Shown here in pieces: positions 1-64,000 of a stretch of DNA of 64,000 nt; within the stretch, counting starts at the first letter, position 1, and each line of letters begins with the position of its first letter. A program made the translations under genes and the position numbers. A model generated the notes under the pieces. The model had not been told where the DNA came from and ran no database searches. It worked only from the letters and a program-made list of their open reading frames with translations. This DNA comes from an uncultured Chloroflexia bacterium (GTDB taxonomy: Bacteria > Chloroflexota > Anaerolineae > Anaerolineales > Villigracilaceae), in the NCBI GenBank assembly GCA_963785535.1, contig CAWAVQ010000007.1, forward strand, positions 183,502-247,501, in the 5' to 3' direction.

Positions 1-390
1 ACACTATCGTTCAACTTCTGGTTCGGAGAAATCCTGTTGGGTGCTGTCATACCGATCATTCTCCTACTCAACAAGAAGACGCGCTTGAATCCTGCCTTAC
101 GCATGGTAGCGCTTCTATTGATTGCCGGTGGTGTAATTGCCTATCGCTGGGATACAAACCTTTCCGGTCTGCTGGTGCTCGTATCTTACCTGCCCGGTGC
201 GCCTACTGTTGCTTACACCTCCTACCGGCCCTCACTGGTGGAGTGGATGGCAGGCCTGGGCATTATTTCCTACGGGGTGATGCTCTTCTCACTAGGTGTA
301 CGTTACTTACGAGTAGTCGATCACCGACCAGTTCATGAAGAACGAGAACCTATCACGGTAGAATCTGCTGCCGAAACGGTAACAGCCTGA
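1..390 (+). CDS. NrfD/PsrC-family polytopic quinone-interacting membrane subunit, C-terminal fragment (5' end outside window)
   Basis: Frame 1 is open from nt 1 (TLSFNFWFGEILLGAVIP...) into the 117-aa ORF. It has hydrophobic helices and a YRPSLVEW motif resembling the conserved C-terminal Y-x-P-x-x-x-E of NrfD-type proteins. A terminator follows. Confidence 0.5.
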   Translation, partial: TLSFNFWFGEILLGAVIPIILLLNKKTRLNPALRMVALLLIAGGVIAYRWDTNLSGLLVLVSYLPGAPTVAYTSYRPSLVEWMAGLGIISYGVMLFSLGVRYLRVVDHRPVHEEREPITVESAAETVTA

Positions 391-410
391 AAGTCCAGTT
401 AGAAGCGAAC

Positions 411-442
411 AAGCCGTCTCACAAAGAGACGGCTTGTTTTCT
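411..442 (+). terminator. Rho-independent terminator
   Basis: Perfect 10-bp stem aagccgtctc/gagacggctt (411-420/426-435), 5-nt loop, then gttttctt. Confidence 0.8.
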
Positions 443-460
443 TGTTAAGCTAAGATATGT

Positions 461-718
461 TTATTTTTCAGGCGCGCCGGCGTCGATCCATTTTTCGATG
501 ACAGCCAGTTCGTCAGCAGAGAAGTTTGCAAAATGCTTCCCGCTTTGTACCTGGACAAGCAAGCTGCCAGTACTATCTCCCGGTTTAATAACCGGGCCAT
601 CTTCGCTACCCTTCATTGCACTCGCGTAGGTTGAAAAATCCAGCCCCTTTTGAGGAGATGAACCGCTGTGACAAACAGTACATTTCGCCGCGAATAACGG
701 GCCAGCGTATGAAATCAA
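461..718 (-). CDS. Detached C-terminal monohaem c-type module (Planctomycete-cytochrome-C/PSCyt1-like), probably the frameshifted end of ORF 606-2150
   Basis: PLFAAKCTVCHSG...GPVIKPGDSTGSLL...WIDAGAPEK is paralogous to the C-terminal modules of ORFs 2169-4313 and 5777-7321. It overlaps ORF 606-2150 in another frame and has no own RBS. Confidence 0.6.
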   Translation of the reverse strand: MISYAGPLFAAKCTVCHSGSSPQKGLDFSTYASAMKGSEDGPVIKPGDSTGSLLVQVQSGKHFANFSADELAVIEKWIDAGAPEK

Positions 719-2150
719 AGGTTGGGTTCTCCGAGTCTGTAGAAGCAGATGCAGAGGGGGTCGGTGTGGGCAACTGATCCTTCAAGATTTCGCGCAAGGC
801 GGGCGCGTCAAATCCCGCGTAGGTGTAGACGTTGCCATGGCAGGCGCTATTGGAGCAGAAGGACGTATTGCTGGTACCACCGGGATCGTCAGTGGTATGA
901 CAATCAGCACAGCTAGAATCAAAAGCTTGATTGTGTAAACTGATCCAGTTTGGATTTGTATGTGTCTCGGGCTCAGGACCACGGCTGATTTCAATATTGG
1001 TAACGAAATCATTCGAGGCGGACACCACCGGGATAGAGTGGCAAACATTGCATTCAAGTCGAATGGCCTGGTTGTCGCTATTCAAATGTTTACCGTCATG
1101 ACAACGGAAACAGCCCGGTGAATAGATATGACCAAGGTTGTTGGGATGGGTAGTCCAGTCCACTTTTTGGTCGGGGAAGAAGGTCAGATCGTAAATGTCT
1201 TTGATCGACTGAACCGCTTGATCGATCTGATCGCTGTGACCCTGGTAATAATCGGTTGTCTTATAGTATTCACCAACAGCATCAATCGCTTGCATTGCGG
1301 CATCGCGCGTATCATATGAGTTAGATAGCACAGCCACCGCACGCTGGTGAATATCTGGAATATCCGGACTGATCAAACCACGCGACATGGCATCGTCCAC
1401 CGAAACCGTTGGTGGTTCGAAGTTATGAGAGACACGATTATGGCAGGTGGTGCATTCCATTTGCTTCAACTTGCTCTCATCCATCGTGGAAGGATCGAAA
1501 CCGGACTGGACATCTGTATATTCCGTATATGTTCCGTCATCATTCATAACACGCACATACGGGATAACCTGGTTTTCTATATCGTTAGAATAGTAATAGA
1601 CAGGATTCACAATGTGCCAGTGAATACCGCGCCCAAGACCTTCGCGCTTGGCACCGCCACCGGTCTTCAAGATCAAATATGTGGTGGACTTTGTGTTTTC
1701 TGCGTCATTCAGGAAATGCGAGATAGTTACCAGACTGTCGCTAGAAAAGGTTTCCGGTTGGTGGCATTTTTCACAGGTAAGGATATCCGGTTTGGTGCGC
1801 GTAGCACGGATCGGGAACTCATAGGTGTGGAAAACCATTGAGTATAACTCATACACATCCTCGCTTTTACGAGCCAGTTGTTGCCCAACAAAGGCGCGGC
1901 CAATATGGCACTCGGTGCAGTATACATTGGCATGTGGCGAGACTTTGTAGGTTGCATTCTGGGGCGGCATAGTGTGACATGCCGTCCCACAAAATGTTGG
2001 AGAGTTGGTGTAATCCCACGCATAGGCTCCACCGACCAGCAGTAAGATGGTTACTACGCCAAGGATCGTGTAAGGCAATACCAACGCCCAACGCGATGAA
2101 CCATGGGGCGGGAAAAAGAAATTGTGGATTTTTGTGCGAAGTTTGGTCAC
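606..2150 (-). CDS. Membrane-anchored NapC/NirT-like multihaem cytochrome c (7 CxxCH + 1 CxxxxCH)
   Basis: N-terminal TM helix followed directly by CGTACH and CTECH as in NapC/NirT/NrfH quinol dehydrogenases. Further motifs: CEKCH, CTTCH, CFRCH, CNVCH, CADCH, CSNSACH. The last ~35 aa look like out-of-frame read-through. Confidence 0.75.
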   Translation of the reverse strand: MTKLRTKIHNFFFPPHGSSRWALVLPYTILGVVTILLLVGGAYAWDYTNSPTFCGTACHTMPPQNATYKVSPHANVYCTECHIGRAFVGQQLARKSEDVYELYSMVFHTYEFPIRATRTKPDILTCEKCHQPETFSSDSLVTISHFLNDAENTKSTTYLILKTGGGAKREGLGRGIHWHIVNPVYYYSNDIENQVIPYVRVMNDDGTYTEYTDVQSGFDPSTMDESKLKQMECTTCHNRVSHNFEPPTVSVDDAMSRGLISPDIPDIHQRAVAVLSNSYDTRDAAMQAIDAVGEYYKTTDYYQGHSDQIDQAVQSIKDIYDLTFFPDQKVDWTTHPNNLGHIYSPGCFRCHDGKHLNSDNQAIRLECNVCHSIPVVSASNDFVTNIEISRGPEPETHTNPNWISLHNQAFDSSCADCHTTDDPGGTSNTSFCSNSACHGNVYTYAGFDAPALREILKDQLPTPTPSASASTDSENPTFDFIRWPVIRGEMYCLSQRFISSKGAGFFNLRECNEG

Positions 2151-2168
2151 GATGAAAGAGTCTCCTCT

Positions 2169-4313
2169 TTAGTTTTCTGGAGCGCCAGCAGTAATCCAAT
2201 CCAGAATGATTTGAATTTCTTCGTCCGACATTTTACCAGAAGGAGGCATCACGGCGCCTCCTGATCCTGAAACACGCTGAGCCAATATGCTGTTGGTAAC
2301 ATCGCCTGCAATGACAACAGGACCATTATTGCCGGTAGTTGTCACGGATTGATACGAGCTCGAATCCCAACCAGCCATGGCCGAGTTCTGATTGTGGCAA
2401 ACTTGACAATTTGCCTTGAAGAGAGGCACAACCTGGTCGGAGAAACTGACTGTCGGAGTGGCCGGGGTTGCGCCACCCAGAACTCGTATATATTGGACCA
2501 AAAGGTTAATTTGCTCATCCGTCAGGCTATCGCCCCAGGCGACCATTGGCGTTGCCGTATGTCCGTTGCTGATGGTATCAAACAAAGCTTGATCATCATA
2601 TTTATCCTGGATTTCCTGCGTATTGAGAGCAGGTCCAACACCACCTTCACCTTGCGCGCCGTGGCAACTGGCGCAGGCGATAGCGAACAATTGACCTCCT
2701 GTCAGACTGGGTATAGGTTCTGGCGTAGGAGCAGTTACTTCGGGAGTCGGAAGCGGGGTTGGCGTCGGGAATTGAGGCGGTTCTTGGACCGGCGGGTTAG
2801 CTTCCCAACTGCGGATATATTCCACCAGCGCGTCTAGTTGGTCATCATTCAGTGGCCCACCATTTGCATCCCCAAAGGGAGACATGCCAATATCGGGCTG
2901 TCCTTGCGAGATGATATTTCGAATAGTAGTATCGTCGCGAGTTTTCAGGAATTCTGCAGAACTGATGGGCGGGATAATATCACCTGCACGAGTAGGATTC
3001 GGACCGCCTTCACCAAACTGCCCATGACAGGCGCTACAGTTCTGGGCAAAGAGCGCGGCCCCAATACCAGTGCCACCACCCTTGCTGGCATCATACGTAT
3101 ATTTAACCAGCGCATCCAGTTGTTCAGCCGTAAGGATATTGCCCCAAACAGGCATGGTCACGTGTGGGCCACCACTGCTGATAATCTTGGCAGCGCTTTC
3201 TCTATCAGGCGCAGAAGGTACTTTATCACCATGACAGGCTGCGCAATGCTGACTAAACAGCGTTGCTCCGGCCGGGTAGGAACTCGGATCAACCACGTAC
3301 GCTGCCAGCGCATTCAAATCATTTTCGCTGAGGGTACCTTTCCAGGCGGGCATAGACAGATGCTGTCCACCTTGAGAAATCAAAGTACGCAGTTCATCTT
3401 CCGTGCCTGAAAAGGCGACACCTTCTCCGTGGCATCCAGAGCAATTGATAGCGAACAAGCGCTGTCCATCCGGAGCAGCCAGGAAGTTCAGCAAAGCATT
3501 ACGCTGATCGGTAGAAAGTGTCTGACTCCAATCAGGAATATCCTGTCCCTCATGGGGCGGATAACTTGAACCATCTGTAAAGACGCGTTGAAGTTCTAAC
3601 GGATTACCCGCTGCTTGCACCATTTGAGTATGGCAAGTCTCGCAATATTGGGCATAGAGCGCGCTACCATTGGGTGACAGGATAAAACCAGCCAGTTGGT
3701 CGATCTGATCAGTACTTAAATCAGCTCCCCAGGCTGGCATGCCTTCATGGGTGCCAGCAGCAATCACTTTATGCAGGTCCGTACCTGGCGGCACATCAAT
3801 GCTTTCGCCGTGGCAGTTAGCACAGTTGGTGGCATACAAAGCAGCAGCTTGGTCTACAACCACTTTCTCCTGCGGGGGAGGTGCCTCAGTCGCTGCTAAG
3901 AAAGTCAACGTGCCCACTCCAATCACAACGAGCAGGGCAGCAACTGTAGCAAAGGGGCGATTACGAAAATGGCGTTTTGCACTTTTGTCAATAAACGGCA
4001 GGGCAAACAAAAGCAAAATGAACAGGCCCGGCAATACCATCGCCCCAATCACTTCCAGATTTCCTGGGAAATATTTAAGCAATTGGAACAGGAACAGGAA
4101 ATACCATTCAGGGCGCGGCGTATAACTGGTATCGTTAGGATTGGCACGCGCTTCTAACGGCGCGCCTATAAAGTAGGCAAGCGCAACCAGAACCAAGAAG
4201 ACTATCAGCGTAACAACTGCGTCTTTAAAGATGATATCCGGGAAAAAGGGAACACCTTTTTCCTTGGCTTCTTTATAACGCTGTAAATAGGATTTCTTCT
4301 CTTGTTCGTTCAT
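2169..4313 (-). CDS. qcrC: Cytochrome bc-complex subunit IV (cyt b C-terminal half) fused to seven c-type haem domains (QcrC-like)
   Basis: N-terminus has 3 TM helices with the PEWYFLFLFQ motif of b6f subunit IV/QcrC. Then CANCH, CETCH, CSGCH, CAACH, CSACH, CASCH, CQVCH. The last module is PSCyt1-like (WITAGAPEN end). Confidence 0.8.
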   Translation of the reverse strand: MNEQEKKSYLQRYKEAKEKGVPFFPDIIFKDAVVTLIVFLVLVALAYFIGAPLEARANPNDTSYTPRPEWYFLFLFQLLKYFPGNLEVIGAMVLPGLFILLLFALPFIDKSAKRHFRNRPFATVAALLVVIGVGTLTFLAATEAPPPQEKVVVDQAAALYATNCANCHGESIDVPPGTDLHKVIAAGTHEGMPAWGADLSTDQIDQLAGFILSPNGSALYAQYCETCHTQMVQAAGNPLELQRVFTDGSSYPPHEGQDIPDWSQTLSTDQRNALLNFLAAPDGQRLFAINCSGCHGEGVAFSGTEDELRTLISQGGQHLSMPAWKGTLSENDLNALAAYVVDPSSYPAGATLFSQHCAACHGDKVPSAPDRESAAKIISSGGPHVTMPVWGNILTAEQLDALVKYTYDASKGGGTGIGAALFAQNCSACHGQFGEGGPNPTRAGDIIPPISSAEFLKTRDDTTIRNIISQGQPDIGMSPFGDANGGPLNDDQLDALVEYIRSWEANPPVQEPPQFPTPTPLPTPEVTAPTPEPIPSLTGGQLFAIACASCHGAQGEGGVGPALNTQEIQDKYDDQALFDTISNGHTATPMVAWGDSLTDEQINLLVQYIRVLGGATPATPTVSFSDQVVPLFKANCQVCHNQNSAMAGWDSSSYQSVTTTGNNGPVVIAGDVTNSILAQRVSGSGGAVMPPSGKMSDEEIQIILDWITAGAPEN

Positions 4314-4316
4314 GGC

Positions 4317-4979
4317 TTATTCATCCTTTTCTGGCACCGCTGAAATGCCTATACGGATGATCAGATAGAGATGGATACCAATCAAAGTGGCCAGCGAAGC
4401 AGGCAGGACCCAGACATGCGTGCCAAAAAAACGTGCTAGTGTGACAGCAGATAAGTCCGGTCCACCACGGGCAATCCGAAGGATCCAGTCCCCAATCACT
4501 GGCGCTATCCCCGCGATTTTCGTCCCAACTGTTGTCGCCCAGTAAGCTTTTTGATCCCAGGGCAACAGGTAACCCGTAAATCCAAAACCAATCACTACGA
4601 GAAAAAGAAGTACACCCGTGATCCAGGTCATTTCACGCGGATATTTGTACGCCCCGTAGAAGAACACACGCAATAGATGCGCTACTACCAACACAACCAT
4701 CGCGCTGGCTCCCCAGTGATGCAGGCCACGGATGAACCAGCCCATCGGCAACTGGGTCGTGATGTAAGTCACACTGTCATAGGCGTGGGTCGGGTCAGGC
4801 ACATAATACATTGTCAGCAGAATACCGGTAACACCCTGCATAATTGCAACGAACAGGGTGGCGCTTCCGAGCGTATAGAACCAGTTGACGTGGGGGATTT
4901 TTCGCAGGAAAATGGCTTCCCATACTTGTCGCCATTGGAAACGCTCATCCAGCCAATCGCCAATTTTTGCCCACATCAT
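4317..4979 (-). CDS. qcrB: Cytochrome b6-type subunit (N-terminal half of cytochrome b)
   Basis: 220 aa, 4 TM helices. Carries HHWGASAMV, LLPWDQKAYWAT and RFFGTHVWVLP motifs typical of PetB/QcrB. Confidence 0.9.
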   Translation of the reverse strand: MMWAKIGDWLDERFQWRQVWEAIFLRKIPHVNWFYTLGSATLFVAIMQGVTGILLTMYYVPDPTHAYDSVTYITTQLPMGWFIRGLHHWGASAMVVLVVAHLLRVFFYGAYKYPREMTWITGVLLFLVVIGFGFTGYLLPWDQKAYWATTVGTKIAGIAPVIGDWILRIARGGPDLSAVTLARFFGTHVWVLPASLATLIGIHLYLIIRIGISAVPEKDE

Positions 4980-5461
4980 GCACCTCGCTTTGCATAAAGA
5001 ACCCCATCTTCAACCTTAGTTTCGAAATGATCCAGGGAACGAGGTGGAGGCCCGCTAACAACACTGCCATCTTTGGCATAAACACCATTATGGCAAGGGC
5101 AGAAAAATTCTCCCTGTTCAGGAATCCAGCGTACACGACAGCCCAGATGGGTGCACACATTGGACATAACGGTGAAATCCTGACCGTTTTCCGTTAATGC
5201 ATAAACTGAAAGCTCTTCATTCGAACTGATCCAACCCGTCTGGGTTTCAATTGTGGTTTTGAATAAGGTAGGAGTATTCAATTCGACTTTACTGACCGCG
5301 CCCAATTGAATCCAGTTCCCCTCATCTTTTTTGAGCGCCGGGCCAACAATGTAGGGAACCGCTGATATTCCAATTGCTCCTCCAATGACCCCCCCTATCG
5401 CAAAAATGGCCGTTTTCATAAAATCACGGCGATTAACTCTTTCATCTTTCGAAGTTTTCAT
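4976..5461 (-). CDS. qcrA: Rieske [2Fe-2S] subunit with Tat signal
   Basis: RRDFMK twin-arginine motif, plus CTHLGC and CPCHNG cluster boxes. ATG at 5461 sits 9 nt after GGAGG (the ORF track starts at GTG 5476). 4-nt overlap with qcrB. Confidence 0.9.
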   Translation of the reverse strand: MKTSKDERVNRRDFMKTAIFAIGGVIGGAIGISAVPYIVGPALKKDEGNWIQLGAVSKVELNTPTLFKTTIETQTGWISSNEELSVYALTENGQDFTVMSNVCTHLGCRVRWIPEQGEFFCPCHNGVYAKDGSVVSGPPPRSLDHFETKVEDGVLYAKRGA

Positions 5462-5680
5462 GGGGCTCACCTCCAATGGCGAATAAGGGAAAGGTGTACT
5501 ACCATTATCTGCCTAACACTCCCATCAAATGGTCTCCAATGACTGTTTGGCAGATTTCCTAATTTTAATTCAAAACAGCGTTCCATGTCGCTGCTGGGTA
5601 TTATATGATCTAAGCTTGAACATGTTTAGGAAGAATGTATGTAATACGGCCATGATGATTGTCATTAGAATATTTCTTTC

Positions 5681-5716
5681 GAAAAAATTTTCATTGAAAT
5701 CGTGATTTCAATGAAA
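5681..5716 (-). terminator. Rho-independent terminator of the CbcL-like operon
   Basis: On the minus strand: 12-bp perfect stem tttcattgaaat/atttcaatgaaa (5689-5700/5705-5716) followed by a T6-7 tract (top-strand aaaaaa 5682-5687). A second hairpin lies at 5716-5745. Confidence 0.75.
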
Positions 5717-5776
5717 CAGAGACAGCCTTACTGAACTGCCTCTGTACGAAGAGAAGGTGTGTTTTTTGAGAAACCT

Positions 5777-7294
5777 TTACTTTTCTAAAGCGCCAGCATC
5801 GATCCAGGCCTTGACGCGAGCAATTTCGTCTGGAGTCAATTGGCCGGGATGCCCACCAGCCTCCTGCTTGACAACCAACAGGCTATCCGCGCTATCACCA
5901 GGGACAATCACTACCCCGGATTCACCGCCTGCGATGGCGCCCGCATAGGTGGTCAGGTTGAGGCCTGCCATAGCAGCGGCTCCGTGGCAGGTCGCACATT
6001 CGCTCTCAAATATATTTGCAATGTCGCCTTCCCAGACCGGATTGGCAACAGGTTCAAGGCTTTCCACAGCACCTGCATCGATCCAGGCCTGCACGATCGC
6101 GATCTCTTCAGGAGTCAATTGGCCAGGATGCCCACCGGCTTGCTGTTTGTTGATCAAAAGGCTGTTCGCGCTGTCACCCGGTATGATAACCGGACCTGTA
6201 TCGCCCCCCTTCATGGCATCCGCGTAGGAAGACAGATTGAGCCCACCCGTGGCGGCCGGGCCATGACAGGTCAGACATTTCGATTGGAACAACGGAAATA
6301 CGTCCGTGTCCCAGGTCAGGCCTAGCGCGGCCGGTGTAAGTGTTTCCACTGGCGGAGTTCCTGAGACTTCTAACGTAGCGGTTGCAGGTATCGTCGCAGT
6401 GGGCGGTACTGGAGTTGCCGTAGGAGAGGGCGTAAGCGTGGGCGTCTTTGTAAAAGGCACATAGACCGGAAGCGGGCTGGGCTGCGGTGGAATTGTCGTA
6501 ATGGCTGTTTTTTCGCCATTCACAAATCCGTATACACCTGCCAACATGACAAGCGCCAACACACCAGCCACGGGGTAGTAAACTATCTGGCGTTTGCGCA
6601 GAACATCTTTCGGGACCGAACGTTGTTCTAGTCCGGCCTTGATGTCGGCTAACTCCAGCGGATGCTCATGCAGCATCTCTTCTTCGCTCATTTTGCCTGT
6701 CCACATGGACTTATTGAAGCGCTTGAGATGCACGCCGTACAAATGCCAGATAATGATGGCCAGTACTGCCAGAAGGGCCTCTCCTCCATGTGCAGCCTTG
6801 GCCGCTGGGATCCATTCTCCAGGCAGGAATTTGGTACTCGTGATGGGATTCCACATCAAGAAACCGGTCAGGCCCATGATAATCGCACCCCACACAAAGG
6901 CCCAGTATTCCAATTTCTCTTCAAAAGTATAGCGTCCCATTTGGGGAAAGCTCTTGGCCAGACCAATGTTGTACATCAGGGCCTGCAAGCCATCTTTTGC
7001 GTCTTGCAGGCTGGGTAGCATATTCATCCTGGCGCGCAGGACAAATATCATGTATCCGCCTTTGAGAATATGGTAGGCAGCCCCTAACATCATAACGGTA
7101 GCAGCTATGTGGTGGATAGTGCGCAGATTATCAATACCGCCCAGTAGATTGATAAAGGCTACGGAAATGCTGGCAAGCGAATATTTCTGTGGCAAGCCGG
7201 TCAGAGCCAGCGTGCCAAAGGAAAGCAACATAACCAGATGTTCAATGCGCCGCGCCAGCGAAAAACGTTGGTAAGATGTGGTTTTCTCACTCAT
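5777..7294 (-). CDS. Dihaem b-type cytochrome membrane subunit (FdnI/HydC, cytochrome b561-like) fused to two PSCyt1-like c-type haem modules
   Basis: N-terminus RRIEHLVMLLSFGTLALTGLPQ plus conserved His in 4 TM helices. Pro/Thr linker. Two repeats carry CLTCH and CATCH, each ending WIDAGA. ATG at 7294 makes an ATGAGTGA overlap with the upstream stop (the track ORF starts at 7321). Confidence 0.75.
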   Translation of the reverse strand: MSEKTTSYQRFSLARRIEHLVMLLSFGTLALTGLPQKYSLASISVAFINLLGGIDNLRTIHHIAATVMMLGAAYHILKGGYMIFVLRARMNMLPSLQDAKDGLQALMYNIGLAKSFPQMGRYTFEEKLEYWAFVWGAIIMGLTGFLMWNPITSTKFLPGEWIPAAKAAHGGEALLAVLAIIIWHLYGVHLKRFNKSMWTGKMSEEEMLHEHPLELADIKAGLEQRSVPKDVLRKRQIVYYPVAGVLALVMLAGVYGFVNGEKTAITTIPPQPSPLPVYVPFTKTPTLTPSPTATPVPPTATIPATATLEVSGTPPVETLTPAALGLTWDTDVFPLFQSKCLTCHGPAATGGLNLSSYADAMKGGDTGPVIIPGDSANSLLINKQQAGGHPGQLTPEEIAIVQAWIDAGAVESLEPVANPVWEGDIANIFESECATCHGAAAMAGLNLTTYAGAIAGGESGVVIVPGDSADSLLVVKQEAGGHPGQLTPDEIARVKAWIDAGALEK

Positions 7295-8456
7295 GAGCGC
7301 GTTCTCCTTGTTTGCGGGCAATGAAGCGACGATAAATATCGGTCAACACATACAGCAGCATACCGCCAAGCACAGTGGGAATAAAAATCTTATAGAACAG
7401 ATTCACGTAATACACCAATGGATAATGGTCTGGGCTGGCAATATAATGGCTCATCCATGCGTCCGGGAAATTGGCGGTTGCGTCCGGGTGACAACGCTGG
7501 CACTTGACTAGCAGGTTCTTTTTAATGGCAATGCCTGCCTGGGGATCATCCACGCGTTTGATGTCATGGACGCCATGACAGTCTGTGCAGACTGGTTTGT
7601 TGGTCGGAAGATTCGGGTTTGTTTCTTCGAACAGGGTCACGGTCGTGCCATGGAAATCAGCCACATAGGTATTCAAGACGTCCGTTGAAATCCCATACTG
7701 CTTCATGATCGTTTCATTGGTATGGCATTTGGCGCACAAAAGCGGGATGTCATTGCGGAATCGTGCTGTGGTCGGATTTTGAATATTATGGACGCCGTGG
7801 CAATCGATGCAGGTCGGGACGTACTGATTCCCTTCTTCTGTTAAGGCTGCTCCATGTACGCTTTGTTTATATGTATCGTAAATGGCACTATGGCACTGAG
7901 CGCAGGTCTGAGGGATCTGCAAACGGGCACCCAGTAGAATTTCACCCGTTTTTTTATCAGTAATACGGGCCTGGGTGTGCGGGTTGTGACAATCGGTGCA
8001 GATGGCCGCATTTTCGTTGCCGGCTGCCAATGCCCTCTGGTGAACGCTATCCAACACATTGGTATATTGCTCAATATGGCATTTCTGACAGACCGTGTAC
8101 AACTGGAATTGCGCATCGCGGATAGTCTGGGCAGCAAATTCCGGGTGCGGGATCGTGGCCATCGCCTCGTGGCAATCCACACAATTGATCGATTCCTGTC
8201 CATGTACGGCATGGTCGAACTTGCTACTATCGATATATAGGGATAGAGATTCTCCATCTGGGAAAGTCTTACTAAGACTTTGCTGAGAGTGACAACTCAA
8301 GCAGACATCGTTCGAAACTTCCTGGGAAGGTGGAGCTGCTCCCGCTGAACTGGCCGTGAGCACAGCCAGCATGACTACCATTAAGGCCAAGCCAACGGCC
8401 AGGAAGAATAGCCTGCGGTCCATTCGCAGGGATTGGGGTGTTCGTCTCATTAACAT
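7287..8456 (-). CDS. Periplasmic nonahaem cytochrome c with signal peptide and C-terminal TM anchor
   Basis: Nine CxxCH motifs (CLSCH, CVDCH, CQKCH, CTDCH, CAQCH, CIDCH, CAKCH, CTDCH, CQRCH). Hydrophobic N-terminal signal and C-terminal helix. Confidence 0.85.
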   Translation of the reverse strand: MLMRRTPQSLRMDRRLFFLAVGLALMVVMLAVLTASSAGAAPPSQEVSNDVCLSCHSQQSLSKTFPDGESLSLYIDSSKFDHAVHGQESINCVDCHEAMATIPHPEFAAQTIRDAQFQLYTVCQKCHIEQYTNVLDSVHQRALAAGNENAAICTDCHNPHTQARITDKKTGEILLGARLQIPQTCAQCHSAIYDTYKQSVHGAALTEEGNQYVPTCIDCHGVHNIQNPTTARFRNDIPLLCAKCHTNETIMKQYGISTDVLNTYVADFHGTTVTLFEETNPNLPTNKPVCTDCHGVHDIKRVDDPQAGIAIKKNLLVKCQRCHPDATANFPDAWMSHYIASPDHYPLVYYVNLFYKIFIPTVLGGMLLYVLTDIYRRFIARKQGERAHE

Positions 8457-8676
8457 TCTCCTGTCTTCTCCAAAGTTGCGGTATGAGACCTTAAAATAGC
8501 ATCATAGCTATACAACATTATGAACAAGATTAGGCACTTTATAATTTCGATTACATAATTAGAAATAACAGTTATACACCAAAAGCTTGCATGGGGCAAT
8601 CTGCCCATATTTTAGTGGGCTATTTACCCCACGAGTAGTGCATTTTATCACGAATTCGGTGTGATTAGGAGAATGA

Positions 8677-8710
8677 CGCAAAACAGGACTGCCAATTTGG
8701 CAGTCCTGTT
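8677..8710 (-). terminator. Rho-independent terminator after the hexahaem lipoprotein gene
   Basis: 12-bp stem aacaggactgcc/ggcagtcctgtt (8682-8693/8699-8710). On the minus strand it is followed by tttt. Confidence 0.8.
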
Positions 8711-8741
8711 GTCTAACTTATTTTACTTTGCCAGAAGCGAG

Positions 8742-9776
8742 TTACTTCAACGCTTCCAGCGCAGCATCGAGCAAGGAATTGGCAAAAGGCGGATTGTGAA
8801 CGCCCAGGCTCTTGTCTTCCTCAACAAAGAGGTAATTCCACAGAGCGGCTGCTTGGGCTTCGGGGTAATCTCCGACGACGACCGTTCCCTCAGCATCCAT
8901 CAAGCCCTTGGCTTTCAGAGCCGTCGCAACTTGATCGAGTTTGTCCTGTATCTCGGTCTGCACGCCATCGACGTCCAGGCTGGTCGCGTCAGCGTGACAG
9001 CCTTGGCAGGTCGCAACATTTGGCATAAAGGTGTGACTGGCATCCGGGCCAGCACCTCCCAAGTGGCAGGTTACGCAGGTGTTTTCCACCATTTGGTAAT
9101 GCGTGCTGGGCTTTCCTTCAACCCCACCAGCGCCGCCAACGCCAAGAAGCAGTGCAGCTTCTGGGCCATGGTGACCACCCCAGTGGGTGCTGGTAACACT
9201 GACCATACCGTCCGTCGCTTCTGGGAAGGCAGTGCGTTGTTGGTGGCAGTTGGCGCACAGGTTGCCCATACCGCCATCGTAGGTAGCGTCAAGCGCAATG
9301 AGTGCTACCGGATCGGTGGTTTCTAATGCCCAGTCATCAGATGTGTAGGTAGTGTGAATCTGGTGGCAAGCGCGGCAATCGATGCGGCTCGGGTTCGCTA
9401 ATGCAGAATCCTGAGCATCTGCATTATTGACTCCCGCTGCGACAGCGGCACTGAAGCCGCTACCGGAGTGACAGCCGGTGCAGGTTGCATTGGTGGCTGC
9501 ATGGTCAAAAGCGGGGCCACTCCCGTGAACGGATGTTTCCCACGCGGTCACTTTGCCAGTGAGTTGCGATGCATCATTGTGGCATTGGGTGCAGGATAAA
9601 TCAGTAGTGGTCACTGATTCGCCTGCGGGGCCGGCAGGACCTGCGGGGCCGGCAGGACCAGCAGGACCTGCGGGGCCGGCAGGACCAGCGGGACCTGCGC
9701 AGGCTGTGAACAAAACAGCGGCTGCAATCAGGGTGCCGATCAAAACAATCATTTTCTTAGTGGACATTGTTTGCAT
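8742..9776 (-). CDS. Hexahaem c-type cytochrome lipoprotein with (Gly-Pro-Ala)8 stalk
   Basis: Lipobox LFTAC, then AGPAGPAGPAGPAGPAGPAGPAGPAG. Six CxxCH motifs (CTQCH, CTGCH, CRACH, CANCH, CVTCH, CQGCH). Confidence 0.85.
   Translation of the reverse strand: MQTMSTKKMIVLIGTLIAAAVLFTACAGPAGPAGPAGPAGPAGPAGPAGPAGESVTTTDLSCTQCHNDASQLTGKVTAWETSVHGSGPAFDHAATNATCTGCHSGSGFSAAVAAGVNNADAQDSALANPSRIDCRACHQIHTTYTSDDWALETTDPVALIALDATYDGGMGNLCANCHQQRTAFPEATDGMVSVTSTHWGGHHGPEAALLLGVGGAGGVEGKPSTHYQMVENTCVTCHLGGAGPDASHTFMPNVATCQGCHADATSLDVDGVQTEIQDKLDQVATALKAKGLMDAEGTVVVGDYPEAQAAALWNYLFVEEDKSLGVHNPPFANSLLDAALEALK
9624..9695 (-). repeat. 72-nt in-frame tandem triplet repeat encoding (GPA)8
   Basis: Eight GGN-CCN-GCN codon triplets. 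The 18-nt block ctgcggggccggcaggac recurs three times. Confidence 0.95.
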
Positions 9777-9941
9777 TCTCCTTAGAATAGGGTTGGGTGA
9801 TTCTCGTAAATTTTTATATATGTAGTGAAGACATTCACCTCCTTTGTTTAGGAAAGTATGAAACCCATCTAAATTGGGGGATTTACACCAATTTATAAAT
9901 CTAAACTACATTAAAATCAAGTTAATTTGAGATAAAAGACA

Positions 9942-9957
9942 CGTGACAAACGTCACA
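9942..9957. promoter_or_regulatory. CRP/FNR-family-type palindromic site 1
   Basis: cGTGAcaaacgTCACA matches TGTGA-N6-TCACA in 9 of 10 positions. It lies in the divergent intergenic region between the hexahaem gene and the kinase gene. Confidence 0.4.
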
Positions 9958-10007
9958 ATGAGGGAATTTATTGGGCAAATTACCTACAAGCGGCAAGGCG
10001 TACCAGT

Positions 10008-10023
10008 TGTGACATCTGTCACT
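10008..10023. promoter_or_regulatory. CRP/FNR-family-type palindromic site 2
   Basis: TGTGAcatctgTCACt matches in 9 of 10 positions, 66 bp from site 1. Confidence 0.4.
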
Positions 10024-10101
10024 CGTTGGGTGTGATAACCCAAACGCGGAAAACAAGAGCAAACCATGTAAAATGATTGTGTATAGATTCACAATTAGAA
10101 C

Positions 10102-11604
10102 ATGAAACAAATTACCTTTTTGGTTTTCTTCGTTTATGGGCTGGCATTCTTAGGAATGGGTATTGCCATGGCACTCGAATCTGGACGATCACCTGCCTTG
10201 GCACACGCGCGAGTACTACGCTTCCTGGCTGCGTTTGGCCTGATCCATGGCACACATGAATGGATGGAATCCTATCTCTTGCAGGCAGGATCGCTCGGCA
10301 CGCTCTTGCCAGACTGGCTTCCCTGGTTACGTCTGGGTCTTCTAGTGACTTCGTTTGTCTCGCTCTTCTTTTACGGGATCCAGATGCTTCTGCTGGTTTC
10401 ACCTTATCGTCGCGGGAAGCGCATATTCCGCTTCAGTGTCTTTGGTGCTTACGCCTTGTTTATCCTAGTCAGTATCAGCAGCGCGCACCTCAAAGAGCCC
10501 ATTCCGCTGAACAATTTCGTAGATGGGTTGGCGCGCTACCTGCTGGCGGTTCCAGCCGCGATGCTGGCCACGCTGGCGCTGCGCGCCCAGGGACGCAATG
10601 CGCGTGAACAGGGGCGTACGCGCCTGAGTATCAGCCTTACGATTGCAGCCTATGGTTTTGGAATTTACACCCTGACCCAATTTTTCGTGCCTCCGATAAA
10701 TATGTTTCCAGCGCGTTATATAAATGAAGAGGCTTTTTTAGCGTACACAGGTTTCCCAATACAATTAATCCGAACGATCATGGCCGTTCTGATCACCTAC
10801 GGTCTGATTCGCGCAACCCAGTCAATGGAAGAGGAACGCAAATCCGAATTGTTTTCAGCACAACAGGCGCGCCTGAAAGCGTTGGAACAGCAGGAGGAGA
10901 TCCGCCGTGAGTTGTTGCGTCATGTCGTGCAGGTGCAAGAAGATGAGCGCGCACGCATCGCCCGTGAACTGCATGATGAAACTTCGCAAATACTTTCGGC
11001 GTTCATGCTGGAGTTGGCTACCCTGCGCGAACTCACCAAACGCAAGCCGCAGGTTAAAAATATCGTAGATAAACTGCAGGAACTTAGCAGACAGATGTCG
11101 CAAGGGCTATACACGATGGTACACGATCTGAGACCCGCCCAATTGGACGATCTGGGTCTTGTGCCGGCCATAAAATCCTTGCTGGATAGCGAGTGTTGCC
11201 CGAAAGGGTTGCAAGTCAATTTCGATGTGACCGGGAAACAGAGAAGACTCAACTCGTTGATCGAGACCGTGTTGTTCCGCGTGACGCAGGAGGCACTCGC
11301 CAATGTGACTCGTCATGCGGATACCAATAAGGCCTGCGTGCGCCTGGATTATGCTCCGGACGCGATCACGTTGGGGGTGCTGGACTCAGGCAAAGGCTTC
11401 GACCCGAACGAGCCGCTTCGCCCGCCGCGGGGTTGGGGCTTGGAGGGCATGCGCGAGCGCGTTGAATTGGTTGGTGGACAATTGGTTTTGTACTCAGCGC
11501 CCGGGCGAGGGACTACTGTCGAGGTGGTCATTCCACTTGTACCCGAACAAGAGCAGAACGTCATTAAAATACCATCGAAAAAAGTGAATTTGCCCGTCAA
11601 ATAA
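10102..11604 (+). CDS. Membrane sensor histidine kinase (HisKA_3/NarX-DesK type)
   Basis: Multi-TM N-terminal half, coiled coil, H-box ARELHDETSQ, and a HATPase_c region (GKGF...GWGLEGMRERV...GRGT). Confidence 0.85.
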   Translation: MKQITFLVFFVYGLAFLGMGIAMALESGRSPALAHARVLRFLAAFGLIHGTHEWMESYLLQAGSLGTLLPDWLPWLRLGLLVTSFVSLFFYGIQMLLLVSPYRRGKRIFRFSVFGAYALFILVSISSAHLKEPIPLNNFVDGLARYLLAVPAAMLATLALRAQGRNAREQGRTRLSISLTIAAYGFGIYTLTQFFVPPINMFPARYINEEAFLAYTGFPIQLIRTIMAVLITYGLIRATQSMEEERKSELFSAQQARLKALEQQEEIRRELLRHVVQVQEDERARIARELHDETSQILSAFMLELATLRELTKRKPQVKNIVDKLQELSRQMSQGLYTMVHDLRPAQLDDLGLVPAIKSLLDSECCPKGLQVNFDVTGKQRRLNSLIETVLFRVTQEALANVTRHADTNKACVRLDYAPDAITLGVLDSGKGFDPNEPLRPPRGWGLEGMRERVELVGGQLVLYSAPGRGTTVEVVIPLVPEQEQNVIKIPSKKVNLPVK

Positions 11605-11639
11605 TGCAGATTCGGGTACTGGGCAAAGGAGAATAACTC

Positions 11640-12332
11640 ATGGACGCCATCACTCTCATGCTGGTCGATGACCACGATGTGGTACGCACCGGTTTACACT
11701 CGTTTCTGGAAACGCAGCCTGGCCTAAAAGTGATCGCAGAGGCAAAAAATGGTTTGCAAGCGTTGGAGAAGGCCAGGGAGGTGCAACCGGACATTATCCT
11801 GATGGATATCACCATGCCGGATATGGATGGCATGGAAGCCACCCAGCAACTGAAAAAATTGTATCCCGAATGTCAAATACTGGTGTTGACCGTACACGCT
11901 GACAAACAATATTTTATGAAAATGCTATCGGTCGGTGCTTCCGGATATATCACCAAGCAAGCTGCTGCGGACGAGTTGGTTTCCGCCATCCACGCAGTAG
12001 CTGCCGGGCATGTCTATTTGCAACCGGCGCTGGCACGTTGGTTGTTGGATGATTACCAACTGCTGGCAAAAAACGTTGTGCTTCCTGACCTGGATGAAAC
12101 CAATGAAAAGGATAAAGATGCCGTCAGTCTGGATATTTTGAGCAAACGAGAGCGTGAGGTGTTGGAGTTGGTAGGAGAAGGGCATAACAACCATGACATC
12201 GGTAAGAGGCTCGAACTCAGCCCAAAGACGATTGCTCGCCATCGTGAACGCATCATGAAAAAGCTCAACATGCATTCCCGTACAGAACTGGTCAAATTCG
12301 CTATTCGGACTGGGCTGATCTCACTCGAGTAA
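11640..12332 (+). CDS. NarL/LuxR-family response regulator
   Basis: REC domain (LVDDHD...[13 protein letters not shown]), long linker, and a LuxR HTH ([43 protein letters not shown]). Confidence 0.9.
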
Positions 12333-12356
12333 ATATCGCTACGGGAAATATTTCTT

Positions 12357-12388
12357 GCTCTGGCCGCTTCATAGCCAGAGCATTTTTC
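12357..12388 (+). terminator. Rho-independent terminator after the response regulator
   Basis: Stem gctctggc/gccagagc (12357-12364/12374-12381) followed by attttt. Confidence 0.75.
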
Positions 12389-12400
12389 TATTAGTTCGAA

Positions 12401-12488
12401 CTTCCACAGTTCGTAAAAGATACCGAAAATAAGGGGGTGCGCTGCGCACACCCCCTTATTTTCGGACCCTTCCTTTGCAACTGCGCAA
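12401..12488. repeat. 88-bp palindromic MITE-like element flanked by 16-nt direct repeats
   Basis: Core is a perfect 17-bp stem ccgaaaataagggggtg/cacccccttattttcgg (12424-12466), with weaker arm complementarity outside it. Flanked by tttctattagttcgaa (12385-12400) and tttctattagttcaaa (12489-12504). Confidence 0.5.
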
Positions 12489-12634
12489 TTTCTATTAGTT
12501 CAAATTAGGACAAATTCGGGAGAGTTTCATGACATCTATCGCGCCCCTTCTCAGCCTGTATTAATCTATATGTGTAAAATGAAAAAGCAGGCAAATATAT
12601 CGATTTGTCGCTACTATTTTTTGGAGGTATCGTT

Positions 12635-13114
12635 ATGCAGCGAACCAAGTTCATTCTGGGCGGTCTGCTTATTCTGGCAGCAGTCGTTTATCTGATTGTT
12701 TCGTCCACAAAGGCCAGCGCAGAATATTTTATGACGATTAACCAACTTAAGGCCGAAGGCTCGGCCGCAGTTGGTAAAAGCCTGCGCGCTTCTGGCGCAG
12801 TGGTTGGTGATACGATTCAGTATGATCCGCAAACCCTGACTCTTTCTTTCGATGTAGCGCATGTCCCGGGTGACAATGCTGAAATCGAGGCGGAAGGCGG
12901 GCTGGCGGCTGTTTTGCACCAAGCTGTCATAGACCCGACACGTGCGCGCATGAAGGTGGTCTACGTGGGTCCCAAACCGGACTTATTGCGTGACGAGGCT
13001 CAGGCCATTATGACCGGGCATGTCGGAGATGACGGTATCTTCTACGCGGATGAGCTACTGCTCAAGTGCCCGACCAAATACCAAGAAGCTGTGCCCGACC
13101 AGGCAGAGGGTTGA
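12635..13114 (+). CDS. ccmE: Cytochrome c maturation haem chaperone CcmE, Cys variant (CxxxY)
   Basis: N-terminal TM anchor and OB-fold-like body. The C-terminal LLLKCPTKYQE occupies the place of the canonical HxxxY haem-binding motif. ATG 12635 is 7 nt after GGAGG. Confidence 0.8.
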   Translation: MQRTKFILGGLLILAAVVYLIVSSTKASAEYFMTINQLKAEGSAAVGKSLRASGAVVGDTIQYDPQTLTLSFDVAHVPGDNAEIEAEGGLAAVLHQAVIDPTRARMKVVYVGPKPDLLRDEAQAIMTGHVGDDGIFYADELLLKCPTKYQEAVPDQAEG

Positions 13115-13168
13115 TATACAAACACCTGACAGGACCGCATTCTGTCAGGTGCGTTTACAGGAGAAAAC

Positions 13169-15229
13169 ATGCTATCAGATTTTGGTTTTGGCGTTTTAAT
13201 CGTAACATTTGTAGTAGCACTGTATAGCGTTGTCGCGGCTATTATTGGTGAAAGAAAACAATCTGCGCAAATGGTGGAAAGCGCCAGACGCGCGCAATTG
13301 CTCACCTTCCCCTTGCTGTCTTTGGCAGCAGGGGTTTTGATCTATCTGCTGGTCAACAATCATTTTGAAGTTTCCTTCGTTTATGAGGTGACCAGCCGCA
13401 GTATGCCAACCTACCTCAAGATTACAGCCTGGTGGGGTGGACAGGCTGGTTCCCTGCTTTTCTGGGGCTGGCTGCTGTCCGCTTTCACCTCCGCGGTCAC
13501 CCTGCGCAAATGGGATCGCGACCGCGAGTTCTTGCCCTGGGTGATCGTCGTTTCTTCCATCACGCTGGCCTTCTTCATCTCGATGAATCTTTTCTTCGAG
13601 AATCCTTTTGCCCGTTTCTGGCAGGTGGCTGGGAACGTTGTGCCCGCTACGTTCAAACCGGCTGGCGGCCTCGCCTTCACGCCGCAGGATGGACGCGGTC
13701 TTAATCCGCTCCTGCGGCATCCCGGCATGATTATCCACCCGCCTATGCTGTATCTGGGTTTTGTCTCGTTCGTGATTCCCTTTGCCTTTGCCATCGCTGC
13801 CCTGATTACCGGCCGCACCGATGACCGCTGGACGCGCCTGACCCGCCGCTGGACACTGTGGGCCTGGTTGTTCCTTTCGCTCGGCCTGGTGCTCGGTAGT
13901 CGTTGGGCCTACGATGTGTTGGGCTGGGGTGGCTTCTGGGGGTGGGACCCGGTCGAGATTGCAGCCTTCATGCCCTGGCTGGCTGGAACGGCTTTCCTGC
14001 ACTCGGTCATGATCCAGGAGCACAAGGGTATGCTCAAACACTGGAACATGATCCTGATCATGCTGACGTACGCGCTGGTCATCTTCGGCACTTTCCTGAC
14101 CCGCTCCGGCGTGCTTTCGTCTGTGCACGCCTTTGCCCAGAGCGCTATCGGCCCAATGTTCTTCGCCTTCATCGGCGTGACTTTCATCACATCTATCGCA
14201 CTGTTGATCTGGCGCTGGCCGGAATTGAAGTCGGAAACCGAGATGAAGTCCATGCTCTCGCGTGAAGCTTTCTTCCTGCTTAACAACCTGCTTTTCTTGA
14301 GCGTACTGGTGGTCTGCTTCTGGGGTGTGATTTTCCCCTTGATCTCAGAACTCTTCGCTGGCCAAAAAGTGACCGTTGGCCCGCCGTTCTACGAACGCGC
14401 CAATGCGCCTCTCTTTGGTGCAATGATGGCCTTGATGGGCATCGCCCCGCTCTCGGCCTGGGGTAAATCCACGCTCATGACACTTGGACGCGCCATCTGG
14501 AAACCGACCATCCCGGCGCTGTTTGTGCCCGTGCTGGCATACTTCGCTGGCTATCATAACTGGGTAGCCCTGATCGGCTTCTTTCTGGTGGCATTCGTCA
14601 TCTCCGTCACGCTCTACGACACTGTCCGCAGCGCGCGAGCCCGCCAGCGCGCGCAGAAGGAAAGCTTCTTCACTGCCCTGGCACGACTGGCCGGCCGCAA
14701 CCGCCGTCGCTATGGTGGCTACATCATCCACATCAGCATGATGCTGATGGCCATTGGTATCCTGGGTATCGAAGTCTTCCAGACTCAAACGCAGGGCACC
14801 GTCTCACAGGGGCAGTCTCTGCAACTGGATGGTTACACCATTAACTACAAGGACATTGCCCAGTGGTCCGACCAGGGTGCTGGTGTGCAATACACGCGCG
14901 CGACAGTGGATGTCTACAAAGACGGAAAACTCCTCAGTGAACTCCACCCACGCATCGATTACTACTTCGACTCGCAACAGACCATGACCATCCCTGGCCA
15001 GCGCAGTACGATGAAAGATGACCTGTACATCATATTGGTAGATTGGCAACCTGCTTCTGCCGTAGGCGCCACTTTCAAGGTTTATCACAACCCGCTGGTC
15101 AACTGGCTGTGGACAGGCGCGCTCATCTTCATCGCCGGCATGCTCTTTGCCGCCTGGCCGGACAAGGACCCCAGCCTGCGTTCCGTTCGTGTCAGCAAAC
15201 GCGCAGTAGAACCCAGCGCAGCGGATTAA
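13169..15229 (+). CDS. ccmF: Cytochrome c haem lyase subunit CcmF
   Basis: 686 aa polytopic protein with the WGGFWGWDPVE tryptophan-rich (WWD) motif and conserved His residues. Confidence 0.9.
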   Translation: MLSDFGFGVLIVTFVVALYSVVAAIIGERKQSAQMVESARRAQLLTFPLLSLAAGVLIYLLVNNHFEVSFVYEVTSRSMPTYLKITAWWGGQAGSLLFWGWLLSAFTSAVTLRKWDRDREFLPWVIVVSSITLAFFISMNLFFENPFARFWQVAGNVVPATFKPAGGLAFTPQDGRGLNPLLRHPGMIIHPPMLYLGFVSFVIPFAFAIAALITGRTDDRWTRLTRRWTLWAWLFLSLGLVLGSRWAYDVLGWGGFWGWDPVEIAAFMPWLAGTAFLHSVMIQEHKGMLKHWNMILIMLTYALVIFGTFLTRSGVLSSVHAFAQSAIGPMFFAFIGVTFITSIALLIWRWPELKSETEMKSMLSREAFFLLNNLLFLSVLVVCFWGVIFPLISELFAGQKVTVGPPFYERANAPLFGAMMALMGIAPLSAWGKSTLMTLGRAIWKPTIPALFVPVLAYFAGYHNWVALIGFFLVAFVISVTLYDTVRSARARQRAQKESFFTALARLAGRNRRRYGGYIIHISMMLMAIGILGIEVFQTQTQGTVSQGQSLQLDGYTINYKDIAQWSDQGAGVQYTRATVDVYKDGKLLSELHPRIDYYFDSQQTMTIPGQRSTMKDDLYIILVDWQPASAVGATFKVYHNPLVNWLWTGALIFIAGMLFAAWPDKDPSLRSVRVSKRAVEPSAAD

Positions 15230-15241
15230 TTGGGAACGATA

Positions 15242-15784
15242 ATGAAAAGACTCTTCTGGATTGCGACTCTCATCCTCGTTCTCTCTACACCCTTCGTCTT
15301 CGCTCAGGACAGGCTGACAGTTGCTACCGTTTCTGCGCAGGGATCTACACCGACGGATGATGATGTCAATGCCATTGCCAGGCAGTTGTTTTGTCCGGTC
15401 TGCGAGAACACGCCCCTGGACGTATGTCCCACGCAAGCTTGCAAAGAATGGCGTGAAGAGATTCGCGGCATGTTGGCAGATGGTAAGAGCGAAGCAGAGA
15501 TCAAACAATATTTTGTCGATTACTACGGCGCGCGCGTGCTCGCCGAGCCACCTCGCACGGGTTTTAACTGGTTGGTCTATGTAGTACCGCCCATGGTCAT
15601 CGTGGCGGGTATCTTCGTGCTCTTCCGCGCATTAAGGGCCTGGAGCCAACCGTCTACGGCAAGTGCTGTCTCTGCCTCCTCGCAAGGGGAAGCGGGAGCA
15701 GCTACGGGTGGGGAAGATGCGTCCGCCTCGTCCAACGATGAGTATATCGCCCGCATGGAAGAAGAACTAAGAAAGAGAAACTAG
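15242..15784 (+). CDS. ccmH: CcmH/NrfF-type thiol-oxidoreductase component
   Basis: Signal peptide, LFCPVCENTPLDVCPTQ (the LRCxxCQ-type motif), ...YYGARVLAEPP, then a TM helix. ATG at 15242. Confidence 0.8.
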   Translation: MKRLFWIATLILVLSTPFVFAQDRLTVATVSAQGSTPTDDDVNAIARQLFCPVCENTPLDVCPTQACKEWREEIRGMLADGKSEAEIKQYFVDYYGARVLAEPPRTGFNWLVYVVPPMVIVAGIFVLFRALRAWSQPSTASAVSASSQGEAGAATGGEDASASSNDEYIARMEEELRKRN

Positions 15785-15789
15785 AATTT

Positions 15790-15881
15790 CCTCGCTGAGC
15801 GGAGCGCAGCGTAGTCGAAGCGCAAATATAAAATTGTCCCTTTGACTTCGCTCCCCCCTCGGGACGATGCCGCTCAGGGAG
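15790..15881. repeat. REP-like palindromic intergenic repeat, copy B1
   Basis: Arms ctcgctgagcggagcgcagcgtagtcgaag and cttcgctcccccctcgggacgatgccgctcagggag are imperfectly inverted. Same family as 19039-19218 and 56027-56101. Confidence 0.6.
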
Positions 15882-15896
15882 AACTTGGAGAACGTC

Positions 15897-16499
15897 ATGA
15901 CTGAAGAACAAACAACCACGACGCCCGCGCCAAAGCGCGGCGTCCGCTTGTCAACGCAGATTATCATCTGGACCGTCCTGATGGCCTTGTTGGTCCTGGT
16001 GGGGCTGGGACTGAAAAAAGCGCAAAATCCGATCATCAGCGTTGGCTCGGATGTTCCCAATTTTCCCCTGACCATGTTCGATGGCTATTCCTACCAGGGC
16101 GCATCCGAGATCAATTTTGCGGACTTGCAAGGGAAAGTCGTAGTGGTCAACTTCTGGGCCTCCTGGTGTAAACCCTGCGAGCAGGAAGCCGCCGAACTCG
16201 AGGAAGCCTGGCAATATTACGCAAACGACGGCCAGGTGGTCTTCCTGGGCATTGCCTGGACAGACACGCCCGATAATTCGAAGGCGTACTTGAACCAATT
16301 CAACATCACTTACCCGAATGGCCCCGATCTGGGCTCGCGCATTTCGTCCATTTTCAATCGTAATCTGGGCGTGCCAGAGACCTATTTCATCGATCGTGAT
16401 GGCGTGTTACGCAGTATCAAGATCGGCCCCTTCACTTCTGTGCAGGAAATCCAGGCCACCATCAATCCACTTTTAAGTAACACCCCTGTACAGGACTGA
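15897..16499 (+). CDS. Membrane-anchored thioredoxin-fold thiol:disulfide oxidoreductase (CcmG/ResA/TlpA-like)
   Basis: TM anchor and WASWCKPCEQE CxxC motif. ATG 15897 follows GGAGAA. The track ORF start at 15867 lies inside repeat B1. Confidence 0.85.
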   Translation: MTEEQTTTTPAPKRGVRLSTQIIIWTVLMALLVLVGLGLKKAQNPIISVGSDVPNFPLTMFDGYSYQGASEINFADLQGKVVVVNFWASWCKPCEQEAAELEEAWQYYANDGQVVFLGIAWTDTPDNSKAYLNQFNITYPNGPDLGSRISSIFNRNLGVPETYFIDRDGVLRSIKIGPFTSVQEIQATINPLLSNTPVQD

Positions 16500-16506
16500 G
16501 GGCTTG

Positions 16507-17052
16507 ATGGACATTGGAGCAATCTTTTTTATTCTGGCGCTTGTCACCCTGGTGGGGATGTATGTAGGCCAGCCGTATATTCGACGCCGTGGCCGCCGCG
16601 CCACGCAGGAAGACCGTGAGTATTCCGCCCTGATGGCAGAATACGACCGCGCCGTCAATACGCTACAGGAACTCGATTTCGATAATGCGCTGGGCAAAGT
16701 CCCGGCGGAAGATTATCCTACACAACGTGCCGAACTGCTGTCGAAAGGCGCCGGCCTGCTGCGCGAGTTGGATTCTTTCGTCCAGGCTCCTGCTCCCAAT
16801 GGAAGTTCCAATGGAGCCAAGAACGAGGGCACAGACGCCGAAAGTCGCATCGAAGCGGCTGTGGCTTCCCGTCGCGCAGATTCATCTGTCAAAAAAGCGG
16901 TGGCTACGCTCGATGATGACGACCTGGAATCGATGATCGCCACCCGTCGCAAAGTACGCAAAGAAAAATCGGCCGGTTTCTGCCCCAAATGCGGCAAGCC
17001 TATTCTGGTCTCTGATCGCTTCTGCCCCTCCTGCGGAAAAGCAATTAATTAG
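16507..17052 (+). CDS. TM protein with CcmI-N-terminal-like helix and C-terminal zinc ribbon
   Basis: N-terminal TM helix. YDRAVNTLQELDFDNALGKVPAEDYPTQRAELL resembles the cytoplasmic helix of the CcmI/CycH N-terminal module. C-terminus is CPKCG...CPSCG. Confidence 0.4.
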   Translation: MDIGAIFFILALVTLVGMYVGQPYIRRRGRRATQEDREYSALMAEYDRAVNTLQELDFDNALGKVPAEDYPTQRAELLSKGAGLLRELDSFVQAPAPNGSSNGAKNEGTDAESRIEAAVASRRADSSVKKAVATLDDDDLESMIATRRKVRKEKSAGFCPKCGKPILVSDRFCPSCGKAIN

Positions 17053-17127
17053 ACGTAAGACATTAAACGTGAGATTTAAGAAATCTGAAGTCTAACTTCT
17101 CGGATCTCTAATCTTTTAGAGGATTTC

Positions 17128-19038
17128 ATGAAACTTCGTACTACCCTGTTTTTTGCATTGATCGCCCTTACCCTCAGCGCATGTAACTTTACCCTGGCGC
17201 GAGATGTCACGCCTCCGCCTGGCGCTATCCAACAAGTGCAGGCGCAGCCCACGCAGGGACCGGTCTTTCCGGCCCAGGCTCCTGACTTGAAAAACGGCGC
17301 AAGTATTTATGCGCAGGAATGTACTCCTTGTCATGGCAGCCAGGGATTGGGCGATGGCTCAATGAGCGCACAACTTGCCAGCCAGAACATTACCGTCCCC
17401 GCTCTGGGCTCCCCGCAGACCGCAAACGCCGCTAAGCCGTCGGATTGGTTCTTAATGGTAACGAAGGGCAACATGCAAAGCTTCATGCCACCCTTTGAAA
17501 GCAAATTAAGTGAACAGGAACGCTGGGATGTCGTGGCTTATGCCCTTTCTCTCAGCACCACATCCGAACAGGTCAACCAGGGCGAGCAACTCTTCAAGAA
17601 AAATTGTGCCGATTGCTCGACCGATGCCTTTACCGACCAGGGAAAGATGGCCACGCTCTCGAGAGACGATCTGGTCAAAACGCTTTCCGAAGGTGGGGAC
17701 GGCATCCCAGCCCTGGGAGAGAAACTTTCACAAGACGAACTGACTGCCGTGGCCGACTACCTGCGGACTCTGACCTTTGGCGCTCCTTCTCTGGCGGCCG
17801 AACCTGCTTCCGCTGCTGCAACCGAAGCCCCCGCCCAGGCCGGGACTCCCTCAGCGGAGGGGACGCCGGTGGAAGGCACGCAGCAAGCTGGGACCGCGCC
17901 TGAAGCGACTCTTGCCACTACCAGTGTTGGCCTCGTCAGCGGAAAAATCGTCAACGGCAGCGGCGGAGAGGTTCCCGCAGGCACGACCGTCACCTTACAT
18001 GGCTTCGAACATTCAACAGATACAAGCAGTAGTACCAATACTACTCCCCAGGAAGTGGTTACAGAAACTGCGCAAACCGGTGCGAGCGGCACATACACCT
18101 TCAATGATGTAACCATTCCGCAAGGGCGTATTTTCCTGGCCGAGGCAAGCTACAACGGCACCGTCTTTCAATCTGGCCCGGTCGTTGTCGATGCCGGCGC
18201 GAGCGATTTAACCGTCCCGGATATCACAGTCTATGACAGCACAACCGACAACAGTGGATTGGTCGTGGAGCAATTACACGTCAGCTTCGACATGGCAGCA
18301 GATGGCGGCGTGCAAGTCTTTGAGCTTTTCACCATCAGCAATACGAGCGACAAAGCCTTTGTCTTCTCCACAGACGGTAGCACCTTGCCCTTCATGCCCC
18401 TGCCAGAAGGCGCGTCGAATGTGGGTTTGGAGCTTTCACAAAACAGCGCTCCCATCATGCCGACCGAAAGCGGCGATTACGCCTTGCCGCCCAGCCAGGA
18501 TCTTTATTCCATCATTGCCTTCTTTAACATGCCTTATGACAACTCACTGGAACTCACACAACCTCTGGCGCTTCCCGTGAGTTCTGCGCTGATCATCGTA
18601 CCGGAGGGCATCAAAGTCAAAAGCGATGTGCTGACTGACGAAGGCACCCAACAAACACAACAGGGTGCCAACGTTCAAGTTTATTCGAGCGGCAGCCTGA
18701 GCGCCGGGTCGCCACTTGAAATATCACTTTCCGGCAAGGTCAATTCTGCCGCAACGAGCAGCACGGGCAATAACCAAACCCTGTTGATCGGTGCCGGTGC
18801 CTTTGGTATCGTGCTCATCCTGGCTGGCGTCTGGATGTTCATGCGAGACCGTGGCAAGGTAGATGAAGATGGTTTCGAAGAGGCCGAGGAAGAAGATGAA
18901 GACGAGTTCGAAACGTCTGAAGAGGTCATGGACGCCATCATCGCCCTGGATGACCTGTATCGCGCCAAGAAGATTCCCGAAGAGGCATACCAGACGCGCC
19001 GAGAAGAATTGAAGGAAAAGTTGAAAGAGTTGGCATAA
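17128..19038 (+). CDS. Lipoprotein with monohaem cytochrome c domain, degenerate second c domain, beta-sandwich region, TM helix and acidic helical tail
   Basis: Lipobox LTLSAC. CTPCH with a distal MPPF. The second domain has CADCS, lacking the His. GKIVNGSGGEVPAGTTVTLHG looks like a carboxypeptidase-regulatory-like domain. TM helix LLIGAGAFGIVLILAGVWMF. Tail IALDDLYRAKKIPEEAYQTRREEL. Confidence 0.6.
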   Translation: MKLRTTLFFALIALTLSACNFTLARDVTPPPGAIQQVQAQPTQGPVFPAQAPDLKNGASIYAQECTPCHGSQGLGDGSMSAQLASQNITVPALGSPQTANAAKPSDWFLMVTKGNMQSFMPPFESKLSEQERWDVVAYALSLSTTSEQVNQGEQLFKKNCADCSTDAFTDQGKMATLSRDDLVKTLSEGGDGIPALGEKLSQDELTAVADYLRTLTFGAPSLAAEPASAAATEAPAQAGTPSAEGTPVEGTQQAGTAPEATLATTSVGLVSGKIVNGSGGEVPAGTTVTLHGFEHSTDTSSSTNTTPQEVVTETAQTGASGTYTFNDVTIPQGRIFLAEASYNGTVFQSGPVVVDAGASDLTVPDITVYDSTTDNSGLVVEQLHVSFDMAADGGVQVFELFTISNTSDKAFVFSTDGSTLPFMPLPEGASNVGLELSQNSAPIMPTESGDYALPPSQDLYSIIAFFNMPYDNSLELTQPLALPVSSALIIVPEGIKVKSDVLTDEGTQQTQQGANVQVYSSGSLSAGSPLEISLSGKVNSAATSSTGNNQTLLIGAGAFGIVLILAGVWMFMRDRGKVDEDGFEEAEEEDEDEFETSEEVMDAIIALDDLYRAKKIPEEAYQTRREELKEKLKELA

Positions 19039-19218
19039 TCCTCGCTGAGCGGAGCGATAGCGAAGTCGAAGCGCAAATAACTTGATAGTCGCCCTTCGAC
19101 TACGGGTCTCCCTGGCCCGTTCGGCCACCGTTCGTGCCGTGAGCACACCGGTGCGAAACGGCAGGACGGGCGATATGGTGAAAAAACATCACCTACTCGA
19201 CCCTCCGCTCAGGACGAT
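19039..19218. repeat. REP-like palindromic intergenic repeat, copy B2 (composite, 180 bp)
   Basis: Left arm tcctcgctgagcggagcgatagcgaagtcgaagcgc. Right arm ctcgaccctccgctcaggacgatag. Internal ccttcgactacg sub-hairpins. Confidence 0.6.
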
Positions 19219-19226
19219 AGAAAATC

Positions 19227-19925
19227 ATGATCGAAGTCAAAAAACTCGTTAAACGCTTTGGCCTGAAAACCGTACTGCGCGGACTGGACTTCCAGGTCCA
19301 GCCGGGTGAGTTCGTGGCCCTGCTTGGTCCCAACGGCGCGGGCAAGACCACTTTCCTGCGCATCCTGGCTTCGCTTTCGCGGCCCTCTATGGGACAGGTG
19401 CAGATCGCCGGTTTTGCCCTGCCCAAAGAGGCTGCGGCTGTCCGTGCCCGGCTGGGAGTGGTCTCGCACATGCCCCTGCTTTATAACGACCTGACCGCTG
19501 AAGAGAACCTGAAATTTTACGCGCGCATGTATGGGATTGCACATTATGAAGCACGCATCACGGAAGTCCTTGAAATGGTGGGCCTCGTCCAACGTCGTCA
19601 CGATCTGGTGCGCACTTTCTCGCGCGGCATGCAACAACGACTGGCAATCGGCCGCGCCGTACTGCATGACCCGGACGTGATGTTGTTCGACGAGCCTTAC
19701 ACTGGCCTCGACCAGGACGCCTCGTCCATGCTGGACGGCGTGCTGCAAACCGTCGCTGGTCAGGGACGCACCGTGGTGATGACCTCCCACGACCTGGCGC
19801 GCGCCGAAGATCTGGCCACCCGTTTCGACATCCTATCACGCGGTGTGATCGCAGCCTCATCCACGCGCGAGGGACTTGGCAAAGGCAACTTGCTTACCTT
19901 TTACAAAGGTGCGCTGGCAGCTTAA
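19227..19925 (+). CDS. ccmA: Haem exporter ATPase CcmA
   Basis: ABC ATPase with Walker A GPNGAGKTT, signature FSRGMQQRL and Walker B MLFDEP. Immediately upstream of ccmB. Confidence 0.85.
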   Translation: MIEVKKLVKRFGLKTVLRGLDFQVQPGEFVALLGPNGAGKTTFLRILASLSRPSMGQVQIAGFALPKEAAAVRARLGVVSHMPLLYNDLTAEENLKFYARMYGIAHYEARITEVLEMVGLVQRRHDLVRTFSRGMQQRLAIGRAVLHDPDVMLFDEPYTGLDQDASSMLDGVLQTVAGQGRTVVMTSHDLARAEDLATRFDILSRGVIAASSTREGLGKGNLLTFYKGALAA

Positions 19926-19926
19926 C

Positions 19927-20640
19927 ATGGCGGAGCAAACCATCACGACCACAAAAACAACGGCTAAGTCCAACTATTGGAAAGCCATTGCAGCCATCAC
20001 CTGGAAGGACCTGGCCGCCGAACTGCGCTCACGCGAACTGCTCTCGGCCATGCTGGTCTTCTCGCTGTTGGTCATCCTGATCTTTAACTTCGCCCTCGAA
20101 CTGGATATCAAGACCCGTCAATCGGTTACAGCCGGTGTGCTGTGGGCAACCTTCGCCTTTGCGGGCACGCTTGGCTTGAACCGCTCTATGGCTGTCGAGA
20201 AAGACCGCGGCTGCCTGGACGGACTCTTGCTGGCGCCGGTAGACCGTTCTGCCATTTACTTTGGTAAGGTCATCAGCAATCTGGCTTTCATGCTGATCGT
20301 AGAAGCTATTGTGTTGCCAATCTACAGCGTGCTGTATAACATCAACCTGTTCCAACCGGGACTATTGATGGTTATTTTATTAGGTTCGGTTGGCTACGTC
20401 ACCGTCGGGACTTTGCTTGCCAGCATGGCCGTACAAACCCGCACCCGCGATGTGCTGCTGCCCATCCTGCTCTTCCCGGTGGTTGTGCCGATTTTGATCG
20501 CGGCGGTCAAGGCCAGTGGCGGCTATCTGACCGGCGCCGGGATGGAAGAAATCCTGCCCTGGCTCAATTTGTTGATCGCCTATGACGTAATTTTTACTGC
20601 GATCGCTTTTATGGTTTTCGATTACGTTGTTGAAGAATAA
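19927..20640 (+). CDS. ccmB: Haem exporter permease CcmB
   Basis: Six-TM protein. ATG 19927 is 1 nt after the ccmA stop. CcmB-like DRGCLDGLLLAP segment. Confidence 0.8.
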   Translation: MAEQTITTTKTTAKSNYWKAIAAITWKDLAAELRSRELLSAMLVFSLLVILIFNFALELDIKTRQSVTAGVLWATFAFAGTLGLNRSMAVEKDRGCLDGLLLAPVDRSAIYFGKVISNLAFMLIVEAIVLPIYSVLYNINLFQPGLLMVILLGSVGYVTVGTLLASMAVQTRTRDVLLPILLFPVVVPILIAAVKASGGYLTGAGMEEILPWLNLLIAYDVIFTAIAFMVFDYVVEE

Positions 20641-20745
20641 GGAAAGAGAATAGAGATCAGTGAATAGAAAATAGTCACGATGACACTCCACCCTTCACTG
20701 CTCTCCACTTTCTACTCTCTATTCACTACTTTATAGGAGAACTTT

Positions 20746-21444
20746 ATGGACAAGAAACCCACCACTTTGCTCGCCCTCGATATTATTTCCCTCATTCTAT
20801 TGGGCGTATCCGCTTACCTGGCTTTGGTCTTCGCTCCCACCGAAGCCGTGATGGGACAGGTGCAGCGCGTGTTCTACTTCCACGTAGCCACCGCCTGGGT
20901 CGGCATGTTGGGCTTCATCGCTGCGGGTGTCTCCGGTATTGTCTACTTGCGCACCGCCGACTTGAAATGGGATCGGGTCGAATTTGCGGCTGTCGAAATC
21001 AGCCTGGTCTTTTTCTTCATCGCTATCGTACTTGGTTCCATCTGGGCCCGCCCCGTCTGGAACACCTGGTGGACCTGGGACCCGCGTCTGACCACCGCCG
21101 CCATCACCGAGTTGATCTACATCGCTTACTTCATGTTGCGTGAGGGCATCGAAGACCCAGATCGCCGCGCGCGCTTTGGCGCCGTCTACACCTTGATCGG
21201 CGCGGTCAGCGTGCCCATTACCTTCATGGCTATCCGTCTGTTCCGCACTATCCATCCGGTGGTCATCGGTACTGAGAGCGCGCAGGCACAGGGCGGCTTC
21301 AACATGACCGGCGATATGAAGGTGGCTTTCTTCTTCGCCCTGTTCGCTTTTACCGTTATCTTCGTAGACCTGTTCTGGAACCGTATTCGCATGGGCACAC
21401 TGGCCGACAAAGTCGAGCAACTCAAACTCAAGGTTATGCAATAA
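20746..21444 (+). CDS. ccmC: Haem exporter/haem-handling protein CcmC
   Basis: Polytopic protein with the WNTWWTWDPRLT WWD motif and flanking His residues. Confidence 0.9.
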   Translation: MDKKPTTLLALDIISLILLGVSAYLALVFAPTEAVMGQVQRVFYFHVATAWVGMLGFIAAGVSGIVYLRTADLKWDRVEFAAVEISLVFFFIAIVLGSIWARPVWNTWWTWDPRLTTAAITELIYIAYFMLREGIEDPDRRARFGAVYTLIGAVSVPITFMAIRLFRTIHPVVIGTESAQAQGGFNMTGDMKVAFFFALFAFTVIFVDLFWNRIRMGTLADKVEQLKLKVMQ

Positions 21445-21453
21445 GAGGCAAAC

Positions 21454-21615
21454 ATGTTTTTTTTAGAGACTCCTCCCGACACTTCCTCCTACATGGTTGC
21501 TGGATACGCCGTCGCTTTCGGCGTGATGCTGATCTACGTCCTCAGTCTGTTCATCCGCTCCCGTAATTTGAACCGTGATTTGTCCACACTCGAAGAGATG
21601 GACAAAGATAAATAG
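21454..21615 (+). CDS. ccmD: Small single-TM protein, CcmD-like
   Basis: 53-aa ORF not in the supplied track (below the size cut-off): MFFLETPPDTSSYMVAGYAVAFGVMLIYVLSLFIRSRNLNRDLSTLEEMDKDK. Position directly after ccmC and the single helix fit CcmD. Confidence 0.55.
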   Translation: MFFLETPPDTSSYMVAGYAVAFGVMLIYVLSLFIRSRNLNRDLSTLEEMDKDK

Positions 21616-21640
21616 CCCCAAAATAACCATTGCACACACG

Positions 21641-21676
21641 AAAGAGTCCGCTATAATGAAAGGGGACTCTTTTTAT
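21641..21676 (+). terminator. Rho-independent terminator ending the ccm cluster
   Basis: Stem aaagagtcc/ggactcttt (21641-21649/21664-21672) followed by a T run. Confidence 0.75.
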
Positions 21677-21680
21677 TAGG

Positions 21681-22526
21681 ATGGCAGGGAAACACTATCG
21701 ACGCAGCCTCGGCTTATTGGCGGTGAGCATCTTCATCGTCCTGATGGGAAGCGCTTTCACTTCTTCCCCGGGTCTTTCCCTGCGTGCTGCTCTCGATACG
21801 CCTCCCGGCCCTGACCGTTATACATCCATCCTCGTCGATTACAACGTTAATACGTGGTGGATGGCCCGTTACGATAATAAATCGCTGGCCTGTGAAATTG
21901 TCGTCGACCACGAAGGGCTGCCAACCGTAGACGAAGTTTATACACAATGCGGTCAGGATATCGCTGACGAATGGTTCAACCAGGATCTTTGCACTGAGAA
22001 CAAATACAAAGATTGTGAGGGGTATTATTTCTACAAAGTGAGTTCTGTGCCGGAGCAACGCGAAGTGGCGGTAGAATTGCCCGCAGCGAAAGCCTGGATC
22101 AACCTGGAAGATTGTTCCCCCTTGACATCCATATCCACCAACCTGTGCGAAGTCCTGCCAAAGCTGGTGATTACTGGCGAAGAGCCCCTGCCCAACGAAG
22201 AGATCACGGGCATCGGTGGGCTGATTGACGGTGTACCTTTCACCTGTGACTCGCCCTGTCATATCCGCCTTGCGCCCACAGACGCAGATGGCGTCACCGT
22301 GGAATTCTGGGCCTACTCCAGCTATGGGGATAGCAGCGAAACCTATACCGCACAAGTACGTGTGGCAGCCGACAACGAAGGCAATCCCGACCAATCCTAC
22401 TGGTTCGTTGATGTACTTAGCAGCCAGTGGGTCGGCGTGCCGGTAGCCAGTTGCGCCGAGTTCATGGGATTCCTTTCCGCCCGTGGGTGGTCCGCCGTTT
22501 TGGCTCACCACGCCCAAACGCGCTGA
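21681..22526 (+). CDS. Secreted Cys-rich protein, N-terminal part of a probable split lytic-transglycosylase gene
   Basis: Signal/TM segment LGLLAVSIFIVLMGSAF. The reading frame of the next ORF is already open from 22447 and overlaps this one. Confidence 0.55.
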   Translation: MAGKHYRRSLGLLAVSIFIVLMGSAFTSSPGLSLRAALDTPPGPDRYTSILVDYNVNTWWMARYDNKSLACEIVVDHEGLPTVDEVYTQCGQDIADEWFNQDLCTENKYKDCEGYYFYKVSSVPEQREVAVELPAAKAWINLEDCSPLTSISTNLCEVLPKLVITGEEPLPNEEITGIGGLIDGVPFTCDSPCHIRLAPTDADGVTVEFWAYSSYGDSSETYTAQVRVAADNEGNPDQSYWFVDVLSSQWVGVPVASCAEFMGFLSARGWSAVLAHHAQTR

Positions 22527-23313
22527 AGACTTGAACACCGAAGTTCCCTATGCCTATCTAGCCGCCAAGTTGATCACGGCTGGTGTGGTAGATGCCAGCA
22601 AGTGCGAAAACGGTGGCTTACTTTCAGACAGCTACGGAGCCAACGCCTGCGGACTGGAGGTTGCCCATACGGACGTGGTCGACTGGCAGAATCGCTTTGA
22701 TGAACTAATCCTGGAAGTTGCTAAGGATACCGGCGTCCCGGCGCAGATGCTCAAAAGGCTGTTTGCGCGCGAAAGCCAGTTCTGGCCGGCCCTGTTCCAG
22801 GACAGCGACATCGGCCTCGGACAACTTACTGAAGACGGGGCTGATACAACGCTCTTATGGAACTCATCATTCTTCGACCAGTTCTGTCCGCTGGTGCTCT
22901 CGACCGATCAATGTGAAAAAGGCTATCTGCATATCAGTGAGGCCGAGCAGGAAATACTGCGTATCGGATTGATCAACACCGTCAATGCAACTTGCCATGA
23001 TTGCCCGCTTGGCATCGATCTATCGCAGGCTGATTTCAGCGTCAGAGTGTTTGGGCAAACGCTGCTGGCAAACTGCGAACAAGTTGGACGCATCGTTCGC
23101 AACGTCAGCGGGAACGCGCCAGGGAACGTTGCGTCGTATGAAGACCTGTGGAAATTCACGCTGGCGAATTACAACGCCGGGCCAGGTTGTATCGGCGAGG
23201 CCATACAAGCTACCAAGAGTAACGGCCAACCTTTGGTGTGGGAGGATGTGGCTGCTAATTTGAACGGGGTATGTAGTATTGCTGCCGATTATGTAAGTGA
23301 TATCAGCCAATAA
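22483..23313 (+). CDS. Lytic transglycosylase (SLT) domain protein, C-terminal part
   Basis: ARESQFWP (catalytic Glu-Ser), GLGQLT and ANYNAGPG motifs of the SLT/GH23 family. Confidence 0.7.
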   Translation: MGGPPFWLTTPKRAEDLNTEVPYAYLAAKLITAGVVDASKCENGGLLSDSYGANACGLEVAHTDVVDWQNRFDELILEVAKDTGVPAQMLKRLFARESQFWPALFQDSDIGLGQLTEDGADTTLLWNSSFFDQFCPLVLSTDQCEKGYLHISEAEQEILRIGLINTVNATCHDCPLGIDLSQADFSVRVFGQTLLANCEQVGRIVRNVSGNAPGNVASYEDLWKFTLANYNAGPGCIGEAIQATKSNGQPLVWEDVAANLNGVCSIAADYVSDISQ

Positions 23314-23538
23314 TAGACATCTTGCATAAGTGCTCTCGTCGCCGTACCCCAGCCGGGGCATGCCGCCTAGAGCGTGTTAGTATTTTGACTTTTGCAAGAG
23401 GTCTAATCTACCAAAGAGCGTAAATGACGATGGAGGCGCAATACTCGCGTCTTCATTGCTTTTAACATCTTTGCCGCGCTTGCCAACCTGTGCTAAACTT
23501 GGCAAAGTACTGCTGAGGCCCCCGCCAAAGGAGATTCC

Positions 23539-25551
23539 ATGCTGACTCTCGTCGAGAAAATAGTATTCATCGTTGCCGTTCTTGGCTCCCTTTATTTCAC
23601 CTGGATTGGCGTCCAGCGTATCATCAAGATCATTGGACGTGGGCAGGGCAAACCGGACTGGTCACTGGTACGCAAGCGACTGTGGGAAGAAACCCTCAAT
23701 GTTGGGACCTTTCGACCCCTGTTCCGTTTCAAACTCGGCCCGAGCCTGCTTCATGCTCTGATCGGTTGGGGCTTCCTTTACTTTGTGCTCGTCAACCTGG
23801 CCGATTTGTTGAACGCTTACATTCCCGGCTTTCGCTTTGGCGAGAACATGGGCCTGCTAGGGGACATTTACCGGTTGTTGGCGGACCTCTTCGGAACGGG
23901 CGTTGTCATCGGTATCGTCGGGATGGAAATCCGCCGTTTCATCATCCGGCCCAAAGTGTTGACCGCTCGCGAGTCAATAAAACTCGACCCGCGAGCCCGC
24001 GCGGGTATCCTGCGCAACTCGGCCATCGTGGCCGCGTTCATCTTCATCCATGTCGGTTCTCGCCTGCTGGGCGAGTCCATGTACCTGGCGCAAAACGGGA
24101 TCGCTGACAGTTGGCAACCGATCGCTTCAACGATAGCAAGTTTGATGTCCGGCATGAGCCGCACAGCGCTTGAGGTCGGGCAACATGCTTCTTTCTGGTT
24201 GTCCTTGGGCGCGATCGTGGCCTTTCTGCCGTATTTCCCATATTCCAAGCACATCCATCTTTTCTTCAGCCCCATCAATCACCTGCTCAAGCCGGAACGC
24301 AAGTCCATCGGCGAGTTGGGCTACGTGGACTTCGAAGATGAAAGCATCGAGCAATTTGGCGCGACCAACCTGGAGCATCTGGGCTGGGAGCAGTTGCTGG
24401 ACAGCTATGCCTGCATTATGTGCATGCGTTGCCAGGAAGTCTGCCCGGCTTACAATACCGGCAAGGTTTTATCACCGGCTGCACTCGAAATCAACAAACG
24501 CTATTATCTCAACCATGAAGAGGGAACAAAGTTTGCGGATGGTGATGAGAGCAAACCGCTGACCGAGTTTGCCATTAGCGAGGAAGCCGTTTGGGCCTGT
24601 ACCTCTTGCGGCGCTTGCGTGGACATCTGCCCGGTGAATAATGAGCCGATGCGCGACATTCTCAACATCCGCCGCTCACTGGTGTTGATGGAAAACAACT
24701 TCCCCAAGCAATTGGAGAATGCCTTCCGCGGCATGGAACGCAACGTGAACCCGTGGAACGTCTCGCCTGCTGAACGCATGAAGTGGGCCGAAGGGCTGGA
24801 TATGCCGACCATCGAGAAAAATCCTGAGCCTGAAATTCTGTGGTGGGTCGGCTGCGCCCCCGCCACCGACGCGCGCGCCCAGAAGACCGCCCAGGCCTTT
24901 GCCAAAATCCTGAATGCCTCCGGACTGAACTACGCCGTGCTGGGACAGAACGAGGGTTGCACCGGTGACTCCGCCCGCCGCGCCGGCAACGAATATTTAT
25001 TCTTCGAACTGGCCACTGCCAACGTGGAGATGCTGAACGAGGTCAAGCCGCCACGCATCGTGACCACCTGTCCGCATTGTCTACATACGCTCAAGAACGA
25101 ATATCCGGCTTTTGGCGGCAACTACGAGGTCATTCATCATACACAGTTGATCAACGAGTTGGTCGGCGCAGGGAAGATCCAGATGAACGTGGAAGGTGAC
25201 TCGATGCAAGTGACCTTCCATGATCCGTGCTATTTGGGTCGCCATAACCATATTTTCGAGGCCCCACGCGAAGACCTGAAGGCCGCCGGGCTGATCACGG
25301 TTGAAATGCCGCGTCATGGCGCGAAATCCTTCTGCTGCGGCGCGGGTGGCGCGCAGATGTGGAAGGAAGAGGAAGAAGGCACGGCCTCAGTGAACCATAC
25401 GCGTTTCAAGGAAGCCAAAGCCACCGGCGCCAAGACGCTGGCGGTTGGCTGCCCCTTCTGTATGACTATGCTGAACGACGCTTCCAACGCGGATGGCGGA
25501 GAAGTGAAAGTCAAGGATGTGGCCGAGATCGTGGCGGAACGGTTGAAGTAG
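23539..25551 (+). CDS. Membrane-bound Fe-S oxidoreductase: NarI/DsrM-like TM domain fused to an HdrD/GlpC/DsrK-like module
   Basis: About 6 TM helices with conserved His. Two ferredoxin motifs, CIMCMRCQEVCP and CTSCGACVDICP. Two CCG-type Cys-rich regions (WWVGCAP..., FCCGAGG). Confidence 0.75.
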   Translation: MLTLVEKIVFIVAVLGSLYFTWIGVQRIIKIIGRGQGKPDWSLVRKRLWEETLNVGTFRPLFRFKLGPSLLHALIGWGFLYFVLVNLADLLNAYIPGFRFGENMGLLGDIYRLLADLFGTGVVIGIVGMEIRRFIIRPKVLTARESIKLDPRARAGILRNSAIVAAFIFIHVGSRLLGESMYLAQNGIADSWQPIASTIASLMSGMSRTALEVGQHASFWLSLGAIVAFLPYFPYSKHIHLFFSPINHLLKPERKSIGELGYVDFEDESIEQFGATNLEHLGWEQLLDSYACIMCMRCQEVCPAYNTGKVLSPAALEINKRYYLNHEEGTKFADGDESKPLTEFAISEEAVWACTSCGACVDICPVNNEPMRDILNIRRSLVLMENNFPKQLENAFRGMERNVNPWNVSPAERMKWAEGLDMPTIEKNPEPEILWWVGCAPATDARAQKTAQAFAKILNASGLNYAVLGQNEGCTGDSARRAGNEYLFFELATANVEMLNEVKPPRIVTTCPHCLHTLKNEYPAFGGNYEVIHHTQLINELVGAGKIQMNVEGDSMQVTFHDPCYLGRHNHIFEAPREDLKAAGLITVEMPRHGAKSFCCGAGGAQMWKEEEEGTASVNHTRFKEAKATGAKTLAVGCPFCMTMLNDASNADGGEVKVKDVAEIVAERLK

Positions 25552-25600
25552 CCAGCCTCCACCTCACCCAAAAGAGAGTACACCCACTCAACCAAATCCA

Positions 25601-26254
25601 ATGGAACAACAGAAGTACAACACTATGGGGAATAACTCCCGAGGCAAACGGTTTCTGGCGACTGTGGGCCGGATCGTTTTATTCGTAGTAATCACCCTGA
25701 CATTGCGTTCGCCGGACTTGCTGACTGCCACGGCAATGCTTGACAGACCCAATCCACAAATTGGGCCCAAGGATGCGCCGGTCACCATCGTCGAATTCGG
25801 GGACTATGGCTGCTCGAGCTGCCTGATATGGGCGGCGGCCGGGATGCGTCAGCAGTTGTTGGACAAATATGGCGATAAAGTGCGTTTTGTCTGGGCAGAT
25901 TTTCCCGCTATCACTTTGGAATCGCCCAAGGCAGCCGAAGCAGGACGATGCGCCTACGACCAGGGCAAGTTCTGGGAATATCAAGACTACTTGTATAACA
26001 ACTATCAGGGCCTAGAAATCCCTTATCTCAAGTACTACGCTTATCGCGTCGGCCTGGATCAGACGGTGTTCGATCAATGCCTGGACAGCGGGGTCAAGAA
26101 GGCCGAGGTTAACCTCGATTTCCAGGATGCCATGCTCAGATCTATCGATGCCACGCCGACCTTCTTGATCAACGATAAGGTAGCGATTGTCGGGATGGCG
26201 CCGCTAGATAAGTTTGCCGCCATTATCGATCCAATACTGGCCGAAGCCCACTAA
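25601..26254 (+). CDS. DsbA-like thioredoxin-fold protein
   Basis: N-terminal TM/signal segment. FGDYGCSSC CxxC motif. DsbA-type C-terminal TPTFLIND. Confidence 0.75.
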   Translation: MEQQKYNTMGNNSRGKRFLATVGRIVLFVVITLTLRSPDLLTATAMLDRPNPQIGPKDAPVTIVEFGDYGCSSCLIWAAAGMRQQLLDKYGDKVRFVWADFPAITLESPKAAEAGRCAYDQGKFWEYQDYLYNNYQGLEIPYLKYYAYRVGLDQTVFDQCLDSGVKKAEVNLDFQDAMLRSIDATPTFLINDKVAIVGMAPLDKFAAIIDPILAEAH

Positions 26255-26368
26255 GAGACTGCTTTCTGAATGGAAATCATACGAGCAACTGTGGCAGAAA
26301 GAAGAAAACGGTGAGTTCAATGTCGTGGTGGAAGAGTTGATGTAGACAGGTATTAGTTCTCAGAAATC

Positions 26369-26502
26369 AAAAAAGGCGGACGATGATGTCCGCCTTTTTT
26401 GGCACCCGAAGGGGTCGGGGTTGAGGAGAACTTGTATAATATAGTTGTCATTCAAGATATAAGGTTGTTAATCGGCGCGCCGATTAACATGTGGTTGGGC
26501 GG
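26369..26502 (+). repeat. Repeat A, copy 1: terminator hairpin + TATAAT tract + 20-bp perfect palindrome + GTTGGGC core
   Basis: aaaaaggcggacgatgatgtccgcctttttt (26369-26400), ...cttgtataat..., TTAATCGGCGCGCCGATTAA (26468-26487), GTTGGGC (26494-26500). About 80-90% identical by eye to 33407-33539 and 34912-35039. Confidence 0.85.
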
Positions 26503-26545
26503 TTTACGATCAAGATGTAAAAAATACAGAAAAAGAAGGCGCATT

Positions 26546-27307
26546 ATGTTTCTTTTCCAAAGAAAACCAAAATGCCCAAATTGTGAAATGGAGTTAGAGA
26601 AAAATCCGACCCCGAAGCAAGAATGCCCACATTGTGGGAGAGTTATCCTTGTGCGAAGTGGGAAATTGGTTACAGAAGAACAAGCGAAAATCATGGATTG
26701 GTTAACACGGCTTGAATTCTTTGGCATCACTCGAAAAGAATTTGATAAACAAAGAGAAGAGCTAAGCAAACAATTCGGATCTCGCGCCAGCGTCAATGAC
26801 ACTATATGGCGAATATTAAATAATCTCATTGTGAAATTTGCAAGAAACGGTTCCCTTTTAGAGCAGATATATCGCGAAATGGCCAGTCTGATTTCGAGCG
26901 AAGGAAAAGACCCAACTGAATTTCTTATCAAAGCTGAGAAAATTAGGCGACAACAACAAGGAATTTTAACTACTCCAAAGAAGCAAGTATTCTTAGGTCA
27001 TGGCGAGCTAAGATATGTGAGACAACTTCATGACGAAGGGCAACTTGATAAGGCAGAAAGTTTACTTCTGAAAGCGGAACCATCGCCAGCCGTTTTAGAT
27101 GAATTGAGAAAAGTCGTCAGCACAAGAGCTAGAATAGCTAAAAAAGAAGGTGATTGGAAAGCCGTAATTCGCCATCTTGAAGGCTATACAACTTATGCAA
27201 ATAAATGGCGAAGCTATTGTATAAAGATGGCTAACCAAGAACCACCTAACCATACGGAGAGTGATATTCAGTTGTTAGAAAAAGCGAAAGAGAAATTGAC
27301 AACATAA
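26546..27307 (+). CDS. Hypothetical protein with N-terminal zinc ribbon (cassette 1)
   Basis: ATG 26546 (MFLFQRKPKCPNCEMELEKNPTPKQECPHCG...). The track ORF starts at 26399 inside repeat A, which is unlikely to be coding. Confidence 0.6.
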   Translation: MFLFQRKPKCPNCEMELEKNPTPKQECPHCGRVILVRSGKLVTEEQAKIMDWLTRLEFFGITRKEFDKQREELSKQFGSRASVNDTIWRILNNLIVKFARNGSLLEQIYREMASLISSEGKDPTEFLIKAEKIRRQQQGILTTPKKQVFLGHGELRYVRQLHDEGQLDKAESLLLKAEPSPAVLDELRKVVSTRARIAKKEGDWKAVIRHLEGYTTYANKWRSYCIKMANQEPPNHTESDIQLLEKAKEKLTT

Positions 27308-27326
27308 TGGTAAGAATTGTAAAACT

Positions 27327-27406
27327 ACTCAACCGGCGTGTATCCCGCTCTCGCATAATGCGCGGGGAAGGCTGGTGTGCCCCGCAGGGGTGTAACGCAA
27401 GCCGTT
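27327..27406 (+). repeat. attC-like site, IS-interrupted (its 3' core continues at 29129-29135)
   Basis: ACTCAAC-c-GGCG...GCC-GTT, then the IS, then GTTGGGC. Joined length 84 bp. The outer boxes are complementary in 6 of 7 positions. Confidence 0.6.
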
Positions 27407-29128
27407 GAGACTGTCGAAAAAGGGCGAAAATAGCAACAAAAATCCAGAGGGCACTGTATACTTATCTATACAGCGGAGGTACCTATGGCAAAGTTCAAAC
27501 CATACGATCCCGATCAAGTGATCCTGCTCCCCGTCTCTCTCCAGAACCAGATCGTTCCTGGCTCACTGGAACATACCATCAACGAATTGGTGGAAAATCA
27601 TATTGATCTCTCGCTGTTCGATCGTCGATACAAAAATGATGCCACCGGTGCCCATGCCATCAATCCCAAGATCCTGCTCAAGATCATTTTGTTCGCCTAT
27701 TCCAGAGGCTTGATCAGCTTCAGACAGATGGAACGCGCCTGCCGGGAAAACGCCACCTTCATGGCGCTTTGCTCTGGCTACTTCCCCGATCACAGCACCA
27801 TCGCCAGTTTTGTTTCTTCCATGCAAGACGAAATCGAGAGCGTTTTCTGCAACATTCTCCTTGTCTGTGATGAACTCGGCTTGCTAGGCGGTACCCATTT
27901 CAGCCTGGATGGCGTCAAACTATCCGCCAATGTTTCCAAAGAGTGGAGCGGCACCTTCGATGAACTCAAACACAAGCGTGATAAGTTGCAGCAAAAACTC
28001 GAGCGGGTGCTGGCAGAACATATTCAGACGGATCAGCAACCTGAGTTGGAATTCGAACATCAGAAGAAACGGGAAAGACGGCTCCAACTTCAAGTCGAAC
28101 GTCTGAACCAGTTCATCGAAAACGAGAAACCCAAGATCGGCAGCGAGGGCAAAGAGATCCAAAGCAATGTCGTTGACAACCAGTCCGTGAAAATGCCCAC
28201 CTCCCACGGCGTGCTCCAGGGCTACAACGCCCAGGCTCTGGTCGATTCCAAACACCAGGTCATCCTTGCCGCCGAGGCTTTCGCCTCCCAGGATCACGAG
28301 AACCTGGAGCCCATGATCAAAGGCGGAAAAAAAACGCCATCGCCATCGGAAAAAGTGAGGCCTTCTTCCAGGAAAAACAACTCACCGCCGATAGCAACTA
28401 TCATTCATTCGAGTCTCTCTCCTTCTGCAAAAACGAAAACATCGATGCTTATATCCCCGATATCCAGTTCCGCAAACGGGACCAACGCTTTGCTGATAGC
28501 ATGCCCTTTGGGTACCAGCAGCGCTTCAAAGACGGCATCCACTCATCCAAATCAAAGGCGGAGCCCTTCACTGCCGCTGATTTCTCCTTTGATCCTGTCA
28601 ACCAGGTTTACATTTGTCCCCAGGGCAAGCAGCTCACCTGCCATGCCCGCAACCAAACGAACCGCTATCGTACCTATGATATCTACCACGCTCGTCAGGA
28701 AGATTGCGCTGCCTGCCCCCTGAGAACACGCTGCCTGAGCAAAGTGGATTCTTCACGCAGGTATCTTTCCGTCCAGGTGGATAGCCAGCCACCCAACGTG
28801 ATCGACGAGATGAAGGCCAAGGTTGACTCTCATCAGGGCAAGAAGATCTATGCCCGGCGGTTGGGTGTCGTTGAACCAGTCTTTGCCAATATCTGCGTGC
28901 AAAAGCGCATGGATCGATTCACCCTGCGCTCTAAATTGAAAGTGGATATACAATGGAGGCTGTTCGCTCTGGTCCACAATATCGGCAAGATCCACTCTTT
29001 TGGAGCGATCCAGTAGCCCCAACAGGATCATAGCCCCCTACCCAGTCGCCTTCCAGACAGGAAACTGTGTTCCCGATCTTCGCCGGACCGGGAATTGCTC
29101 TTGGGAAAAACAGTTTTTCGACAGTCTC
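27407..29128 (+). mobile_element. IS1182-family insertion sequence (1722 bp)
   Basis: Perfect 15-bp terminal inverted repeats GAGACTGTCGAAAAA (27407-27421 and the complement of 29114-29128). Flanked by GTT/GTT (or CGTTG with 14-bp IRs). Confidence 0.8.
27485..29016 (+). CDS. IS1182-family transposase, split into two frames at an A8 run
   Basis: N-terminus MAKFKPYDPDQVILLPVSL...INPKILLKIILFAYSRGLISFRQMERAC is typical of IS1182. The frame changes at aaaaaaaa (28327-28334). The C-terminal part (CPQG...CAACPLRTRC, ...VEPVFANI) continues in the -1 frame to 29016. Confidence 0.75.
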
Positions 29129-29180
29129 GTTGGGCGGCAACTTACTCCCGAAAATGTTTTGTAAATAAGGTAAGATTTTG

Positions 29181-29954
29181 ATGGAAGATAATAGCCCATT
29201 TTCTACATTTGACTGGTATTTCACTGATATATCTCAGGAGGATGCTGCGCGCTATCATGCCTTAAAAGCAAGACCGCTGGAAACAGAAATCCTTCAAGAT
29301 TTGATAAAAGCAGACTCAATCGTCAGTTTTGCCCTTTGGAGTGAACTACCGAAAAATCACCCCGTTAGTGAATTATGGGCTGAAACACAGCCAGATCTCC
29401 AGGCATCCATTTATCTTGCTTATGGTGGCTTTTTTCGGCAAGCACTTACAATTTTACGCTCTTGGTTTGAAATTAACGTGCATGGGGTTTTCTTTTCAGC
29501 GTATTATGGTCAACCAACTGCACGCTATGAACAATGGCGAAAAGGGCAAAGAAATTCCCCGGCAAAGATGAAAGAATTATCTAAATCCTTAGCATCAAGA
29601 CAGGATAAATTAATGCCGGTAGACCAAGATACTATATTTCAGAAAATAAATCCAATCTATACATTTCTTTCACGCCAAACTCATGCGCAAGGGCTAGATA
29701 TTTATAATCTTCAAGAAGGTCGTGATAATGTACCGCGTTATTTACCCAAGAGTTATGATGTTTGGTATTCAAGCATGCTTTCTTCTTTTGATGCGATATG
29801 TTTCTTGTATAGGATTTTCTTTTCACAGCACCTAGCAAATTACTTGCAAGGTGACCCTGCTGAACAACAATATGCACGTGAACTCTCCAATAATCTTTCA
29901 AAAAGTCTTCCGGAATTTGGGAACCTGTTATCAGATGCTTTTCGCATTTTCTGA
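29181..29954 (+). CDS. Hypothetical protein (cassette 2)
   Basis: 257-aa ORF beginning 46 nt after the GTTGGGC core. I recognise no motifs. Confidence 0.6.
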   Translation: MEDNSPFSTFDWYFTDISQEDAARYHALKARPLETEILQDLIKADSIVSFALWSELPKNHPVSELWAETQPDLQASIYLAYGGFFRQALTILRSWFEINVHGVFFSAYYGQPTARYEQWRKGQRNSPAKMKELSKSLASRQDKLMPVDQDTIFQKINPIYTFLSRQTHAQGLDIYNLQEGRDNVPRYLPKSYDVWYSSMLSSFDAICFLYRIFFSQHLANYLQGDPAEQQYARELSNNLSKSLPEFGNLLSDAFRIF

Positions 29955-29969
29955 AAGCAAAGAACAACC

Positions 29970-30202
29970 ACCCAACACAGCGCGCAAGCAAACCCCGCAT
30001 AATGCGCGAGATAGGCTGGTGGATTCGCACCGCTAAAATGGTTTTTTCGTGGTCCTGGGTTTTGTCCGTTTCATGGGCGAATCCACGGCCCTCCAGCCGC
30101 CGGCCTTCCCCGTATACGGGGTATCTCGGCAAAGTGCGCCGGGACGATGTCCTTTCCCCCTTTTGGGGGCCTTCGGCAGGATGTTATCGCGGGCCGTTAG
30201 CC
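29970..30202 (+). repeat. Long composite attC-like site
   Basis: ACCCAAC (29970) ... GTTAGCC (30196). The 5' half is homologous to 39503-39631 and the 3' half to 31110-31182. Contains a ggctggtggattcgc/gcgaatccac..ccagcc stem and GC mini-hairpins. Confidence 0.5.
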
Positions 30203-30250
30203 AGTTGTCTGAATAAAATTGAATTATATAAAAATCTTTTCTCAAAAAAT

Positions 30251-31075
30251 ATGTCGGAAAAAAATTCGGAAGATGAAAAAATTGTCAAAGTCCATGCATA
30301 TATAGCAGGGTTTCTACCAGATTTAATCATTGGATTTCAAAAAGACGGAATTTGGTATTTACCCGGTGGAATTGTTAATGGTATTCCTCGCAGTTTCCCG
30401 GATTCATCACAAGTCCATTTTTATACCCTTGCAAATTACCTTAAACAACAAACTGGGCTTATTCTTACAGGGTTAACTGATGCTCAACGATTAACTTTTA
30501 ATCACTTCCCTGGTGGTACTGAAGCAACAATTCTCTATTTTGGGGGTGTTTCTGGAGAAATGATTAATGGAGTAAAACTCGATATAAATAATTTGCCTGA
30601 TTTTGCTATTGAATGTGGTAACCCTAAGGGTACGATTGAAAAATTAATGCAACCCATTCTCAAAACTAAGTCGGCAAGTTCTCAGACAACAGAGTCTATT
30701 GAAGGTGTATTTGTGTCTGAGAAACCAACAGGCACTTCTCCAAATGGCAACAACTGTTATTATTTCTTACGCTTTTATTCGGATGGATTAGTTATACAAA
30801 CAGGAGTTTGCACACCGAACTTACAAGAAGGATGGCGTGATATTCGCATGTGGTTTCACCGTGATAGTCTGAAAGATATGGGGCGTGGTCAATATCATAT
30901 AGAAAATAACAAAATTAATTTCACAACAATTGTACATTTCAAACAGGTACATCATGAAGTGGTAATGGATTTTGCAGGTCGGTTCTCCAAAGATCGGTTG
31001 GAATTGAATTTACTAAGTCGCACAACAGGACAACAAGGTAGAATGTCCTTTATAAAGTTTGGAGATTCTGCATAA
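30251..31075 (+). CDS. Hypothetical protein (cassette 3)
   Basis: ATG 30251 (MSEKNSEDEK...). The 83 codons the track adds upstream run through the GC-rich repeat and are probably not coding. Confidence 0.6.
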   Translation: MSEKNSEDEKIVKVHAYIAGFLPDLIIGFQKDGIWYLPGGIVNGIPRSFPDSSQVHFYTLANYLKQQTGLILTGLTDAQRLTFNHFPGGTEATILYFGGVSGEMINGVKLDINNLPDFAIECGNPKGTIEKLMQPILKTKSASSQTTESIEGVFVSEKPTGTSPNGNNCYYFLRFYSDGLVIQTGVCTPNLQEGWRDIRMWFHRDSLKDMGRGQYHIENNKINFTTIVHFKQVHHEVVMDFAGRFSKDRLELNLLSRTTGQQGRMSFIKFGDSA

Positions 31076-31182
31076 CAAAAGTGGGCTACCGCTTGTACGC
31101 GGACCTCGCAAAGAGCGCCGGGACGAGGGCCCATACCCCCTTTCGGGGGCCTTCGGCGGGATGCTATCGCGGGTCTTTAGGC
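31070..31182 (+). repeat. attC-like site (degenerate 3' core)
   Basis: GCATAAC overlaps the TAA stop. The site ends cgcgggtcTTTAGGC. Contains the gggacg...ccccctttcggggg...cttcggcgggatg mini-hairpin unit. Confidence 0.45.
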
Positions 31183-31301
31183 GCACAGAAGCAGAATTCA
31201 TGTTAGTGTTTTGTTCCTCGGTAGCGGCGATGTATGGCAAGAACGGATCTCGCAACCCCGCACACACCGTGCCATCATATGCAAATAAAGAAAGAGGTAA
31301 C

Positions 31302-31835
31302 ATGAAATTTAATACTTTTTATCAGGAACTTCAAAATAGCACAGAGATGATCCGTGCTTTATTGGCAGGAGTCACACCACAGGCAGCACGTCTCAAACCA
31401 AGTGCCGAGTCGTGGTCGATTCTCGAAGTGGTGTGTCACTTATACGATGAAGAGCGCGAAGATTTTCGAGAACATCTCGATTTCATCCTTTCGACTTCGC
31501 TCAAGGCAGGCCTTCACCGCCAACATGAAGAATGGCATGCGATTGACCCCGAAGGTTGGGTAACTGAACGAAAATATAACGAGCAGAACTTCGCTGAGAT
31601 GCAGGAAAAATTCTTTGTCGAACGTGAAAAATCATTCGCCTGGCTCAATGGATTACAGAATCCAGATTGGGAGAAAACTTATACAACCGAGTACCGCACC
31701 ATCAGCGCGGGAGAGATGTTCGCCTGTTGGGTCGCGCATGACAATCTCCACATCCGCCAATTGGTGGAACTCAGGCGCATGAGGCTAGAAAATATCACAA
31801 AGCCTTATAATCTCGAATACGCAGGTGATTGGTAA
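31302..31835 (+). CDS. DinB-superfamily protein (cassette 4)
   Basis: ATG 31302 after aaagagg. WSILEVVCHLYDEE...AHDNLHIRQ His pattern of DinB_2-type four-helix bundles. Confidence 0.65.
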   Translation: MKFNTFYQELQNSTEMIRALLAGVTPQAARLKPSAESWSILEVVCHLYDEEREDFREHLDFILSTSLKAGLHRQHEEWHAIDPEGWVTERKYNEQNFAEMQEKFFVEREKSFAWLNGLQNPDWEKTYTTEYRTISAGEMFACWVAHDNLHIRQLVELRRMRLENITKPYNLEYAGDW

Positions 31836-32122
31836 CGGAATAGACACAAATCATATTTTCAAGCCTTTTCCTAGACTATAGCAGATTACCGTTTCCAAGC
31901 TTTTTTCTCCCTCGCTGCCACGAACGCGTGCCGTTATGCAACAGGATGCAAACATGCCACAAGCTACACACAAGTCGAAGAGCTTTGCGGTGTCCGTGAT
32001 GGACAAAACGAGACGCCGCGAGCTTGCTAAGCATGCCCTTTCAGGCTACGTGAGCGGCCCTGATGCGACAACTCAGGCGCTGGCTCAGGCCCTGACGAGG
32101 GTCGGGGGACTCGCGTGCAATC

Positions 32123-32614
32123 GTGCTGGTCGAAGGGATCAGCGATCAGATCGCGCTCGAGACGCTCGCCGTGCGCCGCGGTCGGGATCTCGATTCCGAG
32201 GGAGTCCTCATTCTGCCGATTGGTGGCGCCCAGGCAATCGCACACTATCTATTGCAACTTGGTCCCAGGGGAGCGGACGTGAAACTTGCTGGTCTCTGCG
32301 ATGCCGCCGAGCAGGGCATCTTTCGGCGGGGTCTTGAAAAGGCTGGCTTAGGCTCGCCCCAAACACGCGCCGACATGGAGCGCCTTGGTTTTTTTGTCTG
32401 TGTTGATGATTTAGAAAGTGAGCTGATTCGTGCCGTTGGCCCTGCACAAGTTGAGGCAATCTTCGACTCTCAAGGCGACCTCGAATCGTTCCGTACCCTT
32501 CAGAGGCAGCCTGCCTGGCATACGCGGAAGGTAGAGGCTCAGATGCGACGCTTCCTGGGCAGTGGTGCCCGCCGAAAGCTGCGCTACGCGCGTTTACTTG
32601 TCGAACTCGGTTGA
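32123..32614 (+). CDS. Stand-alone TOPRIM (OLD-nuclease-type) domain protein, apparently 5'-frameshifted
   Basis: (A)IVLVEGISDQIALETLA...VLILPIGGAQ...FVCVDDLESELI is a TOPRIM signature. The in-frame region upstream has no start. A plausible N-terminus (MDKTRRRELAK... from 31999) lies in another frame, with the switch near the G5 run at 32104-32108. Confidence 0.55.
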   Translation: MLVEGISDQIALETLAVRRGRDLDSEGVLILPIGGAQAIAHYLLQLGPRGADVKLAGLCDAAEQGIFRRGLEKAGLGSPQTRADMERLGFFVCVDDLESELIRAVGPAQVEAIFDSQGDLESFRTLQRQPAWHTRKVEAQMRRFLGSGARRKLRYARLLVELG

Positions 32615-32809
32615 TCTTGATCGCGTCCCTCATCCGCTCGATGCCGTATTGACATATGTCTGACCTTCGACAGCGTTAACTCGGTCAAGATTTTAGTAAC
32701 GCCGCTAAGACACTTACTTTTGATTCAAATGGCCCAGACGGCAGCCTAACGAAACGCTGCAAGGGAGGCCAAATCGTTCTGCTGCAAACGCAAAACGGAA
32801 GGAAGAGCA

Positions 32810-33376
32810 ATGAATACCTACGTGATACTTATGCGCGGCATCAATGTCGGTGGAAAAAATAAAATACCGATGTCGGATTTGAAAAAATGCCTGGAAGGCC
32901 TGGGGTTTTCAAATGTTTCGACATATATTGCCAGCGGTAACGTAATCTTAAAATCCGACAAAAGCGCCGAAGAGGTAAAAGCTCAGATTGAAGGGGCTTT
33001 GCCTGAGAGCTTCGAACTTGATAGTGGACTTATCAAAGTTTTAGTATTAACTCGGGATCAATTCCAAGCCATCATTGAGGACAAGCCCAAAGGCTTCGGG
33101 GAGCAGCCCGAGAAATACCACAGCGATGCCATCTTTCTGATGGGTATTGATGCGGCCCAGGTTATGCCTGTATTCGATCCTCGGGAAGGGGTCGACAAAG
33201 TCTGGCCGGGTGAGGGTGTGATCTACTCACAACGTCTCAGCTCACAACGCACTAAAAGCCGTCTTAGTAAAATCATGGGAACACCGGCCTACAAATCCAT
33301 GACCATCCGCAGTTGGAACACAACCACAAAGTTGCTAAAGATGCTGGAGGAGATGGACGCCCATCAAGGAATATAA
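32810..33376 (+). CDS. DUF1697-family protein
   Basis: MNTYVILMRGINVGGKNKIPMSDLKKCLEGLGFSNVSTYIASGNVIL is the hallmark N-terminus of DUF1697. Confidence 0.8.
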   Translation: MNTYVILMRGINVGGKNKIPMSDLKKCLEGLGFSNVSTYIASGNVILKSDKSAEEVKAQIEGALPESFELDSGLIKVLVLTRDQFQAIIEDKPKGFGEQPEKYHSDAIFLMGIDAAQVMPVFDPREGVDKVWPGEGVIYSQRLSSQRTKSRLSKIMGTPAYKSMTIRSWNTTTKLLKMLEEMDAHQGI

Positions 33377-33406
33377 TTTATGGTATTGAAAAAAACGGCG
33401 ATGGAT

Positions 33407-33539
33407 AAAAAGGCGGACGATGATGTCCGCCTTTTTTGGACCCGAAGGGGGCCAGGTTAAGGAAAAGCTCGTATAATGTGGTTATTATTCAAGATATAAG
33501 GTTGTTAATTGGCGCGCCGATTAACACGTAGTTCGGCGG
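33407..33539 (+). repeat. Repeat A, copy 2
   Basis: Hairpin aaaaaggcggacgatgatgtccgcctttttt, cgtataat, palindrome ttaattggcgcgccgattaa (33505-33524, 1 mismatch), core GTTCGGC (33531-33537). Confidence 0.85.
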
Positions 33540-33555
33540 ATCGAGAGAAGAAAGT

Positions 33556-33987
33556 ATGAAGGTTCGTAGAAGAATCGCACAGCTGTCACTACGTCGGGAG
33601 GGCGGCAAGGCTTCCCTGTGCCGCGCTAGTTTCCTGGTATGGATGGCCTTACTGTTAACCGTTGGCTGCGGCTCTTCAGGGAGCAAGATCATCAGCGTGG
33701 AAAATGGGGACGCAGGCCAGAGCGTGGTTGCATCGGTTGGTGAAAAGATCGAAGTAACCCTCCAGACAGTCGGGCCTGGCCAGTACGGGGACCCGATCTT
33801 GTCGTCAGAGTCAGTGAAGTTTCTGGAGGAGTCGTCATCCGGCACACCCAATCCAGGTGGGTCAAGGCAACTCTATCGGTTCGAGGCTGTCTCTTCTGGC
33901 CAGGTCAACATCACGATTCCGCACACAGGCGGTTTGCCAGATGGGCCGGTGATTCCTGCGTTCACGATTACCGTAATGGTGAAGTGA
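33556..33987 (+). CDS. Small secreted lipoprotein, beta-sandwich, possibly chagasin/I42-like peptidase inhibitor
   Basis: Lipobox LLTVGC. The pattern G.KIEVTL...PGG...YRFEAVSSGQVNITI...FTITVMV resembles I42 inhibitors, but the NPTTG loop is not conserved. Confidence 0.4.
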   Translation: MKVRRRIAQLSLRREGGKASLCRASFLVWMALLLTVGCGSSGSKIISVENGDAGQSVVASVGEKIEVTLQTVGPGQYGDPILSSESVKFLEESSSGTPNPGGSRQLYRFEAVSSGQVNITIPHTGGLPDGPVIPAFTITVMVK

Positions 33988-34018
33988 ACGGTGCAACGTA
34001 GTCAGATGGAGCCAGAGC

Positions 34019-34268
34019 CGCCGAACACAGCGTGCACAGATGAAAGGGGATGCCAAGTGCCAGTGCGCTTTGGCTGGGCGATGTTCGCCGGAAGCTCACT
34101 CGCCCGATCTGCCATCAAGCATTTTTCCCTGGCCTGTCGGCCAGGACAGGCTGGCTTCGAGTTTTTTTCTGCTCCCAAGCAGAATCCACGCCCGCCCCAG
34201 CGCCACGAGTCCCCTTTAGAGGATGCTTCGCAATCCCCTGAAGGGGATAGGCCGCAAACCGTTGGCGT
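34019..34268 (+). repeat. Long attC-like site
   Basis: CGCCgAAC (34019-34026) is complementary to GTTGGCG (34262-34268) with one bulged G. Internal ggctgg...gaatccacgcccgccccagcgcc is homologous to the 29970 site. Confidence 0.5.
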
Positions 34269-34313
34269 TTAGAAACGTTATAAACCGTATCAAAACATAA
34301 AAAGGAATGAATT

Positions 34314-34781
34314 ATGAAAACAGAACAAACGCCTATTACTGGTAATGAAAACAAGCAAGATTTAGCACAACCAATCAAAGCCTTATCTGTTTTTTATGAT
34401 GCCTTCAATAATCGAGATTTGGCAAAGATGGCGGATAATTGGGCGCAAATTGATGAAATTGCAATGGATAATCCTGTCGGCGGAATTAAGCGGGGTTGGG
34501 AAGAAATCAAGGAGGTGTACGAGCGCATATTCAACGGGAAGGCGAAGGTTTATGTTGAATTCTACGATTACACAATACACCAACAAGGAGAAATGTTTTT
34601 TGCCGTAGGAAGAGAACGGGGTGAGTTTCGCATTGGTGAAACAGTCGTAAATTTGGTTATTCGGACAAGTAGAATATTTCGGCTGATGGATGGGCAGTGG
34701 CGTCAAGTGCACCATCACGGCTCAATTGATGAGCCAGAATTACTTGCCCGTTACCAACGTGCAGTCAGAGAAGGCTCCTAA
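34314..34781 (+). CDS. NTF2/SnoaL-like fold protein
   Basis: 155 aa. FYDAFNNRDLAKMADNW...RIFRLMDGQWRQVHHHGS is typical of the ketosteroid-isomerase/SnoaL-like family. The stop lies inside TCCTAAC. Confidence 0.65.
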   Translation: MKTEQTPITGNENKQDLAQPIKALSVFYDAFNNRDLAKMADNWAQIDEIAMDNPVGGIKRGWEEIKEVYERIFNGKAKVYVEFYDYTIHQQGEMFFAVGRERGEFRIGETVVNLVIRTSRIFRLMDGQWRQVHHHGSIDEPELLARYQRAVREGS

Positions 34782-34783
34782 CG

Positions 34784-34881
34784 AAACACCGGCCTACAAA
34801 TCCATGACCATCCGCAGTTGGAACACGACCACAAAGTTGCTAAAGATGCTGGAGGAGATAGACGCTCGGCAAGGAATATAA
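34784..34881 (+). pseudogene. Duplicated 3' remnant of the DUF1697 gene
   Basis: About 95% identical by eye to 33281-33376 (TPAYKSMTIRSWNTTTKLLKMLEE..DA.QGI*). Lacks the first ~155 codons. Confidence 0.85.
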
Positions 34882-34911
34882 TTTATGGTATTGAAAAAAA
34901 CGGCGAAGGAC

Positions 34912-35039
34912 AAAAAGGCGGACGATGTTGTCCGCTTTTTTGAACTCGAAAGAGCTGGGGTTGAGTAAAAGTTTGTATAATATGGTTATCGTATCAAGAT
35001 ATAAGGTTGTTAATCGGTGCGTTGATTAACACGGTGTTA
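34912..35039 (+). repeat. Repeat A, copy 3 (3' core split by IS insertions)
   Basis: Hairpin aaaaaggcggacgatgttgtccgctttttt, tttgtataat, degenerate palindrome ttaatcggtgcgttgattaa. Ends GTTA followed by the IS. Confidence 0.8.
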
Positions 35040-35898
35040 GAAACTGTTTAAAAAGTTAGCGTGGAGCCAGTCGCCGAAGCAGAAGTCGCGTCATAGCGAT
35101 GTAGATCATGGCTTCACTCGATTCGGTCAAGACTTCATAATCTTTGCTCAAGCGGCGATTAGCATCAAACCAGGCAAAAGTGCGCTCAACAACCCAGCGC
35201 CTGGGCAAGACCTGGAACCCTTTTTGTCCTGCTGGTGGCAGCACAGGCTCAATACGGAAACGGAAGCGAGCTTGCACCCAGTTCAACAATTCGCCACGAT
35301 AGGTGCCATCAGCCCAGATCTTGCGTAAATTCTTGCAGAAGCCGCCTAAACCGCTCAGGAGTTGTCTGGCGCCGGCTGGATCTGACACAGAAGCGGCCGT
35401 TACAAGGACACCGAGTACCAATCCAAGGGTATCAACCAAGAGATGACGCTTTCTTCCATTCACATGTTTTCCAGCATCGTATCCGCGTACTCCAGGAACC
35501 AGGGTGCCTTCAACACTTTGACTGTCGATACATCCAGCCGTTGGATGTTTGTGCCGTTCCGCCTTCTCCCGTACGCGTGCTCGCAAGGTATCATGAATAC
35601 GTTTCCAAAGGCCAGTCTTGCGCCATTCTCGAAAATAGAAGTAGACACTTTGCCATTTTGGATATTCTTTGGGCATCATGCGCCATTGGATACCACCAAC
35701 CACCAAATACAAAATCGCATTGACTACCTGGCGCATGTCAAGCGTTCGTGGTCGTCCACCCGGTTTTGGCGCTGGAAGCATTTCTTTGATAAGATTCCAT
35801 TGACTGTCGGTCAAATCTGTGGGGTATAGTTGTTTGGTCTGCATAACCGCCAACTATCCCACCTGATTGCCCGACAGTCAAACCTTTTAAACAGTCTC
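35040..35898 (-). mobile_element. IS5-family insertion sequence (859 bp)
   Basis: Terminal IRs GAAACTGTTTAAAA / GAGACTGTTTAAAA. 3-bp direct repeat TTA (35037-35039 and 35899-35901). Confidence 0.8.
35056..35853 (-). CDS. IS5-family DDE transposase
   Basis: 265 aa. N-terminus LTDSQWNLIKEMLPAPKPGGRPR (DUF4096-type) and a DDE domain (...VDTLGL...IWADGTYRG...VERTFAW). Confidence 0.85.
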   Translation of the reverse strand: MAVMQTKQLYPTDLTDSQWNLIKEMLPAPKPGGRPRTLDMRQVVNAILYLVVGGIQWRMMPKEYPKWQSVYFYFREWRKTGLWKRIHDTLRARVREKAERHKHPTAGCIDSQSVEGTLVPGVRGYDAGKHVNGRKRHLLVDTLGLVLGVLVTAASVSDPAGARQLLSGLGGFCKNLRKIWADGTYRGELLNWVQARFRFRIEPVLPPAGQKGFQVLPRRWVVERTFAWFDANRRLSKDYEVLTESSEAMIYIAMTRLLLRRLAPR

Positions 35899-35902
35899 TT
35901 AG

Positions 35903-37472
35903 TATTACAGCGCAAGGTTCGGAGCGAGAGTAGCCAGTTGAGCCACTTTCGCCTTGCGATGAGAACGATAAGCGACAAAATTGCGTTTCTGGTAATACCG
36001 CACTCGCTCCAAAGCGGCCTGAATATCAAAGACAGGCGCTGGCAGGACAGCGGCCAGCAACAGACGGACTTGATAAATCGTGAGAGCAGGCGACTGTTCC
36101 TGAAAACGAATTCTTAAACGAACCAGGAAGTGATGAGCGAGAGAGACCAGGAGCATATGATGATGCCATCCCAACCAACTGCGCATTTCGTAATGATCCA
36201 TTCCAACTTCGCCTTTGGCTTCTTCAAAGATGGTTTCGATCGGCCAACGCATGCCGCTAATGCGGACGAACTCGCTCAAAGGCATATCGGCGGGAGCATT
36301 GCTGAAGTAGTATTTGATCACCGACGGGTCATCCAGATTGCGGCGGATGATCAGCCACACTTCGCCGGCGGGCAGGTTGCCGCGCGACTCGGTCACGCGT
36401 AGGAAAGCGAATTCACAAGCAACGGGGCCTTTACTGCCTTCTTTGATAATGGCTTGAACCCAGTCATGTTTGGGAATATTCCTCACCAGTTTCTTAACCT
36501 GAACCGGGTGTTGGTTCGAATAGCGCAAACGTAAGCGGGTGGGACGACGACCACGCCCCTTCCATTTGGGCACATACACTTTGGGTTGGGTGCGCCAGAT
36601 CGGGGTCGTACTCTTGATCTCGGTGAAATACCACTTTCCCAAGTCGGCCACTCCATCCCGAAAAGCGGGCAAATCCCCGTACAATTCGTCCGCCGCCACC
36701 CAGGAAAAGGGCAAAGTACCTCGTTTTTTGGCTTTTTGCAGCAATTCCAGCCCGATTTCCGGCTTAGTCTTGTATTCCAAGCCTTCTGGAACGCCGCACG
36801 CCTTGCGTCGCTCGGCATGCTCTGCTTCTCCTGTGCCTGCGGCACTGGCGCAGGCAAACCACTCATCGGGCATGAACAATTGGCCCTCGACCAAACTGTA
36901 GCCTTTGCGGCTGGCATACCCCAAGTACACGCCCACCTGCCCGTTTGCCACCTTGCCCACCGATCCGCAATATTGCCGCGCCACGCCCACCGAACTATCG
37001 CCCTGCTTCACTGCGCTCGATTCGTCAATCAGCGCCACCCCATCCTCTTCGCCCAGCATTTCACCCATCAGTTGTTGATGAATGCCGATCACAGGCTCCG
37101 CTTCCCACGGGCTTTGCCCCACAAAGTATTGCTGACTTCGCACCTTCTCTCCCAAACCCAGCGCCATCTGTTCGACATTCTTGCGCGTGGCATTGCCCAG
37201 CAAGCCGTGTACATAGACTTTGCTTCGTTTCAATTGTTCCACTCGCTGAAAGGCAGGTTCAAACCGTTCCATGTATTTCGTCATTTCGTCCAAAAATCGC
37301 TCAACATCTTCCTGACTCAAATTGCATTCGGGCGCAGGACAAGTCTGGGTTACAATTTCCGCAGGCATGGTGTTCTTTGTCTCCTTCCCACTTGGCCGTG
37401 GTTGGAGAAAGATACCATGCCTTCCTATTCCAGACTACTCAACCTGCCTGCTCGCAACTTTGCGCTGTAATA
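35903..37472 (-). mobile_element. IS701-family insertion sequence (1570 bp)
   Basis: Terminal IRs TATTACAGCGCAAgGTT / TATTACAGCGCAAaGTT. Flanked by TTAG (35899-35902 and 37473-37476). Confidence 0.75.
35905..37368 (-). CDS. IS701-family DDE transposase
   Basis: 487 aa. [35 protein letters not shown]...[10 protein letters not shown] is an IS701-type N-terminus. C-terminus [25 protein letters not shown]. Confidence 0.8.
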
Positions 37473-37523
37473 TTAGGTTTCTTCTCTTTGGTATTGCAAT
37501 ATCGAATAGTTTAGGAATTCCTT

Positions 37524-38144
37524 ATGCCTAAAATCCCACCTCAACTCACACAAGCTGTTTTTTACATTTATCCTTCTGAAGATGATGCAATAAATAATGC
37601 AGAGTTTGGCGCAACTGGTTTTTTCTTTGGCGTAAATTCCGAATCTTTAGATGGAATGTATTATTATGCTGTAACAAATTCTCATGTAATTTTTCAAGAT
37701 GGAATGGAAAATCCAACAATTAGAGTAAACACAACTGAAAATAAGTTTGATGTTATAAAAACATCACAAAATAATTGGGTAAGACACTTTGCGGGTGATG
37801 ATATTGCTATCTGTCCAATCCAAATAGAATCTGACAAAATTGCTGGCGGTTGTTTTACAAGGGAATTCATTGCCAATGAAGATTTTCTAAAAAAACATGC
37901 TGTTGGAGCTGGGGATGATGTTTTCATGATCGGAAGGTTTAGAGTTCACGCTGGGCGTTCAAGAAATTTACCGGTGGTAAGATTTGGAAACATTGCAGCA
38001 ATGAACGATGAAGGTCTTTATAATGATGCCACTAAGCTCTATCAAGAAAGTTATTTAGTTGAAATGCGGTCAATTGCTGGATTTAGTGGTTCTCCTGTAT
38101 TTATATACTCACCTTACGCGAATTTGAGTACACTAGGTACATGA
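37524..38144 (+). pseudogene. Trypsin-like (S1/Trypsin_2) serine protease, 3' end cut off by an IS at 38108
   Basis: Catalytic triad contexts VTNSHV, GDDIAI and GFSGSPVF. The ORF runs into the IS inverted repeat and stops at 38144. Confidence 0.7.
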
Positions 38145-39220
38145 AAAACGGCAAACTTCTCGACCTGTACAGTGATTACTTGATCAGTGCTTTCGGACAA
38201 ACAACAGCTACGGGGTTATCGTCCCTGTTGAATGGAGAAATCAGCCATGATCAAGTGCAACGCTCGTTGGCGGGTGAGCAACAAACATCGGCGGATTTGT
38301 GGCGGATTGCCAAGCCACACGTTCGCAAGATTGAGAGTGAAGACGGTGTCGCTATCGTAGATGACAGTATTGCCGAGAAGCCATACACCGATGAGAATGA
38401 CATCATTTGCTGGCACTATGATCACGCTCAACAACGAACTGTCAAGGGCATCAACTTTGTCACCTGCTTATATCATAGTCAGGGCGTATCGCTGCCCGTT
38501 GGCTTTGAACTGGTCCGGAAAACGCAACACTACATTGATCCGAAGAATGGGAAAGAAAAACGTCGTTCTGACAAAACCAAGAACGAAATGTACCGAGATT
38601 TACTGCAACAGACGGTGAAAAACCAAATTCCTTTCAAATATGCACTCAACGATATCTGGTTTGCCTCTGCCGAAAACATGAACTTCGTCAAAATCACACT
38701 CAAAAAGGAGTTCGTTATGCCACTCAAAGGCAATCGCAAAGTGGCACTGAGTGTGGATGCCAAACAGCAGGGACGTTACCAACGAGTGGACACGCTTCCG
38801 CTAGAGCCGATGCAACCTGTTACAGCGTATCTGGAAGGTGTTGTATTTGCACTCCTTCTGGTCAAGCAAGTCTTCACAAACGAAGATGGTTCGACAGGCA
38901 TTCAGTATCTGGTCACCAGCGATACCACCTTGGACGGTAACGGGATTACCACAATCTATCAAAAACGATGGAACGTGGAACCTTATCACAAATCACTCAA
39001 ACAAAATGCTTCGTTGGAAAAATCACCTACCCAAACGGTGATTACTCAAACCAATCATTTCTTTGCAGCTTTGTGTGGCTATATCAAACTCGAACTGCTA
39101 AAAGGCGATACCCAACTCAATCACTTTGCTCTCAAATCAAAACTCTATTTACGTGCTATCCAATCAGCTTATGCTACTTTACAGGAATTCAACCCTGCGC
39201 GTTTGACTGCGTAAGGTGAG
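38108..39220 (+). mobile_element. IS4/IS701-superfamily insertion sequence (1113 bp)
   Basis: Perfect 12-bp IRs CTCACCTTACGC (38108-38119 and the complement of 39209-39220). Flanked by TTATATA on both sides (38101-38107 and 39221-39227). Confidence 0.75.
38141..39214 (+). CDS. DDE transposase (IS4 superfamily, Y-2-R-3-E-6-K motif)
   Basis: 357 aa. IYQKRWNVEPYHKSLKQ matches the YREK signature. DDSIAEK and LNDIWFAS look like D-residue contexts. Confidence 0.75.
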   Translation: MKNGKLLDLYSDYLISAFGQTTATGLSSLLNGEISHDQVQRSLAGEQQTSADLWRIAKPHVRKIESEDGVAIVDDSIAEKPYTDENDIICWHYDHAQQRTVKGINFVTCLYHSQGVSLPVGFELVRKTQHYIDPKNGKEKRRSDKTKNEMYRDLLQQTVKNQIPFKYALNDIWFASAENMNFVKITLKKEFVMPLKGNRKVALSVDAKQQGRYQRVDTLPLEPMQPVTAYLEGVVFALLLVKQVFTNEDGSTGIQYLVTSDTTLDGNGITTIYQKRWNVEPYHKSLKQNASLEKSPTQTVITQTNHFFAALCGYIKLELLKGDTQLNHFALKSKLYLRAIQSAYATLQEFNPARLTA

Positions 39221-39508
39221 TTATATATATTCACCCTCTATTTTCAGCCAGAATTCAATGACGTACCAAGTGTAAGCATGGGGACTCTTGGCAAATTAGA
39301 AATTGAAATTCAACTAAAGCTTTTAGGGATTCAATGGGGGCAAATTTTCTACAAAACTAGAGCAGAAGATGAACACGGTCAAAAATACAAAATGAATGTA
39401 GATAGTGCGATGGAAGGTGTTGTCCCTATCCAAAAATTAATGGATTTGATTGACAGCGATGAAATGATTGAAATGAGAAGAAAATCTGACGAAATGAACG
39501 AAACCTAA
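39221..39508 (+). pseudogene. Probable 3' remnant of the IS-disrupted protease gene
   Basis: The frame is open from 39221. KLLGIQWGQIF resembles the (V/L)xG(I/V)xxxG strand that follows the GxSGSP serine in trypsin-fold proteases. The junction frame depends on the true target-duplication length within a TA repeat. Confidence 0.4.
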
Positions 39509-39631
39509 CAAAGTGTGCACGCGGACGACTGGATTCTCACCGTCAAAATGGCTTTTTCGTGGACTTGGGTTTTGCCCGTTTCGTGGGTAAGTCCACGTCC
39601 CTCCGACCGCCGGAAACGCGGGCCGTTTGGC
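39503..39631 (+). repeat. attC-like site (129 bp)
   Basis: ACCTAAC overlaps the TAA stop. The site ends cgcgggccGTTTGGC. Imperfect long stem gcggacgactggattctcac / gtgggtaagtccacgtccctccgaccgc. Confidence 0.55.
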
Positions 39632-39668
39632 AGCAATTTCATTGGTGTATACCTAAAGGAATCTAAAA

Positions 39669-40334
39669 ATGATAGATTTACGACACGTTGAATGGAACAA
39701 ACCCGGAACGCCATGCGTTAACATTGTGGAATCACCGTCCTCACAGGATTTACTTTTGGAATGTCAGGAGGGGCGTGCATTGCAGGCCGCACTTTACCAG
39801 GCGCGTATTCCCTGCCGCTATTATCTTGCAACAAACAAAAACACGTTCACGAGTGCCCTTCAATTTATTGCCCAGCAGCGACAATTGGTACCGCAGACCA
39901 TTGCACTTCACGTCTCGTGTCATGGAAACGAAGACGGAATAGCGCTGACTGACGAAGATTTCGTTGCGTGGGACGAATTGCGAAAGATTCTTCTTGGATT
40001 TGCACGCGAGGCGATGGCTTACCATGAGGTAGGTAAAATCTCATCAATTCTTTTATGCATGTCCTCATGTTCAGGGCTATCTGCACAAAAAATGGTTGAA
40101 AGCGAGGAACGCCCTTTCATGTCCCTTGTTGCGCCCATTCGGGAGGTGCTTTGGTCAGATTGCCTTACTTCATTTTTAGTGTTTTACAATCTTTTCCTCA
40201 TTAAAAATGCTGCCCTCGGCGAGGCGGTGAGCGCTATGAATGTATCAGCAGGAATCGAAGACTTGTTTCAAACAGTGGACTTAAGCGATCATCTTAAATA
40301 CGTGGTGAGTACTGGAGATACAGACAATATATGA
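39669..40334 (+). CDS. Caspase/CHAT-like His-Cys dyad protein (tentative)
   Basis: IALHVSCHGNEDGIAL ... ILLCMSSCSGL resembles the H(G) and C catalytic strands of peptidase C14/CHAT folds. 221 aa, no other motifs. Confidence 0.4.
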   Translation: MIDLRHVEWNKPGTPCVNIVESPSSQDLLLECQEGRALQAALYQARIPCRYYLATNKNTFTSALQFIAQQRQLVPQTIALHVSCHGNEDGIALTDEDFVAWDELRKILLGFAREAMAYHEVGKISSILLCMSSCSGLSAQKMVESEERPFMSLVAPIREVLWSDCLTSFLVFYNLFLIKNAALGEAVSAMNVSAGIEDLFQTVDLSDHLKYVVSTGDTDNI

Positions 40335-40407
40335 GCCGAACCGCCACTTCGAGAGGGAACTTTGCTCCACTGCCTCTCCGCAAAAGCCCCTCAAGCAGGC
40401 GTTGGGC
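40335..40407 (+). repeat. attC-like site (73 bp, best-formed)
   Basis: GCCGAAC-c-GCC...GGC-GTTGGGC. Outer boxes pair 6 of 7. Inner stems CTT/AAG and GAGG/CCTC with bulges. Starts 1 nt after the stop and ends 39 nt before the next ATG/GTG. Confidence 0.65.
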
Positions 40408-40445
40408 ATCGAACCTAAAACAATATTGAGGTGAGTAGGTGAATC

Positions 40446-41234
40446 GTGGAATTGTTGGCATACACAACTACAAAAATATCTTGGAAACTCCTCAGTTCTG
40501 CGCTATCGCGCGCGCGGGCTTCTTCAGGGGACATCGAACGAATTGACTTAAATTTAGAAGCTCTCTCAAGCATTGTATTATCTTGTGTAGCTCTTGAAGC
40601 TTTTGTAAACGAACTATCTTCCTTGTCAAATGCTTTTCTATTCAATTTTGAACAGGAGGATGAAACTCGGTATCTGGAAATCGACAAGCAAGAAAGTATC
40701 ATTGGTGTGGATTGGCGCAAGTGCGAAGAAGTGGCGAAAATCAAAGATAGTAAAAAAGATTCATTTTATGAGAGATACAAACTATTGCTTAAGGTGTTGG
40801 ATATTGAACAGCCACCTTTTCTTCAAAAAATTTGGTACTTGAAAGAATTAAGAAATGGACTTGTGCATTTCAAATTGGTTGACAAACCAATTGTTGATGA
40901 TGAAGATGGAGTAGTAAGGTTTGCGCAAACTCCTCCAGAAGTGTTTAACCATTTGAAAAATTATTCAGTAATAGGTCAGCCGATTATCGCTCCTGAAGGA
41001 AACGATGGCAGTGTTGAATGGACACTTAGAATGTGCACTAGTGCAATGGCAGCTTGGTCCATAGATTTGATATTGGACGCTATGATTTATGTCATCAATT
41101 CAATTCCAAATGGGACTCTCAAAGACTTCATCGTCAAGGCTTACGCAGCTAGGGACAAATCGTTTGTTCATATACTTCGAAAGGGAAAGTCTGATGTCGA
41201 GTTATGGATAACTGATTTATATAGTAAGTCATAA
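40446..41234 (+). CDS. HEPN-like protein (R-x4-H motif; tentative)
   Basis: All-helical 262-aa protein with LKELRNGLVHFKL, i.e. the Rx4-6H HEPN signature in its usual helix context. Confidence 0.4.
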   Translation: MELLAYTTTKISWKLLSSALSRARASSGDIERIDLNLEALSSIVLSCVALEAFVNELSSLSNAFLFNFEQEDETRYLEIDKQESIIGVDWRKCEEVAKIKDSKKDSFYERYKLLLKVLDIEQPPFLQKIWYLKELRNGLVHFKLVDKPIVDDEDGVVRFAQTPPEVFNHLKNYSVIGQPIIAPEGNDGSVEWTLRMCTSAMAAWSIDLILDAMIYVINSIPNGTLKDFIVKAYAARDKSFVHILRKGKSDVELWITDLYSKS

Positions 41235-41248
41235 GTCTTCCAATCTAT

Positions 41249-41479
41249 GCCCAACACGGCGTGCGCGCGGACTCCGCAAAGAGCGCGGGACATTTCCCAT
41301 GCGGGGACGATGTCCTTTCCCCCCTTTCGGGGGCCTTCGGCAGGATGCTCCGCGATCCCCTAGGGGGACGATGTCCCTTCCCCTCTTTAGGGGGGCCTTA
41401 TCCCATGCGGGGCACAGGTCGGCAGGGGCGCTATCCCACTCCGCTACGCTTCGGGGGCAATGCCTCGAGCCCGTTGGCT
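41249..41479 (+). repeat. Long attC-like site with two copies of the GC mini-hairpin unit
   Basis: GCCCAAC-ac-GGCG...GAGCC-c-GTTGGCT. Internal ggggacgatgtcctttcccccctttcgggggccttcggcaggatg and a second degenerate copy. Confidence 0.5.
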
Positions 41480-41520
41480 GGCGCTTGGTACAATAGGAGG
41501 CGTAATTAAGGGCAATTTCC

Positions 41521-41856
41521 ATGATTCCAGATGTTCAGCTAAGTAAACGCGAAAAGGAGGTGCTCAAACTTGTTTTGCAAGGTAGGAGCAACAAGCAGAT
41601 TGCCTGGTCTCTTGGTATAGCTGTTCGCACAGTTGAATTTCATTTGAAAAATATTTATACCAAATTTCAAGTGAACTCCAGAATAGAGCTGTTTTTGAAA
41701 CTGGGGCAGGCCCCAGGTGCATCGCGAAAATCGAAGAACTGGGGTATTCCACAGTTGATAAAGGGTGGAAAAAAACCGAAAATGGAGACAGGTTCAATCC
41801 GCTCATGGATTGGACCAGATTTAAAGGGGCTGTCTCTGTTATCGGTAAGGAGTTGA
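41521..41856 (+). CDS. Small LuxR-type HTH protein
   Basis: LSKREKEVLKLVLQGRSNKQIAWSLGIAVRTVEFHLKNIYTKF. The tail after the HTH crosses an A8 run (41768-41775) and may be frameshifted. Confidence 0.6.
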   Translation: MIPDVQLSKREKEVLKLVLQGRSNKQIAWSLGIAVRTVEFHLKNIYTKFQVNSRIELFLKLGQAPGASRKSKNWGIPQLIKGGKKPKMETGSIRSWIGPDLKGLSLLSVRS

Positions 41857-41858
41857 TT

Positions 41859-42146
41859 ATGAAAGCTCTATTGAAGAACCCCAGTGCTTTTCTTCCACTT
41901 GTGATGTCGTTTGGCGCCCTGGCTACAGTACTTATTTATGTCGCCCTCTTCGGGCCCGCCCCCCAGGCCGATGAGGGAGCCGCGGCCCATATCTGGCAGA
42001 TACTCATGGCTGCACAAATACCGATCATTGTGTTCTTCGCCATCAAGTGGCTGCCACGCACACCAAAACAGGCACTGCTCGTGTTGGCGCTGCAAGGCGG
42101 TGCCGCGCTCATGGCACTTGCGCCCGTTTACCTTCTCAAATTCTAG
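41859..42146 (+). CDS. Small 3-TM membrane protein
   Basis: ATG 41859 is 6 nt after AAGGAG. Sequence MKALLKNPSAFLPLVMSFGALATVLIYVALF... Confidence 0.55.
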   Translation: MKALLKNPSAFLPLVMSFGALATVLIYVALFGPAPQADEGAAAHIWQILMAAQIPIIVFFAIKWLPRTPKQALLVLALQGGAALMALAPVYLLKF

Positions 42147-42184
42147 CAGATCACAGGTTGCCTTCTACACATAGACGCGAAGCG

Positions 42185-42251
42185 CTCTAACAATGGCATT
42201 GGCGGATAAACCGGAGCGTTGTCCGTTCATGCCGAAATATCAAAGTTAGAC
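42185..42251 (+). repeat. Short attC-like site, followed by a truncated one (AGCCAAC at 42266)
   Basis: CTCTAAC ... GTTAGAC pairs in 6 of 7 positions. Inner GGCAT/ATGCC stem. The next site starts at 42266 but has no recognisable 3' core before the minus-strand pseudogene. Confidence 0.4.
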
Positions 42252-42390
42252 GTTTGTATAAAGCCAGCCAACATAGTGTGCGCGTGGAGCAGACGGGCTG
42301 GATTACCCGACGCCCACGCACCCCCCTATACGGGGACAGTCGCGATGGGAAAAGGTACCATTCCGGTTTCTAACCAAGGCGTAAACTCGC

Positions 42391-45388
42391 TCAACTCAAC
42401 GCGAGCGTGATTGCTTGTTCGGTGGTCATCGTTGCGCCTTTCGACCATGCCAGTTCATATGCCACATCCCCAAGCTGAGCGCGTGCTCTCGTCAATACAG
42501 TTGTGACATGCTTCTGTGCGATTTGTTCTAGTGGCGCGCCAATGCGAACGCGCAAGGTCTCGGCGGCCGCCAGGAGTTGAACCGCTTGTTCGTAGCGTCC
42601 TTCCTTTTCGTTGACCTGGGCGAGAAGTTCAAAAGAGTAAGGATAGCCTCGTGGCAAGCCCAAATGTTGGCGAATACGAAGGGATTCGCAGAGGTGTTCT
42701 CTGGCATTTACATACTCCCCCATCCTATAAGCCGTTTCTCCAAGATTATGTATGGCCGTCGCAACGCCGCGCTGGTACCCCAGCGAACGAAAGAGGTCTC
42801 GGGCTTCGAGGAAAACCTGGCTCGCTACCATGTATTCGCCAATTTCCAACATATTTGTACCGGCATTCGTGAGGGCTTTTGCGAGTTCAAATGGATTTTC
42901 CAATTCGCGCCACAGCGCAATGCTCGGAAGACCAGATTGAAGCGCTATTTCAGGCATATTGGCATTGTAAGCAATTGTTCTTATCATTCCCTGCGCTCTT
43001 GCTATCCCGACGGTATAGGATATCTGCTCAGCCATCCTGCAGCGCTTCTTCAGCCTGCGCTTGAATATTTGTGTCTTTGCCAGCGAGTTCGGCTAGATCG
43101 CAATACGTCAACCTGGCGTCGATCATCTCCCCGCTGATCGCCGAGTTGCTGAAACAACTGTTGCGCTTGCTGAACACACTGCAACCCATACTCAAAATCA
43201 GTGATCGCTGACGAAAGCTCGGCCGCTGCCAGCAAGGCTTGTGCCCGTTGCGATCGAAACCGATTCCTGGGTTGCCTCCAATACGTCGCTGTAGCCAGCG
43301 ACGTCCTTCCTGAAAAAATCCGCCCAGTTCCCAGAAATTCAGATCCGTGCCCAACTGTGCGACCAATGCAAGCGCCTGCTCTCGATCGTGAGCAATCAGC
43401 CATTCGAATGCCGATCCCACGTTATCGTGATCGTCCTGGACAGTACGCAACCGTTCAGGAAGTGATTGCCCGGTCCGGTTCTCTGCCGCGTGGGCGACGA
43501 GTTCTGCATAGTAGCGGGCATGACGTTCCAGCGCATCCGCCTCTTGATCACTGCCGCGCAACTGCTCCTGCGCAAACTGGCGGATGGTCTCGTGCATGGT
43601 GTAACGCCGGTGCTCAGCATCAGCCCCAAACACCACCAGCGAATGGTCAACCAGCTCGGCGAGAACATCGGCACATGGGTTCTTCCGATGGCGCTGACTG
43701 CCTCAGCGGCTTCCAAGGTCCAGCCTCCGGCAAAGACCGATAATCGGCGCAGTATCGAGCGCTCCTGGGCGTTCAAGAGTTCATAGGACCAATCGATCAG
43801 GGTATGCAAGGTGCGCTGGCGTGGCAGGGTTTCGCTCACCTGCCTGTTCAGCCAGGCAAAGCGTTGGCCCAGCCGTTCGGCGATCGCTTCGATGGGCAGG
43901 GCGCGGACTTGTGCTGCCGCGATTTCGATCGCCAAGGGGATACCGTCGAGCTGTTGGCAGATACGAGCAACCGCCAGAACATTCGCGTCGGTGAGTGTGA
44001 AATTGCAGCAGCGATTGCGCGGCGCGGTCTGTGAATAGCTGAACCGAGTCAAAGTTCAGCGCATCTGCAACCGTGAGTCGTTCCGTGTCATTGATTGCGG
44101 GGGTGGCAAATGGTTCCAGCCGTACCACATGCTCCTCTTCAAGATGAAGCGGGATGCGGCTCGTCGCCAGTACAGTCAGCCCTGCGGCGTCGCGGCAGAG
44201 CGTTTGGACGAGGCGCGCACATGCTTTCACCAGGTGTTCGCAATTATCCAGCACCAGGAGCATGGTCTTGTCGCGCAGGTAATCCACAATTGCGTCGGTG
44301 GACGAGCGACCGGTGTTGGTCGGCAAATGCAACGCCGCCGCGACCGCGTCGTCCACAGACGCTTTCATCAGCAACGCCTGCCAATTCGACGAAGCAGATG
44401 TCATGGGCGAAAACGCCTGCCATGCGGTGGGCAACCTCGATCGCGAGGCGTGTCTTGCCGACGCCGCCGGGTCCTGCCAATGTCACCAGCCTGACCGTTC
44501 GGCGCGACAGCAGATCGACCAGCCGCGCGGATTCTTGCTGGCGCCCAAAAAAGCGCGTCAGAACGGGCGGCAGAGCAGTCGTGCGTTGAATGCGACTCGA
44601 ATGGCGCGAGGGCGCGGATCTGTTCGGCAAGCGTCACGGTTTCAACGGCCGGCGCCAGGCCAAGCTCGGTTGCCAGCACGCGGCGACAGGTTTCGTAGAC
44701 ATCCAGTGCGGCGCTGCGCTGATCCGCCCGCGCCAGCACGCGCATCAATTGACGATAGGCGGATTCATTCAGCGGGTCATATTCGAGCAGACGGCGTATG
44801 GAGCGTTCGGCTTCAGCCAGTTGTCCGGCGCGTTCGTGAAACGCAGCAAGCTGTTCCAGCGCCGACGTCACCTGCACGTGGAAGTGTTCGCGCTGCATGA
44901 GGAGCCAATCGTCGAACTGCTCGCAATCGCCGAGCGAGAATTCTTCCAAAAATTCGCCGCGCACCAAATCGAGCGCCTGCGTCAGCCGTGCGGCACATTC
45001 AGCGCAATCGTGTGGATCGGGGTGCGGATGGAGGCGGCAGGCCTCGGTCAAGGTGATGAAAGCGGGCCACATCCAGTTCGTGATCGCTGAGGGGGTTGAA
45101 GCGCAAGGTGAGCCGGTCGCCGATCAGGTGGGGTTGCTCGTCGGAAGCGCTCGTTCCCAGCGCTTTCTGAAGATGCGCCCAGGTCACACGGAGATTGTTT
45201 TGCGCGGCGGCAGTCGGCAAGTCGGGCCACAGCAAGCCAAGCAGAAATTCACGGCTGTGCGCGTGATCCGACTCGATCAGGAGATAGGCCAGCAGCCCGA
45301 TCGCCTTGCGGTTGGTGAGGGTGATCGTTCCCGACTGGCGATGCTTGATCTGCAATCGACCAAGTAAGGAAAAAATCAATTCAGCCAA
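42391..45388 (-). pseudogene. SARP/BTAD - NB-ARC (P-loop) - TPR signal-transduction regulator, broken into at least 7 overlapping frames
   Basis: Colinear fragments: wHTH (LLAYLLIE...LWPD), BTAD (LLEYDPLNESAYRQLMRVLA), P-loop LAGPGGVGKTRLA, LLVLDNCEH, GIPLAIEIAAA, and TPR repeats. Spread over ORFs 44999-45388, 44401-45072, 44244-44630, 43781-44434, 43396-44052, 43028-43636 and 42391-43035. Confidence 0.8.
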
Positions 45389-45545
45389 TTCAGGTCCAAA
45401 TAATGATGAATTAATGGCGTTTCGCTAAACTGCAAAAGAGTATAGCACGACGAACGAAAGATGATGATTAGATGATTCTTATCTCATGTGCCTGTATGAC
45501 ATCCTTATGCGGGATGTCTAATATTCACCGAAGGAGCGTCTCTGT

Positions 45546-46445
45546 ATGAAGAAAGTTTTCAAATGGATTGGTATTGTTTTGGGTTCATTGGTTGGTCTGA
45601 TTCTTATTGCGGCATTGACTTTATTTTTGATGGGCAGTGCCCGTCTCAATCAGACCTATGATGTTCCACCCTCCAATCTCACTATTCCCACAGATGCGGC
45701 GAGTATTGCGCGCGGCCAGCATATCGCTGAAACTTTGTGTGAAGGCTGTCATAGCGCTGACTTAAGCGGAATCAATGATTGGTTCGCAGCTGATCCGCTG
45801 GGGACCGTCGACAGTGCCAATCTTACTTCTGGCAACGGGGGAGTCGGACAAACCTTTACCGATGAAGATTTTGTACGTGCCATCCGGCATGGTCTTGACC
45901 CAAAAGGCAAACCCACGTTTATGCCTGCAGTCGTGTCCACCTCCCATATGAGCGATGAAGATCTGGCGGATGTTATCGCCTATGTCAAATCTGTGCCGCC
46001 GGTCGATCATATTACAAATGGGAAACATTTCACGCCTCTCGCCAAGATTATGCTGGCGGCAGGGATGATCGGAAAATTGCCGGCTGAGGAAGTGAGCCAT
46101 GCTGTGCATGTGACTGCCCCGACCCCTGGCGTGACTGCTGAATATGGCGCATATCTTGTGGATACTCATGACTGTCATGTTTGTCATGGACAAAATATGA
46201 ATGGCGGAAAATTCCCGGATCCAACTATAAAACTCATCACACCCAATCTTACGCAGGGCGGTGACCTTAGCGCATGGACGGAGGCTGATTTTGTCAATAC
46301 GCTCAAGGCAGGCGTGACTCCCCATGGACATCAGTTATCAGATAACATGCCGTGGAAGGAGTTTAGACATATGACCGATGATGAGTTGAAGGCCATTTGG
46401 ATGTATTTGCAGTCGCTGCCGAAACTGCAACAATATACAGAATGA
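45546..46445 (+). CDS. Membrane-anchored dihaem cytochrome c
   Basis: N-terminal TM helix. CEGCH and CHVCH motifs, each with a downstream Met (FMPAV, NMPWK). Confidence 0.8.
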   Translation: MKKVFKWIGIVLGSLVGLILIAALTLFLMGSARLNQTYDVPPSNLTIPTDAASIARGQHIAETLCEGCHSADLSGINDWFAADPLGTVDSANLTSGNGGVGQTFTDEDFVRAIRHGLDPKGKPTFMPAVVSTSHMSDEDLADVIAYVKSVPPVDHITNGKHFTPLAKIMLAAGMIGKLPAEEVSHAVHVTAPTPGVTAEYGAYLVDTHDCHVCHGQNMNGGKFPDPTIKLITPNLTQGGDLSAWTEADFVNTLKAGVTPHGHQLSDNMPWKEFRHMTDDELKAIWMYLQSLPKLQQYTE

Positions 46446-46474
46446 TCAAATCCAATTTACTGTGAGAGTAATCC

Positions 46475-46786
46475 ATGTTAACGGAAAATGAAGCGCCAAT
46501 CAAAGTGATCGTGGAACTCCATGCCAAACCAGGCAAGCGGGCGGAGCTCAAGAATCTGCTCGAGAGTGTGGCGGTGAAATATGGATCGGGTCAGTCGGGT
46601 TTTCTGGGCAGCCTGCGCTATGAGGTCCTTGATAACCCCAACATACTGGTTGAGATCGCAGATTGGGCTTCAGCCGAGGTGCGGGCGGCAGCCATGCAGA
46701 AGGCAATGGAAGCTGGCACCTACGCACCTCTGGAGGAACTTTTAGCTGCGCCATTCAGAGCCACGGTCATCAGACAATTGCCTTGA
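46475..46786 (+). CDS. ABM-domain (antibiotic biosynthesis monooxygenase-like) protein
   Basis: 103 aa. IKVIVELHAKPGKRAELKNLL...YEVLDNPNILVEIADWAS ferredoxin-like pattern. Confidence 0.7.
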   Translation: MLTENEAPIKVIVELHAKPGKRAELKNLLESVAVKYGSGQSGFLGSLRYEVLDNPNILVEIADWASAEVRAAAMQKAMEAGTYAPLEELLAAPFRATVIRQLP

Positions 46787-46869
46787 TCCGTTCAAATATC
46801 CAATGATTTGTAACGATTAATGCGACTCGCTCTAAATCGCATCCCATATAAGAAAAAGGAGATTATCCA

Positions 46870-47256
46870 ATGTCAACTGAACAAAACAAAATTGTTGTCC
46901 GTCGTTTCATCGAGGAAGCCTTGAACGCCATGGACAGTTCCCTCGTGGATGAGCTATTCGCTCCCGACTACACAAACCACATGCTACCCGGGGGGCGCGA
47001 GGGATTCAAACAATTCTTCTCCATGGTGGGCTCAGCTTATCCCGATCTCAAGATGAAGTACAGCATTGAACGTTTGGTTGCTGAAGGCGACTACGTCATG
47101 ATGCGTGCCTCAATGCATATTTCAAACAATGGCAAAGAAGCAACAGGATCGGGACTGGGGGAATACCGCTTCTCAAATGGCAAAATTGTGGAAGACTGGC
47201 CCTTAAGCGGCGTGGCGGAGTTGCTGCAACAGGTTGGGGTGGCCCTTCCAGGGTAA
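46870..47256 (+). CDS. SnoaL-like/ester-cyclase family protein
   Basis: NKIVVRRFIEEALNAMDSSLVDELFAPDYTNH ... RFSNGKIVEDW. Confidence 0.75.
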   Translation: MSTEQNKIVVRRFIEEALNAMDSSLVDELFAPDYTNHMLPGGREGFKQFFSMVGSAYPDLKMKYSIERLVAEGDYVMMRASMHISNNGKEATGSGLGEYRFSNGKIVEDWPLSGVAELLQQVGVALPG

Positions 47257-47301
47257 GGCGAGAAGTGGGTATTCAGCAAGAATAATACAGGAGAAAAACT
47301 C

Positions 47302-47712
47302 GTGATTGCAAAAATACTGATAACGATACCGCTGTTGATGTTCACGGTTTTACCCCCGCTTGTTGATTTTGGCGAAAGCCATGTGCGGCATCCAGATTGG
47401 ACCAAACATGCAAGATTTCATACGGCCTGGTTGGTCCTGGAAAATTCCATGCTGGGTCTATTCGCTTTAGCTTTGATCTGGTACCAAAGCACGAGTACAA
47501 AACTGCTTATTGCAGGCGGCGTTTCAACATTGGTTCTGGGCGGTTTCATGCTCGCAACGTTATTCATGCCAATGTATTCTGGCGCACTCTCCGATCCGGG
47601 TCCAGGCGAAGCCCCTCATGAATCGAAAGGGATTGATCTTAATCTCGCAGTATTCGGAGTCGGTTTTCTCTTAAGTCTAGCTGGACTGATATTGGCAATT
47701 TTGAGCATTTAG
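47302..47712 (+). CDS. Hypothetical 4-TM membrane protein
   Basis: GTG start after ggagaaaaa. Four hydrophobic segments. Confidence 0.5.
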   Translation: MIAKILITIPLLMFTVLPPLVDFGESHVRHPDWTKHARFHTAWLVLENSMLGLFALALIWYQSTSTKLLIAGGVSTLVLGGFMLATLFMPMYSGALSDPGPGEAPHESKGIDLNLAVFGVGFLLSLAGLILAILSI

Positions 47713-47763
47713 AACTAACGATCAAGCAAATATACAAATAATCAAACAAAAGGAGAAATTACC

Positions 47764-48198
47764 ATGGCTACGTTCACAGTTGTTACATTCATCAATCGTC
47801 CCCTGCAGGATGTCTTCGACTTTATGACCAATCCAGCCAACTTTGCCAAGTGGCAAAACGGCACCAAGTCTGCCAAATGGGCTTCGAATGATCCGGTCGG
47901 CGTAGGGTCGATCTTCAACTCTGTGGGCGAAATGATGGGGCGTGAAATGAAAATGGATTTAGAAATCACACAATGGTCCCCGCCTACTGTGTGGGGAATT
48001 AAAGGGCAAAGCGGGCCGATGAAATTCGAGGCTGTTAGTAAATTTGAGTCAAAGGATGGCGGCACGCAGGTGTCTCAAACTTTCGAAGGCGAAGTGGGCG
48101 GCCTTTTCAGCATTGCCGAGGGACTGGCGATTAAGCAGCTGCAAAAGCAAGTCGAAAACGATGGCAACACACTAAAGAAACTGCTGGAAGCGAAGTAG
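47764..48198 (+). CDS. SRPBCC (polyketide cyclase/dehydrase-like) family protein
   Basis: TFTVVTFINRPLQDVFDFMTNPANFAKWQ N-terminus typical of SRPBCC/AHSA1-like proteins. RBS aaggaga. Confidence 0.75.
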   Translation: MATFTVVTFINRPLQDVFDFMTNPANFAKWQNGTKSAKWASNDPVGVGSIFNSVGEMMGREMKMDLEITQWSPPTVWGIKGQSGPMKFEAVSKFESKDGGTQVSQTFEGEVGGLFSIAEGLAIKQLQKQVENDGNTLKKLLEAK

Positions 48199-48317
48199 CG
48201 AGCACCATCCTGCCGCCCCATTAGGAGCCTGATTCGGTTGCTGGAGCCTTCAAACTCACGCCCACCGATCATTCATCTCGCTGAAAGACGAGACCATTCA
48301 CCAAAGGAGAATTTTAT

Positions 48318-48704
48318 ATGAACGACCAAGTAGAAGCAAACTAGAGAATCATACGCGAGTGGCATGAGCTCGCCATCAACCAACGTAAGCCCGAAGAAGC
48401 GGTTGCCAAATATATTGGACCGAATTATCGGCAGCATAATCCCGGCGCAGGGAATGGTCCTGAACCTTTTATCGCGGCAGTGAAAGGCTTAACGAAAACC
48501 TTTCCAAAATTAAGCATGGAAACAAAAAGGATTATCGCACAAGGTGATTTGGTGGCCTTGCATAGTCACCTGATCCTCAAACCCGGCGACCGCGATTCGG
48601 CGGTCGTGGATATCTTCCGCCTTGAAAACGGCAAGATCGTTGAACATTGGGATGTGGTGCAGGAAGTTCCTGAAAAATCAGCGAACAACAACACGATGTT
48701 TTAG
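48318..48704 (+). pseudogene. NTF2/SnoaL-like protein with in-frame TAG at codon 9
   Basis: ATG 48318 is 7 nt after aaggaga. Reads MNDQVEAN-TAG(48342-48344)-RIIREWHELAINQRKPEEAVAKYIGPNYRQHNP..., continuous with track ORF 48480-48704. Confidence 0.65.
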
Positions 48705-48815
48705 CAACTGCCGATACTCCCTCCACTGATCAAGTAGAGCGTAGTCTCGTCCAACCTCAAGTAGGCAACGCAAATCTTTAGACATCGCAATCTTTTTTAA
48801 ATAGGAGCTTTCACA

Positions 48816-49121
48816 ATGTCGCTACTTCTAATTTTTCTTGTCCTCAACGTCACCCTGCATGGCATCATCGTAGCCCGCTTCGGAATCCGGAACAACCTAC
48901 CAGTCTTCGTGTTCATGTTTGTGTATGCCGCTTTGGGAATCGCGGTCTATCTCTCCGTACCAAATGTACTGTGGGTTGTGCTGTTCTTGACGACCATCGG
49001 CACTGTCGGCTTGACCATAACGTTCAACAAAATAACCCGCGACAAAAGGCTGGAGATGGTGATCTGGCCGCTTAATATCGTCATTATTCTGGTTGCCGGA
49101 TACTTGTTGTTTGCGGCATAG
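48816..49121 (+). CDS. Small 3-TM membrane protein
   Basis: 101 aa, hydrophobic throughout. RBS taggag. Confidence 0.5.
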   Translation: MSLLLIFLVLNVTLHGIIVARFGIRNNLPVFVFMFVYAALGIAVYLSVPNVLWVVLFLTTIGTVGLTITFNKITRDKRLEMVIWPLNIVIILVAGYLLFAA

Positions 49122-49231
49122 CGGGACCGCGCTTCGCACGTGCCGCTAATAAGCATTTTTCTGGCTTCAAATTCTTACTACTTCAAGCCAGATTATCCTA
49201 TTCGGATTAAACAAAGAAAGGAATTTACAAC

Positions 49232-49726
49232 ATGTCTACTATCGCTACCACATCCCCTACCTCCCGCAATTCACTCCTCCGCTTAAGTGTGATAGCAGGA
49301 CTGATCATCGGTTTCGCCGATGAAATCATCTATCACTGGTTTGTTCAGAATGTCCTTGGTGGGGTTTCATTAATTGCTTTATATCAATATATAGCCAGCG
49401 GCGCACTGGGCGAAACTGCCTTCGCAGGCGGAATCCCCGTTGCTTTGCTCGGGGTGCTATTCCACTACCTCTTTAGCATTGTAATCGCTGGTGTGTTTAT
49501 CCTGGGCGTCGACCGCATTCCGCTCCTGAGTCGCCATGTCATCTCTGGGGCGCTCCTGTATGGATTTGGTGTCTTCATTGTCATGAATATGATCGTAACC
49601 CCGCTCAGTGCGACACCTCCACTACCAACTCCAACAATGTCCCAACTCATTGTGATGATCTTGGATCACATCCTGGTCTTCGGGTTGCTTTTGGGGATAC
49701 TTGTACGGCGAAATGCCAAGGCTTAA
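49232..49726 (+). CDS. Hypothetical 4-TM membrane protein
   Basis: 164 aa. RBS aaggaa. Four hydrophobic helices. Confidence 0.5.
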   Translation: MSTIATTSPTSRNSLLRLSVIAGLIIGFADEIIYHWFVQNVLGGVSLIALYQYIASGALGETAFAGGIPVALLGVLFHYLFSIVIAGVFILGVDRIPLLSRHVISGALLYGFGVFIVMNMIVTPLSATPPLPTPTMSQLIVMILDHILVFGLLLGILVRRNAKA

Positions 49727-49808
49727 TCGTTATCGTATTGAGGATAAGCAAGGCTATTGCCTGACGAAGTAATATCATTATGCAATTTCATCATACAAGG
49801 AGAAAATC

Positions 49809-50423
49809 ATGAAAGTCGTTGTTATTGGCGCCAGCGGATTGATTGGAAAGGCAGTGGCCGCACTGCTAACGGATAAAGGCCATGAAACAGTCCAAGTCTC
49901 TCGCACGACTCAACCAGGCGTGGATCTTGACGATCCCACCTCCATCAACTCGTTCTATAAAGCCCTGGGCGAGGTGGATGCAATCATTTGTGTGGCAGGA
50001 CGCCGCGGGAATGGTAACGGCCCGTTAGCGGAGTTGTCCGATGAGGCAATCGAGTCAGCTGTCAGGGGTAAATTAGTGGGACAGGTGAACCTGATACGTT
50101 ATGGTCTTGCCAACGTACGACCAAACGGTGTCTTCATCCTCACCGGCGGAATGTCAGCCTACGCTCCAGTGCCCAAAATGTCAGCCAGTGCAATGGTCAA
50201 TACAGGCTTGGAAGGATTCGTCCGTCACGCCGCACTCGATCTGCAAGATGGGCGGCGTATCGTTATCGTCCACCCGTGCACCGTTCGCGAGGCGGTAATT
50301 CAACTCGGCATGGATGGAGCACGCTTTCCCAATGCCGCAACGGTGGCTGAAACGTACCTCAAAGCGTTGGAGGGCACAAACACGGGTGAGCCTGTTTTTG
50401 TGGAAGGGTATGGTCCACAATAA
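49809..50423 (+). CDS. Short-chain dehydrogenase/NAD(P)-binding Rossmann protein
   Basis: MKVVVIGASGLIGKAVAALL glycine-rich dinucleotide motif. 204 aa. RBS aaggaga. Confidence 0.75.
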   Translation: MKVVVIGASGLIGKAVAALLTDKGHETVQVSRTTQPGVDLDDPTSINSFYKALGEVDAIICVAGRRGNGNGPLAELSDEAIESAVRGKLVGQVNLIRYGLANVRPNGVFILTGGMSAYAPVPKMSASAMVNTGLEGFVRHAALDLQDGRRIVIVHPCTVREAVIQLGMDGARFPNAATVAETYLKALEGTNTGEPVFVEGYGPQ

Positions 50424-50513
50424 GGAACTCCAAAACCATAGAAAGACGATGGACCCTGAAAACATGCCAAAACAGCGCTTTGTGAGCATTAGACCACCAA
50501 TCAAGGACTGAAA

Positions 50514-51614
50514 ATGTCAACACCCACCCAACACGGTTATCTGGTCATTGCAGACATCTCCGGCTACACATCCTTCGTTGCCAAAACGGAACTCGAACAT
50601 TCACAGGAGATCCTTTCTGAACTGCTTGAGTTAATGGTAAGCCGCTTCCAGCCCACGATGACCATCTCCAAACTCGAGGGCGATGCCGTGTTTGCATACG
50701 CGCCCGAAGAAGTGTTTGTGTGCAGCGGAACATTGATCGATTTTATCGAATCCATGTATGTGGCCTTTCGCGACAAACAGCTTTCCATAAAGCGCGCGAC
50801 AACCTGCACCTGCAATGCCTGCCGCAACATCCCTTCCCTTGACCTGAAATTCTTCATCCATTGCGGCGACTACATTCAACAGAACGTGGCCAACATCAAG
50901 GAGCTGGTCGGCTCGGATGTGAACCTGGTTCATCGCCTCACCAAGAACCATGTCACAGAGGCGACCGGCTGGCGGGCGTATATGATGTACACAGAACAAT
51001 GCCTGGACCACAATGGTTTGAATCTTGCCGATGCCCAGGTCCAGATGGAGGCGTATGAAAGCCTCGGCGAGATCAAAACCTTCAATATTGATTTACACAA
51101 GCGCTACCAGGAACTTTGCGAAGCACGCTGCATTGTGCTTGAAGAGCAAGAGGCAGACCTTGTTCTCCAAATTGACTTTTCCACGCCTCCTTCTGTGACC
51201 TGGGAATGGATCCACAACCCGGACAAGCGTAATCTTTGGAACAACGACAGTCACTTGAAGTGGTCCTCAGGCGACCGACCGCAAGGGCGACCGGGCATTG
51301 GTTCAAGCAATCACTGCGCACACGGCAAATCCATGAGCACTGAAGTAATCGTAGACTGGCATCCGTTTGAATATTACACCGCACATTCCTTCGATAACGG
51401 CAAGCACACTGCCACAGAAACGATACGCTTTGAAACTTTGCCGAATGGCGGCACACGCGTCCGTGACGCACTCAAGATGCACATGCCAATTCCGCGTTTC
51501 ATCCGCAGCCCCATGGTGAAATATGTGCTGATCTCCCACTACCACCATGACAAAAGCATGGCACTGGCTGCACAATTAGCCAACGAAGAATTCACCAAAG
51601 CCAAAGGCGAATGA
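50514..51614 (+). CDS. DUF2652 (nucleotide-cyclase-like fold) fused to an SRPBCC domain
   Basis: YLVIADISGYTSF...ISKLEGDAVFAY resembles the class III cyclase metal/substrate strands, as in DUF2652. The C-terminal 150 aa look SRPBCC-like. Confidence 0.6.
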   Translation: MSTPTQHGYLVIADISGYTSFVAKTELEHSQEILSELLELMVSRFQPTMTISKLEGDAVFAYAPEEVFVCSGTLIDFIESMYVAFRDKQLSIKRATTCTCNACRNIPSLDLKFFIHCGDYIQQNVANIKELVGSDVNLVHRLTKNHVTEATGWRAYMMYTEQCLDHNGLNLADAQVQMEAYESLGEIKTFNIDLHKRYQELCEARCIVLEEQEADLVLQIDFSTPPSVTWEWIHNPDKRNLWNNDSHLKWSSGDRPQGRPGIGSSNHCAHGKSMSTEVIVDWHPFEYYTAHSFDNGKHTATETIRFETLPNGGTRVRDALKMHMPIPRFIRSPMVKYVLISHYHHDKSMALAAQLANEEFTKAKGE

Positions 51615-51808
51615 GTATAATGCCATAAGTTCAAAGATCCACCCAACATTGCGTTCTAAGAACGTGTAACGTTCTTGCGGTAAAAATGAAGGCCTGCCTT
51701 CATGCACGGATGCACCTGACTGGCAGGAGTTTGCGGCATACCCTAACAGCTGTCTGTTTTTGAAAATTTTGTTTCGGATAATGGTCACGTAATATCAAAG
51801 GAAACAAT

Positions 51809-52243
51809 ATGGCGCTTGAATGGATATATTCATTGGAAAAAGTAGACTGGGAAGAGCTCTACCAACTCTATCTAGCCGCCCCACTAGGACATGAAAGCCC
51901 TTCCGATTTAAAGATAGCGTTCTCAAATAGCATATACAAATGTTTTGTGTATGATTCTGGAAGATTGATAGCCGTTGGACGAGCGCTGGCAGACGGAAGA
52001 GATTGTTCATACATTAGTGGTGTAGCAGTTCATCCAGATTATCAAGGAATTGGCATTGGCAAGGAAGTTGTGTCCAAGCTGGTCAGTCTCTCAAAGGATC
52101 ATAAGAAAATTATTTTATATGCTGCCTCTGGGAAAGAGCCGTTTTATCGAAAACTCGGTTTCAAGCGCATGGCAACGGCAATGGCAATATTTAAGAATCA
52201 AGTTCAAGCCCTGGAGGATGGTCTACTTATTGACGAATTATGA
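51809..52243 (+). CDS. GNAT-family N-acetyltransferase
   Basis: VAVHPDYQGIGIGKEVVSKLV ... FYRKLGF acetyl-CoA binding motif A. Confidence 0.85.
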   Translation: MALEWIYSLEKVDWEELYQLYLAAPLGHESPSDLKIAFSNSIYKCFVYDSGRLIAVGRALADGRDCSYISGVAVHPDYQGIGIGKEVVSKLVSLSKDHKKIILYAASGKEPFYRKLGFKRMATAMAIFKNQVQALEDGLLIDEL

Positions 52244-52332
52244 TTCGCTTGCCTGTTTTGAATTCTGAAAATCAAAGGCATGTTGTTGGCAGCATCTTTA
52301 TTCAGCCAGCGAGTTCTTGTACAACAAAAAAC

Positions 52333-52405
52333 GCCTAACCCAGCGGGCTCTTGATTAGACGGATTGAGTCCAGCGTTTCAATGGCGGGTAAACGCCGAGT
52401 TGGGC
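52333..52405 (+). repeat. Isolated attC-like site (73 bp) downstream of the GNAT gene
   Basis: GCCTAAC (canonical RYYYAAC) ... GTTGGGC (canonical GTTRRRY). GCCTAACCCAGCGGGC matches the reverse complement of aaacgccgaGTTGGGC in 11 of 13 positions. Confidence 0.5.
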
Positions 52406-52456
52406 CACTCCCATTTAGTTCTCGCTTAGTTTTCACCAATCCTGTTAGAGGCAGAA

Positions 52457-54055
52457 ATGGATTTCACAATCAACGACGATTATCTTGATGAAGCTTTAGC
52501 GAAGGTTGAGAGCGTGCGGAATTGGAGTCCCCGAGTGATTTCCAAGTTGGAAAATTCCATCCACACCGCGAATGATGAAGAACTCTTTCGCGTCAGCCCA
52601 CTGGAGTGGGCATCCCAAAAAAGTATGGACGAATATGAAGCAGTGGACTTATTCTTGCATGCAGCGAAAGCCGGATTATTCTATATGGAATGGGATGTCA
52701 TATGCCCGTGCTGTGGCAGGATTAGCCAGAGTCTGCGGGATCTGCATAGTCTTGAGTCGCACAGCACCTGCAAGTTATGCTTCCGTAAAGATATGCCGAA
52801 CCTGGACAACTCAGTCCAAGTTACTTTTACGCTCTCGCCCTCTGTTCGGTCGCTGCGGTTTCATCATCCCGAAACTCTGACGCTGGAAGAGTATTGTTTC
52901 GAGTATCTATTTGAACCCAGCACCATTATCAACGGGATGATGCCGCTCATGGATGCTGTTCATTACGTCCAAAGACATCTTTCAATGTTCTCACCCGGCG
53001 AGAAAATAACTGTCGAAACAGAAGTCGGCGTAGGAGCACTCACTTGTTATGACTTATTCGGCCAACAGAGTTTTGGTCTGGTCGCGAGCGGCACACCCAA
53101 ACTGGAGACGCAAAAAATAGCGATCAAATTGACTGACGGCGGCTTTGTGGTACCCTTGCCTGAAATGCAACCGGGTGAATTTAGCGTTGGCCCTTTCGCT
53201 TACGCGGGAACTTTTTATCTTATCCGTCCGGGTAAGGTCGTTATCGAATTCGAACAGAACGCCAGTGCCAAGGCAGCGCTCCTGGTAGCTTTTTTCCCCA
53301 TACCGCTGGAGGGTATCCAGACTATGGAAATACCCGCCGCCGGACTCTCTGCTGATGTGGTTAACCTGATCGAGATAATGAAAGATGCCAGCGTTACCAT
53401 GCAAACGTTGCCCGACCATACGTTTACCTCGCCGCGCCTGACTGCCAAGCGGTTGTTTGCCAGTCAAACCTTTCATGATTTGTTTCGCGCTGAGGTCTTT
53501 CAAGATGCGGAAGGTTTTGGCATAAAGGACGTGACGATTTTGTTCACCGACCTGAAAAGCTCCACCCAACTCTATCAACAGATCGGAGATTTGAATGCGT
53601 ATGCGCTGGTGCGGGAACATTACGGCGTTTTGAATACGGCCATTTTAAATCAACACGGGGCTATTGTCAAAACCATCGGCGATGCGATTATGGCGAACTT
53701 TAATCATCCTGTGGAAGCGGTCGGCGCAGCGCTTGAGATGCTAGGAGGACTTCGAGAATTAAATCAATCTTCACACCATGGAGGCTTGAGCCTAAAACTT
53801 GGTATTCACAGAGGGGCAGCTATTGCGGTGACACTCAACAATCGCATTGATTATTTCGGCCAAACGGTGAATATCGCTTCGCGGATACAAGGCAGTGCCG
53901 GAGGAGATGAGATTTATCTGACCGAAGAAATATACACTTCGCCAGGGGTGCTGGACTTGCTCCAACAACATAATTGCAAAATTGAATCCATTCTGATTCA
54001 ACTCAAAGGCATTGAGGGACAGGTAAAAATTTACAAGGTGACTGGCTCGAACTAA
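52457..54055 (+). CDS. Class III adenylate/guanylate cyclase with large N-terminal Cys4-containing sensor domain
   Basis: C-terminal ILFTDLKSSTQLY, KTIGDAIMANF, GIHRGAAI and YFGQTVNIASRIQ. N-terminal ICPCCGR...CKLCF. Confidence 0.85.
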   Translation: MDFTINDDYLDEALAKVESVRNWSPRVISKLENSIHTANDEELFRVSPLEWASQKSMDEYEAVDLFLHAAKAGLFYMEWDVICPCCGRISQSLRDLHSLESHSTCKLCFRKDMPNLDNSVQVTFTLSPSVRSLRFHHPETLTLEEYCFEYLFEPSTIINGMMPLMDAVHYVQRHLSMFSPGEKITVETEVGVGALTCYDLFGQQSFGLVASGTPKLETQKIAIKLTDGGFVVPLPEMQPGEFSVGPFAYAGTFYLIRPGKVVIEFEQNASAKAALLVAFFPIPLEGIQTMEIPAAGLSADVVNLIEIMKDASVTMQTLPDHTFTSPRLTAKRLFASQTFHDLFRAEVFQDAEGFGIKDVTILFTDLKSSTQLYQQIGDLNAYALVREHYGVLNTAILNQHGAIVKTIGDAIMANFNHPVEAVGAALEMLGGLRELNQSSHHGGLSLKLGIHRGAAIAVTLNNRIDYFGQTVNIASRIQGSAGGDEIYLTEEIYTSPGVLDLLQQHNCKIESILIQLKGIEGQVKIYKVTGSN

Positions 54056-54204
54056 ACGCCGCGAGTATTCTTTCTTGCCACTCACCGCGGCGGTGCGTTC
54101 TTATGGCCCCAAAGCCGCCCAACTTCCGCCTGCAGCCGATCCCCTTATGGGGACAGGCCCCGCTAGAACCACGCGGGGCAGGCGGGCGAATTCTTCAATA
54201 CACA

Positions 54205-54240
54205 GAAAAACGGACTGGTTCATCATCGGTCCGTTCTTTG
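54205..54240 (+). terminator. Probable terminator hairpin
   Basis: aaaaacggac/gtccgttcttt stem (54209-54215/54229-54235) with a weak T tract. Confidence 0.45.
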
Positions 54241-54513
54241 TCGGTTCGAAACCTATCAAATCGCCATTACCCCACTATCGATTAGCTATCCAACCTCTAC
54301 AAATCAAGAGCACCCTCGTTCTTTCGGACTATAATGGAAACAACCTGATCAACAAAGTTCAACGCCCGTATCCTAAATAAAAGAGGAAACGGCAGGGGGA
54401 ATAGATGGCAGTAGATCACGAACGCATTCGTGAACATCACCTAAAAGGACATCAAGGATTCGATCAGAATTTCTTGAGTTTATGGCCCTTGCCTACACCT
54501 ATGGAGGATCAAA

Positions 54514-55992
54514 ATGAAAGCATTGTTAATCTACCCTGAATTCCCGGATACCTTTTGGAGTTTCAAACACGCCCTGAAATTCATCCGCAAACAGGCCTCC
54601 CTGCCCCCGTTAGGGTTATTGACCGTGGCAGCCATGCTGCCCTCAAATTGGGAAAAGCGCCTGGTCGATTTGAACGTCAGGAAACTGACCGAGCAGGACC
54701 TGGCCTGGGCCGATATGGCTTTGGTCAGCGCCATGGTCGTCCAGCGCAGTTCGGCGCAGCAGATCATCGCGCGCTGTAAAGCTGCGGGACTCAAAGTCGT
54801 GGCGGGTGGGCCGCTCTTCACCGCCGAATACGATCAGTTCGAGGAGGTCGATCATTTCATCCTGAACGAAGCGGAGTTGACTCTGCAGCCGTTCCTGAAT
54901 GACTTGCAGGCTGGTTGCGCCAAACGCATCTACACATCTGATGAATTCCCTGAAATCGAGGAAACCCCGGCCCCGTTGTGGGAGCTTCTCGATATGAAAC
55001 ACTACGCCACCATGGCGATCCAGTATTCGCGCGGTTGTCCCTTCGATTGCGAGTTCTGCAACATCACGGCGCTCTTCGGTCACAGACCACGCGTCAAGAC
55101 CGCCGAGCAGATTATTCGTGAGTTGGATGCGCTTTATCAGCTTGGCTGGCGCTCGGGCATCTTTTTCGTCGATGACAATTTTATCGGCAACAAACGTCAC
55201 ATCAAAGAGAGCTTACTGCCTGCCTTGATCGAATGGCGCAAAAACAAAATCGGGGTTTCCTTCCACACCGAGGTGTCCATCAACCTGGCCGACGATGAAG
55301 AACTGATGAACCTGATGTCCCAGGCAGGCTTCAACATGGTCTTTATCGGGGTCGAGACGCCCGATGACGAAAGCCTGGCAGAATGCAACAAGAAGCAAAA
55401 CCGCCGCCGCGATATGATCGAGGATATCAAACGCATCCAACGCAGCGGCATGCAAGTCCAGGGCGGGTTCATCATCGGCTTCGACAGCGATACCCCCTCG
55501 ATTTTCCAGAAACAGATCGATTTCATCCAGAAGAGCGGTATTGTGACCGCCATGGTCGGTCTGTTGCAAGCGCCGATCGGCACCCGGCTGTATGAAAGAT
55601 TAAAGGGTGAGGGTCGTTTGTTGAGTGCCTTCTCAGGTGACAACGTGGACGGCAGCACCAACATCATCCCGAAAATGAATCTGGATGTGCTCCAAAAGGG
55701 CTACAAAACGGTTGTCAATTACCTGTATGCACCCAAGAATTACTACGCACGGGTTAGGACCTTTTTGAAGGAATACAAAGCACCCAAAATCAGGGTTGAG
55801 TTCGATTTCGAATATGTCCTGGCCTTCTTCCGCTCGGTTATTCAACTGGGCATCATCGACAAAGAACGCTGTCACTACTGGAAGCTTTTCTTCTGGACGC
55901 TCTTCCGCCGCCCCAAGTTGTTCCCGTTAGCGATCACCTTCGCCATCTACGGCTACCACTTCCGCCAGGTCTGCGATTTGCATATTGTCTGA
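54514..55992 (+). CDS. B12-binding-domain radical SAM protein (DUF4070-type C-terminus)
   Basis: N-terminal MKALLIYPEFPDTFWSF...PPLGLLTVAAMLP (B12-binding-like). CPFDCEFC CxxxCxxC cluster motif. RBS ggagga. Confidence 0.85.
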   Translation: MKALLIYPEFPDTFWSFKHALKFIRKQASLPPLGLLTVAAMLPSNWEKRLVDLNVRKLTEQDLAWADMALVSAMVVQRSSAQQIIARCKAAGLKVVAGGPLFTAEYDQFEEVDHFILNEAELTLQPFLNDLQAGCAKRIYTSDEFPEIEETPAPLWELLDMKHYATMAIQYSRGCPFDCEFCNITALFGHRPRVKTAEQIIRELDALYQLGWRSGIFFVDDNFIGNKRHIKESLLPALIEWRKNKIGVSFHTEVSINLADDEELMNLMSQAGFNMVFIGVETPDDESLAECNKKQNRRRDMIEDIKRIQRSGMQVQGGFIIGFDSDTPSIFQKQIDFIQKSGIVTAMVGLLQAPIGTRLYERLKGEGRLLSAFSGDNVDGSTNIIPKMNLDVLQKGYKTVVNYLYAPKNYYARVRTFLKEYKAPKIRVEFDFEYVLAFFRSVIQLGIIDKERCHYWKLFFWTLFRRPKLFPLAITFAIYGYHFRQVCDLHIV

Positions 55993-56026
55993 AAAGTTTA
56001 GGGAGTGTCTAACATCGATGACATAT

Positions 56027-56101
56027 GTCATTCTGAGGGAGCGAAGCGACCGAAGAATCCCGCCGCTTCGCGGCGGAGACCTTCGCTACGCTCAGGGTGA
56101 C
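56027..56101. repeat. REP-like palindromic repeat, copy B3, between convergent genes
   Basis: gtcattctgagggagcgaagcgaccgaag ... cttcgctacgctcagggtgac. Probably also a bidirectional terminator. Confidence 0.6.
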
Positions 56102-56136
56102 ATTATTGCAGATCTGTTTCCGAATTTATTAGAACC

Positions 56137-59100
56137 CTAGCCATTCTCGCCTGCCAGACGGGCAATTTGGAGCGTGCAATAGCGAATCACATCCTGCTTC
56201 TCCGCTGGCAGGGCACTCTCCTCGATTTGGGCAATGCGCTCGACATCGTTCATCGCGCGGATGATGCTGACCGGCACTTCAATATCTCCTTCCGTAAACG
56301 AACTTAGATATTCAATCGCGCCAATCAGGAAATGACGCATTTCGTCATCCGCGCGCGCGGTGCGGAAAAATCCGGATAAGACTGGGGAAAGTTTTGCGCC
56401 ACGGCCAATGGCAGATGGGATTTCAAACGATCGCGAGGCTGAGAAAGCATACAATGCGGTTGCAAGTTCCGTGAAACTCTGCACCCGTTGATAGATAGAT
56501 TCGCCCAACACGTCCCAAATGATCGAACGCCAGTGCTCAATTTGTATGGGCAGTTGAAGCAATTTTTCGACCTCAATGCGCCATTTATCCGAAACCCGCC
56601 CAGAGATAGGCAGCATAAATTCATCGATATCCCTGTTGAATAGATTTCTTTGCAGCAACACCGCCAAGTCAGGGCGCAATGTTGGCAGGATGTCAGGGAT
56701 AAGAACCCCATCTACAAAGAAATCGTTGATATCGACACCGTGTCGTCGCAGGAGTTCCTGCTGGAAGAAAGGTAAATAGTGTCCCAACGCATCGCTATCT
56801 TCGCGCAACGCCACAAAGATCGAATTGCCCGCCGGGAAGGCAGTTTCGATTTGTTTTAGATATTCGCCGTTCCAATCTTGATAGATGCGTAAGGTATTTA
56901 GAATTTCGTAAACGGGTAAATCGGGTAACAGACGCTCTGCAACCATGCGTCCGCGTTCAGCCTCGGCGAAATTCTTCTGCGAGAAACGCTCCAGGGCACG
57001 GAACAGCCCGGTAGTGAGTTGGTTGATGCCCAGCACTACCGTTTGCGCCTGATTATGAGAAATCGCCCGCAACAAACTGCCGTGTCTGGCAAATGGGATG
57101 ATCTCGGCAATATTGGCTAATATTTGTTGACCGCGCTCGACGCCTGAACCAGGCGTACGCCTGGAGGAAGGCCGGTCACGCAATTGCGGCATGGAGCGCC
57201 CGATGAAATAGGAAATGATGTGAATGCCAACCACATCCTCTTCGCGACCATACAGGATATGGCGGAAATTATCCGTCAACTCTGCCAGGAAATTCTCCAT
57301 CAGAGCTTCGTTTTTCCCGACTGTCAGATGCTCCAATTCCTGTAAGCTTCTGCTTTGCGCGCCCAGGCGACTTTCTGCGATCGTTTCGGCAGCGCGGATC
57401 AAATCTTCGCGATGGCTGCGCTGCGATTCACGCACATGGTTTTGCACACCGACAAAATCACGCGCCCGCAAAAAACGAAGCTGTTCCGAAATATTGCTCT
57501 GGAAGGTGCGCAAATCGCCGCCCAGAAAGACACCTTGTAATGGCGTGACGGCATAGACAGTGCTTTTGCGGGCTGCTGCGGGAAGGTTTGTGGAAAAGCG
57601 GCGTTTATCGTCTTCGGTCTTTCCGAAAGCGGGCTGACCTGCCACGTGTGAATAATAGCCTCCCTGGCGTTGCATCGGCTCTCCACTGCCTAACTTGATA
57701 CGAACCGCATCCACGACACCGTGCTCAGCCAGCCAGGAGTGTGTGTCGTACTTCGCTTTCCGGTAAAGATGAGCGGCGTTCGCCTGGCTGACCTGCTGGC
57801 TCAAATCCGAACCGGCAATGAAAACCTCGGCGATGATCTCCTTGAAGCGCTCCTGGGGTGATTGCAAGGTGTGACGACTCTGGGTGGCATAGTCCCAGAC
57901 CCGGTCGAGGTAAGAACGGACATTGCTGACGGTATCAATATCTTCAAACAGGGGAATCAACCACACCGGGGGAAGCTCGGGGTGTGCAAAGTCCCTGCGC
58001 ATCTGTTCGGCCTGGATACGCATCTTCCGGTCGAGAGCGATCAGCGCTTCTGGCTTCGAAGATAAACTGATCTGTAAGCCCAGGGCCATACCAGGATTGC
58101 CATACTTCCCGGCAATGGTGTTGATCTCCTGTATATTGTACGCGGTCGTATCGATGGCAAACGGATCGCGTGCCGTGATCAAGCCCTGGTTGATACGCGG
58201 CGTGAGCACGATGCGTTGCAAGATGTCTCGATATCCGAGCACTTCCTGGAGCAGTGGTTCGGAGCCAAGGTTATTCAAAATGGCAGGGATCAGCGCGTAC
58301 AATTGTTTGCGCAGCGCTTTGTTCAGCGAAAAGTAAAATTCCAACGTAGCGCGTCGCTGCCCACGGAGTTCGAGCATTTTCCGCTCGTAACGATCGTTAT
58401 GCTGCCAAAGTACACGCGCCGGATCACGGCGAAGATGAAGCTGCGTAGCCAGACGCTGCAAAGAAGTCGTCTCGACAGAAAACGGCAGGATGCCCCGGTA
58501 GCGCCCTTCCAACTGGTGCGTCAAGGTTGTGATTTCATTCAAGAGGCTGGTAAAACGCTGGTTATGTTGCGGCAGCATGTCGAGTTCGGATTTCAGTTCC
58601 GGTTTTACCGAGATCGTCGGAGCTACACCCTGCAAAATGCGCAAGATGCGGTTCATACGCCGCACATTTTCCATCACAACAGCCGCCACCAGGCGTTGCC
58701 CCTGTCCTGACGGACGGCTGCTGCCATCCCAATCGCTCCAAAACGACAAAAAGGGATTCAACGCAGTATTTGAAAATAGTCCCGCAAACTCTTCACCAGC
58801 GATCAGGGAATCGAGGTCTAACAATATTTCATCGGCCTCTTGCTGTGAGTTGATGGCTACATTCAGCCCGATATATTCCTTGAGCAACTCTTGCGACACT
58901 TTTTCGATCAGTTCGGGCGTAATCGGTTTCTGGGCGATCAAGGCCTCTACAACCGCATCAAGTGCCATCTCGGCACTCAGCGAATAGGCCTGGGTTGGAT
59001 GCACGGTGCGGTCATAGAGACGCAATCTGAAATGCTCCTGTCGTCGCTGGAGCGAATCCTTCATGAACTCTCGTTCCAACCGTTCGGCAAGCCAGCGTCC

Positions 59101-61770
59101 ATTTTCATTCAACGCTCGCCACATCAATTCGTCATGGATGGCCTGGCGATCGAGCAAACGGTTCCGAAATACATCCAGACGCTCAGGGATATGTATTTGG
59201 ATGAATTCCCGATTTAATCGCTTGCCGTTTAACGGTTGCATGGCGGATAAACGTTGACGCGCCCGGCTATTCTCACAATTCTGGATGAGTTGCTTCCCGA
59301 AGGCTTCCCAGGCCTGCAAGAGTTCGGTTGAACGGTTACGGCTTCTTTCTGGAACGTTGAAAGATACCTGCTTCCGGTTATATCGCGCATCTTCCTCGGC
59401 GATCAAGCGGTTCAGGTCAATGAGCAGGCGGCGGGTTTTTACCAACAACACATCCGCATGATCCATGCCACCCAACGTAAGACGGAAGATTTTTCTTCCC
59501 GTTTCGAAGCCCTTTTCTGTGCGTGCAAAAGTCGCTAAGGGCAACATGCCGATCCCCGCGCGCGCCAGCGATGAAGCCAGCCAATCCAGTGACAGACCCG
59601 CCGGCAGGTGCTCAACGCGTAAGAGTGGATATAGACTTCCCGTTGGCGGAATGATTTCCAGGCCAAAAGGATTGCGATCCGAGGGCAAATTCTTGACCGC
59701 CTGCAAAAGGGCCTGCGTTCTCTCATATAAAATCGAGTTACGCAGATGCCAGTAAGTCCTGGTATTCTGTGTTCCGTTCCGGTAGAACAGATAGCTGAGA
59801 AAAATTGCGGCAATGTTGGGCTGTATATGGGAATTCAAGGCCTCAAAGCGTTGAAATATTTGACGATCACGAATTTCAAGAACAGTTAATCTGGCCCCGG
59901 CAAAACTATCAGTCTTGGACATGGAATGCACCGTGATCACCCGGTCGGCTTGTGCTTCAGTGATGACCCCGTGACGATTCAATTCTGATGCAATCTGTCG
60001 GACGGTTTTGATTTCGGGAAAATCGCGAACCGGAACCACGTTTTGATAAGAAAGATCATCAATCACATAAAGATTGTTTTGCAGGCAATACTTGACTAAG
60101 CGCCGAACATCCGCTTCATCGAACACCCGTCCTGTCGCGTTATGCGGATTATTGATCGCTACCGCGCTGCGTCCTGGCCAGGAGGAATCATGCTGGCATA
60201 TTTGCTCTATTTTCTCGATGATAGCATCCACATCCAACCCCAACGATGTAGATAACGGCACGGCATATGTTTTCTTAAAACACTGTTCGTAAGACCAACT
60301 CAAATCGGGAATGACAACTTCAGATACCCCACAATGAAAACCTAATATGCTCAATGCGGTGCGGGATGAACCGCTCACTACAGTGCAAGCTTCGGGTCGG
60401 TACTGTGGCTGTTGTTTCGTAAAAACGCTCAGGAAACTGCGCTGGAGTGCCTGGAGCCATTCGGGATCGTGTACATTCTGAATAAGCCCTTCGAGAACCT
60501 CATCCGCCTCCAATTCGGCAAACTCGTCAAATATATATCTCTTCCATGCATGCCTGACCCGCTGAGTGATGACAGCGCTTTTTTCCTCCCAAATCGTCAG
60601 GGAATGATCCAAGACTCGGGCACGCTCTTCCACCAATCGTTCAAGATGGCGCTCTATACGCTCGGCCAATTCTGGCAGGACAGTTTCCGCGGAAACTCCC
60701 AAGTCCAGACCTTCGAAGGATGGTTTCGCCTGCGGAACCTGCGTAGACAGATCGCTCGGAAGTTCAGCGAGTTTTTGCGTGAGCAGAAAATCCAGAAACT
60801 CGGCCTCCGAGGCAGAGGGCGTTCCTTTGAGATTGAAGTGCACGTTCTCAATAACACTCAGGAAATCGGCATTGCCAACGATGAACACGATGGAAAGATT
60901 ATGCAGTCGTTTTGCAAAAATGGCTGGCGTCAACAAACGGATCACGCGCTGCACAAGTTTGGCTTCACGCGCCAAAGAAAGGTGATTGGGCGCATTATTG
61001 GCCTCGATGAAGAACAACGGATGCTCGATGCTCATCAGGCGCAACCTGCGTCGAGTCACTTCGTCCAGCAAACCCCCGATCAGCAAAAAGGTCGGCATAT
61101 TGGGCTGAAGATTCAAGTATCGTTCAATCTGCTGGCACGCAACGCCTTCATCGGAAGCCAATTCATCGAAAAGCAAGTTGGGGATGGCTTTCAACTGGGG
61201 TTGGAGTTCGCATTGATAACTCAGGATACGGGCAGGGGTGAACTCCAGATAAGATGACAGAGCAAACAAGAGTATTCGCAGCATTTCATGAACGCCGCCT
61301 GAGCCCAGGATAATTTCGCGCTTACCAGATTGTTCCCCGGTGTCATAGTGTAGTGGTTCCTGTTGATGCTCCAACCAGGCTCGAAACGCATCGATCAGTG
61401 CGTGCGGTTTCTTACGGGAATAGCCTCCCCGTGGCATATAAGGTGCGCTCTTTTGAATCGCCCGAATTAAAAAATCAAGCTTTGGCTTTTCTGTAGCCTC
61501 CCATCCAAGATACTCCAAAATCATTTCAGGGGCTGTATCGCTTAGCTCCTCCTGGTGAATATCGATACCGAGCACCATCCGCAAATAGGCCGATGAAAGA
61601 CTTCCATCTTGCACCGGGTTGCCGATGTGAAAGTTGACACGCTCCTCGTCCGGGATCGCCGCCGCAGCCGTGCTTTCGCTGATCTCTGATACACGCGCCA
61701 CACGGATCGGCTTCAGGCGAAAACTGGCCTGAGGATCAGGGGGATAAATAGTCATCGAATTCACGCTCAC
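56137..61770 (-). CDS. Giant 1877-aa fusion: two class I/II aminotransferase-fold domains + PEP-carboxylase-like domain with substituted catalytic motifs
   Basis: Aminotransferase domain 2: NNPHNATG (aa 540), IDDLSY, SMSKTDSFAGAR (aa 616). Domain 1 (aa ~40-330) is degenerate. C-terminal 1000 aa carry colinear PEPC-like motifs TVHPTQ (922), LIPLFEDID (1271), VFIAGSDLSQQ (1316), KLGSGEPMQRQGG (1359) and a C-terminal ...AGENG. Confidence 0.7.
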   Translation of the reverse strand: MSVNSMTIYPPDPQASFRLKPIRVARVSEISESTAAAAIPDEERVNFHIGNPVQDGSLSSAYLRMVLGIDIHQEELSDTAPEMILEYLGWEATEKPKLDFLIRAIQKSAPYMPRGGYSRKKPHALIDAFRAWLEHQQEPLHYDTGEQSGKREIILGSGGVHEMLRILLFALSSYLEFTPARILSYQCELQPQLKAIPNLLFDELASDEGVACQQIERYLNLQPNMPTFLLIGGLLDEVTRRRLRLMSIEHPLFFIEANNAPNHLSLAREAKLVQRVIRLLTPAIFAKRLHNLSIVFIVGNADFLSVIENVHFNLKGTPSASEAEFLDFLLTQKLAELPSDLSTQVPQAKPSFEGLDLGVSAETVLPELAERIERHLERLVEERARVLDHSLTIWEEKSAVITQRVRHAWKRYIFDEFAELEADEVLEGLIQNVHDPEWLQALQRSFLSVFTKQQPQYRPEACTVVSGSSRTALSILGFHCGVSEVVIPDLSWSYEQCFKKTYAVPLSTSLGLDVDAIIEKIEQICQHDSSWPGRSAVAINNPHNATGRVFDEADVRRLVKYCLQNNLYVIDDLSYQNVVPVRDFPEIKTVRQIASELNRHGVITEAQADRVITVHSMSKTDSFAGARLTVLEIRDRQIFQRFEALNSHIQPNIAAIFLSYLFYRNGTQNTRTYWHLRNSILYERTQALLQAVKNLPSDRNPFGLEIIPPTGSLYPLLRVEHLPAGLSLDWLASSLARAGIGMLPLATFARTEKGFETGRKIFRLTLGGMDHADVLLVKTRRLLIDLNRLIAEEDARYNRKQVSFNVPERSRNRSTELLQAWEAFGKQLIQNCENSRARQRLSAMQPLNGKRLNREFIQIHIPERLDVFRNRLLDRQAIHDELMWRALNENGRWLAERLEREFMKDSLQRRQEHFRLRLYDRTVHPTQAYSLSAEMALDAVVEALIAQKPITPELIEKVSQELLKEYIGLNVAINSQQEADEILLDLDSLIAGEEFAGLFSNTALNPFLSFWSDWDGSSRPSGQGQRLVAAVVMENVRRMNRILRILQGVAPTISVKPELKSELDMLPQHNQRFTSLLNEITTLTHQLEGRYRGILPFSVETTSLQRLATQLHLRRDPARVLWQHNDRYERKMLELRGQRRATLEFYFSLNKALRKQLYALIPAILNNLGSEPLLQEVLGYRDILQRIVLTPRINQGLITARDPFAIDTTAYNIQEINTIAGKYGNPGMALGLQISLSSKPEALIALDRKMRIQAEQMRRDFAHPELPPVWLIPLFEDIDTVSNVRSYLDRVWDYATQSRHTLQSPQERFKEIIAEVFIAGSDLSQQVSQANAAHLYRKAKYDTHSWLAEHGVVDAVRIKLGSGEPMQRQGGYYSHVAGQPAFGKTEDDKRRFSTNLPAAARKSTVYAVTPLQGVFLGGDLRTFQSNISEQLRFLRARDFVGVQNHVRESQRSHREDLIRAAETIAESRLGAQSRSLQELEHLTVGKNEALMENFLAELTDNFRHILYGREEDVVGIHIISYFIGRSMPQLRDRPSSRRTPGSGVERGQQILANIAEIIPFARHGSLLRAISHNQAQTVVLGINQLTTGLFRALERFSQKNFAEAERGRMVAERLLPDLPVYEILNTLRIYQDWNGEYLKQIETAFPAGNSIFVALREDSDALGHYLPFFQQELLRRHGVDINDFFVDGVLIPDILPTLRPDLAVLLQRNLFNRDIDEFMLPISGRVSDKWRIEVEKLLQLPIQIEHWRSIIWDVLGESIYQRVQSFTELATALYAFSASRSFEIPSAIGRGAKLSPVLSGFFRTARADDEMRHFLIGAIEYLSSFTEGDIEVPVSIIRAMNDVERIAQIEESALPAEKQDVIRYCTLQIARLAGENG

Positions 61771-61816
61771 GCAATATTTTTCTTAACGGCATACTATTGG
61801 AACTTTGCATATCCGC

Positions 61817-62797
61817 CTAGTCTTCCTTCTTTTCCTGCTTATCTTCCAAAGCTCGTTGCATAAGGTTTTGGAAAATGCCCAAAAGTTCTGATCCCTGGGC
61901 AAGCTCTTGTGGGGTAAACGAGACGATGGTGCGCGCGTTCTTCAAGTTCTGGCTGGCTTCGGCCAGGCGGGCAGCCTGGGGCGTCAGCATCAGCAGTTCG
62001 GGACTATTCTTGAGCACTTCAAGCTCTTCCTTTTCAAAAGCGAGACGCATGCGGTTGCGTTCCAGTTCATCTTCAAGACTTTGATGAGTGAGCGCGGCCT
62101 CTTTTTCAAGCAGTGTCTTCTTCAATTCGGTCTTTTTCAGTTCAAGGTCGTGCTCCATCTGCGAGATTTCTTCATCGGCCTGATATTTTGCCTTCGCCGC
62201 AGATGAACGCGCTTGATTGTTCAAGCGCTCCGTTTGTTCGAGCAGCCGTGCTTGCTCTTGTTGACGAAGGGCCTCGCTAATTTCCGGATCGGTTGGTTCC
62301 AATGAATCAACTGCCAATGAAATTAGCTCAACTCCAAATTTTTCTTGAAAAAGAGCCGACTGTTTATTCAAATGACTCACAAGGTCGGTTGACGAAAGCG
62401 CATGGATTTCGCATTTTTCCACATATGCTTTGACCAATCCCTGGAGCATCAGTTGCACTTCATCGGCGGCGTGTGCGGTGGCATCCGGTTTCCAGCCCCC
62501 GATTCGGATCAATGATTGAATATGCTCAAGTGAAGGCGCCACCGAGCCCACCAATTTAATGCGCACCTCCAGATTCCCGACTGCGGTCGCCTCGATGGTC
62601 AACCTGATCGGGTGTGTCGTACGCTCTAACGGAAGACTGAAATGCCGGGGATAGATCAGACCTTGTCGAAGGCCAATCTGTCCCCTGGATTCGTAAAGCA
62701 GTAAAGCATCCGGCTTCCGAATCCGGTATTCGAACAAGATAAAAAACACAAAAATCAGAATGACAGCCCCAATGAGAATTCCGGTGGTGATTTCCAT
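61817..62797 (-). CDS. SPFH/Band-7 (flotillin-like) membrane protein
   Basis: N-terminal TM helix, SPFH core, and a long Glu/Ala/Lys coiled coil (EQARLLEQTERLNNQARSSAAKAKYQADEE...). 46 nt upstream of the giant ORF. Confidence 0.8.
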   Translation of the reverse strand: MEITTGILIGAVILIFVFFILFEYRIRKPDALLLYESRGQIGLRQGLIYPRHFSLPLERTTHPIRLTIEATAVGNLEVRIKLVGSVAPSLEHIQSLIRIGGWKPDATAHAADEVQLMLQGLVKAYVEKCEIHALSSTDLVSHLNKQSALFQEKFGVELISLAVDSLEPTDPEISEALRQQEQARLLEQTERLNNQARSSAAKAKYQADEEISQMEHDLELKKTELKKTLLEKEAALTHQSLEDELERNRMRLAFEKEELEVLKNSPELLMLTPQAARLAEASQNLKNARTIVSFTPQELAQGSELLGIFQNLMQRALEDKQEKKED

Positions 62798-62886
62798 AGT
62801 TCACAACTCCTCAAGTACAAATTCGGTACTCAAATATATTTGAATAACGCAGCAAATTATACACAGCATAGTCATAACACCTAAGA

Positions 62887-62916
62887 AAAACGCCCCGATC
62901 ATCTCGGGGCGTTGGG
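62887..62916 (-). terminator. Rho-independent terminator
   Basis: 10-bp stem aacgccccga/tcggggcgtt (62891-62900/62906-62915). On the minus strand it is followed by ttttt. Confidence 0.8.
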
Positions 62917-62927
62917 TTGCTGTAGGC

Positions 62928-63131
62928 TTAGCCTTGTTGTTCTAGTTCCGGCTGCTGAACCGTTCCTATGCGCCAACGTCCCGTCATCGGAGTGATACGG
63001 GTACGATTATCGTCGGTATTATCGGTGCAATTCAGGTAGGAAACAGGTCCCATATTTCGCGCAAGCATACCACCGCGCAGGGGATGCGTCAAGCAAGCCG
63101 GGATAAAAATTCCATAAAGGTAATTAGCCAC
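62928..63131 (-). CDS. Small hypothetical protein
   Basis: 67-aa ORF bracketed by an upstream gene and a good terminator. No recognisable motif. Confidence 0.3.
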   Translation of the reverse strand: MANYLYGIFIPACLTHPLRGGMLARNMGPVSYLNCTDNTDDNRTRITPMTGRWRIGTVQQPELEQQG

Positions 63132-63200
63132 AGAGTCGCGGAGACACAGAGACTTTCTTTTTTCTTTCTTCTCTGTGATCTCTGCGTCTCCGTGGCAATT

Positions 63201-64000
63201 TTACAACGCCAATTCCGCTTCGATCTGCTCGCGGATGTGACTGAAAATCACGTTCAACGGCTGATGCTGTGGGCAAGACTGTTCGCACATGCCGCAGCCA
63301 GCGCAGGAGAGCAGCCAGTTGACCACATCTTCGCGCACCAGCCTGCCGCTTGCATCCTTACGAGGCTCGTCCACTGAGCAGATTGGACAGACGTTCATGC
63401 AGGCCTGACAATCTTCGCAGGCTTCAAACTGCTCCAGCAATGCTTGCAAGTCGGCGGGCAGGTCCTCGTTCAGACTTTTGAGCACACGCTCGCGAGTGCG
63501 GACGTGTCGCTCGGAGATCTTTGCCAGGGTCTGTTCACGCTTGCTGATCAAGCCATCCGTTGCCACACCATCCGTGACGGATTCCAGGATGAGGGCGCCG
63601 TCATGCGCATTGACCAGCATGGACTGCCGCACCGGCAGGCCGAACACGCCGATGTTGACATCGCCATCCATCGCGCCGGGCTCGGCACACATCTGGCAGG
63701 CCGGGCGGTAACGGTAGGCGGAAATCCCGCCCTGGGGCGCGAACTGCAGCGTGTCTTTGGTCAAGCCTTTTGATGAGCGTTCCGTGCGCCACTCGAACTC
63801 GTCCGCCGGGAAGGTGCCCAGACAGTCCGTGCAGATGGCCAGCACATCTCCGCGCTTGAGCGCACCGCGGGCGGCCATCTCGTTCAGGGCGCGCATCTCA
63901 CAGGGACGTAACATGGCTCCGATGCGTTTGCCAGGATTCTTCTTGGCCGTATCTACCACCAGCCGTGCGGCATTCAGCTTCATCAGCGGACGGAAGGGAT
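63201..64000 (-). CDS. FrhB/FdhB-like (coenzyme F420 hydrogenase/dehydrogenase beta-type) Fe-S protein; N-terminus may lie outside window
   Basis: C-terminal two ferredoxin motifs, CEDCQACMNVCP and CAGCGMCEQSCP. The upstream body has PCEMRAL...CTDC... as in the FrhB family. The frame stays open beyond the ATG at 63983 to the window edge. Confidence 0.65.
   Translation of the reverse strand, partial: PFRPLMKLNAARLVVDTAKKNPGKRIGAMLRPCEMRALNEMAARGALKRGDVLAICTDCLGTFPADEFEWRTERSSKGLTKDTLQFAPQGGISAYRYRPACQMCAEPGAMDGDVNIGVFGLPVRQSMLVNAHDGALILESVTDGVATDGLISKREQTLAKISERHVRTRERVLKSLNEDLPADLQALLEQFEACEDCQACMNVCPICSVDEPRKDASGRLVREDVVNWLLSCAGCGMCEQSCPQHQPLNVIFSHIREQIEAELAL

What the first reader, a model, noticed from the sequence alone, without database searches (positions are those of the whole stretch)
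26369..42272. Integron-type gene-cassette array with no integrase in the window
About 13 short, functionally unrelated ORFs between 26.4 and 42.3 kb all point the same way. Nearly every one is followed by a GC-rich imperfect palindrome. Each palindrome starts with an RYYYAAC-type box at or overlapping the stop codon and ends with a GTTRRRY-type box 20-50 nt before the next start. The sites are: ACTCAAC(27327)...GTT|GGGC (84 bp once the IS is removed); ACCCAAC(29970)...GTTAGCC(30196); GCATAAC(31070)...TTTAGGC(31176); GCCGAAC(34020)...GTTGGCG(34262); ACCTAAC(39503)...GTTTGGC(39625); GCCGAAC(40335)...GTTGGGC(40401, 73 bp); GCCCAAC(41249)...GTTGGCT(41473); CTCTAAC(42185)...GTTAGAC(42245, 67 bp). 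In the short sites the outer boxes are complementary, with a bulged base next to an inner GGC/GCC box (CTCAAC-c-GGCG vs GCC-GTTGAG; GCCGAAC-c-GCC vs GGC-GTTGGGC). That is the R''-L''/L'-R' layout of integron attC sites. The cassette ORFs look AT-richer than the flanking housekeeping genes (by eye, not computed). No tyrosine recombinase ORF exists anywhere in the 64 kb. This would therefore be a CALIN-type array or the distal part of a sedentary chromosomal integron, in a lineage whose gene content looks Chloroflexota-like.
Basis: partly seen in the sequence, partly recalled or inferred. Interest (0 to 1): 0.85.

Follow-up and report, generated by a model that had tools for sequence, protein, structure and literature searches.

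The report
Integron cassette array without integrase
This stretch of an Anaerolineales (Chloroflexota) chromosome is a genuine integron-type gene-cassette array with no integrase nearby, which is a known kind of element (a CALIN); its gene content differs between close relatives exactly at the classic G|TT recombination points.

Summary
Between 26.4 and 42.4 kb, same-strand, AT-richer, functionally unrelated ORFs are each followed by a GC-rich site that starts with RYYYAAC and ends with GTTRRRY. The array in fact continues to about 54.2 kb. Three independent tests support integron attC sites.

1. The RYYYAAC box of each cassette is complementary to the TTRRRY left at that cassette's own 5' boundary (31/40 positions, permutation p about 1e-4). 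This is the signature of crossover at G|TT.
2. Relatives with the same flanking genes carry different cassettes, and the differences begin at G|TT.
3. A covariance model built only from class 1 integron attC sites gives one significant hit in the window, site F, with exact boundaries.

No IntI-like ORF lies in the 64 kb. Both flanks are conserved core genes, so this is a bounded CALIN and not the far end of a chromosomal integron. Four IS elements interrupt it.

Two less ordinary features stand out. Many attC sites are very long (230-317 nt) and built from shared hairpin modules. A conserved non-attC landing site with a promoter-like box occurs three times, and each copy is followed by different cassettes. 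Overall this is a new member of a known kind.

The parts
23539..26254 (+). Left core flank: a 670-aa Fe-S/CCG oxidoreductase (23539-25551) and a DsbA-like thioredoxin (25601-26254).
   Evidence: The same genes in the same order precede the array in relatives L054, L055 and L056 and in the 66-kb JGI contig.
26370..26500 (+). D2a, the first landing site. It consists of a terminator hairpin (about 26376-26398), an invariant GTATAAT box, a 24-bp perfect palindrome TGTTAATCGGCGCGCCGATTAACA, and the crossover G|TT at 26494.
   Evidence: Seven copies were aligned from the window and from L053-L055, and identity ends at G|TT. The element does not fold as an attC. The hairpin part is also present after the core genes in array-poor relatives.
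26546..27307 (+). Cassette 1 ORF (253 aa, zinc-ribbon-like).
27327..29135 (+). attC A (27327-27406 plus 29129-29135), split at its GTT by an IS1182-family element (27407-29128). The IS has 15-bp inverted repeats GAGACTGTCGAAAAA and a frameshifted transposase.
   Evidence: Sequence; Pfam DUF772 and DDE_Tnp_1_6; inverted-repeat positions.
29181..29954 (+). Cassette 2 ORF (257 aa).
29970..30202 (+). attC B, 233 nt and modular (ACCCAAC...GTTAGCC).
30251..31075 (+). Cassette 3 ORF (274 aa).
31070..31182 (+). attC C (GCATAAC...TTTAGGC). Its R' box is degenerate.
31302..32614 (+). Cassette 4, carrying a DinB_2 ORF (31302-31835) and an OLD-type TOPRIM ORF that looks frameshifted (31936-32614).
   Evidence: Pfam; overlapping ORFs.
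32744..32782 (+). attC J, short (GCCTAAC...GTTCTGC). Its R'' box matches the TTAGGC at the start of cassette 4 at 4 of 4 variable positions.
   Evidence: The homologous longer site lies upstream of DUF1697 in L057.
32810..33376 (+). DUF1697 gene. In relatives it sits directly after the DsbA-like gene.
   Evidence: Pfam; contexts.
33407..33537 (+). D2b, the second copy of the landing site, with G|TT at 33531.
33556..33987 (+). Cassette ORF (143 aa, lipoprotein-like).
   Evidence: The same cassette is present in L054 and L055.
34020..34267 (+). attC D, 248 nt (GCCGAAC...GTTGGCG). Its R'' box matches the TTCGGC after D2b at 4 of 4 variable positions.
34314..34781 (+). SnoaL-like cassette ORF.
34776..35040 (+). 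K junction (TCCTAACGAAAC, identical to the left end of J), fused to a copy of the last 95 nt of DUF1697, followed by D2c (34912-35040, GTTAG at 35036).
   Evidence: Repeat D1; sequence. The same junction occurs in L054 and L055.
35041..37472 (-). Two IS elements inserted in the same TTAG of the D2c R' box: an IS5-family element (about 35041-35898) and a DDE_5/IS701-like element (about 35903-37472).
   Evidence: Pfam; inverted repeats and TTAG duplications read.
37524..39508 (+). Trypsin-like peptidase cassette ORF, split by a DDE_5-type IS (about 38109-39219).
   Evidence: Pfam; inverted repeat CACCTTACGC.
39503..39631 (+). attC E (ACCTAAC...GTTTGGC). Its R'' box matches the reconstructed GTTAGGT after D2c at 4 of 4 variable positions.
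39669..40334 (+). Cassette ORF (221 aa, no Pfam hit).
40335..40407 (+). attC F, 73 nt and of canonical shape. Bulged C and A on the top strand correspond to G and T on the bottom strand.
   Evidence: This is the only significant hit of the class 1 attC model in the window (20.3 bits, E 0.005). Fold.
40446..41234 (+). Cassette ORF (262 aa). It is rare, with only 36 homologues in 5.8 billion proteins.
   Evidence: A 61%-identical homologue in an unrelated context (L074) is also followed by a GCCCAAC...CCGTT site.
41249..41479 (+). attC G, 231 nt and modular (GCCCAAC...GTTGGCT). Its R'' box matches the TTGGGC after F at 4 of 4 variable positions.
41521..42146 (+). Two-gene cassette: a GerE/LuxR regulator (41521-41856) and a 95-aa membrane ORF (41859-42146).
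42185..42251 (+). Hairpin H (CTCTAAC...GTTAGAC). It lies inside the cassette and is not a boundary.
   Evidence: Fold. It fails the boundary rule and has no covariance-model hit.
42266..42372 (+). attC I (AGCCAAC...GTTTCTA). Its R'' box matches the TTGGCT after G at 4 of 4 variable positions.
42391..45388 (-). Fragmented SARP-type regulator (Trans_reg_C, BTAD, TPR) on the opposite strand, GC 0.58-0.61, lying inside the array region.
45546..51614 (+). Block of about ten small same-strand ORFs (cytochrome c, ABM, SnoaL, SRPBCC, SDR, DUF2652 and others). Spacers are short and carry no recognisable attC.
51640..54200 (+). The distal cassettes. They comprise an attC-like site at 51640 to about 51737, a 144-aa ORF at 51809-52243, an attC at 52333-52405 (GCCTAAC...GTTGGGC), a DUF5939/cyclase ORF at 52457-54055, and the start of an attC at 54117 (GCCCAAC) that matches the TTGGGC at 52400.
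54514..61770 (.). Right core flank: a radical-SAM gene (54514-55992, + strand) and a 1877-aa aminotransferase-domain gene (56137-61770, - strand).
   Evidence: The same genes bound the array in L054 and L055. In array-poor relatives the large gene lies within about 120 nt to 1 kb of DUF1697.

Best explanation
The region from about 26.37 to about 54.2 kb is a chromosomal array of integron gene cassettes with no integrase next to it, that is, a CALIN. It lies between conserved core genes of an Anaerolineales genome. Each cassette is a promoterless ORF (sometimes two) followed by an attC site.

The inferred mechanism is as follows. An integron integrase encoded elsewhere in the genome, or supplied transiently by an incoming element, folds the bottom strand of attC and exchanges strands between the G and the TT of the GTTRRRY box. 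Cassettes are thereby excised as circles and re-inserted.

What is shown: the R''/R' boxes, the cassette-specific pairing of boxes across boundaries, the polymorphism at G|TT among relatives, and the absence of an integrase in the window. What is inferred: the identity and location of the integrase, single-strand folding in vivo, and expression.

New cassettes have repeatedly entered at a conserved site that is not an attC (D2). D2 lies just downstream of the core genes' terminator and carries an invariant TATAAT box pointing into the cassettes, so it behaves like an attI/Pc platform or an attG hot spot. Four IS insertions, a deletion (the K junction) and duplications of D2 have since scrambled the array.
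For: 1. Anatomy. There are ten or more sites with RYYYAAC at or near the stop codon and GTTRRRY 20-50 nt before the next start. All are on the + strand and GC-rich (0.62), and they lie between AT-richer ORFs (0.437 against 0.532 for core genes).

2. Boundary rule. The R'' box of each cassette is complementary to the TTRRRY at that cassette's own 5' end. This holds at 31/40 variable positions, and 5 of 10 cassettes match perfectly. It holds at only 16/36 positions for the R' box that follows the site in the array. The permutation p is about 1.4e-4. The rule also holds for three further cassettes in L054, one in L053 and one at 52.4-54.1 kb. It holds in six of seven known class 1 cassette junctions used as a positive control.

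3. Polymorphism. Relatives share the flanks but not the cassettes. L054 and L055 carry different cassettes after D2. L056 has one extra gene. A 66-kb relative has none, and there DUF1697 lies 120 nt from the convergent 1872-aa gene. L053 has D2 followed by yet another cassette.

4. Independent model. A covariance model built from nine class 1 attC sites recovers attC sites it was not trained on. In the window it gives one significant hit, site F, with exact ends. Its best hit in the relatives is the attC at L054 14661-14787, again with exact ends.

5. Mobility of a cassette. The 262-aa cassette protein is rare, and a homologue in an unrelated context is again followed by a GCCCAAC...CCGTT site.

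6. Confinement. The repeat motifs are confined to the array and to one strand.
Against: - Only site F reaches significance with the home-made class 1 model. That model is narrow (9 sequences, rough E-values).
- Most sites are 107-317 nt with branched centres, beyond the 20-100 nt variable region reported for known attC sites (PMC4889954). Their L boxes and extrahelical bases could not be established.
- Three cassettes fit the boundary rule poorly (c1, c3, c7).
- Sites J and I were recognised by me during the analysis, not defined blind.
- No integrase has been seen in this lineage, because the rest of the genome could not be reached.
- The block at 45.5-51.6 kb has no attC sites.
Confidence: 0.9

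Rival explanations
1. The array is the far end of a sedentary chromosomal integron whose intI and attI lie beyond the window.
For: No integrase lies in the window. Large chromosomal integrons can exceed 64 kb (general knowledge of Vibrio superintegrons).
Against: The left end of the array abuts core genes that are syntenic in four relatives. The right end abuts the radical-SAM and 1877-aa genes. In array-poor relatives the two flanks are nearly adjacent. There are 26 kb of housekeeping genes upstream, and no attC motifs occur outside 26-54 kb.
Confidence: 0.04
2. The palindromes are generic extragenic repeats (REP/BIME-like elements or terminators) between genes of a conserved locus, and are unrelated to integrons.
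For: The sites are GC-rich hairpin-forming repeats in intergenic spacers. Hairpin modules are shared and repeated in tandem inside the sites. There is no Rfam match.
Against: REP elements do not predict the cassette-specific R''/R' complementarity across boundaries. They do not predict gene-content polymorphism beginning at G|TT, the uniform orientation, the confinement to the array, or the class 1 attC model hit. An inner-module pattern was absent from 185,579 representative genomes apart from chance single matches.
Confidence: 0.03
3. This concerns the D2 site only. D2-distal is the relic of a true integron platform (attI plus Pc) whose neighbouring intI was deleted, and not a chromosomal attG-type secondary site that became a hot spot.
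For: D2-distal is found only where long arrays follow. It is absent from the array-poor relatives L056, L057 and L058, which keep only the terminator part. It carries an invariant TATAAT box pointing into the cassettes and several direct GGTTR boxes, and identity ends at G|TT. Five different cassettes follow its seven copies. It has no R'' partner and does not fold as an attC, as expected for a site used in double-stranded form.
Against: No intI or intI pseudogene is adjacent in any copy. D2-distal begins a few bases after the terminator in all copies. The exact 21-mer core was found only once in JGI metagenomes, again after DUF1697. Three copies in one array are not expected of an attI. Promoter activity is untested, and the simple scan did not call a promoter there.
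Confidence: 0.3

Closest known systems
[quoted passage not shown] 2016, PMC4889954; IntegronFinder 2, PMC9024848)
   Same: It has at least two attC sites in one orientation, each following a promoterless unrelated ORF. No intI lies within 4-10 kb. The cassettes are of unknown or accessory function and none is an antibiotic-resistance gene. IS elements are present.
   Different: With 13 or more sites it is larger than the average CALIN (about 5-6 sites). Many sites are 230-317 nt long, which by my recollection exceeds IntegronFinder's default size limit (not checked here). The array starts at a conserved non-attC site with a promoter-like box, and that site is repeated inside the array.
Sedentary chromosomal integrons (for example the Vibrio cholerae superintegron and Xanthomonas integrons)
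   Same: It occupies a fixed chromosomal locus. Its attC sites form a lineage-specific family that resemble one another. Cassette content varies between close relatives. The cassette ORFs are AT-richer than the core genes.
   Different: No intI is adjacent. The array is bounded by core genes on both sides.
Cassette insertion at attG genomic sites, and SALINs (preprint 10.1101/2022.09.11.507474)
   Same: Cassettes sit in a chromosome outside an integron platform, inserted at a G|TT, downstream of a resident promoter-like sequence. A deletion (the K junction) joins two GTT sites on the bottom strand, consistent with off-site integrase activity.
   Different: This is one site reused many times and duplicated, not scattered single insertions. 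No experimental evidence exists for this lineage.
attI/Pc platform of class 1 integrons
   Same: D2 is the position where the newest and most variable cassettes sit. The crossover is at G|TT. A TATAAT box about 55 nt upstream points into the array. The site is not a hairpin attC.
   Different: D2 has no sequence similarity to attI1 and no integrase gene beside it. It is present in three copies. It lies immediately after a core-gene terminator.

Membership tests
Integron attC site | An R'' box RYYYAAC and an R' box GTTRRRY at the two ends, with the conserved AAC/GTT triplets. | tested here: met
   Sites A, B, D, E, F, G, I and J have both boxes. Site C has TTTAGGC.
Integron attC site | Cassette boundary at G|TT, so that a cassette's R'' box pairs with the TTRRRY at its own 5' end. 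| tested here: met
   31/40 variable positions match and 5/10 cassettes match perfectly, with permutation p about 1.4e-4. Further perfect cases occur in L053, in L054 and at 52.4-54.1 kb. The same rule is seen in known class 1 arrays.
Integron attC site | An imperfect hairpin with an R stem, an unpaired spacer, an L stem and extrahelical bases (G and T on the bottom strand). | tested here: inconclusive
   This is met for F, where bulged C and A on the top strand give G and T on the bottom strand. It is roughly met for L053 site 53a and L054 site x1. The long sites fold into branched structures with an R stem and a short L-like stem, but the extrahelical bases could not be assigned.
Integron attC site | A significant hit to an attC covariance model. 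| tested here: inconclusive
   IntegronFinder's own model was not available. A substitute model built from nine class 1 sites hits F at E 0.005 and L054 14661-14787 at E 0.057. The other sites score below threshold, as expected given their long centres.
Integron attC site | Recombined by an integron integrase. | not testable with these tools
   This needs an excision or integration assay with a cognate IntI.
Complete integron | An intI gene adjacent to the array. | tested here: not met
   No IntI1 homologue is present in the six-frame ORFs of the window or of L053-L058. Core genes flank the array.
Complete integron | An attI site and a Pc promoter at the head of the array. | tested here: inconclusive
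   D2-distal behaves like one: the cassettes after it vary, the crossover is at G|TT, and the TATAAT box is invariant. It has no integrase beside it and no tested activity, and the scan tool calls no promoter there.
CALIN | At least two attC sites clustered with no integron integrase nearby (4 kb clustering threshold in PMC4889954; 10 kb also tried there). | tested here: met
   At least 13 sites lie in 28 kb. The nearest window edges are 26 kb and 10 kb away, with no integrase in between.
REP/BIME-type extragenic repeats | Many copies dispersed around the genome, in both orientations, and unrelated to gene-content variation. | tested here: not met
   Within 64 kb plus about 66 kb of relatives, the motifs occur only in the array and only on one strand. 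A genome-wide test was not possible.

The most novel reading that the evidence does not exclude
This Anaerolineales lineage may maintain an integron-like platform without an integrase. The platform would be a conserved landing site of about 100 nt (D2-distal) placed after a core-gene terminator. It has an invariant TATAAT box, direct GGTTR boxes, a 24-bp palindrome whose substitutions keep G.T pairing on the sense strand, and a crossover G|TT. The site is not an attC. It has been reused for at least five different cassettes, has been copied three times within one array, and would be served in trans by an integrase encoded elsewhere. The attC sites of the same lineage have grown to 230-317 nt by accreting shared hairpin modules. 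By my recollection of the default size limit, standard integron finders would miss most of the array.
Probability: 0.3. Interest if true: 0.6.

Novelty: new member of a known kind. Interest (0 to 1): 0.45.

Why it matters
The finding adds a well-documented, large CALIN from Anaerolineales (Chloroflexota), a group abundant in sediments and wastewater but barely represented in integron studies. Population-level evidence shows that cassettes are gained and lost at a fixed chromosomal site with no local integrase. This bears on how CALINs arise: by loss of intI, or by trans-acting insertion at genomic sites. The very long modular attC sites suggest that surveys using default size limits may under-count cassettes in such lineages. 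The conserved D2 site gives a concrete candidate for an attI-like or attG-like hot spot that could be tested experimentally.

Tried and rejected
- **Rfam.** A gathering-threshold scan of the whole window and an E-value scan of 26-43 kb gave no family.
- **Representative genomes.** A scan of 185,579 genomes for an inner attC module returned 52 single matches, all chance hits in GC-rich genomes.
- **Source contig.** Exact-protein look-ups of window proteins and of the 100%-identical P0001 found nothing. I could not walk beyond the window or search the rest of the genome for intI.
- **IntegronFinder training data.** The supplementary attC set and model of Cury et al. are not held. I built a substitute model from class 1 arrays instead.
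- **D2 as an unusual attC.** Rejected: it has no R'' partner and no attC-like fold on either strand.
- **An attC embedded in the last 95 coding nt of DUF1697.** In L057 the stop codon lies in CCGTTAAGG. Not supported: the R'' candidate does not obey the boundary rule, and DUF1697 sits in ordinary contexts elsewhere.
- **H as a cassette boundary.** Rejected in favour of I.
- **Contexts of homologues.** I looked at contexts of DUF1697 homologues and cassette-protein homologues in the hope of finding a neighbouring intI, and found none.
- **Literature on Anaerolineae integrons.** Nothing specific turned up.

Full report
**What is in the sequence**

From 26.4 to 42.4 kb the + strand carries a run of short ORFs with unrelated or unknown functions. 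They include a zinc-ribbon protein, DinB_2, OLD-type TOPRIM, DUF1697, a 143-aa lipoprotein-like ORF, SnoaL, a trypsin-like peptidase, a GerE/LuxR regulator and several ORFs with no Pfam hit. Almost every ORF is followed by a GC-rich stretch that begins with RYYYAAC at or near the stop codon and ends with GTTRRRY shortly before the next start.

- An IS1182-family element lies in the GTT of site A.
- An IS5-family element and a DDE_5/IS701-like element lie in the same TTAG.
- A further DDE_5 element lies inside the peptidase ORF.

Cassette ORFs pool to GC 0.437, core genes to 0.532 (Mann-Whitney p=0.003) and the sites to 0.62.

**Is it more than chance, and are these attC sites?**

I used three independent tests.

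The first is a prediction specific to integrons. Strand exchange occurs between the G and the TT of GTTRRRY. The TTRRRY at a cassette's 5' end therefore belongs to that cassette, and it should be complementary to the RYYYAAC of the cassette's own attC rather than to that of the preceding site.
- In the window this holds at 31 of 40 variable positions, with five of ten cassettes perfect.
- The R' box that physically follows each site matches at only 16 of 36 positions.
- 200,000 permutations give p of about 1.4e-4.
- Known class 1 arrays fetched as a control show the same rule in six of seven junctions.
- A caveat applies: I recognised two of the sites used (J and I) from their sequence during the analysis, not blind.

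The second test is comparative. The DUF1697 protein led to contigs from related populations that share the window's upstream genes: cytochrome c, CcmABC, a 543-aa protein, the 670-aa Fe-S/CCG oxidoreductase and the DsbA-like gene.
- L054 and L055 carry arrays at the same place, with partly the same and partly different cassettes.
- In L054 three further cassettes obey the boundary rule perfectly.
- L056 has a single extra gene.
- In a 66-kb relative, DUF1697 lies 120 nt from the convergent 1872-aa gene that also bounds the window's array.
- A JGI contig (L053) has the same DUF1697 end and landing site followed by yet another cassette, whose attC begins GCCCAAC and so matches the TTGGGC at its start.

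The block is therefore not conserved syntenic core. Its content changes between relatives, and the changes begin at G|TT.

The third test is a covariance model. IntegronFinder's model and training set were not available. I confirmed my recalled IntI1 sequence against plasmids at 100% identity. I then fetched class 1 arrays, extracted known attC sites, aligned nine of them and built a model with the R and L stems.
- The model recovers attC sites it was not trained on: dfrA12 at 42.9 bits, gcuF-type sites at 45-47 bits and arr-3 at 18 bits.
- With filters off, the only significant hit in the 64-kb window is site F (40335-40407, + strand, 20.3 bits, E 0.005).
- In the relatives the best hit is the site at L054 14661-14787, again with the ends I had drawn by hand (16.7 bits, E 0.057).
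- F also has the canonical bulged bases: C and A on the top strand, which are G and T on the bottom strand.
- The other sites do not score. This is expected for a narrow model and for sites of 107-317 nt, whose branched centres far exceed the 20-100 nt reported for known sites (PMC4889954).

Two further checks agree. The family-specific motifs occur only within the array and only on the + strand, in the window and in the relatives. An inner module is absent from representative genomes apart from chance matches.

**No integrase, and the limits of the array**

phmmer with IntI1 against every six-frame ORF of the window and of loci L053-L058 gives nothing better than E 0.12.

- After site I (42266-42372) comes a fragmented SARP-type regulator on the other strand (42391-45388).
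- Next comes a block of small + strand ORFs without recognisable sites (45.5-51.6 kb).
- Three more sites follow, at 51640, at 52333-52405 and at 54117. The last obeys the boundary rule.
- The right flank is the radical-SAM gene with its upstream region and the 1877-aa gene. It is the same in L054 and L055.

Because both flanks are core genes, the element is a bounded CALIN and not the distal piece of a chromosomal integron.

**The landing site D2**

The array does not begin with an attC. It begins with an element of about 130 nt that occurs three times in the window (26370-26500, 33407-33537, 34912-35040), twice intact in L054, once intact and once truncated in L055, and once in L053.

Its first part is a hairpin terminator. 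This part is also present after the core genes in array-poor relatives, together with a short decayed copy of the 3' end of the CCG gene.

Its second part, D2-distal, is found only where long arrays follow. It contains:
- an invariant GTATAAT box;
- an invariant TCAAGATATAAGGTTGTTAAT;
- a 24-bp palindrome;
- GATTAACA, five bases, and then GTT.

Sequence identity among copies stops at that G|TT, and five different cassettes follow the seven intact copies. D2 has no R'' partner and does not fold like an attC on either strand. It therefore fails membership as an attC, but it clearly works as an insertion point. This is the behaviour of an attI or of an attG hot spot (preprint 10.1101/2022.09.11.507474).

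The substitutions in the palindrome are nearly all of the kind that keep G.T pairing on the sense strand. This hints at an RNA-level hairpin in a transcript starting at the TATAAT box. The copies are not independent, however, and the simple promoter scan does not call a promoter there.

The second and third copies are preceded by the DUF1697 3' end. The third copy is joined to the SnoaL cassette through a junction (K). K is the left end of a J-type attC fused to DUF1697 at two GTT triplets on the bottom strand. This is consistent with an integrase-mediated or microhomology-mediated deletion, and the same junction is present in L054 and L055.

**Mechanism, and what is shown versus inferred**

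Shown:
- cassette units delimited at G|TT;
- cassette-specific box complementarity;
- gain and loss among relatives;
- a shared family of sites;
- one site recognised by a class 1 model;
- no local integrase.

Inferred:
- an integron integrase, encoded elsewhere or supplied in trans, folds the bottom strand and recombines the sites;
- D2 supplies transcription for proximal cassettes;
- IS elements and duplications have since degraded the array.

**Comparison with what is known**

CALINs are common and well described, and integrons have been reported in Chloroflexi (PMC4889954, PMC2426708). The element meets the CALIN definition and fails the definition of a complete integron. It resembles sedentary chromosomal integrons in having a lineage-specific attC family and strain-level variation. 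It resembles attG/SALIN insertions in lying outside an integron platform.

The unusual points are the size and modular build of many attC sites and the reused, duplicated, promoter-bearing landing site.

**Verdict**

This is a new member of a known kind, of moderate interest. The D2 site and the oversized attC family are the parts worth following up.

Noticed in passing
window 29970-30202, 31070-31182, 39503-39631, 41249-41479; L054 15633-15949 and 16569-16662; L055 18126-18296: The long attC sites are assembled from shared hairpin modules. Examples are GGGACGATGTCC...GGGGGCCTTCGGCAGGATG, GGATTCGCACC...GAATCCACG, AAAAATGATGGCCCGCCATCAT and GGGTGCACGCGGAC. The modules occur in different combinations and, in site G, in tandem. 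Site lengths reach 317 nt.
   Followed up: partly
window 27404-27409, 29126-29131 and 35036-35040, 35899-35902, 37473-37476: Three IS insertions sit exactly in R' boxes. An IS1182-family element is at the GTT of attC A. An IS5-family and an IS701-like element both lie in the TTAG of GTTAGGT after D2c, each with a TTAG duplication.
   Followed up: partly
window 26255-26350; L056 11260-11395; L057 1056-1095: Decayed duplicate copies of the 3' end of the Fe-S/CCG oxidoreductase gene lie downstream of the inserted genes and just before the shared terminator hairpin. The window copy encodes ...ENGEFNVVVEELM*. This suggests that the DsbA-like or CPBP gene and DUF1697 were themselves inserted into the end of that gene in an ancestor.
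   Followed up: partly
L057 400-471 and 1040-1060: In an array-poor relative, DUF1697 is preceded by a family-type attC (GCCTAACACAGTGTGCACGCGGAC...) after a CPBP/Rce1-like gene. Its stop codon lies inside CCGTTAAGG, an R'-like box. This points to a possible old cassette origin for DUF1697.
   Followed up: partly
window 26463-26486, 33500-33523, 35005-35028 and copies in L053-L055: This is the 24-bp palindrome TGTTAATCGGCGCGCCGATTAACA. Across seven copies its substitutions are almost all C-to-T on the + strand, giving G.T pairs, with one A.C at the apex. The meaning is unclear: an RNA hairpin, an operator, or mutation bias.
   Followed up: partly
window 42391-45388 (- strand): A GC-rich (0.58-0.61) SARP-type regulator (Trans_reg_C, BTAD, TPR) is broken into at least five overlapping ORFs. 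It sits on the opposite strand in the middle of the cassette region and is probably a pseudogene.
   Followed up: partly
window 45546-51614: About ten small + strand ORFs (dihaem cytochrome c, ABM, SnoaL, SRPBCC, two or three membrane proteins, SDR, DUF2652) are separated by spacers of 29-110 nt without attC sites. A 617-nt gap at 48199-48815 appears to hold a disrupted SnoaL-like ORF. The block could be an operon-sized cassette or a set of cassettes whose sites have decayed.
   Followed up: no
L074 10787-11016 (GCA_030834785.1 contig JAUQXE010000337.1): A 61%-identical homologue of the 262-aa cassette protein lies in an unrelated genome context, between SMC and SurA/ribosomal genes. It is again followed by a GCCCAAC...GGATTCTGCAC...GTGCAGAATC...CCGTTCTTA site, which suggests a small CALIN or SALIN there.
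   Followed up: partly
window 31936-32614: The OLD-type TOPRIM ORF is split into two overlapping frames (31936-32337 and 32123-32614). It has GC 0.59, much higher than its neighbouring cassette ORFs, and is probably a frameshifted cassette gene of foreign origin.
   Followed up: no

Follow-up and report, generated by a model that had tools for sequence, protein, structure and literature searches.

A conserved Anaerolineae protein family joining two aminotransferase-type domains to a divergent PEP carboxylase-like domain

How should a single polypeptide be read when aminotransferase motifs in its N-terminal half are followed, along its C-terminal half, by the motif series of PEP carboxylase (PEPC) with several catalytic positions rewritten? 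The question is raised by one long open reading frame (ORF) in the window, the 64,000-nucleotide stretch of DNA analysed here. A first-pass annotation had described the product as a fusion of two aminotransferase copies with a PEPC-like domain, of an architecture that it did not recognise as a known family. We hold with high confidence that the chain is built from a pseudo-aminotransferase, an aminotransferase and a PEPC-like domain, and that each is correctly assigned by homology. The harder part of the question is what the PEPC-like domain does, and we consider this below in light of its conserved and its replaced residues.

The ORF is intact as annotated, running without interruption through 1877 codons from a GTG, with no break in composition (Table 1). 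Translation probably begins at ATG 61755 (residue M6) instead, because the homologues, and a database entry 100% identical to the window protein, are 1872 aa long. Relatives of the fusion protein are numerous: 705 homologues were found, the best 120 of these 705 measure 1,714-1,910 aa at 68% identity or more, and relatives are present in 345 species genomes. The genomes that hold the best 80 relatives are nearly all labelled Anaerolineae or Chloroflexota. A few relatives lie on contigs whose neighbouring genes resemble the Bacteroidota/Ignavibacteria group. Residue invariance was scored over 37 full-length homologues with identities down to 33%, and in this set the motifs quoted in the first-pass annotation, every one of which falls at the residues given for it when the ORF is translated, are invariant or nearly so and hence cannot be attributed to chance. 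Conservation from residue 850 onward is 0.62-0.88, a level that equals that of the aminotransferase domain. Judged by its sequence conservation, the fusion gene is real and strongly constrained.

The architecture is also undescribed. None of the sources that we searched, Pfam, NCBIfam and the literature, covers the family; an aminotransferase pair joined to a PEPC-like domain is absent from these libraries and papers, and the literature search yielded no relevant report of PEPC fused to an aminotransferase or of an Anaerolineae PEPC. An exhaustive phmmer search with the C-terminal half, run on 1.84 billion representatives, gave 232 matches; the best 150 of these were the same family and fragments of it, with no canonical PEPC and no other architecture among them. 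The copy at locus L049, with a transposase and gene fragments around it, and the 994-aa protein P0154, which sits at a contig end, were considered as free-standing PEPC-like genes and rejected. PADLOC defence models matched neither the fusion protein nor the product of the adjacent partner gene.

Table 1. Coordinates of the fusion gene, its domains and motifs, and the adjacent features in the window.
Feature	Position (nt)	Strand	Basis or remark
Terminator-like hairpin, 10-bp stem, 7 GC pairs, T run	62889..62913	(-)	Consensus scan; between Fer4 and partner genes
Partner gene, 326 aa, putative divergent SPFH/Band-7	61817..62797	(-)	Conserved adjacency, weak PF01145
Whole ORF, 1877 codons from GTG	56137..61770	(-)	Intact reading frame; likely true start ATG 61755
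Pseudo-aminotransferase domain, aa ~6-335	60766..61755	(-)	hhalign, AF2 topology, invariant residues
Linker and helices, poorly conserved, low-confidence, aa ~336-415	60526..60765	(-)	pLDDT 37-58
Class I aminotransferase, catalytically equipped, aa ~416-795	59386..60525	(-)	PF00155, Foldseek, invariant residues
K619 codon, PLP Schiff-base lysine of SMSK	59914..59916	(-)	Aligned to SK of 2GB3 and 1GD9; invariant, 37 sequences
Divergent full-length PEPC-like domain, aa ~816-1697	56680..59325	(-)	AF2, Foldseek, hhalign
TVHPTQ, aa 922-927 (PEPC TAHPTE)	58990..59007	(-)	H924 = E. coli H138
PLFE, aa 1273-1276	57943..57954	(-)	E1276 = metal ligand E506; L1274 = pocket L504
GSDLSQQ, aa 1320-1326 (PEPC YSDSxKD)	57793..57813	(-)	D1322 = metal ligand D543; Q1325 for K546
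KLGSGEPMQRQGG, aa 1359-1371, rewritten Gly-rich loop (PEPC FHGRGGxxGRGG)	57658..57696	(-)	hhalign and residue mapping
LRDRPSSRR...LLRAI, aa 1530-1570 (PEPC lid GSRPxxRR...LRAIPW)	57061..57183	(-)	hhalign and residue mapping
C-terminal helical extension, aa 1698-1877	56140..56679	(-)	AF2 helices, lower pLDDT; past hhalign match end

By both profile and structural model, residues ~416-795 form a true class I/II aminotransferase whose PLP site is complete, which bears out and slightly widens the domain first placed at residues ~455-760. The PF00155 match covers residues 431-773 at 71.2 bits (cut-off 19.7; E=1.2e-19) and spans positions 36-353 of the 361 in the profile. The AF2 model of the domain has pLDDT >90 throughout, and Foldseek matches it at E~1e-14 to AspAT, ACC synthase and LysN, with target-normalised TM-scores of 0.65-0.70. 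Around the aligned SxSK lysine (SMSK, aa 616-619, nt 59914-59925) the remaining motifs fall into place as NNPHNATG (aa 540-547), DDLSY (aa 571-575) and GAR (aa 625-627); N544, D572, Y575, S618, K619, R627 and R763 are invariant in the 37 homologues, and N544, D572, Y575, R627 and R763 align with the matching motifs of solved aminotransferases. By their counterparts in AspAT we take N544, D572 and Y575 to be PLP ligands, R627 to be the phosphate-binding arginine that follows the lysine, and R763 to be the arginine that holds the alpha-carboxylate. Identity to the solved structures is 14-19%, and the domain scores far under every NCBIfam equivalog cut-off. Family members are currently annotated as 'aminotransferase' only.

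A degenerate second copy had been proposed at residues ~40-330, and here the support is moderate. Profile-profile comparison with hhalign aligns the N-terminal domain in register with the second (P=0.0026), pairing REIILGSGG with CTVVSGSS and FLLIGG...LFFIE with AINNPHNATG...LYVID, and the AF2 model (pLDDT mostly >90) shows the large-domain topology of fold type I across residues ~6-335, its seven strands and interleaved helices following the same order as in the second domain. The domain drew no match, however, in a Pfam search of 24 orthologues or in a PDB sequence search, and nothing relevant came from Pfam or NCBIfam at relaxed E-values (<=10, <=1) with the N-terminal 337 aa. Across the 37 homologues, aligned by hhalign to the second domain, it has no conserved PLP lysine: the position opposite K619 is K287 in the window protein and Pro in most homologues. 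Its own invariant residues are H48, Y111, Y142, E152, E256, S265 and R278. Because the homology is one of fold only, seen in that P value and the matching order of secondary structure, we file the domain, with moderate confidence, as a pseudo-aminotransferase outside PF00155 membership. A two-domain AF2 model reaches a pTM of 0.88, and defined packing between the pseudo-aminotransferase and the aminotransferase is therefore predicted. The linker between the two, at residues ~336-415, is one of two stretches in which conservation along the fusion protein is lowest.

The C-terminal half had no match in Pfam at E<=10, PF00311 and PF14010 included, and no PEPC match in NCBIfam; its PEPC fold is seen in the structural model. 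The AF2 model of the C-terminal ~1,060 residues has a pLDDT of 85 and a pTM of 0.87, and all 18 of the PDB structures that Foldseek matches to it at E<=1e-3 are PEPCs (E 2e-9 to 1e-7, prob 1.0), with both plant and archaeal types represented at E<=1e-7 and the next match at E=0.15; TM-scores to these PEPCs are only 0.37-0.55. At the sequence level, hhalign aligns the family with a 12-PEPC profile over 709 collinear columns (P=0.003) that take in TAHPT, GGDRDGNP, ISMA, PLFE, GYSDS, GRGG, TEQ, SRP..RR, LRAI and LQxELL, and in doing so returns the same ordered motif correspondences that the first-pass annotation had drawn. One of eight block-shuffled controls equalled this hhalign score, however, so that PEPC homology rests mainly on the predicted structure. 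Comparison with the single E. coli Ppc sequence is too weak to decide, and when the PDB was searched with the full-length family profile, the sole non-aminotransferase among the 60 matches listed was 3ODM (E=0.23). Beyond the PEPC-like domain the chain continues into a helical extension for which canonical PEPC mostly has no counterpart; R1871 and G1877 within it are invariant in the 37 homologues, and it ends in ENG (GENG, compare ...RNTG in PEPC).

The functional roles of the metal ligands and the histidine in PEPC are described in PMC10176493, and that of the lid in PMC8637149. In a mapping onto E. coli PEPC, with conservation counted over 40 sequences, H924, E1276 and D1322 are invariant in 40/40, and the positions at which the family is both invariant and identical to the E. 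coli enzyme are H138, W248, L504, E506, D543, R587, E612, R699, R703 and R713. These include the lid arginines, present as R1533, R1537 and R1568, and two residues of the hydrophobic pocket, W248 (W1014) and L504 (L1274), the third, M538, being replaced by F1317. More generally, 41 of the 73 aligned PEPC-invariant positions are also invariant in the family (odds ratio 9, P=3e-16).

Other catalytic positions are replaced. The counterpart of VMxGYSDSxKDxG is VFIAGSDLSQQVS at aa 1316, and the loop in place of FHGRGGxxGRGG is KLGSGEPMQRQG at aa 1359. The first-pass annotation had stated that the Lys, His and Arg residues of these two motifs are lost, and this is correct for K546 (Q1325, invariant), H579 (L1360) and R581 (S1362); R587, the other arginine of the loop, is nevertheless retained as R1368, alone among H579, R581 and R587. 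Two further changes are read from uncertain stretches of alignment: R396 becomes W1122 in 30 of the 40 sequences, in a low-confidence segment, and K620 becomes a hydrophobic residue. At these five positions the substitutes are themselves mostly invariant residues, and K1359, E1364 and Q1367 are new invariant residues of the domain. The lid carries an insertion of ~20 residues, and the residue mapping finds the allosteric Asp-site residues of bacterial PEPC absent. Because the catalytic residues are invariant and the replacements mostly so, the sequences argue for an active enzyme with altered chemistry rather than a decaying pseudo-enzyme, and we think it probable, from the alignment and the model together, that the PEPC-like domain is catalytically active. 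Whether it would still carboxylate is another matter. Mutagenesis of PEPC has implicated K546 and K620 in bicarbonate binding and R396 and R581 in binding the PEP phosphate, and with these residues replaced true carboxylation is doubtful.

The fusion gene has one constant companion. What had been called a flotillin-like SPFH gene ends 46 nt before the GTG, as described, and 61 nt before the probable ATG; its identity as a divergent SPFH/Band-7 protein is plausible but weakly supported. By sequence, the encoded protein begins with a hydrophobic helix, which is followed by a globular domain and then by a long helical region rich in Glu, Ala and Lys. PF01145 finds sub-threshold matches in 10 of 24 orthologues (best E=0.0038) and divergent orthologues carry precomputed 'Band_7 (weak)' matches, while the partner protein of the window itself matches nothing in Pfam, PF01145 included. 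hhalign against HflC, YqiK and a QmcA profile gives collinear alignments at only P 0.03-0.06, and against the single E. coli QmcA, YqiK and HflC sequences it is too weak to decide; a profile search returned unannotated orthologues only, and a PDB search one chance match. The adjacency is far clearer. In 71 of the 80 genome loci the partner is the gene immediately upstream; of the remaining nine, eight are cut off close to the fusion gene and one, L049, is a truncated copy. The partner is also found upstream in distant branches at 35-38% identity. Beyond it, gene neighbourhood is not conserved in the 80 loci. In the window a Fer4 gene lies upstream of the partner gene, and the terminator-like hairpin that separates the two suggests that partner and fusion gene form their own transcription unit.

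The explanation that best accommodates these observations, and one that we regard as evenly poised, is a two-gene Anaerolineae module in which a 2-oxo acid derived from PEP would be transaminated within one membrane-held protein. The first gene would supply a small membrane-anchored coiled-coil scaffold, probably of SPFH type, which would hold the whole enzyme at the membrane. Fold-type-I enzymes are obligate dimers, and by analogy the pseudo-aminotransferase domain would most probably pack on the active aminotransferase as an intramolecular pseudo-dimer. The PEPC-like domain would bind PEP at its metal site and cleave the enol phosphate to leave a metal-bound enolate, which would give rise to a 2-oxo acid (oxaloacetate, should the domain still use bicarbonate); the aminotransferase domain would then convert that oxo acid to the amino acid, aspartate, in the same particle. 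The specific route from PEP through oxaloacetate to aspartate, as judged from alignment and model, falls somewhat short of an even chance. A bolder formulation, which we offer only tentatively and consider on the unlikely side, is that the Anaerolineae proteins are a third, unrecognised class of PEPC-fold enzymes, with a new PEP-dependent or enolate reaction, a PLP transaminase wired through its pseudo-dimer and a dedicated SPFH cage. Such a class would be marked by the systematic exchange of the phosphate and bicarbonate residues of the PEPC fold, and would form a membrane-microdomain metabolon with no described counterpart.

The PEPC-like domain may instead no longer carboxylate at all, its metal, histidine and enolate machinery serving another PEP or oxo-acid/phospho-enol reaction, for example a hydrolysis of PEP whose product, pyruvate, is then transaminated to alanine, or a reaction in which the enolate attacks some electrophile that is not CO2. 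E. coli PEPC mutants at H138 or R587 retain bicarbonate-dependent PEP hydrolysis, and the exchange of K546, H579, R581 and the aligned R396 and K620, mostly for invariant residues such as Q1325 and S1362, would suit such a change, as would the three new invariant residues, the rewritten loop, the longer lid and the missing Asp site. Yet the domain keeps the pocket that shields CO2 and the enolate (W248 and L504, with M538 changed to F) and the histidine that deprotonates carboxyphosphate, so that an abandonment of CO2 chemistry is hard to explain; nor does the neighbourhood, unconserved beyond the SPFH-like gene, point to any alternative substrate. We judge this reading to be rather unlikely, if worth keeping in view.

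The first-pass annotation had offered a pseudo-enzyme scaffold as one of two outcomes, the other being new chemistry, and the scaffold is now the less likely of the pair. It would make the PEPC-like and N-terminal domains non-catalytic modules, a ligand sensor or oligomerisation scaffold by which the one active aminotransferase would be regulated, or localised, at SPFH membrane microdomains. A pseudo-enzyme would normally be expected to have lost its metal ligands and catalytic bases, whereas E1276, D1322, H924, R1368 and the lid arginines R1533, R1537 and R1568 are invariant down to 33% identity, as are two of the three pocket residues; moreover, family-invariant positions concentrate at PEPC-invariant, active-site positions, and the C-terminal half is as highly conserved as the aminotransferase domain. 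The loss of several canonical catalytic residues from the PEPC-like domain and of the PLP lysine from the N-terminal domain keeps the idea alive, and the PEPC fold, being tetrameric with rich allostery in canonical enzymes (PMC8100219), is suited to sensing and assembly, but on balance we find it improbable. That the ORF arose by chimeric assembly, against which the first-pass annotation had cautioned, or by a frameshift that joined an aminotransferase gene to a PEPC gene through read-through, is vanishingly improbable, since the same 1,87x-aa architecture recurs in hundreds of independent assemblies (more than 700 homologues of near-constant length), on 0.7-4.4 Mb contigs and in one chromosome-level MAG, the ORF has an even composition, and the only observation in its favour, the PEPC-like part standing alone at L049, lies amid gene fragments beside an IS630-type transposase and appears to have been truncated secondarily.

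Sediments, digesters and activated sludge harbour abundant Anaerolineae, and metabolic reconstructions of these bacteria miss the PEPC-like domain because the annotation names the aminotransferase only. The two-gene module may make an amino acid from PEP by a membrane-tethered route so far undescribed. If it carboxylates, it would be a one-protein route from PEP to aspartate, with natural channelling at a carbon/nitrogen branch point; otherwise it would exemplify the repurposing of a PEPC active site. The strict pairing with the SPFH-like gene offers a concrete candidate client for a bacterial SPFH scaffold, few of which, to our knowledge, are known besides proteases and NfeD. A 2020 review of the PEP-pyruvate-oxaloacetate node (PMC8100219) recognises only four PEPC types: one archaeal, one bacterial and, in plants, a plant-type and a bacterial-type enzyme. 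To these the family would add a lineage both fused and strongly rewired.

Among known systems, the partner is closest in layout to the SPFH/Band-7 proteins with operon partners (HflK/C-FtsH, QmcA-YbbJ/NfeD, the flotillin YqiK), with which it appears to share the order of membrane helix, globular domain and coiled coil, an opening motif of the globular domain of the type 'vlvLyEs.G.I..R.G..YPrHFsLP', and strict operon linkage to one putative client gene. It differs in that the putative client is a giant soluble metabolic enzyme rather than a protease or NfeD, and in that the partner itself falls under all Pfam thresholds, with hhalign P values of only 0.03-0.06. The aminotransferase domain resembles class I enzymes of the I-beta/gamma group (Thermus, Thermotoga and Pyrococcus AspAT; BNA3, a class I (PF00155) kynurenine aminotransferase; ACC synthase) in fold, in its PF00155 match and in its PLP and alpha-carboxylate residues. 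In contrast to these, it stands in one chain between a copy of the large domain that lacks the lysine, on its N-terminal side, and a PEPC-like domain on its C-terminal side.

Archaeal-type PEPC (PF14010) provides, in Clostridium perfringens PepcA (3ODM), the best target-normalised structural match (TM 0.52-0.55) and the only PEPC among the listed sequence-profile matches. Archaeal-type enzymes are stand-alone proteins of 55-60 kDa, whereas the window's PEPC-like domain has about double their length, is part of a fusion and has no significant match to them at the sequence level. The allosteric inhibitor residues of the bacterial and plant enzymes are missing from both the archaeal type (PMC8100219) and the window family. 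All known PEPCs are stand-alone homotetramers or hetero-octamers (PMC8100219). Bacterial and plant PEPCs (PF00311; E. coli Ppc, maize C4 PEPC; 1JQN, 6V3O, 3ZGE) share with the domain the same fold (Foldseek E~2e-9, prob 1.0), a similar size of about 880-1,060 aa, signature motifs in the same order, and the catalytic histidine, metal ligands, W248, L504, R587, E612 and lid arginines. From these enzymes the domain departs in its ~12% identity and lack of any Pfam or NCBIfam match, in the changes of R396 to W, K546 to Q, H579 to L, R581 to S and K620 to a hydrophobic residue, and in its rewritten loop, its lid ~20 residues longer and its missing Asp-site residues; the window protein further adds a C-terminal helical region of ~180 aa and, in front, two aminotransferase-type domains.

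Residues 431-773 of the giant protein match PF00155 at E=1.2e-19 (score 71 bits, cut-off 19.7), bearing out the class I/II aminotransferase proposed in the first-pass annotation, whose motifs each lie at the residue quoted (SMSK codons, 59914-59925); many class I aminotransferase models of NCBIfam were matched as well, all far below threshold. The AF2 model of residues 6-810 has a pLDDT of 89 and a pTM of 0.88, and a Foldseek search with the middle domain returns AspAT, ACC synthase, LysN and similar enzymes at E~1e-14. In residue-level alignments INNPHNATG, VIDDLSY and HSMSKTDSFAGARL pair with the corresponding motifs of solved aminotransferases, and 37 homologues, at identities down to 33%, all share N544, D572, Y575, S618, K619, R627 and R763. 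With residue roles that we assign from established knowledge of aspartate aminotransferase, R763 in 'FRLTLGG' being the alpha-carboxylate arginine, the PLP active site of this class I aminotransferase member is complete, and those roles imply an alpha-amino or alpha-oxo acid as substrate.

As suspected at first pass, the aminotransferase is probably present a second time in the N-terminal ~330 residues, as a degenerate version of its large domain. This domain is not recognised by any HMM or PDB sequence search, and its best BLASTP segment against the second domain is in register and not significant; a profile-profile comparison gives P=0.0026, pairing REIILGSGG with CTVVSGSS, FLLIGG...LFFIE with AINNPHNATG...LYVID, and FIVG with SFAG. 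In the AF2 model its strands (E148, E175, E194, E222, E247, E271, E290, with helices interleaved) follow the same order as those of the second domain (E457, E479, E495, E530, E563, E606, E623), and the small C-terminal domain of the aminotransferase is without a counterpart. Opposite the PLP lysine, the window protein has Lys and most homologues have Pro; the domain also has invariant polar residues of its own (H48, Y111, Y142, E152, E256, S265, R278). In fold-type-I enzymes dimerisation is obligate and active sites are shared, and the pTM of the two-domain model implies that the two would be held in a fixed mutual arrangement; on these grounds the N-terminal domain probably serves the active domain as a 'second subunit' within one chain.

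No Pfam or NCBIfam model matches the C-terminal ~1,060 residues, even at E<=10. Their AF2 model, built with 39 homologues (pLDDT 85, pTM 0.87), gave 18 Foldseek matches at E 2e-9 to 1e-7 among 350,542 PDB chains, all of them PEPC and with modest TM-scores of 0.37-0.55; the structures matched include those of maize (6V3O, 5VYJ), Flaveria (3ZGE), Arabidopsis (8OJE, 5FDN, 8QTM, 8CJ5) and the archaeal type (3ODM), and the next match has E=0.15. The PEPC fold proposed from motifs is thus recovered from the model. In a search with the family profile, 3ODM (E=0.23) was the sole non-aminotransferase among the 60 PDB matches listed. The ordered motif series seen at first pass is reproduced by hhalign as one alignment of 709 collinear columns, placing residues 816-1697 against E. 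coli residues 26-871, with a profile of 12 PEPC sequences (annotated ppc of proteobacteria, one actinobacterium, one Bacteroidota member and one haloarchaeon). Taken alone, the P-value of this alignment (0.003) is not robust: a reversed-profile control scores far lower, but one of eight block-shuffled controls scores equally high, and for this reason we base homology to PEPC on the predicted structure, which the ordered motifs corroborate.

Correspondence of canonical PEPC and the giant-protein family: motifs paired by hhalign, then active-site residues (E. coli numbering; 40 family sequences)
Canonical PEPC	Giant-protein family	State
LTAHPTE	RTVHPTQ	
SWxGGDRDGNP	FWxDWDGSxRPSGQG	
YVISMA	LQISLS	
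PLFE	PLFE	
MIGYSDSAKDAG	FIAGSDLSQQVG	
FHGRGGSIGRGGA	KLGSGEPMQRQGG	
LGSRPAKRR	LRDRPxxRR	
LRAIPW	LLRAI	
LQVELLxR	LFQQELLRR	
H138	H924	kept, invariant 40/40
E506	E1276	kept, invariant 40/40
D543	D1322	kept, invariant 40/40
R587	R1368	kept, invariant 40/40
R699	R1533	kept, invariant 40/40
R703	R1537	kept, invariant 40/40
R713	R1568	kept, invariant 40/40
W248	W1014	kept
L504	L1274	kept
E612	E1429	kept
R396	W1122	replaced, 30/40; alignment uncertain
K546	Q1325	replaced, 40/40
H579	L1360	replaced
R581	S1362	replaced
K620	hydrophobic	replaced

At one related genome locus, L049:9986-13189 (MAG MFD00032.bin.2.147, 627-kb contig), a stand-alone PEPC-like ORF of 1,067 aa has its start precisely at the aminotransferase/PEPC-like boundary and shares 69% identity with the C-terminal half of the window's giant protein. 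No aminotransferase part or partner gene lies within 10 kb, and the flanks hold an IS630-type transposase and gene fragments (FGGY, C-terminal half only); this ORF is probably an IS-mediated truncation that marks the position of the domain boundary.

Residue mapping confirms the replacement of Lys, His and Arg in the rewritten motifs (K546, H579 and R581 of E. coli). Following mutagenesis work on the E. coli and Flaveria enzymes, we take R396 and R581 to be PEP phosphate contacts, and K546 and K620 to influence bicarbonate binding. The rewritten loop has K1359, E1364 and Q1367 as new invariant residues, and the aspartate-inhibitor residues K773, R832 and N881 are without a counterpart in the mapping. 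Among 73 aligned PEPC-invariant positions, 41 are also family-invariant, 27 of these with the identical residue (odds ratio 9, Fisher P=3e-16, an overlap that the alignment itself favours). In PEPC, the Mg2+ held by Glu and Asp binds PEP and keeps the enolate stable, carboxyphosphate loses its proton to a conserved His, and CO2 and the enolate are sheltered in a hydrophobic pocket (PMC10176493), while the SRP...LRAI segment forms the active-site lid (PMC8637149). Metal ligands, His, hydrophobic pocket and lid all survive in the PEPC-like domain. The enolate machinery is thereby intact, anion binding is altered and the replacement residues are frozen, a combination that speaks for a functional enzyme whose substrate handling has changed rather than a decaying pseudo-enzyme.

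The obligate partner gene adjoins the giant gene upstream in 71/80 genome loci searched by tblastn; eight of the others are cut off close to the giant gene and the ninth is the truncated copy at L049. No other window neighbour is conserved across the 80 loci. The pairing, which the first-pass annotation had singled out, is kept in the most divergent branches, where the neighbour of database protein P0155 is 37% identical to the window partner and those of P0157 and P0152 have precomputed 'Band_7 (weak)' matches; SusC-like TonB receptors and a Por secretion tail are encoded among the genes that flank these three, which suggests hosts outside Chloroflexota. The description of the partner as flotillin-like SPFH is plausible: the window protein reaches no Pfam threshold, but PF01145 has sub-threshold matches in 10/24 orthologues, and hhalign against E. 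coli HflC, YqiK and a QmcA profile is collinear over the whole length (P 0.03-0.06), making 'SPFH-like' a probable assignment. With a strong hairpin upstream of the pair and a convergent gene downstream, the arrangement is consistent with a two-gene unit.

Features in and around the giant-gene module
Feature	Coordinates	Strand	Description
Giant gene	56137..61770	-	intact, 1877 codons counted from GTG
Partner gene	61817..62797	-	326 aa; hydrophobic N-terminus, globular part, long Glu/Ala/Lys/Gln-rich helical part
Terminator-like hairpin, strong	62889-62913		between upstream ferredoxin-type gene and pair
Convergent downstream gene	54514-55992	+	B12-binding radical SAM protein with DUF4070
Signalling-type gene pair	52457-54055 and 50514-51614	+	DUF5939 + adenylate/guanylate cyclase domain in one gene; DUF2652 + polyketide-cyclase/START-like protein in the neighbouring gene

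The radical SAM/DUF4070 gene occurs in only 3/80 related loci and is therefore not part of the module; the signalling-type pair is uncharacterised and unrelated to the giant gene. On a distant relative's contig (L097:16722-18811), the giant gene is followed, 3-5 kb downstream, by a canonical gene pair of NfeD and Band_7 (SPFH), additional to the dedicated SPFH-like partner upstream. The JGI name of partner orthologue P0307, 'archaeosine-15-forming tRNA-guanine transglycosylase', looks like an annotation error.

We suggest that the PEPC-like domain would bind PEP at the metal and cleave the enol phosphate, and that the resulting oxo acid would pass to the aminotransferase domain without leaving the particle. 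With bicarbonate in use this acid would be oxaloacetate, and otherwise pyruvate or something else. The aminotransferase pseudo-dimer would be completed by the lysine-less N-terminal domain, and the SPFH-like partner may anchor or enclose the enzyme at the membrane. The complete route from PEP through oxaloacetate to aspartate is a tentative preference, which we put at somewhat under an even chance. A new, non-carboxylating reaction seems to us only slightly less likely; the replaced lysines presumed to influence bicarbonate binding would fit it, and the surviving His and pocket would fit carboxylation. A non-catalytic scaffold or sensor, to which the substituted motifs might also belong, is quite improbable, the kept enolate machinery and frozen replacements arguing for a working enzyme. 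A chimeric join is excluded by relatives of the giant gene in 345 genomes (one scanned per species), the best 80 of which include contigs of 0.7-4.4 Mb and one chromosome-level MAG.

The giant gene is real, widespread and strongly constrained. GC content runs along the ORF without a break, and since 1871-1873 aa is the length of a 100%-identical database entry and of nearly every homologue, translation most likely starts from ATG 61755 (residue M6). Homologues number 705 in a word-indexed search; the best 120 reach identities of at least 68%, nearly all measure 1,86x-1,89x aa, and they come from Chloroflexota/Anaerolineales MAGs, the fullest label being 'PLP-dependent aminotransferase'. An exhaustive phmmer search of 1.84 billion cluster representatives with the C-terminal 1,087 residues returned 232 proteins, and the best 150 have the same ~1,800-1,950-aa architecture or are its fragments, with no canonical PEPC or other architecture among them. 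Across the 120 homologues, conservation from ~residue 850 on (0.62-0.88 per window) equals that of the aminotransferase domain, and the least conserved stretches are the inter-domain linkers, residues ~351-450 and ~801-850. As to the taxonomic distribution, a question raised at first pass, almost all of the best 80 of the 345 genomes are labelled Anaerolineae, Anaerolineales or Chloroflexota, with one Thermoflexales, and three bear the labels Bacteroidota, Ignavibacteriales and Desulfobacterales.

Relatives at L079, L087, L098 and L099 lie in Bacteroidota/Ignavibacteriales-labelled MAGs, or beside SusC-like TonB receptors, sigma-54 activators and a Por-secretion-tail protein, which suggests that the module is also present in, or was transferred to, lineages outside Chloroflexota. 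A single MAG, MFD00032.bin.2.234, is assigned two different partner-plus-giant-gene modules (L047 and L082, with 67% and 61% identity to the C-terminal half of the window's giant protein), which reflects either paralogues in one genome or contamination of the bin. At L064:10001-14848 the C-terminal-half tblastn match spans ~4.8 kb instead of ~3.3 kb, suggesting that the giant gene of that MAG has an insertion or is disrupted.

No paper describing a PEPC-aminotransferase fusion, and no family model for one, was found in the literature searched, Pfam or NCBIfam. The middle domain belongs to the class I aminotransferases. Its predicted fold makes the C-terminal domain a structural homologue of PEPC; as this domain matches no HMM and departs from several PEPC motifs, it should not be annotated as PEPC and is best named a PEPC-like domain of a new subfamily. 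The component kinds are known, and it is the three-domain architecture and the gene pairing that are undescribed. The four PEPC types recognised in a 2020 review are all stand-alone (PMC8100219), whereas in the giant protein the PEPC-like domain is fused.
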